DNA of 64,000 bases. It comes from Mobula hypostoma. Lineage: Eukaryota. Under the pieces are notes generated by a model. That model made no database searches and was not told where the DNA came from. It was given only the letters and a program-made list of their open reading frames with translations. Below are positions 1 to 64,000 of the stretch, one piece after another. The stretch is taken from assembly GCF_963921235.1 (NCBI RefSeq), contig NC_086097.1:51524001-51588000 (forward strand), given 5' to 3'. The translations under genes and the position numbers were made by a program. Within the stretch, counting starts at the first letter, position 1. Each line of letters opens with the position of its first letter.

Positions 1-894
1 TCGATGGGTTAAGTACATCTTTCTATGCCGTCGTGACTCTGGAATTTTCAATCGAATTTTAAAACTATCATCACAGCTAGAAATGGTGTCAATAACTATG
101 AATTTTCATGAGATGTTAAAACTAGCTTATTAGCATTTCTGGTGAATGCTTCATTTTGTGATAGTTTTGCTCTTGTTGTATTTAACATTGTCAAATAACA
201 TCCTCATTAGCTCCAAAATTTGCTCACAGCCCGTCTGCCGAATCTGTATGGATTACCTGTCTTCCAATGTCATGTGATTATATCATTATGGATGTAAGGC
301 TCAGGATTAATGGACTGTGCAGCAGAGGTTACAAAGGTCACATTGGGTAAGTGCACAATACGGCAATTTAGTCATTGTTGAACTAACGGCAATAGATGAT
401 GCATGCAATGTGTAATTGTGAGTGTATCCTCGAAATGAGCTTTGCAGTTTTGCCTAAATCAATGTAACAGCAGAGATCATTCTCCTTTCACACTTACAGA
501 GAACATGGGCAAAAAAGAAGATAACATTAAGAGATATGTCCTCAATGAGCACTGACTTGCAGATTTCAATATGAAAGGGAGATGCAGTAAAGTCACACAG
601 ACTGCTTCTTTTGGTATCCCCTGTAATGTGGCAAAAGCTTATTTCCACTCTTTGAAACTGATACTGTTGCAAGCCTTTGTAGAGTATTTAAAAAAGACTT
701 TGAAAAAATGTAATGAATTGGTCGCATCCTTTTTAGCCATATTGTTGAATGTATCTTGAGATAAAGCCATTGAATGCATTTGGTGCTTGAAGGATGCAAC
801 CCTAGTCGACGAGCACAGATTAAAAATGTGGTGTAAAAGTTTTCAAAAATATGTTTCTTTGTGAACTGTGAAGAATTGAAGTGTAACTCTTTCA

Positions 895-1205
895 TGAAAG
901 GGTACATCGTCCAGTTGTAAACTAAGATTATCAACGTTGTTCCAAAGAGCGCTATGAGGTTATTCTCACCCTCGGCCATTAGGTTCTATAATGAGGCAAT
1001 CTATAATCGGGGAAGTTATGACTCCCTCCTGTCAGACTGTTATTAACATCTGCTTACCAGAACTCTGGTTAAGCTCTGTTTTATTTTTAAGGTAACTTAT
1101 TTTTATTCTTTCTTACTTCTCTCCTAATATTTGTATATCTGTGCACTTGTATTGCTACTGTGACACTGTAATTTCCTTTGAGATCAATAAATTATCTGTC
1201 TGTCC
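895..1205 (+). mobile_element. 3' fragment of Rex1/Babar-like LINE
   Basis: Degenerate RT C-terminal coding (...RYEVILTSAIRFYN) followed by 3' UTR ending AATAAA and tctgtctgtc tail. Confidence 0.5.
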
Positions 1206-2196
1206 TACCTGCTGATGAATCTTTAGTCTTTGACTAACGGATAATGTTCTCTTTGTGGCTCTATTTCTCATTTACTTGTCCATGCAGTATGCACATTAGT
1301 CACATTACGAATTAGCACATGCAAGTACGTTTTACAAGATTTAATGTAAATTCTCTGGACCAGATACAGGTGCAGCACCAAAACCTTGCTGCCTCAAGAT
1401 GTCATCATTTGCCATAGATTTCCCCCTTCCTGAGTGTAGGTTCAAAGGAGTGGAATCCACTAAATATTGCCCAAACTATGGGGTACACCTTAGCCATACT
1501 TGAAGGTTTCCATACAAGGAAAGATCCATCATTTTAGTCAGATAATGGAACATGCAGCAGATGATAAAAAAAATTACAACTAAGAGCAAATGAAGATTGT
1601 ATTTGCTTTGATCACTTTGAAGTGAGGAAGAAGAACACTAGAAGGCAAATTATATGCATGTGCCCATATTCCTTTGGAATATGTAGGTGCCTGTACTACT
1701 ATGCTTGTATCCTTTCTATAGACATATGCTGAGACTGATGTAAGGACAGGAATCCTAACACAGATACTCCAGTGGCATATCCCATTTGAATCTTAGTATC
1801 CCTTGTCCCAGGTTGCAACATGGACAAGTCACACTTGCAGAATCGCTGAGTAGAACCAAGAAGGAAGCAGGAATTTGCCTTGTCCTCAGACAGCTGTCAA
1901 ACAATATTGTCTTGGCAGAAGTTGGGTACCACAGATACTGAAGAATAAATGTGAGTTCATTGTAACACACTGACCTGTCCAGCGGGTTTGGGAAGAAATA
2001 TCCCTCATGTTTCAGAGGAATTCTGAAGTACCACAAAAGTGCAATATACATTCACTGAACTTTTAGAAAGGTTGCAGAACAGCTGATGATCTCAACCCAC
2101 ATGGAGGAAAGGAGGTCGCTTTTTCTTAATCTGGGCATTAGAAAGATCCTCGCCAGGCATGGTGATTGGTGCTCTGCCTGAAGATACAACACAGAA

Positions 2197-2720
2197 TATA
2201 GATCAGTACAGGACTGAACAGGCCATTCTGCCCTCAACGTTGTGCTGATATTGATGCCAGTTTATATTATATGTCCTCTTTCTGTTATCACCCATGTCCC
2301 TCCATTTCCTTCAGTCATGTGTCTAAAAGTCTTTTAACTCCACCAAAATGCTTGCTTCAACTACACCCTTGGTAATCCATTCCAGGTACCTACCATCCTC
2401 TGGGTAAAAAACTTGCCTCTCACATCACATTTAAACTTCCACCCCCTTCCTTCCCTACTAACTTTAAAATCATGTCCTCTGTTTTTGACATTTCTACCCT
2501 GGTGAAAAGATTCTGTCTACCCTATCCATGCCTTTCATACCTGTAAGAATCTCTATTAGGTCTTCTCTCAGGCTCTAAGGCTCTAGGGAGAGCTCTAGGG
2601 AGAATTTGGCCAACTCTTCCTTACAGGTCACACCCACTAATCCAGTTAGCGTCCTGGTAAACTTCTTCTGCATCCTTTCCTGTCACCACATCCTTCCTCT
2701 AATGGAACGACCAGAACCAA
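2197..2720 (-). mobile_element. Degenerate CR1-type LINE 3' end
   Basis: Similar to the CR1 3' ends at 3911 and 13182. Confidence 0.6.
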
Positions 2721-3549
2721 GATGACACCACTATCTTTGGAAAAACTTAGGTTAGGGTATACTGCTCATCAGCAGTGAAATGCAGGAGCATGGTCTTCTT
2801 GAAATCCTTGATCCCTTCTTCTCCCAGTTACATTTGGCCTTTGTCTTCTGGTTTCTCACTTCTAGATCTCACTCAAATTATCACTCTTGTGGTGACCACC
2901 TATGAAATATTAACATGCGATAAGTTCAAGGACAGGTTCTGTCCCACTCTTATAAGGCAATTGAAATTGTTCTCTTGTATATTAAAGATGAACTGTTGAC
3001 CAATTACCGATTTCATCATGGCCTTGCACCTTGTGGTCTGTCTGCAGTGCACTTTCTCTGTAACTGTAATGATATATTCTGCATTTTGTGTTGCTTTTCC
3101 CTTCTAGTACCTCGATGTACTTATGTTGTGAAATGATGTTTGAGTGAATATGGATAGCATGCAAAACAAAGTTTTTCAGTGAATCTTGGTACCGGTGACA
3201 ATAATAAACCAAATACTAAGTGATTATTGCTTGAGGAGCCATTGGAATAGCATATTGTAACTGCTCTGGCAGCCATGGGTCATAGAACACTACAGCTTAG
3301 AAAGAGGCCTAAGCATCCATAAATACATCAAAGTAGTATTAGGGAAAAGCAATACTTAATGCAGAATATAATGTTACAACTATGGACTCCAGGTAGACAA
3401 CAAAGTGTAAGACCACGATGAACTATATTGTGAAGTCGAGTTCATCTTTATCATAATAGTCTTTGATTATCATACCAATGACAGAACTCCAAAGTGATTG
3501 TATGCCAATTATGATACTGCAAAATAGCCCAATGATCACAATTAAAAAC

Positions 3550-3665
3550 GAAGAAGGGTCTTGGTCCAATTCATTTCCATAGATGCTGCCTGGCCTGTTG
3601 AGCTCCTCCAGCATTTTGTGTGTGTTGCTTTGGATTTCCAGCATCTGCAGATTTTCTCATGTGTA
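3550..3665 (+). mobile_element. Penelope-like element 3' terminal fragment
   Basis: gatgctgcctggcctg...ccagcattttgtgtgtgttgc...ccagcatctgcagattttctc, same terminus as the 30181 element. Confidence 0.7.
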
Positions 3666-3910
3666 TAAATACTTACTTGTTTTTACATTTACCATTCATA
3701 ATTTACATCTAATGTTTTGCTAAGATTCATCAAGAAATATGAACCATTATATGATTAACAGGATCTGATAGAAGTTGAAATATCACATGCAATAGTTGGT
3801 CCAAATGGTAGTGTTTCATGAGAAAACTAGAAAATGGATGAATTACTGCTTCATTTGCATTAATAGTCAGATGACTTTTTTTTTCCCCTAAGTTCATCAC
3901 TGTGATGTTT

Positions 3911-5981
3911 AAACATAGAAAACTTACAGCACAATATAGGCCCTTCGGCCCACAATGCTGAGCCGAACATGTACTTACTTAGAAATGACCTAAGGTTATC
4001 CATAGCTCTCTATTTTTCTAAGCTCCATGTACCTATCCAGGAGTCTCTTAAACGACCTATCGTATCCGCCTCTACCACCGTTGCTGGCAACCCATTCCAC
4101 GCACTCACCAGTCTCTGCATAACTAACTTACCCCTGATATCTACTCTGTACCTACTTCCAAACACCTTAAACCTGTGCCCTCTTGTGTTAGCCATTTCAG
4201 CCCTGGGAAAAAGCCTCTGACTATCCACACGATCAATGCCTCTCATCATTTTATACACCTCTATCAGGTCACCTCTCATCCTCTGCCGCTCCAAGGAGAA
4301 AAGGCCGAGTTCACTCAACCTATTCTCATAAGGCATGCTCCCCAATCCAGGCAACATCCTTTTAAATCTTCTCTGCACCCTTTCTATAGTTTCCACATCC
4401 TTCCTGTAGTGAGGTGATCAGAGCTGAGCACAGTACTCCAAGTGGGGCCTGACAATGGTCCTATATAGCTGTAACATTACCTCTCGGCTCTAAAACTCAA
4501 TCCCACAGTTGAGGAAGGCCGATGCCTTCTTAACCACAGAGTCAACCTGTGCAGTAGCTTTGAGTGTCCTATGGACTCGGACCCCAAGATCCCTCTGATC
4601 CTCCAACACTGCCAAGAGTCTTACCATATTATTACTATATTCTGCCATCATATTTGACATACCAAAACGAACCACCTCACACTTGTCTGGGTTGAACTCC
4701 ATCTGCCACTTCTCAGCCCAGTTTTGCATCCTATCGATGTCCCGCTATAACATCTGATAGCCCTTCACACTATCCACAACACCCCTAACCTTCGTGTCAT
4801 CAGCAAATTTACTAACCCATCCCTCCCTCCCTCCACTTTATCATCCAGGTCATTTATAAAAATCACAAAGGGGTCCCAGAGAAGATCCCTGAGGCACACC
4901 ACTGGTCACTGACCTCCATGCAGAATATGACCCATCTACAACCACACTTTGCCTTCTGTGAGCAAGCCAGTTCTGGATCCACAAAGCAAGGTCCCCTTGG
5001 ATCCCATGCCTCCTTACTTTTTCAATAAGCCTTGCATGGGATACCCTATCGAATGCCTTGCTGAAATCCATATACACTACATCTACTACTCTGCCTTCAT
5101 CAATGTTTTTAGTTACATCCTCAAAAATTCAATCAGGCTTGTAATGCATGACCTGCCTTTGACAAAGCCATGCTGACTATTCCTAATCATATTATGCCTC
5201 TCCAAATGTTCATAAATCCTGCCTCTCAGGATCTTTTCCATCAACTTGCCAACCACTGAAGTAAGATTCACTGGCCTATAATTTCCTGGGCTATCTCTAC
5301 ACCCTTTCTTGAATAAAGCAACAACATCTGCAACCCTTCAATCCTCTGGAACCTCTCCTGTCCCCATTGATGATGCAAAAATCATTGCCAGAGGCTCAGC
5401 AATTTCCTCCCTCACCTCCCACAGCAGCCCGGGGTACATCTTGTCCCGTCCCAGAGACATATTCAACTTGATGCTTTCCAAAAGCTCCAGCACATCCTCT
5501 TTCTTAATGTCTATATGCTCAAGATTTTCAATCCACTGTAAGTCATCCCCACAATCACCAAGATCCTTTTCTGTAGTAAATATTGAAGCAAAGTATTCAT
5601 TAAGTATCTCCGTTATCTCATCCAGTTCCATACACATTTTTCCACTGTCACACTTGATTGGTCCTATTCTCTCACGTCCTATTCTCTTGCTTATCCCATA
5701 CTTGTAGAATGCCTTGGGGTTTTCCTTAATCCTGTCTGCCAAGGCCTTCACATGGCCCCTTCTGTCTCTCCTAACTTCATTGTTAAGCTCCTTCCTGCTC
5801 ACCTTATAATCTTCTAGTTCTCTATTGTTACCCAGTTTTTTGAACTTTTCGTAAGCTTTTCTTTCTTTCTTGACTAGATTTACAACAGCCTTTGTACACC
5901 ATGGTTCCTGTACCCTATCATCCTTTCCCTGTCTCACTGGAACGTACCTATGCAGAACGCCACACAAATATCCCCTGAACA
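3911..5981 (-). mobile_element. 5'-truncated CR1-type LINE (RT ORF2 with frameshifts)
   Basis: ORFs 5338..6015, 4850..5077, 4490..4729, 4010..4396: YMDFSKAFD, SGVPQGS, WQMEFNPDKC, RMRGDLIEVYK; ttctatgttt tail. Confidence 0.93.
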
Positions 5982-6941
5982 CCTGATTGAGCCAAGTGTT
6001 AGGCTGCTTGAACATGTATATTTGTCTCCTTCTGTACTGTATGTAGGGCTCTCCTTACCATTTCAAGACAAAATCAGGCAGAATGTGCACTATGCATATT
6101 AGCAGTTGTTCTGCTTTTGCATGACAGACCCCGTCTGGAATATTGCATTCAGATTTAGCAAATGGCTTTGAAAAGGATACAGAGCAACTTAATCAAGGCT
6201 TAGAATGTTACATTTTGAGTACAGGTATATGGGAAAATATACAGGCATAGAGTCATAGAGTGCTACAGCCAGAAACAGGCCCTTCGGGCCATCTAGTCCA
6301 TGCCAAACTGTTATTCTGCCTAGTATCATTGTCCTGCATGCACCATAGCCCACCATACTCCTCTCATCTGTGTACTGATCCAAATTGCTCTTAAATATTG
6401 CATTTGAACCCGCCTCCACCACTTCTGCTGGCAGCTCATGTGGCTTCAACTTGTTTTCAATAATACAAATGTGATACAATTTCAATGAAGGAAGCATTCA
6501 GTGTGATCAGTGTGCAAAGATTGATACCATCTGCACAAGCTCAAACTGGCAAATGCTCTGTGTGCACTAGCATATTGTTTGCATGCATTTTGTGTACTGC
6601 ATGGACCATGATCTTTTATAAACACCTTGACCATGGGATAGATAGAACTTCCAGCCTAAAATACTTACGTAAAGAATGTTTATTTGATTCTGTTAGGTTT
6701 TAATTACTTTTCAGATGTACAAAAGAGGTATTTATTTTTGTTGCTGACCAGAAATGTAATTTAAATGATGCTATGAATTAATAAAGTTTATTCAGCTTCA
6801 TGCCAAAATTGAATGATTAGGAGAATTAATTAATTTTTGAACAGGTAAAATCTTTGAACCCAACAAAACCAATAACTCTTACCAGCAAAAACCAAGCAGC
6901 TGTAGAGATAAATAGAGAAGTAGTATTATAACTTATAAAAG

Positions 6942-9722
6942 TTTATTGGAACAGCAAACAGGAGCAATTTCATCATTATTGATAACAGTAAACAATATAA
7001 TCAGCTTGCTGTATGGTCATGGGCTCATATTACAATATACTACAAATCTAGTAAGCTTGATAAGCACCATGTTGGTCACCAATTTCAACACTGTGAAAAA
7101 TGAGAAATTTATGGTCCAGCCAAATTGCCAAAATACAGACTGTTGTTGCTCCGCAACAGTATTCATGATTTATAATGATAAACTTAGATGAACCAGTAAA
7201 AATGTACTGGGAAGATAAATATTCAGATTATACAGTTATGACCTAATGTATTAAGGATGAACAAATGTTACAGTCAAACCAGATCAAAACACTAAAGTTT
7301 CATGTTTTCCTTTCCTTTTAATTATTCCTGCTTTTAAAAGATATGATGCTACAATCCCATCATCTAAATTCCTCTTCTACTAGATTGGCACAAAAAGGAT
7401 TTTAGCAACTAAACTCATTACACCTTTGTCTCGATGGTCTAGAAATCCTTCAAAATAGTTAATTAGCTGTTTAGAATTCTAACATGCGGCATGCATATGT
7501 TATCAGCACTTTGATACAAGACTTCTGATGTAGAATCAAAATTAAGGTTCTTAAGGTTAAACACAGTGTTGCATTGTCCTTTTAAAATGATGCCTGGTTG
7601 TTTGAATTACCAATAAGTTTGATTTCTATCTTTGTGTTACTTAATAATATTAAGAATTTGTAATTTCCTGAGCAGATGAGTTGCTAAACAGTGTTTTTTT
7701 TTCCCCTCTGAAAACAACTTGCAGTGCAGATTAGCCAGCACTTCGAATATTTAACAATTTCAGCGTTTTGCTGAACATTATGTGAGAGCAATGGCAGCTG
7801 AACAAGGTAGTCAACTTCCAAATATCTATTCCATTGGATCTAAACAACACTTTCAAGTCAACTTAACTTGGAGAATGACCATTCTGAAGCTTGGTACTAT
7901 CTGAACCCACGATTTAAATTATTTGGGCAGAAACATTTAATTTATGCAGAAGAGAGTGCAGGAATGGTCAGCAATGGCAAGTATTCTAATGATAGATTTG
8001 AACAATTCCAGTTGTGTACATGAAGTACTGAAAATCCCATTTGACAGAAATATAATCAATGGTTTATATTATAACCTCTGACAATAGTAACTTTAATTTT
8101 ATTATCTATATTAGTTAACAAATAACAGGCATCTGATCCACATCTAAAATTATTGCTTTAGAAAAATATGTCCAGAAATTTATCTATGGTCAATAATGCT
8201 TAAAGCATAATGTAATAGTATTAGCATTTGTGTGATTTAGTCAACTTCTAAAACTCTGTTCCAGCGGAACCTAAGGCTATACATTCTCCCCTGCCTCTGA
8301 AATTTGAAAAAATGAAACCAAACTTTGGAAGTGGAATGGTGACTATGTGTTCTTTTATAGCACTACCAAATAAGGAATGCATTTCTGGCATGTACTTTTA
8401 AATGGTTAATATATATTAACTTAGATATCACTTACGTATCTATTTAATTGTTTTAAATGGTAGGAAATTCATGTGAGAAACAACTTCCGTAAAAACAGTG
8501 AAAACCTTTGGGCAACAAAACTGAGAGAGCTTAAGAAAGAAAGTATGCTTCTGAAAGGGAAAATCTGAAATTCAATTCAAAGTCAAATTCAAAGGCAGAA
8601 TTTGAGGCAAAGTAAAATTAGGCTTTCATGCTAATAATATATGTATCCGCTTTGTAGCGGACATTTATTTTGTTAGCTAAACCATTCAAGCTACAGTACG
8701 ATGAAAGATTAAAAAAAATAAAATGAGTGTTAGAAATTATAGGAGAAAAACTACACGTTCAACCTACTTGACAAAGCTCTTTAGTCTGTGAAATTTAAAG
8801 GTTTTTAAATAATTGTTCTTCCAAATATCATCTAAGAACAGGTTAAACCAATTCTGAATTGTATTCATCTGCTATCCAAATAATATCTGATTGTCTGAGT
8901 TTCCTTCACTTCAGCAAGTGTATGCTCAATTCTGCATACGTGTAATAATCAAGTCCTTTTTTAAAAATTCCACTCCATCTAACTTGTTAGAGAAACATTT
9001 TTATTATTGGTTCAATATTCTGCAAGCTGTATATACAGAAATATTGAAATAATGATCCCATCAGGTTTAATGTTTTAATACATTAGATTATTTTTTAAAA
9101 TTGGTGTTCAATATCTGTAAGCTAGACTAAAATGTATGAGAATTTCCTGATAAATAGGCACCTAAAGCATTTAACATTGCAATCTGAGCAGGAATTTAAG
9201 TGGCAGTGGACAGATTGTCTGTTGATAATTCAAACAACTGTTTTGGAATGGTGTTAAATAAAGATTCAAAGGCAACAGTACAGGTTAAATCCTGGAGGTT
9301 AATAGCAACTGTGAGTACCTTGCAATGTAATTGCTTGCAAATATAGTATTTTTCCATAATTACACTGCAATGCATTGTTCTTTCTCTTAATTCTTAATTA
9401 CAGTAGCTAAAACTGTGCACAGCAATGAAAGCAGCACAAGAAAAACCATTAAAAATACTTGACATTAAATTACTTTAAGCTTCATCAATGCTTTCACAAT
9501 TTTAGTTAGCACAAAGCATCAAAGTAACCACATGTTCTGGTAACAATCATGTACGTCACAACTGTAATGTACTGAACTATTTTTGGTTTTCTTCTAGTCA
9601 TTAATATCAATAACATACTTGTATCAAGAGATGTCGAATCCTGTAAGAATCTTAGCAGTCTACAGGATTCCTGTCACTTGGATCCCAAGCAAGTTTTTGC
9701 ATAATGACCAGAATTAAGGTGT
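6942..9722 (-). other. TRIM9: Probable long TRIM9 3' UTR (end uncertain)
   Basis: AT-rich ~2.8 kb after the stop with no recognisable TE; minus-strand AATAAA candidates at 9000-9005 and 6942-6947. Confidence 0.4.
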
Positions 9723-9800
9723 TCATGGCTCTCTTGCAGGAGGGGCAGCACCAGCACCAACACCGGAGTGAGGAATTTTCAAACCAGTATGGAGTGTTAC
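9723..9800 (-). CDS. TRIM9: TRIM9 terminal coding exon: VTLHTGLKIPHSGVGAGAAPPAREP*
   Basis: tttctctcag acceptor; conserved VTLHTGL start; TGA at 9725-9723; all nine exons sum to 1326 nt = 441 aa plus stop. Confidence 0.9.
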   Translation of the reverse strand, partial: VTLHTGLKIPHSGVGAGAAPPAREP

Positions 9801-10520
9801 CTGAGAGAAAATGACAAAATGACACATGAAGCATAATTTGCATTATTTTTTAAATACTTCTAATGAACAACCAACACTCATAGAAAAATCACTAATAAAG
9901 TGCATAAGACACATACTTGACCTATGGACTACATACAAATATATACACACACACACATATACATAGTTCAATAAAGAATCCAACCACTCAAGCCAATAGT
10001 GAGATTTATGTCCACAACAGCATTTTCCCACCTTCAGCCTGTGTTTTTTTTTTGCTTAAATGTTGAATAATGTGATTGGTAAATAAAAATTAATGGCAGG
10101 CTAAATTAATGATAGAACAGAAAGCCTACAGGTACACAAATTGAAAAGATGCAAAATCATTGCAACTAACAAAAATATATTTTTCCAACTACATCTCTGG
10201 TTGAATAAACCATAATTTAAAAGCTAGCAGTATATTTTCCAAGTCTTTGCATATAAGGGATACCTGAAATGCCTGTTTGTCTGCTGGAGTTGGAGGCAGT
10301 GGAGCTTTGATTTTCTATTACCTTTCATCTTTTGTGCATATACTGTGCGTATATATATATATATATATAAAAAATATCATTTGTAAAAAAGCATCATGAA
10401 ATTTACAGAAATAATATTTTGCAACTACTACAATCAGGATGGACACTTCAAAATCACCTTATAATTTAACATAACTCTGATAATGGAAGGTTAGATGTCT
10501 AGACAATCCCCAAGTTACAT

Positions 10521-11490
10521 CATGATTTAGACGAAGGGATTAAAAGTAACATTAGCAAATTTGCAGATGACACAAAACTGGGTGGCAGTGTGAAATGTGA
10601 GGAGGATGTTATGAGAATGCAGGGTGACTTGGACAGGTTGGGTGAGTGGGCGGATGCACGGCAGATGCAGTTTAATGTGGATAAATATGAGGTTATCCAC
10701 TTTGGTGGCAAGAACAGGAAGGCAGATTACTATCTGAATGGTGTAAAGTTAGGAAAAGGGGAAGTACAACAAGATCTAGGTGTCCTTGTTCATCAGTCAC
10801 TGAAAGTAAGCATTCAGGTACAGCAGGCAGTGAAGAAAGCTAATGGCATGTTGGCCTTCATAACAAGGGGAGTTGAGTATAGGAGCAAAGAGGTCCTTTT
10901 GCAGTTGTACAGGGCCCTGGTGAGACCACACCTGGAGTATTGTGTACAGTTTTGGTCTCCAAATTTGAGGAAGGACATTCTAGCTATTAAGGGAGTGCAG
11001 CGTAGGTCCACGAGGTTAATTCCCGGGATGGCAGGACTGTTATATGTTGAAAGATTGGAGCGACTGGGGTTGTATACATTGGAATTTAGAAGGATGAGAG
11101 GGGATCTGATTGAAACGTATGAGATTATTAAGGGATTGGACACGCTAGAGGCAGGAAACATATTCCCGATGTTGGGGGAGTCCAGAACCAGATGCCACGG
11201 TTTAAGAATAAGGGGTAGACAATTTAGAATGGAGTTGAGGAAAAACTTTTTCACATAGAGGGTTGTGGTTCTGTGGAATGCTCTGCCTCAGAAGGCAGTG
11301 GAGGCCAATTCTCTGGATTCTTTCAAGAAAGAGTTAGATAGAGCTCTTAAAGATAGCAGTGTGAAGGGATATGGGGAGGAGGCAGGAAAGGGGTACTGAT
11401 TGTGGATGATCAGCCATGATCACAGTGAATGGTGGGGCTGGCTCAAAGGGCTGAATGGCCTACTCCTGCACCCCTTGTCTATTGTCTATT
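10521..11490 (+). mobile_element. 5'-truncated CR1-type LINE
   Basis: KFADDTKLGG then ORF 10590..11258 (MQFNVDK, LVRPHLEYCVQFWSP, RGDLIETY); (attgtct)n tail. Confidence 0.93.
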
Positions 11491-12008
11491 ATCTCCACCA
11501 AACTGTTACGCTGATTATTTGTTAATCCACATTTGCATTGATTTAGCAGTTGCAATAGACATACCCAAATAAATGAAAAGACTTTTCAAAGTTGCCTGTT
11601 TTGGCAGGACTGCATAGCAAATTTGGTTAAAATTATTTTGAATACTGCTAACTTAAAACTGCTTCTCAGTATTTGACAACACGTTTAGTTATTTTAATTT
11701 TCTACACAGATATATAACCTGCCACAAGCCTGGGTGAAATGATAAGGTTTAGGCTGTGAAATTTCTGCACTGTAGCTATTGTTTTGACTCTGATTTGCTT
11801 AATGTGCCCATGAAGAGCCATTTCGCCCTTCTTGTATATTCATTCACTGACATATATGAGCTGGATGCTCTATAAGGTCAGCTATCATTGCCCATTCATA
11901 ACTGCTTCTAGGAAATTGAAATTGATCAACTTTGTGTAGTATTGTTGTCCTTTTAGTGAAAATACTCCAACAGTTCTGTTGTGGAGAGAGTTCTCAGGGT
12001 TTACATCA

Positions 12009-12323
<315 letters not shown>

Positions 12324-13181
12324 TTATACCACATAGAATATACAGGACCAAAATCATTCAGTGAAAATCAGGGCCTCACAACAAAAGCTGATTCCATGTT
12401 TCATCTCATCTGGTCTATTTTTTTATATACCAAATTCTTATCTAAAGCTCCATTATATAAATTTTCCTGCCCAAATTTCTCCATCTCTACCTAACAGGTG
12501 GTTAGGATCATTTGGTAATTCTCAGTTATGAAGAAAATAAACAAAAGCCTAGTTAGTCTTATTTATCTGGTAAAATCAACTGGTTTGATTAGAAACATTG
12601 TTGATGGAAGAGATTCAATAGCTTGGAAGTTTTATGGCAGGTGAAGAAAGTTCTGGAATTCTCATTAAGTTTAAATGTAGCAGCCCAAAACAAAGTTATT
12701 TTGCATAGAAAATGGTTGGTTCTTTTCTCCGTTTGCCAATTTCAGCAGATCAAGATCTAATGGTCTTCTCTTTCTCCTACCTATTCTAGTTGCATGTTTT
12801 TATCTGAGTACATAATTCATTAGCTCAGAGACTTTGAGCAGAACTGAGGACCTACATCAGCACATTTTCTTTTTGCTACTGATGAAGAAATTAAGACAAT
12901 TTGTTGATTTGAACACAATGCATTTAATTTGAAAAAAATTAGTTGCAGTGAACTGAACAATCTTTTCCCAATCCTTTATATTTTTCTTTTACAGACGGCA
13001 AACTCAACATGATAAAGGAAACATGTGGAATTTCTTAATGGAGGGATTGATTTAGCTATTGAAATGATAATTTCCTTGAAAGTCATTACACAGAAAGCTT
13101 CATTTGTCTCTGTGACTTTGTAAAAGACAACCACAAAAAATGAATACCCTCCTTTTGCTTAACTTATGAAAAAAATTAGAA

Positions 13182-14927
13182 ACATAGAAAACATACAGCA
13201 CAGTACAGGCCCTTCAGCCCACAAGGTTGTGCCGAACATATCCCTACCTTAAAACTACCTAGGCTTACTCATAGCCCTCTATTTTTCTAAGCCCCATGTA
13301 CCTATCAAAAAGTCTCTTAAAATACCCTATTGTATCCGCCTCCACCACCGTTGCCGGTAGCCCATTCCACGCACTCACCACTCTCTGCATAAAAAACTTA
13401 CCCCTGACATCTCCACTGTACCTTCTCCCAAGCACCTTAAACCTGTGCCCTCTTGTGGCAGCCATTTCAGCCCTGGGAAAAAGCCTCTGAATATCTACAC
13501 GATCAATGCCTCTCATCATCTTATACACCTCTATCAGGTCACCTTTCATCCTCTGTCGCTCCAAGGAGTAAAGGCCAAGTTCACTCAACCTATTCTCCTA
13601 AGGCATGCTCCCCAACCCAGACAACATCCTTGTAAACCTCCTCTGCACCCTTTCTATGGTTTCCACATCCTTCCTGTAGTAAGGCAACCAGAACTGAGCA
13701 CAGTACTCCAAGTGGGGTCTGATCAGGGTCCTATATAGCTGCAACATTACCTCTCAGCTCCTAAATTCAATTCCACGATTGTTGAAGGCCAATACACTGT
13801 ATGTCTTCTTAACCATGGAGTCGACCTGCACAGCTGCTTTGAGCGTCCTATGGACTCGGACTCCAAGATCCCTCTGATTCTCCACACTGCCAAGAGTCTT
13901 ACCATTAATACTATATTCTGCCATCATACTTGACCTACCAAAATGAACCACTTCACACTTATCTAGGTTGAACTCCATCTGCCACTTCTCAGCCCAGTTT
14001 TGCATCCTATCAATGTCCCACTGTAACCTCTGACAGTCCTCCACACTCTCTACAACACCCCCAACCTTCGTGTCATCAGCAATTTTACTAACCCATCCCT
14101 CCACTTCCTCATCCAGGTCATTTATAAAAATCACGAAGAGTAAGGGTCCCAGAACAGATCCCTGAGGCACACCACTGGTCACCAACCTCCATGCAGAATA
14201 TGACCCATCTACAACCACTCTTTGCCTTCTGTGGGCAAGCTAGTTCTGGATCCACAAAGCAATGTCTCCTTGGATCCCATCCCTCCTTACTTTCTCAATG
14301 AGCCTTGCAGGAGGTACCTTATCAAATGCCTTGCTAAAATCCATATACACTATAACTACTGCTATTCCTTCATCAATGTGTTTAGTGACATCCTCAAAAA
14401 ATTCAATTAGGCTCGTATGGCATGACCTGCCTTTGACAAAGCCATGCTGACTATTCCTAATCATATTATGCCTCTCCAGATGTTCATAAATCCTGCCTCT
14501 CAGGATCTTCTCCATCAACTTGCCAACCACTGAAGTAAGACTCACTGATCTATGATTTCCTGAGCTATCTCTACTCCCTTTCTTGAATAAGAGAACAACA
14601 TCCGCAACCTTCCAATCCTCTGGAACCTCTCCTGTCCCCATTGATGTTGCAAAGATCATCGTCAGAGACTCAGCAATCTCCTCCCTTGCCTCCCACAGTA
14701 GCCTGGGGTACATCTCATCCGGTCCTGGCGACTCGTATCGAACTTGATACTTTCCAAAAGTTCCAGCACATCCTCTTTCTTAATATCTACGTGCCCATGC
14801 TTTTCAGCCCGCTGCAAGTCATCACTACAATCACCAAGATCCTTTTCCATAGTGAATACTTAAGTAAAGTATTCATTAAGTACCTCTGCTATTTCCCGTT
14901 TCCATCCACACTTTCCCATTGTCACAC
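13182..14927 (-). mobile_element. 5'-truncated CR1-type LINE, same family as 3911-5981
   Basis: ORFs 14240..14713, 13754..14218, 13265..13588 (SGVPQGSVLGPLLF, ADDTKVGG); attagaa duplicated at 13175-13181 and 14928-14934. Confidence 0.93.
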
Positions 14928-15151
14928 ATTAGAAGGACAAGAAATTAAGTTAACTCATGCCATTTTTTAACATAAATGAAATTGAAATAGTGAGATAGCA
15001 GAAAATCGCCGATTATGAATACAAGTCGATACAGTGATCTTCGCATTTTAACTCTTGAAGATTGATCTGACTTCCTAGCAGTTAAGATCAATAACTCTTC
15101 TAAGAAACCTCTTGAATTAAATCCAGTACTTACTAGCTTCATGATACTTTA

Positions 15152-15697
<546 letters not shown>

Positions 15698-16049
15698 TCA
15701 TCGGGCTAGGAAATAAACACCTGCCATATCTACTAAGTATTCCAAGAATTTTTAATATTTATTCAGATTTCCATTACCTGCATTAATTTTATTACTGCAT
15801 AGAGTATTTTGACAGTTTCTCTTTGTTCTAGAGTCAATACCTGATTTGCATAGAAGTTTTACTGCAAATCATTGTCTTCCTGAAATTTTTAAAACTATAC
15901 AATAAACACAAATTTATATACTGAGAGGAGTCAAGTTACTTCCTATTCATAATTACTAAAGGATTACAAATCAGCTTTGAATTTATGTCTAGGCTGAATA
16001 AACAAGTAATTACAACTGTTGCCTTTCTAATTATCACAATCTTTCTTAT

Positions 16050-16490
16050 AGTCATAAGAGTAAAAACAGCAGAGAAACAGGCCCTTTGTCCCAACTGGTC
16101 CATGCCAACCACAGCATCCTCACTGCTGGTCCTAGTTATCCACGTTCGGCCCATAAGCCTCCAAGACACTCCCCTCCACGCACCTATTCAAAATGCCTCT
16201 TAACTCTTAAATGCTGCAATTGTACCCACCTCGACCACTTCCTTGGTCAGCTCATTCCAAGTATTTACCAACCCCTGTATAATGAAGTAAATTCTCAGGT
16301 CTCTTAAATTTCTCTCCTATCATTGCCTTCTAGTTTTGGAATCCCCAAACTTGGGTAAAGACTATGACTGTCCACCTTATTCATACCACTCATGATTTCA
16401 TAAACTTCAGTGAAGTTACCCCTCATTCTCCTGTACTCCAGGGAATAAAAATACCACATGGCCAACCTCTCCCTATAACTCATGTCCTTC
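16050..16490 (-). mobile_element. Degenerate CR1-type LINE 3' end
   Basis: Similarity to other CR1 3' ends in the window. Confidence 0.6.
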
Positions 16491-17329
16491 AGTCCAATTC
16501 ACCCTGCCCCTCGAGAATTTTCTGCAGCACCTCGGAGAGACCCTTGACCCTGACACCCAAACTGATCCACAGGTAACAGAATAGAAGGAAGATTCATTTC
16601 TCTGCGAAGAGCTACCAGTTGCTAAAAAGCTCATTTTTATTTTTTATTTCCAGTAAATGAAAAGATAAGGAAAACAAATGTATCACAAACAATGATGTAC
16701 CAACATATTTACTGCACCTGGAGAGGTGATTCTTTAAGTTGGTAAACATATAATGGCCATAACAAACTTAATGATGCAAGCATTTATAGAATGTTTTATA
16801 TCGGGTTTGAATGGCTGTTCTTTCAACAGCAACAATGATCAACAGCATGCATTGCAATAAAAGTACAGTCTCAAAGATTTAAATATTCTCTTTTTGTGGT
16901 GAAGGCATACAAGTCTTGAGCATTTGAATACCTTGAAGTTTACACTCAATCTTTCCATATATACCAGACCTCTCAAAAGGGAGATACTGCGGAACAACCT
17001 CTTGAAATACAGTTGCCCATAAAAATTTGTTGGTTCTCATATTTGCTCCAGAAAGGTTTGTAAGCCACAGTAGTAACCAGTGGCTCTACAACAGAACCAC
17101 TATCAGTGAAGACGCTTGTTAAGCAGATTTGCATCACTGCCCCAACATTATTAGTAATCTTTCATGTTGTTACGTTGTAGTTAACCAAAATAAACTTCCT
17201 GTAGATGTGGAAGTTCTGTAATTTTCAGAACTAATGGGAAATCGTTCAGTTAAAATCCCAAATCACAGTAGATGAGGTCAAGCTCTAAGATATCAATGAC
17301 TGGTTTACCAATTATGCACAGGATCAAAG

Positions 17330-18340
17330 TCCTCTATCAATTTGCCCTCTACTGCACCATTGTGTGCACCTACAAAGTTTGACAACAATACCCAGGAAAA
17401 TGTGTATCACTTCCTATATCTTGGGAGCCATCTCTCAATGAAGATTGAAGAAAAGGATACTGCCAGTCAATACATCAGTCCTGGCATAAACTATTTGGCA
17501 GGAGTGTTTGTTGCCCCCGGTATATATGAGTGAGTAAGAACAACAACAGAGCAGTAGGATAGAACATCTTTATTGAGTCAAGTTAGCTGCAGTACAGGCT
17601 GGGCCGCCTAGTGTTGCAGCTACAAACCAGGCTTGCTGAGACAAGAACACGCACACTCAAAAGCCCTCGCGAAAAGAGAGCTCTCTGCGGCCCAATCGAT
17701 TCACCGTGCGACCAATCAGCCTTATGCGCACATGCCACATTCTTGCAATCCATTCGATATGCTTCTGAGACCTGGACTAGCTATAGCAGGTTTCTCAATG
17801 TGCTATTTTTTATTTAATTTCAAATTTTTATATATACTTTTAATTTGTAATTTATAGTTTTTATTATTATGTATTGCAATGTACTGCTGCTGCAAAACAA
17901 CAAATTTCACGACTTATGTCAGTGATAATAAACCTTATTTTGATTCTGATAACACTAATGCTGCTGCCACCAAAATCTTCCAAATTTTCTGGAAGGTTAA
18001 GAGAACTGAAGTCAGTGGGTTTGCCCTGGCCACCATCTCTAGCACCAAGGTCCCAATCATTTGGGTAAGGCATGTCATTTGCATTCCACAACAGTTTTAG
18101 AACAGATACTACATTCCATGCTCTTTTTAAAAAGAGGATATTACCAGGCAGAAAGCGGAAAAAGATTTAAGGATGTATCTAAAGTTTCCCTGCAGAAGAG
18201 TAACATCCCCTCCAATTCTTAACAACTCTGGCTCTCCTGCCCTACTGTGGAAAAATGAACACTTCTCATATTGGTACATTAGTCACCTCAGAACCCACAA
18301 TAATAGAGTGGACACAAGGCAGCTTTGATTCTGGGGTTTG
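17330..18340 (+). mobile_element. Degenerate RTE-type LINE remnant, interrupted by an LTR-like segment and a LINE tail
   Basis: FLYLGSHLS and YASETWTSYSRFL motifs (ORFs 17342..17533, 17611..17817). Confidence 0.5.
17509..17739 (-). mobile_element. Putative short solo LTR
   Basis: TGTTGC...GCCACA termini, CpG-rich, minus-strand AATAAA at 17569-17574; no TSD found. Confidence 0.45.
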
Positions 18341-19792
18341 TTTATGAAGAGATTAAAGGCATCACATGAGTGATTACTGCACCACACAATGTGCCTCACA
18401 GTCAATTATAATTTACTATTTTCAGTTCCCAAAGTCCATCTGCACTACCAGTAGGGACTTCAACTGGCCTTTCTCAGTCTCACATGTATTTATAAACTGT
18501 AAACACATAGTTATACTAAAGATAATAAATGAACATAGCATAGGAAAAACTAAAAATTTACCATGGCAAATGAACCAGTTTATTAGATTTTTTCATGATG
18601 TTCCAAATCAGATGAATAGGAGAAAGTTACTGGATATTAGCTGCCTGTGTACGAAAAAGCATTTAATACTATCTACATAATAGACTAATTTATAACGTGT
18701 GCACCCTCAGGATAAATGGCAAACCGAGACTGAATGGTGGCTGGAATGCTTCTACACCCCAAACTTTTAAATTGCTTCATCATTAGTGGTCATGTGTCGT
18801 GTCTAAACTATAAACTACAGTTTCCTTTAGACCTTTGAATTCTTATTCTTCCTCACTATTCCTCTTCATTTATAACTCAATTTAAAATTAGCCTCCTTAG
18901 ACTATGATCTTTTCCCAATACTTAATTTGGTTTTGAAAAACATTATTTGGTATTGTTCTTGAAATTTATTATATGTAATTAGTAAACATATGCTATTGTG
19001 TACACTTAAATTGGAACTGATAGCTGGTATTGAATCCCATTGGATATTGATAATGGTATTCCTGTGGTTTAATTCTAATGACAAGAACATAAATAATGTA
19101 GATTTTGACCAAAAGTTATCTAAAATAAAACTGAATAGTTTTAATTATTAGATTATATTATTTGACAGAGGTAAGCCATAAAAAAAATATAGTAACATAT
19201 TTAAAGTAACATCATTGAATGGGGTGTTCAAAGTGATATTATTAAAGCAACCAATTTAAATGTTTTCAGATAGATAACAATAAAATAATGGGTAATAATA
19301 GATTTGTTGCCCTGAGGATATTAATAGTCAATCATTGTGTGGACCACAGTGTGGATAGATCAGGGCTGACAGATTTCCTTCCTCGAAGATAAACACACGG
19401 GCTTATAGTTAGGGCTTGACCTCCAATGAATACACCAAATTTTTGAATTCAGTTTAAAATCTTGTTGTGGTTGGATCTGAAGTCTCTGCTCTATTCTTTG
19501 GTGTTTTTGTTTTAAAAAACAGTTTGAGGGAATATTCTCCCCTTGTTCATTGTTAGACCTTCCTTCAGATGTTACTTGCTGTATAGCTGAGCTATGATAG
19601 TCTTGCTTACTATGGGTACTAACAGTTAAAAAATCGTATGTTCTTGCACTGGAATAACTTCACACTGGTAAAATAAAGACAGATATTAGATTACCAAAAG
19701 GAAGATTGATTTTTGATTAACTTTCTTATATCTTATCTTGACAGTACAGAAAGTTTGACTGAATCACCATAGGCAGTGTTAATGTAAACCAA

Positions 19793-20063
19793 AGACGAGG
19801 AAATCTGCAGATGCTGGAATTTCAAGCAACGCATAAAAGTTGCTGGTGAACACAGCAGGCCAGGCAGCATCTCTAGGAAGAGGTGGAGTCAACGTTTCGG
19901 GCCGAGGCCCTTCGTCAGGACTAATTGAAAGAATAGCCATCTCTTACTAGCTCTTCTTTCAGTTAGTCCTGACGAAGGGTCTCAACCTGAAACATCGACT
20001 CTACCTCTTTCTAGAGATGCTGCCTGGCCTGCTGCGTTCACCAGCAACTTTTATGTGTGTTGC
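19793..20063. mobile_element. Miniature fold-back Penelope-like insertion (inverted ~110 bp arms, 14-bp TSD)
   Basis: Arms 19826-19933 and 19954-20063; ttaatgtaaaccaa duplicated at 19779-19792 and 20064-20077. Confidence 0.88.
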
Positions 20064-20489
20064 TTAATGTAAACCAAGTTACTTCTGTAGGGAAAGTGCT
20101 GAAGCAAAAATAAATCATATAATACATTGACATTTCCCTAGTCAGAATGCTGACATAAAAAAGCAACATTGTAAAAGCCATTGAAATCCTCCACATTTCA
20201 ATAAACTTGAAATGCTTATAGCAATGAGGTTGCCTTCACTTACAGAATGAACTTTCTTTTTTTCCTGAAGGAGTGCCCTGTCTAGTTTTTAATTATTTAT
20301 TAATACCACCATCTATTCAGTGAGAACATGCAGTACTGGACATAATTAATACAATGGTGGAAATATTGGTTTAGTATTCTTCTGCTAACCCTCTTGAAAT
20401 AAAACTAGTTAACACAATTGTTTTCTTTGAGGCTGTTGAATTATTTGATTGAATATGATTCAAATGTGTCATAACAAGTCAACAAGGTG

Positions 20490-21695
20490 ATGCATTTCAT
20501 TGGCTCCACTCAGCTCTGGAACAGCTGGACAATGAAGATACATACATCAGGATGCTCTTTGTTCGTCATTCAACAATATCACCCCTTCAGAAGTTCCAAG
20601 AACTGGGCCTCTGTACTCCTTGTGCAACTGGATCCTTGATTTCCTCACTGGCAGATGCCAGTTAGTACAGATTGCAAATAACATAATTGCACGAGAGCTC
20701 CACTTTCACGATCAGCACAGGCGCACCACAGGGCTGTGTGCATAAAGACCCCTGCTTTACTCACTTTATACAAATGGTTGTGTGGCTAAGTACAGCTTTA
20801 ATGCCATATTTACATTTGCTAATGACACCACTGCTGTTGGCCGAATCAAAGGTGATGGGAAAATCAGCATATAGGAGGGAGATTGAAAATCTGGCTGAGT
20901 GGTGTCACAACATCAGCAAAACCAAAGAGTTGATTGCCGACTACAGGAAGAAGCAGCTGGGGGACAATGAGCCGGTCTTCATTAGGGGAATAGAGGTGGA
21001 GAGAGTCAGTAGCTTTAAATCCTTTGGCAGCAACATATCAGAGGATCTATCCGAGAACCAAGACATAGGTGTCATCACAAAGATACTGCCTCTACCTTCT
21101 GAGAAGGTTGCATGGATTTGGCATTTTACCATAAACTTTGGTTGACACACTTGAAAAGATGCACGGTGGAGAGTATCCTAACTGATTGCATCACTGCCTG
21201 GTATGGAAAGCCCAATGCACAGGGATGTAAAAGGCTACAGAAAGTGGTGAATGCAGCCCAGTCAGTCACAGGCAAAGCTCTCCTCACCATTGTGTACGTT
21301 TACATGGAGCTCTACCACAAGAAAGCAGCATTTATTATCAGAGACCTCCACCAGCTGGGCCATGCGCTTTTTTTGCTACTATCATTGGGTAGTAGCTCCC
21401 ATGCCACTAAGTTCAGGAACAGTTATTGGCCTACAATCATCAGGCTCCTGAACCAGTGTAGATTACTTCGTACATCACTCTGAACTGATTCAATGACCTA
21501 CAGACTCATTTTCAAGGACTATTTACAATTAATGTTCTCACAATTATTTTTTTGTATAACATGGCTTCTTTTGTGCATTAGTTGATTATCTACAGTTTTT
21601 CATAAATACTATTGTATTTATTTTTCTGTAAATGCCTGTAAAAGCTAGTGTATGGCAACATACATATACTTTGCTAATAAATTTACTTTGAACTT
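20490..21695 (+). mobile_element. Degenerate Rex1/Babar-like LINE
   Basis: ISTGAPQGCV, SAYRREIENLAEWC, RCTVESILTDCITAWYG, FRNSYWPTIIRLLN; tail aataaatttactttgaacttt. Confidence 0.85.
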
Positions 21696-21929
21696 TATTG
21701 TCTTTACCTACATTATGTAAATTGTGGTTTTGGTACCATAACCAGATCATTAGTTTGATCTAATTTTTCCACCATGGTTGATGAGAACCCAACTTAACCA
21801 ACATATTTAATTCATGCTGTAATTTTGTGGTTTTATCTTTATTTTAAAATTTCATTAAAATGTTAACACATGTAAAACTATGAGCTAAGCAGGGATTGTG
21901 GTATTCATATTAGTTGTTTATTGTCACAG

Positions 21930-22310
21930 CTCAGAAAGTACAACATTTTCCTGCACAGATGAACTGAACTTTCTATGCAACATCTACTCTTTCCCACAAT
22001 CTACCAGAGGATCCAAATGAAGGAGCGATTCGCTTGCCCTTTATCCACTACGGCACTGCATCCAGTACTCATGACGTGGTCTCCTCTACATGAAAGAAAT
22101 CACATACAAGTAGGTGGCTGCACTGAGCTTCCAGTTGTGTGTCATTTTAATTCCTCTTCCCACTTCCACTATGACCTATCTGGCTGTGGCCTCTAGTACT
22201 CTTCCAACAAGGCCCAATATAAGCTTGAGTGACACCAGCTCATCTTCCATTTGAGCACATTGTAGACCTTGGGTCTGAAGATCAAATTTAATAGTTTCAG
22301 GTAACTTACT
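21930..22310 (+). mobile_element. Old Penelope-like GIY-YIG remnant
   Basis: ELPVVCHFNSSSHFHYDLSGCGL resembles DLPVATHFNSTSHSHSDMSIHGL of the 31572..32315 ORF. Confidence 0.65.
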
Positions 22311-25300
22311 TTTTCTTCCTGTATTAGAATGGATTAGTTTTGCTGGATAGTCCCACAGTTAACTCAGCTTTTCTCTCTTCACAGACAGAGTCTGATGTTT
22401 TGGTTTATCTACTATTCTCCTTTTAGTTTCAAGTTCAACAGGAGCTCTGACCTGCATTTCGAAACTTTACACGTTCCTTTGTTTTCTTTCATCCTAACTG
22501 TCCAGATGAGAGATTTTGCTCTCTGCATTAATCATTCAGCAGCCAGGAGATCATTCTTTGTGGTGGTCTTCTGTGCACTGATTAACTTGGCGACAACCAA
22601 GTTTAGCCATCGTCCTCTGAGATGGAGCAAGGGAAGAATCAGAGATTAAGAAAGCACCATTATTGGGGTGAAGATCATGGAGACTGAAGGAAAGGTAAAG
22701 GAGAAGGTAATAGCCTGAGTAATAGGATGTCCACCTCAAGCCAGAATACAGTTCTGGATGTGAAGTGACATTTGATCCTGGGAAGATTTTCATCCAATGA
22801 CACTTATCAAGAAATAATCTTCAATCAGTGATACAATCAATCATTACCATTTTGAAACTGCTGATGATTTTAAGGTGGTAGATGTTCCCACCAAAAGACC
22901 ATACTGAAGCTTCTATTTTTCTCTTCCATCTCACTAAAACATTGCAACAACTACTTACTTAGAACAAAGGAATTGTTAATAAATCAAGCCTGGCATCATG
23001 AAGTCTCGAACAAATATACATATTACTCCAAATCATCCACACATAACCTTCACCGTTCATGCTTATGCTTCTTGAATTAATCTCATCATGATAGGAAGCT
23101 ACTCCTAATGAAAATTCTTTCATGAGTCCTTTAAATAGCCCACTGAAGAATAGCTGAGGTCAAATTCATTAATGGATATCTATGATCAGAACGATAGGAG
23201 AAGCAGAGTTATTCAATAAGATTAGAAAAAACGATTCATTGCTTAGGTAGCAGCTGAATCTATTCATCATTTTATTTGTCAAGGAGCATACTTGCATGTC
23301 CCCTTGGTTTCATGCAATATTCGAGACAAATCTCTCACACTGCGCCCATTTGGCATAAGTACGAAAAGAACTAAGATCATATTTTAGCAACCACACTCAG
23401 AACATGAGTATTTGAAAATACTTGACATGGGGTCTGTGGCAACATGTGCTTTGGGCAGACTTACTCAAACAGCAAGGAATTAGGGAAGGCCTGTCCTTCT
23501 AATGTTTAGCATCTTGTAGCATCATCTTAAATCTTAATCGTTCCTATGTTTCAAAAGGCATTACAACTTATTGTACATTAGTTTGCCTCTGGGACAGGGT
23601 TCTTAGGGATGTCATTCGGAGCTATTATTGGATTTTTGAGAAAACCTTATTCTATATTAAGCTTTTATGTTAAGGTTTTGAACCAGCTGTATTTGTTAAA
23701 ATCATTCTATAGTAAGGAAATAAGACAATTTGAGGTTGTCTCTGAGACATTAATTTATCTCTGATGTCAGCCTTCCCAGCAAAGCTTGGGTAGCTGCTTT
23801 TGACAAGACTTAGTTCCTCAAACTGCACTATTAAACCATGGTCAGTTACATTAAATGAGCATGAACTACACAAATGGGATAAAAACAATTCTAACAGAAA
23901 TAAATAGCTGGATAAGAAAACCAAGTAGATTTTGCTTCATTGTTTTAGTCATCATGTGTCCTGCTTCCCCTATGACAGTGTTTCCCCACCTTTTCTATGC
24001 CATGGACCCCTACCATTGCCCAAGAGGTGGGGAACTCCTGCCCTATGGTTACAACTGTGCTAAGCCTCAAAAACCTTGCCATGGCTAGTAAATTGACTTT
24101 GGATACTCTCTATGCTTCCAGATTATTGTACCAATACCTTATACTTTGCTGTGCTTGGAAACCAGACAATTTTTGGTTCAGGCTTAGCAGAGGTCTGGAG
24201 AATTTGAGGTTGTTTTTAAGAGTTTTAACCAATTTTAGAGGCAAAATACTGCTCTCTCTCTCTGTTACCATTTTCCCTTGACAATGACACTGTCTGGCAC
24301 AACAGCTGGACATTACTCCAAGCACTTTATAGTGTTTCCCTTGGAGAACAATGTTCTTATAAGGCGGCTCAAACAATCCCTCTAAGTCAGCACTATCAAC
24401 TTCCATGGAGCTGAGCCAGTAGCTCTCCTCCAGTCTGACCACAGCCTGTTTGTGCCAGGTACAATCAAATACCCTTCTACTCTAATCTCTTCCATTACAG
24501 AGCCGGTATTGCAGCAATGATCTGCAAGAATCAGCATCCTTGTGTAGTCTCCTCTGCAGCACTCAATGTATGCAACCCTTCTTGCCCTCCAGAGGCTTTT
24601 GCAGGCCCTCTGAGGTTGCAGGCTGAGCTTAGACTCACTCCCTTCCCTCCAGGCAAATTCTCAAAATGAAAGGAATACATGATAGATGGCTCTGCAGCAA
24701 TGATCACTACCAAATATTAAAATCTCAGAATTATGCTTACTTCACAATGTCAATAAAAAGGTTTGCATTGAACTGCAGCTAGAATTTCTCAGCAATTAAT
24801 GCCTTTTAGACATCCTTTAGATAAACAACATGCTAAAGTTAATGGGATAATGAACCAGGAGTGGCTGCTACTATTGACTACACCTACAAGAGATTGGAGC
24901 TTACACTGAAGGCTGAAATCCATTATAACTGTCCAAGATTTTGAGTTTGTGCTTCACTACAAGCTTTGAATAGGTGATAAAGTTGCAGCCATTTTAAGAT
25001 TAATGTTCCATTGGTGCTTCGTGGTACATTAGAGACATCCTTAGCTATTGCTCCCTTAAATTTGTATGGAAAATATATCTGCATACATGTGCATTGGAAG
25101 TGCCTGACTTAAACATATTTATATTGAAATGTATGGGTGTTATAGTTTGTTAGTGCACATCACAGGAATATGTTTCTTTCACCTTAATACATTGTGCAGA
25201 ATTGTGAAGGAGGTACAGATGTGGAATGTAGTATGAATGATATAAATGCTTTGGGCTGCCTTATCCATAGACATTGTACACCTAGTCAACATCCAGATAT

Positions 25301-26559
25301 AATTTATTACTGATGCCCGAAGGCTTTGCTCATTGCCAGAGTTTGAAAATAACATGTTGTGTATGGGTGCACTTCTTACAAGTTAGCAATTTTGGTACTA
25401 ATGAGCAAGTATTTACCCAGATGCAATAGGTCACAGACACTCTCAGCACCTGGTGCCTTGGGCTTGCCAATCCCAACAGTAATAAGGTGCCATACCCTTC
25501 GCTTCAGAGATGTGAACCCATTCTCATGAGCTGGGCCACCAATGATTTACTATGCCAAATGCCTGCTCTTGGCCACAGATTACGAGATCATTGAGCTAAC
25601 CTAATGGGCCTTCTTGGATAATTCTATTAACTCATCATGAAGCAAAAGAAAATGAATAATGGAATGATGTACAATGTCTATTGTTTCATGAATTGGCCAG
25701 TGTGTGTTTAGTGCGGTGACTATTAAAGATCAATATGCATTGCGTTTGCGTCAGAGAATGAGCAGAATAATAATATTTGGAGAGAGTTTGCAGTGAACGC
25801 GAGACAGAAACAGAGCAAGAATGCCAGTGTTAGACAGAGAGACAGTTAATCTGGTAATTATTGAAAGGAGCTATACACTGTATTAAGTTGCTATGCAATT
25901 GTGAATGCCAAAACGGTAGTCTTTTAATTACATAGGTTGTTTATTTTCTATACCACCAAAAATGACAAGATTAACAATATTACCATTTCCTTTTGATATT
26001 TCAATACTGCAAATTTTACAAGTAGATAGCAGACAAACAAGTAAGCAAGCAGTGACCAGGCCACTGAAAGCAAGACAGTCATAATAGTAACTAACTTACA
26101 CTGATTGTATGGACAGCTGATATCTGTAAAATACAACAGGGATTTCTTTAGAAAAAAAGCGTTCCGGTGCTTGGCAAAATACACCATAACACTTTATTTA
26201 GTTTCACAGATTCTTTAAAAACAACGTTGCAGTGTTAAATGTCAATGGCACAAATACAATTATTGTACAAAAATGTTTGCCACATGGTTTAGTTTTAATT
26301 TTTTAAACATTTGCATATATATTCTCAACAAAAGCTTTTTATAAATGACTAAAAGGCTAAGCTGTTTTAAGACTATGACATTAGCTTCTATAGATTACAA
26401 TCCATGAATGTGGCATTTCAAATATGACACCGCATCACAACCCTTTGCACAAGTTTACCATTTATTGTATTGCCTTAATATGTGACTTTTTCAAAAAGAG
26501 CTTTCTACTTATCTTTATGCATATAAATCCCATAAATGTGTAATGTTTAATGTATTTTA

Positions 26560-26721
<162 letters not shown>

Positions 26722-28514
26722 CTATTCAAGAAAAGCATAAATGTATTTCAAAGAGTAAAATAGGCAGTATGTCACCTCTAGCCCATGGTCTTTAGCTGTG
26801 GACTCACTGAGAAATACTTTACTGTTGCACCTTAATTTTCTTCGTGTTTTTCCTTGATAACAACAATGCATGCTTAACCTTTTTTCCCTCATGACTTACC
26901 TTTATTTGCTTTATTCTCAATATCCCATTATTACCAACAGACTAACAAAATTCATTTGCCTACAAATTATATCAATGATGCTAAAGAGGCATGCTTAAAT
27001 TAAAATAATATTTTGTATCCCCAACATACTGTAAGAAAAACCAACAAATTTGTTTGCAAGCATAATTTTCTTTAGCCTTATGATTAAACAGAAACATCAC
27101 AGTGCATTTAAAAGAAGCACACTATTAGGTTTTGTATTTCAAATACAAGGCCCCACTTAAAATCTCATCCAATCTGGGTTCATGATATAGAGCAAGACCA
27201 ACTTTGCATAGAGGCACAGGAAACAATGCCTGCCTTAATATCTTTAATAATTTCAAACGTCTGCTTCTTTTGATATCTTTAAGTGGACAAGTCCATTGAA
27301 AGATAATTATCTGTCTTTGGTTGATGGTTAAAATTATTTGTAGAAATGGAAAGATGATATGAACTAACACTGCTCTAATTTTACTTTCAGTTTGTGTCTT
27401 ACTAAGCAGGGACAGAAGTCACCAAGGCAAGGGAAGAGTGTGAGAGTATATAGTAAATTGGATTATTACCCTGCCACTTCAATATTATCCACTTAATATA
27501 GATTCAACATTCAAGTTCTAAGCATTCTTCTTTCATATAAAGGTTGCAAAAATTATATTTCACCAAAGTTGATTTTGTTCTCAAATTGAGTTCAGTTAAT
27601 AGATAAAAATGTACTGAATGCAGCCACTCTGAATTTAGCACTATAGCTCAAACTAAGAATGACTGTATTATGGAGAGAATTCACATGCAGCATGGGTACA
27701 TTTGCACCAAAGGCTAAAACAATGTGCTGAGAGTTCAGCCTCGTGTATGAGTTAATTTTCAGAACAAATCAGTACTTGTAAAAAGAAAAACTAATTACAT
27801 GACTTCAATCATGTTTAAATTTACAGTACTTTATTAGAATACTGATTGAAAAATGCATTTTCAGAGCAAGATTTCTTTTACCCAGCAATTGTAAAAAGGT
27901 AAATTTTCAGAACTGAATTCACATTTACCATGTTCCTTTGACTCTGAATGAGATTGTTTTGTGTTTTGGCACAGATAACAATTGAATTATCAGTGGTAGA
28001 TTTACCTTTACCCTGGGCAGTCTTCTGCTCATTTAAAACACCTTTTTTGCAAAAAGATGTGAGATGTTCTATGGTTACATTAAGCTGCCAGACCAGCCTT
28101 CATGTCCATAGAATACCTCACAAGCTTTTTGGCTCTGGGTGCCTAAATAGTAGGCATCCGAAACAGAAAAAGTAATACCAGCTAAGCCTTTGCTGTACAA
28201 CATGCATGTGACTTATCTACACAAATCACATTTACATCCATCAGTTATTTTTCTTGAGTTCAATGAAAAGGGAAGATAGTACCCAACCAAATTTTCCTAA
28301 ATAATTTGTTAAATCATAGCAGCAAACACTACTTCAAATCGAGATACATTATGAGGGGATGAAATTAAAATGAGTAACAGCCTTCATTCACAGCAAATAT
28401 TACTTGATGATTACTTCACATTCAATGTCCATGAGTATAGCTGGTGAATTCTCGTGAAACTAAACATATCACAGTTCCTTGTTCATTAAAATGTTTGCAT
28501 TTCACGATACTCAC

Positions 28515-28672
28515 TCGAAATTGGCCACCGTTTCCATCATCCAGTTCTAGAATGTAGCCCTCTACTTGAACTAATGAAAGTGGCGGCTGTTTCCAGGACA
28601 ACGTAGCACTGTTGCTGCGAGTACAACATTCCTCCAGCTGCAAGATTGGGGCTGATGGCACTGGAGAGGAAA
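28515..28672 (-). CDS. TRIM9: TRIM9 coding exon, FN3 N-half: (V)SSPVPSAPILQLEECCTRSNSATLSWKQPPLSLVQVEGYILELDDGNGGQFR
   Basis: ORF 28422..28661; cttag acceptor (alternative cag 12 nt downstream, exon start 28660), gtgagt donor; 158 nt, phase 1/0. Confidence 0.93.
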
Positions 28673-29874
28673 CTAAGCAGAAATTGTGTAGTCCTCAAGG
28701 AAACTATAGGACATTATTCTCAACTGGCACTTCGCTAACCATCTGGGTTTAGCCAGATGACCATTAAACCATCACTTAATTAATTCAGAATTTCAGGAAA
28801 TATTCATATGTCTGAATCGTTTTGAAGGTTTTACCTCTTTATTAATGTCTATGCCAACCAATGTTTCGTGGATTGTGTGTGTCTGGAAGTGAATGCAAAT
28901 CACTATTTCTTAAATGCAAATTTTTCTGGGCTCTCTGGCTAAGCCCTAAATTCTATCTTTTACAAGGCATTTAACAGTGCTATGTATTGTTGTAACAATT
29001 ATACACTATTAAGAGGTTACCAATGTCGTAAAATCCCAACCGTTTTATCTTTAAAACTACTGTGCATAGATGGAAGTTATAAATTTAACTGCTGCAATTT
29101 TTTTTAATGGAAATTATCTTCACTTGTAAGATATTACAATAAAAAAGCAAATCAAAAAAGTTACCGAATAGATCTTACTGAATATTATACATAACCTCTT
29201 GATATTCAAAACCAAAATGTAAAACCTGTAAAATATTGCACAACATTCTAAATTTTTTAAAACTTCTCAGCAAGTTTAAAATACTCTTATTTCTGGATCC
29301 AATGAAAGGTTAGAAAATGAACATTAATGTAAACATAAAAAAGTCCACAAAGGATCTATGAACTCCAGATTTGAACAATTTCATTTGAAAAGCAAGTCCG
29401 AATCTAATTATTTATTAGGTCTCAATACAAGGTGATTCTGACAGCCAGAACTTGCTTATAATCTTACAATTTAGCTAAATGATTGCCAACATCAGTTACA
29501 AGTTCAAAATTCAGATACAATATTCATTCCCATGCACAGATCATAGATAATAATTGGATTCCATGTTCTTAAAAATTCAATTCTGTTTAAAAATTCAGTT
29601 TAGATTATATCCGTAAGGACCTTCAGAGTACTCAAGTACAAAATCAAACCAACCCTTGCTGACACTTGGCCATTTCAGTATAAATGCTATTTTCTAAGTA
29701 CTAATTTTAAAATTTTCACTGGGGAAAGAGACAATTGAAGGAATTCCCTCAGAACAATCAGACTCATTTGTCTTAGTCTTTTCTTTACATCGAAATTTTT
29801 TGAATGAACATTAAGATGAAAATAGTTCAAAATATTAATATTTTTTGAGGTGACCCGAGTCACCCCAACCATAA

Positions 29875-30132
29875 TCTATTCCAGCTGCTACCATATGGGA
29901 AATGGTACCGCAGCATAAAAGCCAGGACCAACAGGCTCCAGGACAGCTTCTTCCACCAGGCCATCAGACTGATTAACTCAAGTTAATTTGAGTGTATTTC
30001 TATGTTACATTGACTGTTCTATTTATTATAAATCACTATGATAGCACATTGTACATTTAGATGGAGACGTAATGTAAAAATTTTTACTCCTCATGTATGT
30101 GAAGGATGTAAGAAATAAAGTCAATTCAATTC
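29875..30132 (+). mobile_element. Rex1/Babar-like LINE 3' fragment
   Basis: LLPYGKWYRSIKARTNRLQDSFFHQAIRLIN; AATAAA plus (caatt)n tail. Confidence 0.75.
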
Positions 30133-30278
30133 AAAGAACTTCAGTTTTATGAAGCAGTAAATAACAATGAGTTTAGAGAGCAAACAACAGGAATTCTGCA
30201 GATGCTGGAAATTCAAGCAACACACATCAAAGTTGCTGGTGAACGCAGCAGGCCAGGCAGCATCTATAGGAAGAGGCG

Positions 30279-30316
30279 CAGTCGACGTTTCAGGCCGAGA
30301 CCCTTCGTCAGGACTA
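30279..30316 (-). ncRNA. Minimal hammerhead ribozyme motif, mirror copy (sense to TRIM9 transcription)
   Basis: Reverse complement of 32608-32645. Confidence 0.7.
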
Positions 30317-32607
30317 ACTGAAGGAAGAGTGAGTAAGGGATTTGAAAGCTGGAGGGGGAGGGGGAGATCCAAAATGATAGGAGAAGACAGGAGGGGGAGG
30401 GATAGAGCCGAGAGCTGGACAGGTGATAGGCAGAAGGGGATACGAGAGGATCATGGGACAGGAGGTCCGGGAAGAAAGACGGGGGGGGGGTGACCCAGAG
30501 GATGGGCAAGAGGTATATTCAGAGGGACAGAGGGAGAAAAAGGAGAGTGAGAGAAAGAATGTGTGCATAAAAAAGAGTAACAGATGGGGTACGAGGGGGA
30601 GGTGGGGCCTAGCGGAAGTTAGAGAAGTCAATGTTCATGCCATCAGGTTGGAGGCTACCCATACGGAATATAAGGTGTTGTTCCTCCAACCTGAGTGTGG
30701 CTTCATCTTTACAGTAGAGGAGGCCGTGAATAGACATGTCAGAATGGGAATGGGATGTGGAATTAAAATGTGTGGCCTCTGGGAGATCCTGCTTTCTCTG
30801 GCGGACAGAGCGTAGATGTTCAGCGAAGCGGTCTCCCAGTCTGCGTCGGGTCTCACCAATATATAAAAGGCCAGATCGGGAGCACCGGACGCAGTATATC
30901 ACCCCAGTCGACTCACAGGTGAAGTGATGCCTCACCTGGAAGGACTGTTTGGGGCCCTGAATGGTGGTAAGGGAGGAAGTGTAAGGGCATGTGTAGCACT
31001 TGTTCCGCTTACACGGATAAGTACCAGGAGGGAGATCAGTGGGGAGGGATGGGGGGGACGAATGGACAAGGGAGTTGTGTAGGGAGCGATCCCTGCGGAA
31101 TGCAGAGAGAGGGGGGGGAGGGAAAGATATGCTTAGTGGTGGGATCCCGTTGGAGGTGGCGGAAGTTACGGAGAATAATATGTTGGACCCGGAGGCTGGT
31201 GGGGTGGTAGGTGAGGACCAGGGGAACCCTATTCCTAGTGGGGTGGTGGGAGGATGGAGTGAGAGCAGATGTACGTGAAATGGGGGAGATGCGTTTAAGA
31301 GCAGAGTTGATAGTGGAGGAAGGGAAGTCCCTTTCTTTAAAAAATGAAGACATCTCCCTCGTCCTAGAATGAAAAGCCTCATCCTGAGAGCAGATGCGGC
31401 GGAGACGGAGGAATTGCGAGAAGGGGATGGCGTTTTTGCAAGAGACAGGGTGAGAAGAGGAATTCCTCTTCTCACCCTGTCTCTTGCAAAAACGCCATCC
31501 CCTTCTCGCAATTCCTCCGTCTCCGCCGCATCTGCTCTCAGGATGAGGCTTTTCATTCTAGGACGAGGGAGATGTCTTCATTTTTTAAAGAAAGGGGCTT
31601 CCCTTCCTCCACTATCAACTCTGCTCTTAAACGCATCTCCCCCATTTCACGTACATCTGCTCTCACTCCATCCTCCCACCACCCCACTAGGAATAGGGTT
31701 CCCCTGGTCCTCACCTACCACCCCACCAGCCTCCGGGTCCAACATATTATTCTCCGTAACTTCCGCCACCTCCAACGGGATCCCACCACTAAGCATATCT
31801 TTCCCTCCCCCCCTCTCTCTGCATTCCGCAGGGATCGCTCCCTACACAACTCCCTTGTCCATTCGTCCCCCCCATCCCTCCCCACTGATCTCCCTCCTGG
31901 TACTTATCCGTGTAAGCGGAACAAGTGCTACACATGCCCTTACACTTCCTCCCTTACCACCATTCAGGGCCCCAAACAGTCCTTCCAGGTGAGGCATCAC
32001 TTCACCTGTGAGTCGACTGGGGTGATATACTGCGTCCGGTGCTCCCGATGTGGCCTTTTATATATTGGTGAGACCCGACGCAGACTGGGAGACCGCTTCG
32101 CTGAACATCTACGCTCTGTCCGCCAGAGAAAGCAGGATCTCCCAGTGGCCACACATTTTAATTCCACATCCCATTCCCATTCTGACATGTCTATCCACGG
32201 CCTCCTCTACTGTAAAGATGAAGCCACACTCAGGTTGGAGGAACAACACCTTATATTCTGTATGGGTAGCCTCCAACCTGATGGCATGAACATTGACTTC
32301 TCTAACTTCCGCTAGGCCCTACCTCCCCCTCGTACCCCATCTGTTACTCTTTTTTATGCACACATTCTTTCTCTCACTCTCCTTTTTCTCCCTCTGTCCC
32401 TCTGAATATACCTCTTGCCCATCCTCTGGGTCACCCCCCCCCCGTCTTTCTTCCCGGACCTCCTGTCCCATGATCCTCTCGTATCCCCTTCTGCCTATCA
32501 CCTGTCCAGCTCTCGGCTCCATCCCTCCCCCTCCTGTCTTCTCCTATCATTTTGCATCTCCCCCTCCCCCTCCAGCTTTCAAATCCCTTACTCACTCTTC
32601 CTTCAGT

Positions 32608-32645
32608 TAGTCCTGACGAAGGGTCTCGGCCTGAAACGTCGACTG
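32608..32645 (+). ncRNA. Minimal hammerhead ribozyme motif (Penelope-associated)
   Basis: agtc-CTGACGA-agg(gtctcgg)cct-GAAA-c-GTC-gact: stem I agtc/gact, core boxes intact, stem III reduced to the ACGT palindrome. Confidence 0.7.
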
Positions 32646-35099
32646 CGCCTCTTCCTACAGATGCTGCCTGGCCTGCTGCGTTCACCAGCAACTTTGATGT
32701 GTGTTGCATGAGTTTAGAGAGTTTAGGAGTGATTGAAAAAAAGTAAAAAGGTCTATTATACTAGAAAAGATGTCTTCTTTGGTGGGGAAAATTAGCAAAA
32801 AAATGTATTTGTTAAATTAGACCCATTCCTTTTAATAGAGAAATCATGAAGCATCTTTTCACATTAATGGTAATCATTTTTGGGAATCTGGATCAAACAT
32901 TCCCAATGAAAGCAGAAGATCCATCTTTTAGTTTTAAATTCCATAACAAGATTCAAAATCCAGGATAAAGTCACTAAAATAATTATCAGCAAAACATGCA
33001 TTGATTATCAATAGTCCCTGAACTATTTGAACCAATAAACCAACATTATTTCAATACTAGTGAAACATAGCACAAACTTATTCTTCATATCTTAATTTAA
33101 AAGTATACTATATACTCATACTATCTTCTAATCAGGCATGCAAAAACTATACACCTAAATGGAATTGTCCAGTTCACATCTATACATGCTCAACTCCTAC
33201 TGTAGACCAGGCAACTGGAATCTTCATGATTATTGAAATTGTTGCTCTGCAGAAGATGGATAATCACAACCTTCTCTCTTCTTTTCCCCCCTAACCACAG
33301 CTCGGTATCAAGGCTTAAATCGTGCAAGCCAAAGTTCTCCATCCATGACCAATGCTGCTTTATGAGGATCCAAGAAAGGTGTGTTGTTCTATTGTTCCCT
33401 GAATGTTCATCTCATGCACCTGATGGCAGCTCCAGTGTAAATTTTCAGTAGTTGCTGCAATGACCAGGAAGAATCAGAAAAAAAAAATGGTGGTCTTGGT
33501 GACTGGTTTTAATAACTCTACCAAATTTACACTGGGGTTGCTGCAGATGCACAATACGGAGAACTCAACTTCCAACAACAGAAGATTCTACTCATATTAC
33601 CATGCTAATTCAGAGAAGATTCATATTAAGTGGTCACTTCACTACAAGTACACTCTTTGGCCATCTTTAATTGAAAGAACAAAAATCAGCTTCTGCATCA
33701 ATTTTTGCCAGTGCATACCTATGATTTAACAGACTAATACTTTTTCATTGCTGCCAAAAAATGAAGCTTTAAGGTAATATTTTAACCCCCATTGCCAAAG
33801 CTGATTTCAAAGACTGTTGGAAATGTCTTCCTCCATTGATCAGGGTCTACCATGGATGCTATATCCTAGCTGTCCATGCAAATCAGAGCAGAATGATGTG
33901 AAGAGTAAGCTGTTGCCTCTACATCTAGCTGATGAATCCAAGGGAATGGCAGAGGCCGATACAGTTCGGCACCAGTGGCAGCTGCCTAAAGCAACTCTTT
34001 TTTTAAAAAAAAGTCATCAGTAACCTGCCTTTGCCCCATCTCCTGTCAATAGAAACAGTTCCACCAGGCTTAGTAGCAAGCCACATGTGAAGGCCATGAG
34101 CTGGACTTGGTTGTCAGGGGCTATTTGAGACACATGCCATTGGGAGTATTTACTAGGTAGTGGGAGCTTATCCCCACTTCTCCCCCTGCCCTCCCAGCTA
34201 TGACAATCTTAAGAAACTATGGCAACCTTAAGTCTCCCCTTAAGCCTCTGTAATAATGTATACATTTCTAAAATTGATGGCTGGAATTTTCAAAATGTTT
34301 TTGTTACTGCAAAAAAGGACTAATTTGCAGAAGTTATCAAAAATAAATTTGTTAACTGTTATTGACTTGATTATATAATAATATGTAAAACTGTTCTTCC
34401 GGTCTACTTTAGTATCCATTAACAGGATTGCATCAAAAAAAACTACCAAAAGGGTATGCAATGGGCATTTTAAAATGTTAATTAGCGTGCCAAGTTTTTT
34501 CAGAATTTTTAAGAGTGCCTATAATTAACAGTAACACTATGGCACAGTATTATTTATTGTTACACATTTGATTTTATTAACATATCAGATCCAATAATAA
34601 GTGTATTTTTGGATAGAAAAGGCCACTTCCAGTTGAATTCACTGTATTAGAATCAGATCAAAACCTCCATCATGAAACATTATCACATTGTGAAAATATG
34701 TATAATCAAATTCCATAGAGAAAAATGTCCTTTAAAAAATAAAATCAATTGGATGACCAAGGATTTATGTTAGAGTTAATCATTTAATTTTATGATAATT
34801 TTTGCTTTTACCAAATGGCAGTCTTCCTGTTCATGTAAAAATGTTGCCCTGTCTCCTTCATCAAGAAATTTCAAGTATAGGTAATTGTTTTGTTAATGTC
34901 AAAATGATATACAGATTGTCATTTTGGTACTTTAAAGGTTATTACTGAAAACAAATTTGAATATAATTTACAATCTTAAGATGGGAGAAGGCATCCTTTT
35001 CTGAAGTATAGGAATGCAGAGAGGAACACATGAAATGACCAACAGCCAATGAATATATTTATGAATAATCTTTTTAAAGAACATTTAAAAAAATATTCA

Positions 35100-35300
<201 letters not shown>

Positions 35301-35548
35301 TTACAACTACAAAACTGGATCTGCAAATTAAACTTAGGACACAATATGCTTTCAGTAACTTCTTTAAAAAGTGGATAATGTTCCTACAAAGACAACAAAG
35401 GCAATAAGACTATCATTATGAAGTTTATGGTCTATTGGTACATGGATAATTTAGCAACTGGTCAAGCACATTCTGTATCTTTTTATGAGTGTCAGTACCA
35501 GAATCTTCGGCTGTGGCACCATGATCACAACATAATTACTAACTATCA

Positions 35549-35686
<138 letters not shown>

Positions 35687-37301
35687 CTACAAGGAAAATA
35701 AGGCTTCAATTTTGTTTTTTGTTTTTTTTATAAAGTGTACTAAGTAGCACTTTAAGGAATATAGGAAAAGGTTAGCATTCTACTTAAATCTCAACAGCTG
35801 TAGTGCTTTCCACCTTCTTGTATGGTAATATTGAAGAAACTTTGACATAGCTCGCTATGGAAAGATTGGTACCCACGTTAATGTAACTTATACAATGTGA
35901 AATTGAGCCAACTTAATACCTAATCCTGAACTTTTCATTTGAAATACAAATTGCAGGAGATGAAAAGCACTTGTATTTATATTTTGCCTCTATGGTCAGA
36001 TCTTCCATGATCTTATTGAATGGTGGAGCAGGTTCGACGGCCCAGATGATCTACTCCTAATCCTATTTCTTATGTTCTCTAGGGAAATATCCAAAAGGGT
36101 TTATGAGGGCAATATGAAACAAAATATGGCACAGAGCTTGATTAAAGAGCACCGGAGACATTCTAGACCAGCTGCAGTGCTGAAGTGGCTCTGTAATTGC
36201 AGACTGCCTTTCAGGGACAATGTGGTTCATGTTCTGTGTGTTATTTGTTCACTTTTTTTTTATTGTTAACGTGATTTGTTCTTGGATGTTTGACAGTCTT
36301 TGTTTTGTGGTTTATTTTCTCATGGATTCTATTGTGCTTCTTTGTTTTGTGGCTGCCTTCAAGAAAATGAATATCAAGGTTGCAGATGGTATACATACTT
36401 TGATAATAAATGTATTTGAACTTGAGGTTGGAAGAGTGTGAATAGTGGGGTACAACAAAGATCAGTTTTATGCATTTCGCTATTTGCAACCTGGATGAAA
36501 AGATCCAAGTGTTCTGACTCTACAAAGTCAGGTGGAAAAATTACCTGTGAGGAGGCTGTGAGTTTGCATGGTAATACAGACAGTTTAATCAAGTGGTCTT
36601 GAAAATGCTGGCTGAAGTACAAACTGGGAAAAATCTGTGTTTATGCACATTTGCAAGACACACAGAAAAACAAGTTTATCTACACCACGGAACAAGCAAA
36701 CACTGATAAAGGAAATTATCTTGTTGTGACCTTGCAGTTAAATAACGAATAAAAAAAATCCCAGAATAAAATATCAGCTATGTTATTCCAGACCCAAAGC
36801 AACGTGGATGATTCTGAATTGCCCTCTGAAGAGATTTATCATACTACTCAATTCAGATGAATAACTGTAAATGCTGCCTTTTACCTGTGATGTCCACATC
36901 CATTGAAAAATAATAAAAAGCAGGTTTTCAGAGAATCAAATGATCTGCTGGCCTTTATTACAAGCGGCCTGATGCACTTGTAATGCTATTGTGACACTAA
37001 GTTCCTTTGGGATCAATAAAATATCTATCTATCTGGCTGGAATTTTACATAACTGATAATTCCTTGTTTAGTGTAGCAGTGTTCCTTATTGGTATTATAC
37101 TGAAAAATAATGCAAGTGCTTTGCAATGTCATATAGATTCATTACATTACTTCCTGTGTTGTTCTCTAGCAGGAGATTGAACAGGCGTGACCTACAGTCA
37201 TTGGTGCTTAGAAAAATGAGAGATCTAGAAGAACCAGGAGATCAGAAGAGAGATTTTAGAATTAAGGGACATAGATTCAGATAAAGGAATCAGCCATTAA
37301 T

Positions 37302-37590
37302 AGGGCACCACAGTAGCAGAGAAGTTAGCGCGACGCTATTACAGTTCAGAGCGCCGGGGTTTGGAGTTCAGTTCTGGCATCGTCTTTAAGGAATTTGTAT
37401 GCTCCCCCCAAGTCTGCATGGGTTTCCTCTGGGTGCTCCGGTTTCCTCCCTCAGTCCAGTTGGGTTATTGGTAATTGTACATCATTTTGCAATTGGATTA
37501 GGGTTAAATAGTGTTGCTAGGTGGCATGGCTCGTTGGGCAGAAAGGGCCTGTTCTGTGCTGAATCTTTAGATAAATAAAAATAAATAAAT
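37302..37590 (+). mobile_element. tRNA-derived SINE (HE1/V-SINE-like)
   Basis: tRNA-like head with ggagttcagttct B-box-like motif, core gggtttcctctgggtgctccggtttcctccc, (taaa)n tail. Confidence 0.7.
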
Positions 37591-37876
37591 GTCTGAATGA
37601 GTAGAGATTAAAATCTTATCTCCAAAGATCTGTAGCCTTCTTTACAAAAAATATAAAACTCTACAGAAGGGTCTCTCTTCAAGAAAACAACTTCCTGGCT
37701 CAAGCCTGTCAATCTGTAATAAAATTTCAATTACATTTTCTCTCATTCTTTGCTGACATCTTTGGATGTGAATTTGGGAAGCTGAATACAGGAAGATACC
37801 ATTCCTTGATGATTAGCAATGCAGTGTAGCTGTAAGTATGTCACTTGCCACTGATCCCAAAATCCCCATTGTTTTA

Positions 37877-38195
37877 AACTTGAAAGTAAATTTATTATTA
37901 AAATACATATATGTCACCATATGCAACCCTGAGATTCGTTTTCTTGTGGGCATACATAGTAAATCTAAGAAACATATTAGAATCAATGAACGACCGCTCC
38001 CAACAGGATGGACAAACAACCAATATGCGAAACACAACAAGCTGGAAATACAAAAGAAAAAAGAAATAATAATAATAAATAAATAAGCAATAAATATAGA
38101 GAACATGAGATGAGGAATCCTCGAAAATGAGCAAAAGGTTGTGTGAACAGTTCACAGTGATGGAGCGGGTGAAGTTGAGTGAAGTTATCTCCACT
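37877..38195 (-). mobile_element. LINE 3' UTR fragment (Rex-like family)
   Basis: Same aataaatttactttcaagttt tail as 21695 and 44556. Confidence 0.55.
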
Positions 38196-38465
38196 GGTAG
38201 AAGTTTTGTTAGCAAACCACAACACATCACATAGTTCACAGGCACTATTTTGTAACATTATTGTACGATCGTTATCTTACTTAAGCCTATATACAGCAGC
38301 AGAATAAAGTAAAGGAATTCACATGTCTGTTGACAATAGTAATGAAGGTATCAAGATCACAAATTAAAGCAACATTTAAAGTACATTGATGTAATATAAT
38401 ATTCACATTGACAGAACATATACCTTTTTGAAAATTGTAGCAACGTTATCGTGACAATAATACTA

Positions 38466-38648
<183 letters not shown>

Positions 38649-38730
38649 TCAAATAATCAGCTAAAGTCAAATACAAAATAAAACATCCAACAATGGATTG
38701 TTATAATATATTTCAGAAATACAAGAAATC

Positions 38731-39985
38731 TGTTTCCCATTTTTGCTTTGACTTATGGGTTCCTTGTTTAATTGTCTGTTCTTGAATCAAATTATACATA
38801 CAAGAAATAAATTTTTTAATTTTCCCTTTTTGAATTAAAATTTCAATTTCATTAGGTTTTGGCATAAACATTGTTTGACCCAGCTTACCTTTTAAGTAAG
38901 CCCTTAATTGAAAATAACAAAAGAAAGTATTATTAGATATTTTATATTTATCCTTTAATTGTTCAAATGACATCAATATACCTCGTTCAAAACAATCTCC
39001 TATAAATTTAATCCCTTTTTGGTACCAATTATATAAAAGTTGATTGTCCATTGTAAAAGGAATAAGTCTGTTTTGAAACAAAGATCTCCTTGCTAATAGA
39101 GATTTCTGTGTTTCATTATCAACATTTATCTTATTCCATAAATCAATCAAATGTGTTAATATAGGAGATTCTTTCTTATAAAACAGATTTGAATATTAAT
39201 ATTGATGAAACAAATTGGTCAAGACTCTGTCTTGACAGTATGACAAATACAATAAATGTTCGACTTAGATTAGTACAATATAATTTTTTACACCAATTAT
39301 ATATTACACCACAAAAAATAAATAGATTAAATTCAAATCTATCCGATAAATGCTTTCGGTGTAATCAAGAAATTGGTACTTTTTTTACATTCTACTTGGT
39401 CTTGTTTTAAAATTCAACCCTTTTGGATAAATTTAAGAGTCTTATTGGAACAAATTACTGGAACTCAACTTCCACATAACCCTGTATTATTTCTATTAGG
39501 TGATATTGAAGGGATAAAACCGAAACTTAAATTGAATAAATATCAGAAAGAATTTATAAAAATTGCATTGGCAGTAGCTAAGACGACAATAGCAGTTACT
39601 TGGAAATCTGATTCATATTTAAGTATGGATCGTTGGAATAATGAAATGGCTAGTTCTATTCCACTCGAAAAAATTACTTATAATTTAAGAGATAAATATG
39701 TAACATTTTTGAATATTTGGCGCCCTTATTTACAAAAGATAGGATGGCATATTTAAGTGCTCCGATAAAGACCTTGGTCCCTTGGGGAAAGTAACGAATA
39801 ATTATACCAAATTTATTTTGAATCCCATGGAGCATGTGGAAACCTTCCAATACCCAGGCGGTTCTTTTCTTTTTTCTCTCTTTCTTTCTTTTTAGGTAGG
39901 ACTATATATATGGGGGGGGGAAGGGTAGATTTTATCTTTTCATGTATTCTTTTTGAAAACTCAATAAAAATTATATTACAAAAAA
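38731..39985 (+). mobile_element. L1-clade LINE 3' portion with 5' inversion (twin priming)
   Basis: ORF 38713..39150(-) continues into ORFs 39189..39410 and 39373..39756(+) with CFRC..H..WSC zinc knuckle; AATAAA 39963, short polyA; TSD agaaatacaagaaatc at 38715-38730 and 39986-40001. Confidence 0.9.
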
Positions 39986-40836
39986 AGAAATACAAGAAAT
40001 CACATATTCAGACTATCATTCTTTGAGAAACATTAATTTTGTATTCTACTTCTCTGCTTTCAATCTTACTAATACTAAGAGAACAATCAGCCATAAGCAA
40101 AGTGCAAAATCAGGAGAGCAGCAAAATCAATTATGTAAAAAAAGGTAAGAGATGATGGCGTGGCAGGGGGGCCAAGCAATCAAAGAGTCAATAAAGCAGT
40201 AATATTTAACATTCCAAAACAATACTTAGAAATACAGAGAAGGAAACAGGGAAAGAAAGAATTAAATTAAAGGGAGATGCAAGAGCTTGCAAAGGACAGA
40301 AATGGGAACATAGGCGGTAAGGATTGAGGCTGGAGGGTGACAAATGGGGACAGAGAAGCTACAAGTGTTGGAGTAACAAGCTGTGGGAGAGACTTAGCAG
40401 GTTGAGCTTCTGATGGAAGAATAATTGATATTCAGTCAAAACCCTACAATGGGAGTGAGAGTGGAGAGGGGAGATGGCTATTAGTGTTGAAACTACGAGT
40501 TTCCTAAAACTGCGTAGACTATTGTACTGCAAAGCTAGGGAACAGAGGAATCTATAATATTTTGGCTGAAATCAGTGAGTTCCCGTGCATCTCATTCTGT
40601 TTATCAACTAAATTTAACTTCCAGTCCATAGTTAACTTACCAAAAAAGGGACAGCCTTGACCAAATGCAATCAAAGCTACACCAAAACATTTACTTCCAA
40701 GTGCACTTTATATCTGGTAAAATATTAACATATTAATCAAAATTCCAAGCAAACATAAACTGAATAAAGACATGATCCACTTTAAACAGTGAAGTTAAAT
40801 ATAATAAATAAAGTTTCACTTCAGTTGTTAAATTCA

Positions 40837-40935
<99 letters not shown>

Positions 40936-41245
40936 CTAAAAACAAATGTACATGTGAGATCAGGCAAATCATTTGAAAACCTTAACTTTCTCCAGGGTTG
41001 ATGGATTCCTGAAACATATCTTGGACATAATTGCTTAAAAGTAACTGCAGATGAATCTTAAGCAAATGATTAGAAATGCAAATTTTCATGGTCATATTAT
41101 TGTTCAGTTCGCGTATCACATTTTTCTTCTCAAGCCCTTGTTCTTTCCCATCTACCTTGCTTCACCTATAAACTTCCAGCTAGTCTCTTTCCTCTCTCCT
41201 GCCTCCCTTTTTTAAAAATTCTGGCATCTTTCTCCTTCCTTCTCA

Positions 41246-42148
41246 GGCTACGTCCACACTACGCCAGATAATTTTGAAAACGAAGCATTTTCTCTTCGTT
41301 TTGACCCTCCATCCACACTGAAACGACATTTTCATCCCCCGAAAACGGAGATTTTCGAAAATGCTCTCCAAAGTGTGTAAACTTGAAAACGATTGTTTTG
41401 TGTTGTAGTGTAGATGGGGTAAACAGAGATTTAAAAATGTTGTCATGACAACACCACAACAACAATGCTTTTTCTGCTTCTGCTTGGTACTGTGCAAGCA
41501 CTGCCAGACGGCTGTTATAATGCGCAGTCGGTGTGAACGGAGTGAGAGTTAAATTGTAAAGTGAGCTTTTTTGACTAGATCCCCTAAATTGATTTGATTG
41601 AGTCTATCTTTAAAAATATTAATGTCAGAAATACTGCATAGTTCTGGCTGCAGAAGATTCCACTCTCTTGTTGATCTTGTGTGGAGGACTGCTACATGCG
41701 TGTGTTGTTTACTTTATTGTCTACGTTAATGGTTTGTTTGGAATTAAACATCTCTACTGCTTTACTGACTTTGTAGTCATTTGTAACTCGCAGAAACAGC
41801 TCGACTTCATTGTCTGTCTAAACAAGGAAGTCCGGTCTGAGTTTTCCAGCGGACGTTTTCTTTGTATTCCTCGAAGACATTGTTGAAAACTTTCTTTCGC
41901 TGTTGTTGGTACTCTAATTTTATTGTATAGAAATAGCACAACGCCGTCGCGGAAATGTAAATATTATACCATTTCCTCTTCGTTTGTTTTCTGTAGATGT
42001 GTCTGCGCATGCCCAGTAGGAGTAGGTTCGCCCAAATATCCATTTTGGTGTGGACAGGGATATTTTGAAAAACGCGTAGTGTGGACGCCTGTCATTTTTA
42101 CTTGAAACCGGCATTTTCAAACTTATCCAGTCTAGTGTGGATGGAGCT
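41246..42148. mobile_element. Non-autonomous PIF/Harbinger-like DNA transposon
   Basis: Imperfect ~33-bp TIRs (ggctacgtccacacta... / ...tagtgtggatggagct), TCA TSD at 41243-41245 and 42149-42151, internal Myb/SANT-like remnant. Confidence 0.8.
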
Positions 42149-42439
42149 TCAGTCCTGAAGAGGGTCTTGGCCTAAAATGTCAACTGTTTATTCATTTTCC
42201 ATTGAGGGTGCCTGACCTGCTGAGTTCCTTCAGTATTTTGCATGTGTTGCTTTAGATTTCCAACATCTACAGACTTTCTCATGTTTAGGATAAATCAAGC
42301 GATTTGCTCTCTGCTGAGGGCTAGATCAAAATCATTTAGAACTGGTGATCCAGGAAAGTAGAAGAGGACCAGTTATGATCTCCAGAATGCCATCTCGCAT
42401 GCAAAGTGTGAATTCTAAACTAAATTTGAATCAGTGACA

Positions 42440-44556
42440 GGGCTTAAATGTCATCACTTCTACAAAGAAAAACCAAGCAACATAAATGGCAATGAGGATT
42501 CACTCCCAGATGAGCTCAATGCCTTTTATGCTCACTTTGGCCGACAGAACATGGAGGCTCCTTCATGAACTCCCACAGCCTCTGAAGACCCTCTGAGGCC
42601 GAAGTGGAAGCATCATCATTAAACTCCAAAATCTGAGCCTTGGCATCTCCCTGTGGAAATGGATTCTCAATTTCCTCACGAGCAAACTCCAGTTAGGATG
42701 GATTGGCAATACCATCTCCTCTGCACTCATGTGCAAATGCACAGGGGAATTTGTGCTTAACCTCCTACTCTACTCACTTTATACTTATGTGTGCCTAAGT
42801 ACAGCTCCAATCCCATAGTTAAGTTGGAAGGGAGATTGAAAATCTACTTGAGTGGTACCACAACAAAATCCTCTAATTTAGCATTGGAAATACCAAAGGA
42901 AGACACCAGAGGTCCACGAGAGTCTTCCTTAGGGGAATGGACACGGAGAATTTCAGTAGCTTTAAATTCCTTGGTGTTGTCAGATCAGAAGATCTGTCCT
43001 GGAATCAGCATGCAAGTGCCATCACTAAGAGGGCACAACGGCGCCTCCACTTTCTTAGAAGTTTGTGTACTTCCGGCATATCACCAAAACTTTAACAAAC
43101 CTCTACAGATTCATAGCAGAGTGTATTCTAAACACAAGAGATTCTGCAGATGCTGGATGCTGGAAGCCTGATGAAGGAATTAGGTCCAAAACATTATTTC
43201 CTTATTCCCCTCCATATATGTTGTGTGCCTAGCAGAGTTCCTCCAGCATTTTGTGTGTATGGTGGAGAGTATCCTAACTGGTTGCAACATGGACTGGTAT
43301 GGAAGCACCAACACCCACGAATGGAAAAAGCTGCAGAAAGTGGTGGATAGAGCTCAGTCTATCACAGGCAAACCCTTCCCAATACGAAGTACATTTACAA
43401 GGAGAGCTGCCACAGGAAAGCAGGATGCATCACCCAACAGCCCCACAATCAGGTCATATCCTCTTCTTGCAACTACCATCAGGCCAGAGCTAGGGAAGCC
43501 TCAAATTCCACACAATAGGCTCAGGAACAGTTACTAACCTACAACTATCAGGTTCCTGAACCAGCGAGGATAACTTCATTCAGCACTACTAAGAACTGAG
43601 GCACAGACTCACTTTCAAGGACTCTTTACAACTCATGTTCACAGTATTATTTTCATTTGTAGTTTCTCTTCTTTTTGTGCATTGCTTTTTTGTCAATCTT
43701 TGCATATTTTTAGATAAAATTCCATTATATTTCCTTTTCCCCGTAAATGCCCGCAAGAAAATGAATCTAAAGGTAGTTGTGATAGAGAGCACTGAGTAAA
43801 TGCGCTCCCTACACACACACACACACACAGCCTTGTCATTCTGCTGTCATTGCAGTGAGCGTACGCACTTCAGTGTCTTCCCCGTATATCCTCATAGTTG
43901 ACCCACTGCTTTCCCTCCGGATTGGTGCATGCGGTCAGAGTCAAACACTAAGGTGTGATTTGATTTTGTACTTGACTGCAAGTGTGCGATTGTGTTGAGC
44001 GTTCTGCTGCAGCTTCCTGGCAGTCATGTGGCCTCCACTGGATCCGAACCGGAGCTGCAGGGTTGGCTTTATGGTGCCCTTCCCCACCATACACGATGGA
44101 ATATTCCATTACTTTAGTAATGGGGATGTGTAGATGTTGTTTGTATACTGTATAAGGTAGATACTTCAGTTTATTTTGTAATATGGTTGTAACTACATAT
44201 GACGCACCCCACACTGTAGTCTTAAGTTAACTTTATTGGTAATTAAAAATGGTATGCGCCAGTGTCCAACGAAAAGGAGCTCTTATGCCTCAGTATGAGA
44301 GAGAAAGGTAGGGACTGTCAAGAGTTCACACTGGACAAAAAAACTCCAGAGCTATTAGTGTTTTCTTGTAGATATCATTTTGGAAATATTGGCATTTTGC
44401 TTTTCACTAATTTTTATGCACCTAATAAACACCCTTGCACTAAAGTGCAAAGTGTCTTCAGCCATTTTTTCTTTGGTCATAATCCATGTATCTAACAGTA
44501 GTATATAGTAACTATACACACTTTGATAATAAATTTACTTTGAATTTGAACTTGAA
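42440..44556 (+). mobile_element. Degenerate Rex1/Babar-like LINE with nested insertions
   Basis: SLPDELNAFYAHF, VESILTGCNMDWYGS, KKLQKVVDRAQSITG, RLRNSY; 3' UTR split by an LTR. Confidence 0.8.
43778..44497 (+). mobile_element. Solo LTR, 720 bp
   Basis: TGT...ACA termini, 5-bp TSD gtagt at 43773-43777 and 44498-44502, AATAAA at 44424; removing it restores the host LINE 3' UTR. Confidence 0.8.
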
Positions 44557-46756
44557 AGTAGATAGATAACCATGTTGTTTTTCACTTATTATTGCACTAA
44601 CACCAGCACTGCAATTTGACCTTTACAATCCAGCTAATGCGACACACTACAACTACCTCACCAACCTAAACTACTTAACAAAAATTACTTGGGAATTTAT
44701 CATGCTGATAACTTCAATCCTAATGACTAAATTGTGATTGTACCTTTTCTTTTCACAATAAGATCAGCTCCCAGTCTTTCAAAGTGTTCAACGGCTCCTC
44801 TAGCGGCAACTAAGTCATTCTAGGATTCAGCGTCATTTCAATTTTTTTTCATATTGTCATGTTTTGTTACACCATTAAGTCCATGCTAACTCCGGGCATT
44901 TCTGCCCAAATCCACCTCCTGCCCCCCCCCCATTTCCCTGTGACCTATTCTATACTACATTTAAACAAAATCACCCCAATTACTCTACTGACTTCCTACA
45001 CTCTAATTCACAGAAGCCAATTAACTGACCGGCATTCCTTTATGTAGGAGAAAAATACAGCTCTGAGGGAAACTTGTACAGCTACAAGGAGAGTGTACAC
45101 ACTCCACACAGACAGAACAAGGTTACTCGAATACTGAAGCTGTGTGGCAGCGTTAATCGTTGCACCACAGAGCCTTCCCATATCAGAAATAAAACTAATA
45201 AACCTCTTCTGAGCTCTCAAATACATGTACATCCCTCCTTAAGTAAGCTTATCGAAAGTAAAGGCAATAGTTCAGGTGCAGTCTCAGCAATGCCTTGTGT
45301 TGCTGCAGTAAGACATCTTTATCTTTACATTTCATCTCCTTTGCAATAAAGTATAGTACTTATTGAATAAAAACAATACAAACAGATTTAAAAAAAGAGT
45401 GGTGGGTGCCTGGAATGTGCTGCCTGGGATGTTGGTAAAGGGAATTTTAAGAGACGTTTAGATAGGCACGTGAATGAGGGGAATGGAAGGATATGGACAT
45501 TGTGCAGGCCGAAGAGATTAGTTTAGTTGGCCATTTGGTTGCTAATTTAATTGGGTTGGCACCACACTATGGGCCAAATGGCCAGTTCCTGTGCTGTATT
45601 GATCTATATATGTTCTATGTTCTATTTAGTTTTACAACTAATTGAAATATACTGAAGAAACCCATTTAAAAATTACATACCATATCAAAAACCAATTATA
45701 TCAACTAAACCAACTATATGTAAAAAAGATTTATTCAACATCTAATTTTCATGAATGAGCCAAAACTCAACTTGACAACTGCTAGGACTTTATCCAGTTA
45801 CATTTCAAAAATCCAAGTATCTGACTTTTCATTATCTTTACAGAATATGATTATTTTCAAAAGTGGATTTAACTTAAAATCAGAGCTAGCTAAAATAGTA
45901 CTTGAGAAAATAGTTGTCAATGAGTCCTCTTGGAAATCTGGCCATTCCAACTTGTGAGAAGTAACAGAAAGTGTTAAACCTTTTATGTTTGTCTCCTTCC
46001 TTTAGGGGGCACTATTGTAACACTACTGTACATCATTCATTGACTGCAGGGGAGACCTTTACGCTTTGACACTAGCACTAGAGAATTGCATTCCCAACTC
46101 TTCTTTCACCAAAGATTGTAACATTAGAGTGGTACCAGGGAGAAGGAAAATTATTTCCTCTTATGTTTAATCACGTTAAGCAATAACTTGAACTGTAATT
46201 AATGTTACAATCCAACATGTGTTTCTACTATTACACTGGTTTTGTTCAAGGTGATACTTCCTATCTGGTAGACAAGTAACTCAGACCTTATCAAACAAAG
46301 CCGAGCAATTTGACATGTATTTTCTTCAGTTCTTGTTTTCTGATCCATAGATAGCTTGACATGTTTTATAAAACCATAGAATGCTTGTTTTACAGATTTT
46401 TTTCCTGGACAAATTTCCTGCAGGTAGAAATAGTAGTCAAGTAGACCACAGCAAAATGAAGCCATACATAAATAGTAAATCTTAAAATGCATCTTCAGTT
46501 TTTTTCCCACTATTATGACTTAAAAATGAAATTTAAATTGTCAAGTGACCATGCATTCTCTCAATTTTTGCAAGTTCATGTGATAACAATTTAGAAATTA
46601 GTTCTGAGATTCTACTGAAGTATCTCAAACAAAAAGAAAGGTGTCAATGAACTAGCAATAGGAGGGACATAAATTAATTAGCAAATTTAAAGTCATGAAA
46701 TTAATGGGAATCTGATTACAAGTCTAGAAAAGAGAGAAAAAGCTGAGTGGGGAGAG

Positions 46757-46886
46757 CATAAACACAGAAGATTCTGCGAGTAACACCTAAACAGTCCTGA
46801 TGAAGGGTCTTGGTCAAAACATCGACTGTTTACTCACTTCCACAGAGGCTGCTTGTCCTGCTGAGCTCCTCCTACGTTTTGTGTGT
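46757..46886. mobile_element. Miniature Penelope-like insertion with inverted tail and 15-bp TSD
   Basis: gctgagtKgggagag duplicated at 46742-46756 and 46887-46901; decayed hammerhead cagtcctgatgaagggtcttggtcaaaacatcgactg. Confidence 0.75.
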
Positions 46887-48221
46887 GCTGAGTTGGGAGA
46901 GGTCACTTTTCAGCCCAGAGAAGAGTTCACTGTGATGATCCCATGAGTTTTAATTTAAAAAACTGCTTTCATTGTTGTGCAATAATTACATTTACTTGGA
47001 TACTTGAACAGCTGTGACCTACTGGGCTGGAATCTAATGCTGGAAGGTCCTGGACTTGAAACGTTCACTTTCTCCACAGTGTCTCCAATATTTTCTACTT
47101 ATATTTCTGATTTACAACATCTGAAGACTTTAAGGTTTTTATATTTTTAGGATACAAATTTTGGGGAGTAGAAGGTAAGATCAGAGGGTGGAGAGTATAA
47201 TGCTCCTTTGTCAGTAGTATCAAATATCCAAGAGTTTTTATAAGAACTCGACTGAGCATGCACCTCAGTTTTCATTATAACAAAAGCTACCAAGTACAAT
47301 CAATATGATTTGGTGATGGGAACTGGTGAGTTTTAAGGAACTTAATACTGAACCACATACTTTAACAAACATCCTATAGCATCATTGTAGATGGTATTGT
47401 GTTCAAATAGACACCAAAATTATTACTGATATGAATTTCAATTTGGAAAGAGATTCACAATTAAATAAAAAAGCTATCTGCATCTTACATCTTCATTAAG
47501 GATGACCTCCCATCTCAATTCCAATTACTACAACACACTCCATTCAAGTCTCACTTCCATAGTAATTACTAACCATTTCAATTTTCTGCCTACCTTTCTA
47601 ATATCCAGCTACTTCATTATGTGAGTAAGTGTCTGAAGCCAGTTAATTATTTTTACAATTTTCTTCTCAGAAAGTTGTTCTCAAGTTGATGAGCATACAT
47701 TGAAAGATCAGTTGTGCGTACTGCATACAAACCATTTATAATGAGGAATTTGAACTGCTTAGATTAACATGACAAAATCCTCTGCAAATTGCTTTTATGG
47801 CTTTAATAGATTACCTAAAAATAAAATGATTCAATACACGATTTACCAATAATCAACTGTAACATCTTTCAATTCATGAAAAGCGAGTGGATCAGAATAC
47901 ACCAGGAAGAACAACCAAGATTCTTGCTATCTGCATGAATTAATTTTATAGCTTCCAACTGATCTGTGAAGCTACCTTCAACCCTGAAACTCCAAATACT
48001 GCTGAATGCCATCAAAATCTTTGGAATCTTAGCATAATCGAGTCACACACTTGCCTACTACACTAGTTAACAGTGTTCACACCTTAAATATTCACTATAA
48101 TAATGTCTGCAATTTAGATTTAAATAATGATAAAATATTGTTGACCTCAGAAAACATTTAAAGAGATATGAGGGGTACAACTACTGCTTTGCTAATAAAA
48201 ACAAAAGTTACTGTAAATATT

Positions 48222-48854
48222 TGGTGATGTCTGTTATCTGTCAAGTAGGGGACCGTGCACAATTCTGATTTGATGCAGACGGACATGAGAGTACGGAGGA
48301 ACATCTGGAAAACTTCTGAAATGCCCGCTTCGCTGCCGCTGCTACTGTGTGGTAATCGGAATCTCCGGAGCTGAAGGCCCCGAAATCCTCGGCTTTGCGT
48401 GTTTCAGCAGCCGGGGCGAGGTCGAAGGCGCTCGGCAGAGGATGGTGCTCGGGAGGCTGTATCGGAGGGGCTGGTCGGAAGCTTGAAGTTTTTGGACGGA
48501 TGGACTCAGTGTCGGCTGTGGTCAGCTGCTTCCAAGGCATCGGCAAGTTGACGGTGCCTGGAGGTTTATGGCAGGGAGTTTCTCCCTTTTGCTGCCTGCT
48601 ATCAGGGACTCGGGAGTCGATCGACTCGGGGACTTTTGAGACTTTACTTACTGTGCCCATGGTTTGTTCTTCATCAAATTATGGTATTGCTTTGCACTGC
48701 TGTAACTATATGTTATAATTATGTGGTCCTGTCAGTGTTAGTCTTTGGTTTGGCCTGTTTTCTGTGATATCACTCCGGAGAAACACTGTATCACTTCTTA
48801 ATGCATGTATGCATTTCTAAATGACAATAAAAGAGGACTGAGTGTTCTCAATCT
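48222..48854 (+). mobile_element. Young CpG-rich non-coding retroposon (LINE 3' UTR or SINE-like)
   Basis: aatatt duplicated at 48216-48221 and 48855-48860; AATAAA plus atcta tail; same 3' end found inverted at 51245-51307. Confidence 0.65.
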
Positions 48855-49699
48855 AATATTCAGTAGATCTGGCAGCACGAGTGGTGAAAGAATCAATTAA
48901 CATTTCAGGTCAGGTGTGGAAAATTGAGAAAATGTATGCGTTGAATGAGGTGCAGGGCAGGAATTGTCTTGGTTGGGCAGGTGGCAAGATGCTTTTGGTG
49001 GTGTCCACTTTATAGATGAATGAAGGTGGTTAGGGAGAGAAAAGAAGAAAATACTGGAACTGCATATTGATGAATACAACAGTTGCTCGAAAACTGAAAC
49101 ACAAGAGGAGACACAAAAGAGGATGCTGGAAAACCCTACAAAATCAGGCAGCATCTGTGGAGAACGCTGTTGAGTTATAACCACAGGAGGATGACCTTAT
49201 ATTGGAACTGGTTAGTTCTGACAAACTGGAAAGGCTGCTTATGGGAAATGTTGAACTCAGTATTCAGTTCCAAGGGCTGTAACACACCTCAATGGAAAAT
49301 GAGGTGCTGTTCCTTCAGCTTACTTTGCATTTATTGCATCAGCACAGGAGGGTAATATCAGAACGTCTTACAGAAAGTATTTCTTACTTCTTACTGAGTT
49401 CCTTAGGATCAAAGTTTTGTGGAATCTGACAGGAAGTTAATGTGGGAACTTCAGACATTTGCATAGATGTACAGGTGCCCAGTAGGGTCAGCAGGTAGAT
49501 AATTTTCCTCTATTTAAACTTCTATATGCTCCCATTGCATGGATTCAATATTTTCAGTACCATTCTGAATATGGTACTTGAGGAAGATATTCCATAGACT
49601 CAACGGAATGGTGGAGTTAAAAACTTTAGAGAAGCTAAAAATTATTATTTGCAGTGGTTGGTGCATTCCCTAATCCAATGTATTTCCAGAAGTACACAG

Positions 49700-52600
49700 C
49701 ATTGACGTGTACATCAATATATATTGAAGGCATCTTGCCTACCCCCTGCAGCACCCATTGGAGGTGCTGCAGGTCAAGAATATTTAAGAGTGGCCGCAGG
49801 ACACCTTGGAGTGGGGAGGTTGAACAGCTTGTTGTTGAGTACATATCTGTACCAATCACATAGGTTAAATATAGGAATGAGGTCCTACAAGCTGAATAGC
49901 AGAAATTAGGTGCCAAGTTACAAAGTAGGACCTTGAAGACAGTCACCTCAGAAATACCCAAACAGGAAGATATTAGATAACTATGTATAGGAAGGATTCA
50001 GATTCCCAGGACTTTGGGACTAATTCCGGGGAAGGTAGGTGACACTGGAACCAGTTTTGGGAAAGGTATGTCTGGTACAAACTAGATGAGGTATGCCTGG
50101 TCACAACAAGTAGCAACGTTGTCATTTGGGGAGGATTTTGCAATTACTATCAGGGCAAACATAAACAGGCATGGCAGGGATGGTAACTTGGGCAGAAAGA
50201 TAAAGGACAAGGTAAGAAATGAAAGATAGCAAAAGCAGCAGCAAAAGTGGAAGGTGGGAAAAGGTGAGAGCCAAATAGAGTGCAAATAAAAGAGGACATA
50301 ATATTAAAAAAAAGTCTAAATGACTGTGCCTGATGTGTGGAGCATTCAGAGCAAGGCTGTAAAAAAGCAAAGTGCAAATAAATATAAACAGTTCTGATAC
50401 TATTGGTAATACAGAGGTATATCTGGAGGTGACCGATGCAAATTGATCATCCAGGTGTACTCAGTATTTAAGGACAGGAAAAACAAAGCAAAGGAGGTTG
50501 AATGGGGTTGTTAGTGAAGAAGGAAATCTTCATGTTGGAAAATGCATGGTCATGCACTTTGGTAGTAGAAATAAATGTGCAGACTATTTTCTAAATGGAG
50601 AATTCAGGAATTTGAGTTGCAAAGGGACTTGGGAGTCCTTGTGCAGAACACCCTGAAGGATACCTTGCAAGTTGAGTCAGTGATGAGGAAGGCAAATGCA
50701 ATGTTAGCATTCATTTCAAGAGGTCTAGAATACAAGAGCAAGGATGTGATGCTGAGGCTTTATGAGGCACTGGTGAGGCCTCAGCTTGAGTGTTGTGAAC
50801 AGTTTTGGGCCCCTCATCTTAGAAAAGTTGTCCTGGCATTGGAGAGGGTCCAGAGGAGGTTCACAAGGATGATTCCAGGAATGAAAGGGTTATCATACGA
50901 GGAAGATTTTTCGGCTCTGGGTCTGTATTCACTGGAATTCAGAAGAATGAAGGGAGGGTCTCATTGAAGCCTTTTGAATGTTGAAAGGCCTAGACAGAGT
51001 AGATGTGGAAAGGATGTTTCCCATGGTGGGAAGTTTAGGACAAGAGGGTACAGCCTCAGGATAGAGGGGCGCCCTTTCAAAACAGAGATGTGGAGAAATT
51101 TCTTTAGCCAAAGGGTGGTGAATTTGTGGAATTTGTGGTCACATGCAGCTGTGGAGGCCAGGTCGCTGGATGTATTTAAGGCAGAGATTGAAAGGTTCTT
51201 GATTGGACATAACGTCAAAGGTTACAGGGAGAAGGCCGCAAATTAGATTAGATTAGATTATGAGGACACTCAGTCCTCGTTTATTGTCACTTAGAAATGC
51301 ATGCATTAATTGGGGTTGAGGAGGAGGTAGAAAAAAAGATCAGCCTTGATTGAATGGCGGAGCAGACTCAATGGGCTTGATGGCCTAATTCTGCTCCTAT
51401 GTCTTATAGTCTTATAATAATTATAATAAGAATATTAAATAAGTAGTGCAGAATAGTGAGGTATGCTGCGTTGGACACTGTTGCAGGAGATTGCTCATCA
51501 GGAGAAGGCAGCAGGAGCCAAGGTCCTGGCACTATGAGTGGCTCTGCTGCACAAGAGGGTAGGAAAAGAATGGCAGAGCCATGGTGGTAAGGGATTCCAT
51601 GGTAAAGGGAGCAGACATGAACTTCTGTGGCCGCAAACTGGATTCCCAGTTGGTGTGTCGTCTCTCGACTGTAAGGGATTTGGAAGCAGCAGCAGTGCAT
51701 TCTAGAATGGGAGGATGAGCAGCCAGTTGTTGTGATAGGTACCAACAAGATAGGGGAAAGAGCAAAATGGGGAAAGAGCAAAATGAGGTCCTACAAGCAG
51801 AATTTAGGGAGCTAAATATAATCTGAAAGGTAATAATGTCACGATTGCTACTTGTGCCATGTGCTAATAAGTCGAAACAACAGAATAGTTAGGATCATTA
51901 TGTATCTTGAGCAGTGGTGGAAGAGAAAGGGTTTCATATTTTTGAAACATTGGAACTGGTTCTGGCCAAGGTGGGAATCCTTACAGACAAGATGGTCCAC
52001 ACTTGGTTAGGACTGGGATCAATGTCCTCGGGGATTGTTTGCTAGCCGTTGAGGAGGGTTTAAACTAATATGGCAGGGGAGGAAGAAAGAAGCAATTCAG
52101 CGACCAAAGCAAGGGTTATCATACGAGGAACATTTGATGGCTCTGGGTCTGTACTTGCAGGAATTTAGAAGGATGAGGGGCAGGCTCTCATTGAAACCTT
52201 TGAAATGTTGAAAGGCCTAGACAGAGCAGATGCGGAAAGGATACTTCCCATGGTGGGAGATTCTAGGATGAGAGAGCACAGCCTCAGGACAGAAGGGCAC
52301 CCTTTCAAAACAGATGTGGAGCAATTTCTTTGGCAAAAGGGTGGTGAATTTGTGGAAATTGTTGCCATATGCAGCTGTGGAGGCCAGGTTGTTGGGTGTA
52401 TTTGGTTGTTGAAGGAGTAGCGGACCGCACGACGCAATTTACATCGGTGGTGCGCAAATGAAACAGGTCAAAAGCTTTAAGTTCCTCGGAGTCAATATCA
52501 CAAGTGACCTGACTTGGTCCAACCAAGCAGAGTTCACTGCCAAGAAGGCCCACCAGCACATTTACTTCCTGAGAAAACTAAAGAAATTTGGCCTGTCCCC

Positions 52601-54660
52601 TGAAACCCTCACTAATTTTTATAGATGCACCGTAGAAAGCATTCTTCTAGGGTGCATCACAACCTGGTATGGAAGCTGTCCTGTCCAAGACTGAAAGAAG
52701 CTGCAGAAGATCGTGAACATAGCGCAGCACATCATACAAACCAATCTTCCGTCAGTGGACTCACTTTACACCGCACGCTGTCGGAGCAGTGCTGCCAGGA
52801 TAATCAAGGAGACGACCCACCCAGCCAACACACTTTTTGTCCCTCTTCCCTCCGGGAGAAGGTTCAGGAGCTTGAGGATTTGTACGGCCAGATTTGGCAA
52901 CAGCTTCTTTCCAACTGTTATAAGACTGCTGAACGGATCTTGACCCGGTTCTGGGCCGTACCCTCCAAATATCCGGATCAGCCTCTCAGTTTTTTTGCAC
53001 TACCTTACTTCCCATTTTTCTATTTATGATTTATAATTTAAATTTTTAATATTTACTAATTTTAACTATTTTTAATATTTAACATTTGTAATCCAGGGAG
53101 TGTGAAGCGCAGAACCAAATATCGCTGTGATGATTGTATGTTCTAGTACCAATTGTTTGGCGACAATAAAGTATACAGTATAAAGTATTTAAGGCAGAGA
53201 TGAATAGGTTCTTGATTGGGCATGGCATCAAAGGTTATGGGGAGAAGGCAGGGAACTGGGATTGAGGAGGAGATAGGAAAAAGGATCAACCATGATTGAA
53301 TGGTGGAACAGACTCGATGGGCCAGATGGCCTAATTCTGCTCCTATGTCATGTGGTCTTATGGAAATCATTGCAATTGCAAAGGTTTTCTGATTCGTCTC
53401 AGAAAATCATGAAACAGAATCTAATCGGTTGAAACTAAGAAATTAAGAAGAAGAAAACATTGGTGGGGCTTGACTACCGGTTCCCAAATAATCATGTAGA
53501 ATAGGGTTTCCCAACCTGCGGTCCATGGAGACCTCAGTTAACAGTAAGGATCAACGGCAGATAGAAGGTCAGAAACCACAGAAGTAGAAGATGGAATTTG
53601 TAAACAGAAAATCAGAGGCACATGCAAGAAGGGTACAGCTGAAGTCTCTGATGACTCCAATCTGCATGTAGATTGGTCAAATCAAACTACTAATAATATT
53701 GTGGTGGACAAATTCCTGGAGTTTGCATGCAATAGATTGTTTTTCCATTAAAATGTGCTGATGAATGAAAAACAGGTTATTCTGAACTGGATATTGCACA
53801 AGAACACCACCATCTTGTTATGTGGGATCATTTAGGGATGACAATACATGATAGAATTTTCTTTTAAGATGGAGAGTTAAGTATTAGAATCAGATTCCTC
53901 ATCCTCAACATAAAAGAACTACAAGGATATTAGGCAGGAATTGGTTATGAGGCACTATTTGGGAATGAAAGATAAGTGAACTTGACTAAATGTGTGATAA
54001 CAGACAGGCAAGGGCTTTATTTCAAAAAAAATGTATAGATGAATACAGCAATTATTCTTTCTAGCACAAAGGTTGTCAGGAAAGAGGGTCCAATCATCGG
54101 AAAATGACAGCTAGTATTAGATTCAGGGAAATAATATTGCAAGAAAAGGCCTACAGATTGGAAACATTTTAGAATTCAAATAAAAAGGCAAAAAGACAAA
54201 AAAAAAGGGGATGAGATAAGCTTGCAAAGAACTAACAAAAGACACAAAGGACAGTTTAGTGAATACAAATGTATGTCCCTAGTGACTAAATGCATAATTG
54301 GTTCTGTTTTTACACTGGAAGGCCTCCCTGTTAGAGAACGAAAGCTCTAGAGAAGGAGGAAATCAGTATTATTAAAAGAAAAAAGCTGGAAAATGAATAG
54401 GGCTAAAAGCCAACAAAAACTCAGGCCCTGATAATCCATATCGCAGGGTAATAACGATAGGAGTCTAGAAATACTGAATGCATCAGTGGTCATCCACCTG
54501 ATGTTTTGAAGCACTTCCTACAGATTGGAGGGTGGCACTATAGGAATATTTAAAAGCAGAAGGAAGTAAAAGGCTGGAAATTATAGATCAGTAAGCCTAA
54601 CATCACCAGTAGGGAAAGTGTAAGAATCCATGACAAAAACAGAACTTGGAAAGCATGTAT
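49700..54660 (+). mobile_element. Cluster of nested old and young CR1-type LINE pieces, including ORF1 esterase-like remnants
   Basis: DSMVKGADMNFCGRKLDSQLVC near 51590; RT ORFs 50575..50967 and 50974..51246; second 3' end at 52110-52403 and 53185-53365; decayed endonuclease/RT at 53400-54660. Confidence 0.8.
52404..53184 (+). mobile_element. Young Rex1/Babar-like LINE 3' part nested in a CR1 copy
   Basis: ORFs 52458..52694 and 52713..52943 (FKFLGVNITSDLTWS, FYRCTVESIL, NSFFPTVIRLLN); gtattt duplicated at 52398-52403 and 53185-53190. Confidence 0.9.
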
Positions 54661-56014
54661 TGGATTGGATACATTCAGTTAGTAGTGTTACATACCATAG
54701 GATATTTGTTCCCAATTAAAGCTGAACCTAAACTAAGAAAATCAATGTTCCTATTAAGACAAATTTGCTCCAAAAATTTTCTAAGAATCAAGATTTTAAC
54801 AGAATTATTTTTAACACCACACAACATTAAAAAAAATGGTAGCCTAACTTGAGATTCATCTCACTTTTTCTACCGTCCATGAATTTTTCATGCAATTCCA
54901 ACCACTTAGGTTATGCCTAGGAGCTTTAATTAAAAGAACCCAATTTCTTGCAATTATATCAATCTGCAAGTAATTGGATTGTGCAGAATAAATTTACATT
55001 TATTTAATAGTTGGCACATCAATATGAACCATATTATTCCTCAAGATAATACATTAACAATGAATGATGACTTGAAGATTATGAAGTAATTTCTGCATTT
55101 GTAACAGAAGATAAACTGCTCCTTAATCTCAGTTTGAGTTAACATAAAAGATGTTACCTAAATTGCAGATTTCTCAAAATACTCTTCACTTTGCATGACT
55201 ACTATGAAACAAAGCATGTTTGTATTAATCAGCTCCATACATTCAAACTATATGAATGGCAAACAAAATTTTCCAGATAATCAATTATTAAAATTTTACA
55301 TGCAATAATTTTAATAAATACAAAATAGTTTTGTATTCTCATTTTGCTTTGTTATACTTTTCACTGCTCATTTCTGATGGATAATCCAATTGATCCATTT
55401 GTGTAGATAAGCTATGAAATAACAACTGCTAACAAAGTTGTTTTACTGCAGACTACTACTGAATAAACTAGGAATGTCTGAAAGGCTATTACTAGCTTGA
55501 GCTTCCATTTGATCCTCAGAAACCAAAAGTCTTCATTATTTCTAAACCAGGTCACCTGCTAAATATTACAATTGTGTTGCAAAGCAAATCAATAAAGAAA
55601 TGCTGCATTACACTGTATACCGTTCTTTTGTGTGGGGGTGGGGTGGGGGGAGGGGTGGAAGAGGGCATTCGGAAAAAATAGATCAGATCATGAAAGGCTT
55701 GGATTAGTTGCAACAAATCTCTGGCTGAATAGAACAAGCAGGCTTTTAAAATTAAAGATCCAGCAAATGAGACAGAATATTGCTTTACTTCTGTAGCATT
55801 AAATAATCAGAGAGGCTGTAAATAATTTTCTCATACAGGTCTTGAAACTATTTCAATCTCATTCCCTAATGCTACAATTCTCACAATCCATCTGTGAACA
55901 CAGCTGCGAATCTACTGTATTTTGGTACAAAGTCAACAATAATTTCAAGGCTTTGTCACCAAACAAAGTAAATAAAATTGTAACTTCAGCATTCTCTCAT
56001 CTCCCACTTTATTT

Positions 56015-56353
56015 ATAGAAACATAGAAAACCTACAGCACAATACAGGCTCTTTGGCCCACAAAAATGAGCTGAACATGTCCTTACCTTAGAAATTACCC
56101 AGGGTTACCCATAGCCCTCTCTTTTTCTGAGCTCTATGTACCTTTTCAGGAGTCCTTTAAAAGACCCTATTGTATCGGCCCTACCACCGTTGCCGGCAGC
56201 CCATTCCACGAACTCACCACTCTCTGCATAAAAAAAACTTATTCCTGACATATCCTCTGTACCTACTTCCAAGCACCTTAAAACTGTGTCCTCTCGTGCT
56301 AGCCATTTCGGCCCTAGGAAAAAGCCTCTGACTATCCACACGATCAATGCCTC
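56015..56353 (-). mobile_element. CR1-type LINE 3' end, same family as 3911 and 13182
   Basis: High similarity to 3911-4245. Confidence 0.88.
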
Positions 56354-58852
56354 TTATGTATCAATTCATGCACAGTGCATCAAAACAAACAAAATTCACA
56401 CATGTAAAAGTATTCAGGGTAAAATCAAGATACTGCTTCATCCGAAGCCTGAATTGATATATATGTTTAGGCTACCCTGCAGCTATGATCAAACATGGGG
56501 AACTTCAACCTGCCTTTGCAGCATTGTTAAATTATCAGAACTAATTTATTGCCATCTAAATATCAAAGATCTTACTGCAGTCTTGTTTTTTTTTAAAAAA
56601 ACAAGGCTTTTTGATAATCTTGATGTCACAAAGTCCATAACATAATTGAGCACAATTCAGACTATGTCAGATTCAGCTTTAAATTAATGGTGGATTTAGC
56701 TAAAAGAAAATTCATTTGTATAGCTCTCAAAATATCTCAATATGTTTCGACCAATTACCCATAATTATTTTTGACATTAGTTCTCACTCTAATGGGCAAA
56801 TGTGCACATGAAGCCACACAAACACTGAGGTATATGATAAAATAATTATGAAGTATTGCTAGTTACTAAAACAATTATGTTATTTAGTTAAAGTCCCAGC
56901 AACAAAAATGCGGTCTAAATAAGTGGACATAACTACAATGCATTAAATAATCTAATTATATGTTGAACCCAATTTCATGATACATAGTGATTTCCATGCA
57001 AAGTCATGCTCTTTCTTATGGATCCTCATATTTCCTCAAATCTAAACACTTTAACACACTTATTTAGGTTTGAGGAAATGTTTTGTTTCAAAATATCTCA
57101 GATCATTAAATCTAATACAAAATGTTTATTCCAAATTGAGGCAAATTGTAATTCTCTATTTTGGTGCTCACATCCTCTAATCTAAACAATGAATAATAAG
57201 ATCATCAAATGTCAGAGAAATTCAATGAAAATCAATTTGTTATTTTAATGATTTACAAATTCTGGGTTCATTTGTGATAACAGAAAGATTTATATTCCTA
57301 TGTAATATTCTTTTTGTTGGTGATCAAAAACCAGTTTAAGTGACATAACTTCCATTTAAAGCAGCTGTGTATGTCTGTGTATGTTTTTTTCCCCCCAAAG
57401 AAAACAAAGTAATATTTGTTCAATTTTTAAATTTAATTCTGGTGGTTAGTTCTTGGGGGTCTCATTTAAAATGAGGTTTAACCAATGAATAATATCTCTT
57501 GTCCAAAGCAGCACCAAAATTAATTTTCTTTCAATTTGCAATTTCCCTTAGGCTTATTAAAAATAAATATTACACTAATGACCATGAAACATTAGCATGT
57601 AGTGACAAAATAGGACAGTTAAATACTTAATTAAATCACAAAAATCCTAATACTTAAATAGTCCCGACTGAACCAGTAAGAGACAAAGCATATACAGAGT
57701 ACTATAGTCTGACAAAAATGAACCATTAGATCTAAAATTACAAACCTTAACCTTTTAAATTATAACCATTATTGGCCAGCAAGTGACATGGTGCATTCAT
57801 TCCAATGAACACAATGTGCCAGTGTACTTTGTTCTGTGCTCTTAAATCGCCCCACACAGTAAAGTCATGATTCTATTTAGATGGTGACAATAATGGAGGG
57901 AGGGGTAATGGACCTCAGGCTACGATGTAGAACAGAGTCAAACAAGGTTATATGCAGCTTTACCCTCTCAACTCACATCCCATCTCATCACTTTTGTCAA
58001 TTGTAAAAGCCCTGAAACCAAACAAAATCTTTCACAAAAGAAAGTATTGATCCATGTCCTCCTCATTTCAGTCTTACGTCAAGCAATTCCATTACTGTAG
58101 ATCAATAATATTCCAGTAACCATGGCAGAATATTAAACAAGCATTTTTTTTTAAAAACTTACTGCTTTAAGGTTTACATTGTTGGCCCTGAAGCAGCACT
58201 GTGTGAATTAATGAAGACAAGGGAAGGCAGATGCTGGAATATGGAGCAAAAAATTAAGCTGCTTGAGGAACTCAGGAGGTCAGATAGCATTTGTGGAGTG
58301 AAACAAGTAGCCGACAGTCCAGATGAAGGGCCTTGACCTGAAATGTCAACTGTCTTTTTCCATCCAGGAATGTGACTAGTGGATCAAAATGCTTCTATGC
58401 AGCAGGGAGCTGTCAGTGGTTCTTATTAAATAGGTAATGACATTTGGACAAACAAGGCAAGTACCATACAATGGATCAATCTTTTTTGAAAATATGTGCA
58501 CATTTGAATAATAAACTGTTTTTCAATAACTGTTTGCAGCACAGCATTTAAGTACAATCTTAAGGGAGATGGATAGCTTGCTTTAAGAATATTGAAGATT
58601 AAAAGGGATGAAATTAGAGTAGATGGCTCACATGGAAAGAAAGCATCAGCTCTTGACTCGCTGCTTGCACTGTAACATACTCTATTCTATAATCACCCTG
58701 CAACTAATTAATGTGATCTTTTAAAAAATGCAAGATTCTTGCCAATAATATTTCTTTTAAATTATAACATGTACTCAAAAGTTAATATAAAAACACCAAA
58801 ACAAATTACTGGCAATGGGGGAAATCAATGCAAAATGTCTGCATTGATATTC

Positions 58853-59127
58853 CAGATTTGGGAACAGCTTCTTTCCAACTGTGATAAGACTGCTGAATGG
58901 ATCCTGACCTGGATCTGGGCCGTACCCTCCAAATATCCGGACCTGCCTCTCAGTTTTTCTGCACTACCTTACTTCACATTTTCTATTTTCTATTTATGAT
59001 TTATAACTTAAATTTTTAATATTTACTATCGATTTGTAATTCAGGGAGTGGGAAGCACAGAATCAAGTATCGCTGTGATGATTGTACGTTCTAGTAGCAA
59101 TTGTTTGGTGACAATAAAGTATAAAGT
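58853..59127 (+). mobile_element. Rex1/Babar-like 3' end, same family as 52404-53184
   Basis: Very similar to 52888-53185. Confidence 0.85.
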
Positions 59128-59359
59128 TGATATTCTGTGTAGTGAGGGAAGAGGATTGGGGTTCAAAGCCAAGGCATATTTTGTTTTTACATTTGAGTTT
59201 CCCTCCATAATATTTCTTGAGCCTTCTTCCTTTTCCATACTATTAATTTTTAAACACACTGTCCACTCCTTTTCCTACAATACCCACCATCCTCCCCGCA
59301 ACCCCATAAAGCTCCCAATGATGATTCTATTCCTTTGAATGGTGCCGTAACCTACTTAC

Positions 59360-59850
59360 AGACTATAAGATATATTAGTAGAAGTCGGCTATTTGGCCCA
59401 TCTAGTCTGCTTCATTATTCCATAATGGCTGATTGATTATCCCTCTCATAACCGTTGACACCCTTACTACTCAAAAACCTATCAACTTCCACTTTAAATA
59501 CATCTAATAACTCGGCCTCTACAGCTATCATGGCAATTAACTCCACAGATTTATCACCCTCTGGTGAAAGAAATTCCTCCTCATCTCTGTTCTAAAGAGG
59601 TGTAATTCTATTCTCAAGCTGTGTCCTCTAGTCCTAGACTCTCCCACTATTGGAAACATCCACACCACATCCATTCTATCTAGGTCTTTTAATATTCAAT
59701 AGATTTCAATGAGACAACCCCACCCCCAAGTTTTTCTTAACTCCAGCAAGTACAGGTCCAGAACCATCAAACTCTCTCTGTACATTAACCCTTTCATTCC
59801 AGGGATTATTCTTGTGAACCTCCTCTTGACCTTCTCCAATGCTAGCACAT
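59360..59850 (-). mobile_element. Degenerate CR1-type LINE 3' end
   Basis: Reverse-complement similarity to 50850-51400. Confidence 0.75.
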
Positions 59851-60559
59851 AAATTTTATATATATTATATAAAATTTGCCTTCCTTACTACAGGACCAGA
59901 TATTCAATTTCCTCACTCAAAAGACCTCTTCTTAAAACTGTTAACTCTTCAATCCTGAAGTTCTTAATTTCAAAACTACTTAAGGTCACTGTTCCCACTG
60001 ATCCCAGATTCAATCTCCCCAATTTGTCCATGACTTACCTCTGCAGTCTGTACAGAATTTTATGATCCTCTTGCCAATGCACCCATATGAAAAGATCACA
60101 GGCCTACCTGCTGACGGGAGCCCTGTGTGGCTATTCGTAATCCCATTGCTGTGAAGTGGCTGTAAATCAGAGTCTCTGATATACTGGTTGGTAAAATTCC
60201 ACTAAACTTATAAAGACACTAACTCACAGACGACCTTAGTTCTGCATCGTTTTGCTCTAATAAATGTGAACCACAGCACTTGTATATCAAGTCCTAGTTT
60301 TACCGTAAATACAAGAAATAAGAATTCTGCTATTTTACAATGAAATTGGGGGATCAAGGAATCTCACAATATGGCCAATAGTTCACCAATTCTGAACTAT
60401 ATATACTGCTACAACTGATTTCTGAAATTTGTGTTTTATTTTAAAAAATCTATCTACTCAACTCAGGATCAGACTCGTTATTAAAATACAGTTCTATATA
60501 CTCTAACTCTAATATTTTTCTGCATTCTTTTGAGATTTCCAGAAATAAGAATAATACCA

Positions 60560-60840
60560 ACCTATGACATTCTTCTTCAGCTCTTTATCTCTTGTGCCCA
60601 TCATCTCCCGGCTTTTTATTTCACCTCTTTTCCCCAAACCTTGTTTCATCTATCACCTGCCAGCTTGTGGTCCTTCCCCTTCCCCACCACCTTATCATTT
60701 CCCCTTCCTTTCCAGCCTTGATGACGGGTCTCCGCCTGTAATGTCAATGGTTTATTCACCCCTATTGATGACGCCTGACCCGCTGAGCTCCTCCAGAATT
60801 TTGTATGTGTTGCTCAAGATTCCCAGAATCTTGTGTTTTT
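60560..60840 (+). mobile_element. Penelope-like 3' UTR/terminus remnant
   Basis: Pyrimidine-rich UTR, decayed hammerhead ttgatgacgggtctccgcctgtaatgtc, terminal gctgagctcctccag...tgtgttgc. Confidence 0.7.
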
Positions 60841-61252
60841 AAAGTGAAAATTGTTGTTTTGCAGCAGCAGTACAAAGACAAAAATCTATATAAGGTACAA
60901 AAATAAATCGTACAGTAAAAGGAAAACTGAGATGGATTCATGTACTTTTCAGAAATGTGATGTAGATTTACAAATGAAATTCAGAACACTGACCACTTTT
61001 CCATAAACTAACTGACAGGTGCCGAGGTTAACTATGACCTGATTTTGTGAAATCAGCAGATTTAAGAATTAAACTGAAACTATGATACTCACTGTCTGAA
61101 TCTGTTGAGCAATCAAAGCTTTGCTCAAGTGACACTATTACTGCTGTCAACTTTCATGCTCAGCAGCCTTTGTGTACCAGCATATTGCAGGCAAAAAGGT
61201 GTCTGCAAAAATTTCAGCCAGCGGTCTTTTACTCCAACGTGAAAATAGCCTG

Positions 61253-63770
61253 AACAAGAGAAAACCTGCAGAGGCTGGAAACCTGAGCAACACACACAAA
61301 ATGCTGGAGGAACTCAACAGCCTAGGCAGCATCTATGGAATAAAAGTACAAACGACATTTCGGGCCGAAACTCTTCGGTAGGACTGGAGAAATAAAGCTG
61401 ATGAGTAGATTTAAAAGGTGGTGGGGGTGAGGGGAGAGAGAACCACCAGGTGATATGTGAAAGTTGAAAGGTGATTGGTGAGCTGAGGTGAGAGGGGGAA
61501 AAGGGAATGGGAAATGAAGAAAGTGTGGGGGGGGGGGTTTGGGGGGCATTACCAGAAGTTTGAGAAATCGATGTTCATGCCATCAGGTTGGAGGCTATCC
61601 AAATGGAATACAAGGTGTTGTTCTTACAAGGTGTGGCCTCATCATGACAGTGGAGGAGGCCATGGAAGGACATATTGGAATGGGAATGGGAAGTGGAAAT
61701 TAAATGGGTGGCCACTGGGAGATCCCGCTTGTTCTGGTGAACGGAGTGTAGATGCTTGACGAAGCAGTCTCCCAATCTATGTCGGGTCACACCGATGTAC
61801 AGGAGGCCACACCAGGAGCATCAAACACAGTAAATGACCCCAACAGATTCACAGGTCAAGTCAAATCACTTTTTATTGTCATTTCAACCATAACTGCTGG
61901 TACAGTACACAGTAAAAACGAGACAACATTTTTCAGGACCATGGTGCTACATGAACAATACAAAAACTACACTGAACTACATAAAACAACACGAAACTAC
62001 ACTAGACTACAGACCTACCCAGGACTGCATAAAGTGCACAAAACGGTGCAGGCATTACAATAAATAATAAATAAGACAATATGCACAGTAGAGGGCAGTA
62101 GGTTGGTGTCAGTCCAGGCTCTGGGTATTGAGGAGTCTGATGGCTTGGGGGAAGAAATTGTTACATAGTCTGGTCGTGAGAGCCCGAATACTTTGGTGCC
62201 TTTTGCCAGATGGCAGGAGGGAGAAGAGTTTGTATGAGGGGTGCGTGGGGTCCTTCATAATGCTGTTTGCTTTACGGATGCAGCGTGTGGTGTAAATGTC
62301 TGTAATGGCAGGAAGAGAGACCCCGATGATCTTCTCAGCTGACCTCACTATCCGCTGCAGGGCCTTGCGATCCAAGATGGTGCAATTTCCAAACCAGGCA
62401 GTGATGCAGTTCTCAGGATGCTCTCAATACAACCTCTGTAGAATGTGGTGAGGATGGTGGGTGGGAGATGGACTTTTCTCAGCCTTCGCAAAAAGAAGAG
62501 ACGCTGCTGGGCTTTCTTTGCTATGGAGTTGGTGTTGAGGGACCAGGTGAGATTCTCCTGCAGGTGAACACCAAGAAATTTGGTGCTCTTAACGATCTCT
62601 CTGGAGGAGTCGTCGATGTTCAGCGGAGAGTGGCCGTTCTGTGTCCTCCTGAAGTCAACAACCATCTCTTTTGTTTTGTTCACATTCAGAGACAGGTTGT
62701 TGGCACTGCACCAGTCCGTTAGCTGCTGTATCTCCTCTTTGTATGCTGACTCATCGTTCTTGCTGATGAGACCCACCACGGTCGTGTCATCGGCAAACTT
62801 GATGATGTGGTTCGAGCTGTGTGTTACAGCACAGTCATGGGTCAGCAGAGTGAACAGCAGTGGACTGAGCACACAGCCCTGGGGGGCCCTGTGAAGTGTC
62901 GCCTCACCTGGAAGGACTGTTTAGAGCCTTGGATGGTAGTGAAGGAGGAGGTGTAGGGGCAGGTGTAGCACTTTTTCCGCTTGTAAGTATAAGTGCTAGG
63001 AGGGAGATCAGTGGGGAGGGACGAATGGACAAGGGAGTTGTGTAGGGAGCGATCCCTGCAGAAGGCAGAAAATGGGGAAGGGGGAGAGGGAAAGATGTGT
63101 TTTGTGGTGGGATCTTGTTGGAAGTGGCAGAAGTTTCGGAAAATTATGTGCTGGATGCAGAGGCTGGTGGGGTGGCAGGAGGATGGGGTAAGAGAAGATG
63201 TGTGTGAAATGGAAGAGATGCAGTTGAGGGCAGCGCTGATGGTGGAGGAAGGGAAGTCCCTTTCTTTGAAAAAGGAGGACATCTCCTTTGTTCCAGAATG
63301 AAAAGCCTCATCCTGAGAGCAGATGCGGCAGAGACATAGCAATTGAGAAAATGAGCTGGCATTTTTACAAGCAGTAGGGTGGGACAAGGTGTAGTCTAGG
63401 TAGAAGTGAGAGTCCGTAGGTTTGTAATAGACATCAGTGGATATGCTGTCTCCGGAGGTAGAGACAGTGAGATCGAGAAAGAGAAGGGAGGTGTTGGAAA
63501 AAGAACAGGTGAATTTGAGGGCAGGGTGCAGGTGGAATTTGGAGGCAAAGTGGATGAAGTCGACAAGTTCAGCATGGGTTCAGGAAGCAGCACTAATGCA
63601 ATTGTCGATGTAGCGTAGGAAAAGTGCGGGATGGTCACCAGTGTAGGCTTGGAACATAGACTGTTCCACGTAGCTGACAAACAGGGACCTCTGTGATTGC
63701 CCATGGATACCCCTTTTGTTTGAAGGAAGTGGGAGGAGCCAAAGGAGAAATGATCGAAAATAGCACTCCC
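61253..63770 (-). mobile_element. Older Penelope-like (Neptune-type) element split by a Rex-like LINE
   Basis: RT motif FLRYIDNCISAAS (63580..63786), thumb/linker ORF 62842..63387, GIY-YIG remnant 61575..61790, same 3' terminus as the 30181 element. Confidence 0.9.
61857..62890 (-). mobile_element. Rex1/Babar-like LINE 3' part nested in the Penelope element
   Basis: ORFs 62348..62872 and 62109..62375 (PQGCVLSPLLF, KFADDTTVVG, NFFPQAIRLLN); (acttg)n tail. Confidence 0.92.
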
Positions 63771-64000
63771 TCCTCCCTCCAGCCAAAAGTGGTTGCTCCA
63801 GCTATCAATGTCAAGATAACAACTGAAAACAGAATTATAATGCTACTTATCAGACAGTTACAAACTAGATTTTTAAAAAATTTTAATTTAGAGATACAGC
63901 ATAGTAACAGGCCCCCTTCTGGCCCAATGAACCCATACTGCCCAATTACATGCATGAGACCACTTAACCTACATGTAGGGTATTTGTATTGTGGGAAGAA

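Follow-up and report, generated by a model that had tools for sequence, protein, structure and literature searches.

Four insertions of a Penelope-like element (PLE) in the genome of Mobula hypostoma raise the question of how one element comes to lie in the DNA as two unequal, inverted arms, and whether this geometry is new. The window, the whole stretch of DNA that was analysed, is 64,000 nt long (NC_086097.1, 51,524,001-51,588,000, forward strand), and all coordinates refer to it. Element positions were counted backwards from the terminus of the left arm of insertion 2, and window position 30181 is -1. Re-examination showed that the four insertions picked out by the sequence-only reading are real: each is bounded by a TSD and consists of a tailed antisense arm and a sense arm that stops short of the terminus.

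Identity and abundance of the element

Judged by its sequence, the element belongs to the Neptune/Nematis type of PLE and carries a minimal hammerhead motif. The open ORF fragment in insertion 2 matches the Pfam GIY-YIG model just under the cut-off (E 1.5e-4, 22.4 bits; cut-off 22.6). It has 72 longer homologues, many with the RT domain PF00078; both RT and GIY-YIG are present in homologues, the top match is a shark protein (63%), and an older copy in the window can be aligned to RT-bearing homologues. GIY-YIG follows RT in one ORF, as in EN+ PLEs. The CCHH residues were also found, the two cysteines between GIY and YIG by translation and motif match and the later histidines by eye. A Zn-finger-like linker CX2-5CxxC lies between RT and EN (residues 150-158 of the fragment) and recurs in 48 of the 72 homologues. 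This linker defines Neptune/Nematis (PMC8557442). The Penelope/Poseidon clade was ruled out because the linker Zn-finger is absent there but present here. The predicted hammerhead, located by motif scan, has a 4-bp helix I, a core, a short helix II and a palindromic helix III, and helix I is complementary in both arms of insertions 1 and 2. Rfam at its gathering score gave no match in the 64 kb, hammerhead included.

Four public runs were aligned to 30130-31490: two raw-read runs, which gave 1 and 0 reads, and two Logan contig sets (X1 and X5), of which X1 may be the source sample. At a likeness of at least 82%, 318,470 contigs of one run matched this 1.36 kb. The four insertions are dead-on-arrival, 5'-truncated copies of a very abundant element. 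The depth over the tail was 0.52 (X1) and 0.56 (X5) of that in the next bin, as one tail per two arms would give; it was rejected as evidence because, with overlapping contigs, the final 30 bases of every repeat are covered less deeply. The loci that a pattern scan returned from other collections (1 viral, 0 genome, 17 metagenome) were put down to chance, as no alignment to the element at E<1e-3 was obtained for any of the 18.

Layout of the insertions

All four insertions share one layout (Table 1). Inside the TSDs, the antisense arm carries the element terminus and the sense arm ends 36-41 nt short of it, close to the 33-40 nt first given. The sense arms end at -37 in insertions 1 and 2 and at about -42 in insertions 3 and 4, with an uncertainty of +/-2 owing to a GT run and the overlap with the TSD. 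The 3' end points form two clusters, one at about -1 and one at -37 to -42.

Table 1. Features of the element family in the window; ins1 to ins4 are the four insertions.
Feature	Position	Strand	Remarks
Ins1 left TSD, 14 bp	19779..19792	+	exact match to 20064-20077
Ins1 tailed arm	19793..19937	-	element about -4 to -150; includes hammerhead motif
Ins1 hammerhead motif, antisense arm	19922-19887	-	motif scan
Ins1 tail-less arm	19939..20063	+	element -161 to -37; includes hammerhead motif
Ins1 hammerhead motif, sense arm	19965-20000	+	motif scan
Ins1 right TSD, 14 bp	20064..20077	+	first two T common to start of missing tail
Ins2 left TSD, 14 bp	30167..30180	+	TSD comparison
Ins2 tailed arm	30181..31463	-	-1 to about -1283; tail 30181-30216
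Ins2 hammerhead motif, antisense arm	30315-30280	-	mirrored; motif scan
Ins2 tail-less arm	31462..32707	+	about -1283 to -37; 2-nt overlap with left arm at centre
ORF fragment, C-terminal, open, 283 aa	31464..32315	+	RT thumb region, CX4CxxC linker, GIY-YIG endonuclease with two internal cysteines
Ins2 minimal hammerhead motif, sense arm	32609..32644	+	-135 to -100; motif scan, compared with PMC4209133
Ins2 right TSD, 14 bp	32708..32721	+	TSD comparison
Ins3 left TSD, about 19 bp, decayed	43113..43131	+	flank comparison and uninterrupted repeat relative
Ins3 tail-only arm, 26 nt	43132..43157	-	about -3 to -29
Ins3 7-nt tandem repeat of tail arm's last bases	43158-43164		adjoins tail-only arm
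Ins3 tail-less arm, older subfamily	43165..43258	+	about -135 to -42
Ins3 right TSD	43259..43277	+	14/19 identical to left
Ins4 left TSD, 15 bp	46742..46756	+	TSD comparison
Ins4 tail-only arm, 21 nt	46757..46777	-	about +2 to -19; by eye, weak profile match (E 5)
Ins4 unassigned bases, 14	46778-46791		between tail-only and tail-less arms
Ins4 tail-less arm	46792..46886	+	-136 to about -42
Ins4 right TSD	46887..46901	+	14/15 identical to left
Fifth inverted pair, older	58214..58372	.	antisense arm, tailed, reaches about -105; sense arm runs from -136 to near -80
Long older copy, tailed, without inverted arm	61250..63755	-	candidate 9-bp TSD 61241-61249 / 63756-63764

The TSD length first given, 14-17 bp, held for insertions 1, 2 and 4, where each score was equalled by 1 of 2,987 random flank pairs, but not for insertion 3. 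The 13-nt core of the decayed TSD there was equalled by 2.1% of null flank pairs. An uninterrupted relative of the host repeat (21034-21283) contains the TSD segment once, and insertion 3 is flanked by it on both sides. This indicates that the TSD is real and about 19 bp long. Fold-back architecture, which had been ascribed to all four insertions, is confined to insertions 1 and 2. The left arm of insertions 3 and 4 is only a tail piece and does not overlap the right arm, so these two, without complementary arms, are inversions and not fold-backs. The tail does lie on the left in four of four cases, but this is mere orientation, and a bias was rejected as chance (0.125).

The search of the window at E<0.001 gave ten family loci, five inverted pairs and five single tailed copies, and only four of the ten have the full layout. 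The idea of one shared layout is thus correct for the four named insertions, but not for the five loci that have no inverted partner, nor for the fifth pair, which the sequence-only reading had overlooked; it ends near -80 rather than -37 and counts against the explanation favoured below. No TSD was found for that pair, and the TSD search at single copies (3550, 42150, 47040, 49096 and 60713) returned nothing convincing. For the candidate TSD of the long older copy, a 9-mer match arose by chance in 88 of 20,000 random draws.

The head-to-head arms meet with an overlap of 0-2 nt or with filler. Among the joints listed, one inverted joint recurs in at least six contigs (summed depth 507 in X5), and several 5' ends cluster near -135, as they might if the short forms were a non-autonomous fold-back family that moves as a unit in the manner of a MITE or SINE. 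We consider such a family very improbable: the four central junctions all differ in place and filler, and the arms derive from at least three subfamilies. The recurrent joint, an opposite-strand one between -46 and -134, was present in at least two contigs of X1 and at least four of X5, and corresponds to the form of insertions 3 and 4 if read head to head. The layout is relevant mainly to repeat annotation, which should not class hairpins of this kind as MITEs or as new SINEs.

Perfect palindromes are a known class of artefact, and the centre of insertion 2 is spanned by none of the contigs listed. That its 1.25-kb palindrome, or the layout in general, was created by fold-back in assembly or reads is nevertheless scarcely credible. 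The TSD of this insertion is exact over 14 bp, and its arms differ at 10 of 1,246 aligned columns. Four of these differences (30729, 30778, 30874 and 31328) are letters private to the left arm, and there the letter of the right arm is held by 98-99% of the family depth in X1. The layout is also common to three smaller, diverged cases.

How the two arms could be formed

The formation of tandem and inverted PLE structures is still called undefined (PMC8557442). We believe, with a probability of roughly 0.6, that the insertions are best explained by two nicks, reverse transcription from two start sites and head-to-head joining, which yields the known form of an inverted copy plus a one-sided tail. 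First, the GIY-YIG endonuclease would nick both target strands 14-19 nt apart, the spacing observed in the TSDs. Nicking of both strands was demonstrated in vitro for PAc, the Poseidon element of the anole Anolis carolinensis (Frangieh et al. 2024, PMC11167929). Second, both 3'-OH ends would prime reverse transcription, one at a distal start at the end of the tail (about -1) and the other at a proximal site (-37 to -42) in a small stem-loop. These are the observed end points, and the priming is modelled on PAc. That protein cuts and extends the two strands and is a predicted dimer, and two RT start sites flank the tail (PMC11167929). Third, the two antisense cDNAs would be joined head to head at their truncated ends, at the junctions observed, with the gaps presumably filled by repair. 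A distal cDNA that stopped inside the tail would give a non-overlapping inversion (insertions 3 and 4), one that ran on would give a long palindrome (insertions 1 and 2), and priming at only one nick would give a plain tailed copy (61250-63755). Two-ended integration at defined points of the 3' end, as proposed in the sequence-only reading, fits this anatomy and the in vitro behaviour of PAc (PMC11167929), but its geometry is not new. The fixed geometry that had been offered as the novelty did not survive the comparison, as an offset of 30-40 nt is the known PLE 'tail', which inverted insertions often carry at one end only (PMC8557442, PMC3846280).

The spacing of the sites resembles that in PAc. 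The predicted ribozyme cut comes 25 nt after the A of the ANG triplet in the core, as against 26 bp after the start codon in PAc; the two end points lie at +92 and +128 from the same A, and the PAc start lies at +111-118. A small hairpin at the proximal end point was predicted in four of five folded copies, which is only suggestive. The last 150 nt folded no better than shuffles (z = -0.94).

The tail could instead be made at resolution, with the endonuclease cutting a more symmetrical intermediate at a constant distance of about 36-41 nt from one end. Craig et al. hold EN-mediated resolution to be the most likely source of the tail (PMC8557442), and the D. virilis EN is cited as having needed the tail for recognition (PMC11167929). 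However, RT start sites were later mapped exactly on the tail borders (PMC11167929), and the tail-only arms of insertions 3 and 4 are hard to obtain from a symmetric hairpin. We therefore rate this route as quite improbable.

The upstream reach of the arms also bears on the mechanism. In all four insertions, the tail-less arm reached at least as far upstream as the tailed arm (values entered by hand), going further by about 11 nt in insertion 1 and by more than 100 nt in insertions 3 and 4. With n=4 this is weak (chance about 0.06-0.12), and it hints at twin priming on one RNA. In self-priming by snap-back, a single cDNA would bend back on itself at a short palindrome and serve as its own template, after which the second target end would be joined to the hairpin. 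Arkhipova et al. proposed self-priming, with an antisense template, and remarked on palindromes at inverted junctions (PMC3846280). At insertion 2, a 3-bp stem closing a 4-nt loop could be built from the end of the left arm and the letters that come next upstream in the family (loose-end consensus at 31463); the observed centre would then require a loss of 2 nt. A tail-primed cDNA that snaps back cannot outreach its own template, yet the tail-less arms of insertions 1, 3 and 4 do so, which excludes simple snap-back for these three; a cDNA primed at -37, on the other hand, has no tail. Overall, self-priming is improbable, if a little less so than a tail made at resolution.

Priming at two start sites, the reading we prefer, leaves a choice of template. 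The two primers may act on one RNA, where the leading cDNA would be displaced by the RT that follows it, and we favour this form. Alternatively, the same nicks and start sites would serve two protomers of a dimer, each copying its own RNA, and the cDNAs would be joined at short inverted matches. PAc is predicted to be dimeric (PMC11167929), the overlapping arms of insertions 1 and 2 would then need no strand displacement, and the concept has been put forward for L1, where it could not be distinguished from twin priming (PMC2837659). But independent RNAs should give independent 5' ends, and the tail-less arm is never the shorter one upstream (4/4). The arms of insertion 2 begin at one base near -1283 (centre 31462/31463), the tailed arm of two insertions does not extend beyond the tail, and the confinement of the tail to one arm is left unexplained. 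This dual priming is unlikely in our view, though the strongest of the alternatives; from sequence, the one-RNA and two-RNA routes cannot be told apart.

The PAc start site showed no difference between strands (PMC11167929), so tail/tail and no-tail/no-tail pairs are also predicted. Neither was seen among the five inverted loci of the window, and the best explanation therefore needs an added, postulated exclusion rule. We tentatively propose obligate twin priming on a single RNA, a possibility to which we give somewhat less than even odds: each target strand would use one start site, the same site would never be used twice, and the trailing RT may displace the leading cDNA. If true, every unit would have exactly one tail, its tail-less arm would never fall short of the tailed arm upstream, palindromes would end at a single base, and one rule would cover both the tail and the inverted repeat of PLEs. 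This link is unstated in the literature found (a search that covered non-subscription papers) and in the main text of PMC11167929; the genomic ends mapped in supplementary Fig S2 of that paper may be relevant to how new the pairing rule is. The huge family offers test material, as a tally of where the arms end could distinguish between twin priming on one RNA, priming on two RNAs and self-priming, with no bench work needed.

Comparison with known systems

A literature search found no paper on PLE TSDs in sharks, and the accessible part of a 2026 retrozyme preprint added nothing on insertion geometry. The predicted motif resembles the minimal type-I hammerheads that Cervera and De la Pena (2014, PMC4209133) described in metazoan PLEs in its short helix I, conserved core, palindromic helix III and location in the terminal repeat; helix II is 3-4 bp long here and 7-8 bp in the schistosome examples. 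In PAc, two internal RT start sites likewise bracket the tail, a hammerhead lies similarly far upstream and the start falls in a stem-loop (PMC11167929). PAc, however, belongs to Penelope/Poseidon, without the linker Zn-finger, so the start sites were mapped outside the clade of the present element. The predicted stem-loop that holds the proximal site here, on the sense strand, is G/U-rich, whereas that of PAc is AC-rich. TSDs and inverted insertions are not mentioned in the main text of that paper.

L1 twin or dual priming (Meyer et al. 2010, PMC2837659) gives the same TSD-bounded inversion by two priming events, one per target strand. Insertions 3 and 4 look like such a twin-primed inversion, in which non-overlapping inverted parts of a single RNA share a TSD, with the terminal part very short; insertions 1 and 2 do not, as their arms overlap, nor is the element a LINE. 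For L1, annealing determines a second site that varies from case to case, the arms are free of overlap and a poly(A) tail is present, whereas here the site is fixed and the arms can overlap over as much as 1.25 kb.

The closest likeness is to the inverted insertions of EN+ PLEs (Craig et al. 2021, PMC8557442; Arkhipova et al. 2013, PMC3846280). The same features are found in both: a head-to-head inverted, 5'-truncated copy, a 30-40 bp tail at one end, one TSD around the unit, and a palindrome or short overlap at the junction. The TSDs are 14-19 bp long here and 8-10 bp in the rotifer cases, and, unlike the insertions described in those papers, the present units have no full ORF-pLTR tandem and two of them have non-overlapping arms; the window contains no full copy of the element. 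Overall, the architecture is already known for PLEs and ordinary for the class.

Layout of the insertions and related loci in the window

Four Penelope-type insertions (ins1–ins4) carry an antisense, tailed arm on the left and a sense, tail-less arm on the right, and inspection of the window confirmed the places that the sequence-only reading had given them. Element positions were counted backward from the point where the left arm of ins2 terminates (window 30181 = -1); some limits of arms and target-site duplications (TSDs) are uncertain by 1–3 nt because letters are common to target and element. The tailed arms end between about +2 and -4, and the sense arms at -37 (ins1, ins2) or about -42 (ins3, ins4). 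The TSDs of ins1 and ins2 are 14 bp each and exact, and that of ins4 is 15 bp with one mismatch; each score was equalled by 1 of 2,987 random flank pairs. The TSD of ins3 is decayed. Because the same host segment is single in an uninterrupted relative (21034–21283) and flanks ins3 on both sides, this duplication is a genuine TSD of ~19 bp. The length of 14–17 bp proposed earlier thus holds for three insertions and is too short for ins3. A fold-back architecture had also been proposed for all four. It applies to ins1 and ins2, whose arms overlap; the antisense arms of ins3 and ins4 are tail only (26 and 21 nt), and their sense arms span about -135 to -42 without overlap.

Ten family loci were counted by profile search of the window (E<0.001, weaker matches left out), five being inverted pairs and five single tailed copies. 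The full layout is present in 4 of the 10. No TSD was found around the fifth pair (58214–58372). At its junction, a short word is common to both strands of hammerhead helix I, and the pair may have formed through microhomology near the ribozyme cut site. A 9-bp match like the candidate TSD of the longest single copy arose by chance in 88 of 20,000 random draws, and no inverted arm was found at that locus.

Penelope-like (PLE) family loci and other repeats in the window
Feature	Position	Strand	Remarks
ins1	19793–20063		junction: one unassigned base
ins2	30181–32707		junction: 2-nt overlap, upstream family continuation taken from loose ends at 31463 in public contigs
ins3	43130–43258		junction: 7-nt slippage repeat
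ins4	46757–46886		junction: 14 unassigned bases
Fifth inverted pair, older	58214–58372		sense arm ends near -80
Single tailed copies	3550, 42150, 49069–49169, 60713, 61254		profile search
Longest single copy, older PLE	61250–63755	minus	tail, candidate 9-bp TSD; ~1 kb of other sequence interrupts it between 61862 and 62890
Tailed copies from related subfamilies	47020–47145, 49069–49200		heavily decayed, internally deleted
Old PLE endonuclease-region fragment	22125–22301	plus	tblastn E 4e-10
Host of ins3, older interspersed repeat	42960–43380		relatives at 21034–21283 and 52482–52750
1.7-kb repeat, presumably LINE 3' ends	3908–5619, 13177–14895		two copies ~90% alike, 9.27 kb apart; third piece near 56016–56357

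Four of 24 listed public runs were compared with the element; the two raw-read runs among them yielded 1 and 0 reads. The family is very large, matching 318,470 and 283,632 contigs in the two public contig sets, one of which (X1) may be the source sample. A joint of opposite strands between -46 and -134 recurs in at least two and at least four contigs of the respective sets and is consistent with the ins3/ins4 form if read head to head. The tail-to-body depth ratio of ~0.5 in these sets was set aside as confounded by edge effects. Pattern scans of three other sequence collections gave chance matches only. An artefactual origin is improbable for the 1.25-kb palindrome of ins2: its arms differ at 10 of 1,246 columns, and at four of these the right arm shares the usual letter of the family in public contigs, where the left-arm letter hardly occurs.

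Element identity and the hammerhead region

The sense arm of ins2 holds an open C-terminal ORF fragment of 283 aa that combines a CX4CxxC linker with a GIY-YIG domain containing two internal cysteines. Its 72 longer homologues are mostly reverse transcriptase (RT)-bearing, the best being a shark protein (63% identity), an indication that the host is a cartilaginous fish. By the linker and Zn-finger definitions in PMC8557442, this predicted protein assigns the element to the Neptune or Nematis type rather than to Penelope/Poseidon. A scan of ins1 and ins2 placed a minimal hammerhead motif at -135 to -100 in each of their arms, resembling the minimal hammerheads described in PMC4209133; an Rfam search of the window gave no hits.

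Five short arms or copies (3550, 42148–42151, 43165, 46792, 58314) have 5' ends at about -128 to -139, at the start of helix I and directly behind a pyrimidine tract ending AG, which resembles a 3' splice site. According to PMC4209133, the 5' end of helix I is where the D. virilis intron ends. The cluster could reflect splicing, an RNA start or a point at which the RT stops, and may partly be due to subfamily divergence upstream of -135, of which loose ends at 30315 in public contigs are a possible trace.

Proposed priming events and comparison with known elements

Each target 3'-OH adjoins antisense element sequence, which begins at the tail end on one side and at the proximal site (about -37 to -42) on the other. 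In chemical terms, the anatomy is that of two priming events with cDNAs joined head to head; the nicking, priming and joining steps are what we infer from it. The two-ended integration at defined 3' positions proposed earlier fits the two start points in ins1–ins4; the fifth pair ends off the proximal site.

In all four insertions (limits read off alignments by hand), the tail-less arm reaches at least as far upstream as the tailed arm. Snap-back of tail-primed cDNA cannot give a tail-less arm extending further upstream, as in ins1, ins3 and ins4. This reach is accounted for by twin priming on one RNA, described for L1 (PMC2837659), in which the proximal primer would lead; the distal primer would halt inside the tail to give ins3 and ins4, or trail by displacement to give ins1 and ins2, extending no further than the same RNA end, as in ins2. 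It is also possible that two RNAs on a dimer were used, the number of RNAs per insertion being deduced rather than read from the anatomy. One-RNA twin priming rests on four cases, which are few, and both the fifth pair and the absence of a strand preference of the start site in PAc (Poseidon of Anolis carolinensis; PMC11167929) count against it. A tentative lead is that every unit bears a single tail and that its tail-less arm leads; we give this pairing rule a probability of 0.35.

In PMC8557442, the PLE tail of 30–40 nt is said to occur often on just one end of inverted insertions. Inverted pLTRs with 8–10 bp TSDs, an optional 31-bp tail and palindromes at the junction are described in PMC3846280. 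According to PMC11167929, the anole PAc protein cuts and extends both target strands, and the tail is the stretch between two RT start sites, where genomic ends fall; neither TSDs nor inverted insertions are mentioned in the main text of that paper. Because the tail had already been mapped between these start sites, the fixed geometry, earlier considered a possible novelty, is not new and corresponds to the known PLE tail. The inverted one-tailed insertions are real, and they are ordinary for Penelope-like elements.

Follow-up and report, generated by a model that had tools for sequence, protein, structure and literature searches.

A kilobase-scale palindrome without a central spacer raises the question of how two mirrored copies of a retroelement came to be placed head to head at one site. 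For inverted 5' copies of Penelope-like elements (PLEs), self-priming and two-primings models compete, and the polarity of the arms and the overlap at their junction would be informative if counted across the genome. In length, no other inverted repeat of the window comes near the palindrome at 30181-32707; by the window we mean the whole 64,000-nucleotide stretch of Mobula hypostoma DNA that was analysed, which contains no N.

Two mirrored arms within one target-site duplication in TRIM9

A global alignment of the reverse complement of 30181-31462 with 31463-32707 revealed exactly nine substitutions and a single 1-nt indel between the two arms (Table 1). The first-pass annotation had described spacerless reverse-complementary arms with about nine substitutions and one indel in a G run, counted by eye, and the alignment bears this out. 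The substitution pairs (left/right) are 31328/31597, 30874/32050, 30778/32146, 30729/32195, 30665/32259, 30604/32320, 30404/32520, 30369/32555 and 30266/32658, and the indel falls in a G/C run at 31118 on the left and 31807 on the right. The arms meet at GAGGAA/TTCCTC without a spacer (GAGGAATTCCTC), and the symmetry is perfect for 134 bp on each side. The EcoRI site GAATTC noticed earlier on the axis starts at 31460, and a second one starts at 30191 within the tail. As had also been described, the last 36 nt of the element are confined to the left arm, and exact copies of a 14-bp target-site duplication (TSD), ATGAGTTTAGAGAG, directly abut both ends of the unit. The chance of an exact 14-mer match at a fixed place is 6e-9, given the window composition. 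At both junctions the target strand, read 5' to 3', passes into antisense element sequence, which is the polarity of primed cDNA.

The insertion is located between two consecutive TRIM9 exons, 35285-35127 and about 28660-28515. They belong to a series of eight TRIM9 exon matches that are collinear with the gene on the minus strand, between 40935 and 12066. The exon at 15155-15454 shares 96-98% identity with TRIM9 of sharks, and the one Pfam match in 130 of the 192 flank frames, an fn3 domain, points to the same gene. Since consecutive TRIM9 exons keep their order on both sides of the palindrome, a fold-back misjoin is unlikely. The palindrome itself is very probably real.

Table 1. Features of the palindrome, its host intron and neighbouring head-to-head pairs (window positions; 5' reach of paired arms in nt)
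Feature	Position	Strand	Basis	Arms and TSD
Head-to-head pair	19793-20065			tail-less arm 161 vs 149, +12 nt; exact 14-bp TSD
TRIM9 exon downstream of host intron, start of fn3; aa ~417-470 of P0076; AG acceptor	28515..28660	-	protein match	
Left TSD copy, ATGAGTTTAGAGAG	30167..30180	+	alignment	
36-nt PLE tail, left arm only	30181..30216	-	arm alignment; joints of other loci	
Left arm, 5'-truncated PLE 3' end, antisense on +	30217..31462	-	alignment	
Minimal hammerhead core, left arm (predicted)	30288..30311	-	pattern match	
1-nt frameshift, G run of left arm	near 31118	-	arm comparison	
Self-complementary AT common to both arms at axis	31462..31463	.	family continuation	
Right arm, 5'-truncated PLE 3' end, sense on +, tail-less	31463..32707	+	alignment	
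PLE ORF remnant, open, 283 aa + stop; RT core absent	31464..32315	+	translation, Pfam, alignment	
Minimal hammerhead core CTGACGA...GAAA, right arm (predicted)	32613..32636	+	pattern match	
Right TSD copy	32708..32721	+	alignment	
TRIM9 exon upstream of host intron; aa 369-421 of P0076; GT donor	35127..35285	-	protein match	
Head-to-head pair	43130-43258			tail-less arm 132 vs 29, about +100 nt; 9-nt TSD match, one mismatch
Head-to-head pair	about 46757-46890			tail-less arm 135, at least +59 nt; TSD 14/15; left arm E 4.3, not significant
Head-to-head pair	58215-58399			tail-less arm 135 vs 106, +29 nt; TSD not found

The arms as the 3' part of a probable Neptune-type element

The open frame of the right arm covers the region behind the reverse transcriptase (RT) core, a CKRNKCYTC linker motif and a GIY-YIG nuclease with its CCHH residues, of which C193, C196, H215 and H231 are invariant in all nine aligned sequences. 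The Pfam GIY-YIG match on this frame has an E value of 1.5e-4 and 22.4 bits, just under the cut-off of 22.6. Longer relatives of the 283-aa frame number 73, and the best of them, annotated as coming from the zebra shark, has 63% identity. In many of them the alignment extends upstream and the PF00078 RT domain is found; that core has been truncated away in the focal copy, which cannot mobilise itself, and an older window copy (62845-63702) reaches further into the RT. The nuclease match, the CCHH residues and the relatives with an RT support the earlier attribution of the halves to PLEs, and none of the protein matches to the 283-aa frame is a named PLE reference element.

The linker fits the CX2-5CxxC motif upstream of GIY-YIG, which is characteristic of the Neptune and Nematis clades and has no power to separate the two in the available account (PMC8557442); the PLE groups reported from vertebrates are Neptune and Poseidon. 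Close to the outer end of each arm there is a predicted hammerhead core of the minimal class described in PMC4209133, a motif expected in the terminal repeat of EN+ PLEs. Rfam gave no hammerhead match in the focal unit, and the hammerhead monomer folded no better than shuffled sequences. Because GIY-YIG, CCHH, the CX2-5CxxC linker and the hammerhead cores coincide, each arm most probably represents the 3'-terminal 1.25 kb of a Neptune-type PLE, its 3' end facing outward. EN+ PLEs as described in PMC8557442 have a tail of 30-40 nt on one side, an inverted 5'-truncated partner and a TSD. Judged by sequence, the focal unit appears to have the same anatomy, with a putative C-terminal GIY-YIG nuclease carrying CCHH, a one-sided 36-nt tail, an inverted 5'-truncated partner and the 14-bp TSD. 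It contains neither a tandem pLTR, which is not expected when both arms are truncated, nor a full ORF.

Other identities were considered and rejected. Frames of 315-322 aa across the axis are sense/antisense chimeras rather than functional ORFs, all 17 Rfam microRNA matches are centred on the axis and score below the gathering threshold, and scans of metagenomes returned no match. Foldback elements and MITEs have symmetric terminal inverted repeats and are moved by a transposase. In contrast, the ends of the focal unit are asymmetric by 36 nt and its arms consist of retroelement coding sequence.

Both arms stop at one family position

Four of the 23 listed sequencing runs (X1, X2, X7 and X19) were compared with 28700-31500. 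Among the loose ends listed for X1, X2 and X7, contigs of the family track the window through 31463 and then go on with AGTCC, as in AGTCCAGATAGC, and no such row is listed for X19; loose ends before 31462 occur, among the listed rows, in X2. The sense reading of the family at the axis is YLDY/SSSHP, and protein relatives have YLEY, YLLH or YLNF followed by x-S-S-H-P. The family reads GGA-ATAG-TCC where the window reads GGA-AT-TCC. Because the family sequence continues past 31463, the overlap of the arms is AT, and both arms stop at the same family nucleotide, sharing these two nucleotides and not AATT. The self-complementary shared word that had been proposed for the axis therefore stands, whereas AATT as that word does not. 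A self-complementary dinucleotide is found at 17% of arm positions. By eye, the family sequence GGA-ATAG-TCC also forms a 3-bp stem centred on the axis, and such stems occur at 12-14% of positions. Since both features are common, the axis alone cannot decide the mechanism.

The outer ends could be compared in the same way. Of 1052 joints in the comparison 15 were listed, and in seven of these, on contigs of other loci in X1, X2 and X7, LINE-tail sequence is fused to a PLE end at 30180-82, 30193-95 or 30215-19; because these joints fall there, both outer ends are recurrent termini of the family. Junctions specific to this locus, namely the axis and the empty site, are absent from these 15 joints, from the 24 loose ends listed out of 5739, and from the 32 pieces listed, in all of which family copies dominate. 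The LINE tail at about 29880-30134 also swamps the read comparison of 28700-31500. An excess of records past the end of the compared stretch (11 and 10 versus 1 and 1 in X1 and X2) was left unused, because family contigs fitting 38 mirrored bases could account for it. The best-holding runs (organism A, word shares 0.94-0.95) may come from the assembly's own sample.

Probable independent drift of the arms

We polarised the differences between the arms. The left arm carries the derived letters at 30874, 30778 and 30729, which account for at most 0.4, 1.3 and 0.9% of the X1 family depth, together with the derived frameshift, and the right arm carries those at 32259, 32320, 32555 and 32658, judged against older window copies. 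This gives three substitutions and a frameshift on the left and four substitutions on the right, with two pairs, 31328/31597 and 30404/32520, left unpolarised; at the former an older copy has the letter of the left arm, and most protein relatives side with the right. Both arms share alleles that are minor in X1 family contigs (at most 4.3% at 31023, 7.6% at 30825, 12.7% at 31129 and 13.4% at 30662). The shared minor alleles, together with the rarity of the three arm-specific letters listed for X1, suggest one donor lineage followed by independent mutation. As differences, rare alleles included, fall on both arms, the centre has likely been symmetric for a long time.

The divergence between the arms is 9/1245, or 0.72% (95% range 0.33-1.37%), below the flank divergence of 20/1180, or 1.7%, between organisms A and B (Fisher p 0.04). 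One of the nine substitutions is a CpG transition, which is uninformative on CpG excess. The inner 588 bp contain one of the nine, and homogenisation near the axis was not significant (KS p 0.15, or 0.38 with the indel).

Smaller head-to-head pairs in the window

A profile built from six window copies gave 16 matching rows with E values of 5 or less, which correspond to 12 other PLE-end loci; four of these are head-to-head pairs (Table 1) and the remaining eight are single or weak matches. In all four pairs, one of them weak, the tail is on the inverted arm and the tail-less arm extends further 5'. The longer tail-less arm fits two primings on one RNA and does not fit the snap-back of a tailed cDNA. 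If two primings occurred with the internal RT leading, then the focal copy is the limit at which both arms reached the same end. Because the four copies are old and short and one is weak, their polarity is a lead, and it is not binding for the focal copy.

A model of double priming and its alternatives

One TSD around both arms and their common family end support a single insertion event, as had been proposed from the first reading, and we consider such an event very probable. How it took place is less certain. With a somewhat better than even chance in our judgement, two 5'-truncated Neptune-type PLE copies were placed head to head within one TSD in a TRIM9 intron in one event, both nicked strands priming on probably one RNA. 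The endonuclease would make staggered nicks 14 nt apart, and one 3'-OH would prime at the end of the tail and the other 36 nt further in, positions that would correspond to the pair of sites at which the anole RT starts in vitro. The trailing RT would displace the leading cDNA, and both would run to the same broken RNA end or be trimmed to the same point. The identical cDNA ends would then anneal through their terminal AT and be filled in, leaving no spacer, and the arms would mutate independently afterwards. According to the available text of PMC11167929, the PLE protein of the anole nicks and extends both target strands, the RT of this element (PAc) starts at two sites bounding the tail, and the protein is predicted to be a dimer; these in vitro data concern an element of the Poseidon clade, whereas the focal element belongs to another clade. 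Of the two mechanisms suggested by the first-pass annotation, two cDNAs primed from opposite sides and united by a self-complementary microhomology fit better, with AT as the word, and snap-back exactly at AATT would require a zero-length loop.

Two equal cDNA ends annealed by AT yield the observed junction directly. Against double priming, a 2-nt overlap is weak, and the axis-centred 3-bp stem mildly favours snap-back. One cDNA could have folded back on the GGA-ATAG-TCC mini-stem, or an antisense RNA could have primed itself, to be copied back and then resolved by the endonuclease at the tail boundary, with the loss of two loop nucleotides. The equal lengths of the arms would follow at once, and the available parts of published work offer precedents: junction palindromes of PLEs have been explained by self-priming on an antisense template (PMC3846280), and a hairpin with 2-bp homology has been described at an L1-linked inverted duplication (10.1101/2024.12.14.628481). 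However, this route requires the further 2-nt loss and a stem of a common kind, and it cannot yield the four neighbouring pairs, in which part of the tail-less arm has no counterpart in the tailed one. We regard it as unlikely, while the most serious competitor of double priming.

A real insertion might instead have lost a spacer later, by germ-line hairpin processing or during sequencing or assembly. An axis-crossing read is absent from the listed rows of the read comparison, the inner 588 bp are poor in substitutions, and palindromes can disturb nanopore reads, according to the available part of PMC8701086. Repair at the centre as reported there, however, breaks the symmetry (93% symmetry-breaking deletions), the inner deficit is not significant, and family sequence overlaps cleanly at the junction, which makes a lost spacer improbable. 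Still less probable is the use of two different RNAs, or two successive insertions, with a common stop reached by chance. The arms do differ at 10 places and a dimeric enzyme could hold two RNAs, but a single TSD surrounds both arms with none between them, independent truncations would hardly have met at the same 5' end some 1.25 kb in, and minor alleles are common to both arms while arm-specific ones are rare. A fold-back read chimera or assembly artefact is scarcely credible: no spanning read is among the listed rows and the best-holding runs may be the assembled sample, but the 10 differences, a mirror ending at a recurrent family end with an exact TSD, the ordered TRIM9 exons and four smaller pairs of the same build in the window all speak against it.

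Double priming on one RNA might be extended to a general mode of PLE integration in which, as a rule without exception, the 5' end of the tail-less arm lies no shorter than that of the tailed one. This genome would then keep kilobase spacer-free palindromes in expressed introns over evolutionary time, whereas the centres of such palindromes are broken within generations in a mouse germ line. We hold this extended reading as doubtful. If true, this genome would be a natural data set for the PLE second-strand mechanism and for palindrome tolerance.

Comparison with known systems

Inverted insertions of EN+ PLEs, such as Pen2a_Av of Adineta vaga (PMC3846280; scheme in PMC8557442), resemble the focal unit: a 5'-truncated copy lies inverted at the 5' end, a single TSD encloses the whole, the tail of 30-40 nt is restricted to one side, and the inverted junction is palindromic. 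In the available parts of these two reports, the inverted segments have the size of a pLTR (181-218 bp) and the junction palindromes measure 18-38 bp. In contrast, the focal arms are 1.25 kb each, include coding sequence and end at the same base; longer published cases may exist beside the pLTR-sized ones. The architecture is thus published, as far as these sources extend, and recurrent in the window, and what is unusual is the length and the missing central gap. PAc, a Poseidon element of Anolis carolinensis, resembles the focal element in a hammerhead motif near the end and, under the preferred model, in two RT starts bounding the tail and in the nicking and extension of both strands. It belongs to another clade, the focal element having the CX2-5CxxC linker, and the available part of PMC11167929 contains no model of inverted insertion. 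Among the papers listed by searches of an open-access library, none deals by title with kilobase spacer-free PLE palindromes or PLE twin priming. New here, as read from the family alignments, are the identical family end nucleotide of both arms and their shared 2-nt AT. Taken singly, the locus illustrates a published pattern at unusual length and with little noise, and its worth is that of a limiting case.

In L1 twin priming, the inverted and the direct part of the product do not overlap, and a poly(A) tail is present. As in the model preferred here, cDNA synthesis on the RNA is primed from both ends of the target, and the products come to lie head to head within a TSD. However, the second start of the focal unit is 36 nt from the first, its arms duplicate each other over 1245 bp, and poly(A) is missing. 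It works similarly and was rejected as a member of that class.

If TRIM9 pre-mRNA is transcribed through the insertion, a dsRNA fold of about 1.25 kb is expected. Should the centre be truly spacer-free and as old as the 0.7% divergence of the arms suggests, the germ line of a vertebrate is able to maintain a GC-rich palindrome of 2.5 kb, and TRIM9 pre-mRNA would contain a long dsRNA stem. A perfect 15.4-kb transgene palindrome in the mouse, likewise perfectly symmetric at its centre and on a vertebrate chromosome, was rearranged in about 35% of offspring, according to the available part of PMC8701086. The focal palindrome is six times shorter, and its centre was apparently kept while the arms drifted by 0.7%. 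In the human genome, 718 near-perfect spacer-free palindromes longer than 200 bp are catalogued in the accessible text of PMC7999016. Provided that its centre is correctly assembled, the persistence of the focal palindrome is notable and not unprecedented.

Head-to-head PLE copies in the window

The palindrome, two 5'-truncated Penelope-like element (PLE) copies placed head to head, and the small head-to-head pair near 20 kb both lie within introns of TRIM9. In the latter pair, the tail is found on the left side only, and the 12-nt centre is part of the tail-less arm. The tail-less arm of all three older mini-pairs starts ~132-135 nt from the 3' end, where the hammerhead motif, a minimal core identified by pattern match, begins. 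The older PLE copy at 61253-63702 reaches into the RT and is split by another repeat at ~61862-62890.

PLE copies and host gene in the window
Feature	Position	Strand	Details
Older PLE copy	61253-63702	-	76-79% to palindrome arms
Older PLE mini-pair	43130-43258		
Older PLE mini-pair	46757-46890		
Older PLE mini-pair	58215-58399		
Small head-to-head PLE pair	19779-20077		exact 14-bp target-site duplication (TSD) TTAATGTAAACCAA
TRIM9 gene	12066-40935	-	eight exon matches, order kept

Neighbouring repeats and target site

A 1.7-kb repeat is present twice (3908-5619 and 13177-14895); these two copies share ~90% identity and lie 9.27 kb apart. There is also a third, shorter copy near 56016-56357, and the copies are probably LINE 3' ends. 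A very abundant LINE-like 3' end with a (TTCAA)n tail (29880-30134) is located 33 bp left of the palindrome TSD. Inside the palindrome target site, directly after the right arm, GAGTTTAG occurs twice as a short direct repeat (32708-32729). At other loci (contigs), PLE ends are joined to LINE-like (TTCAA)n-type tails, which may reflect a target preference.
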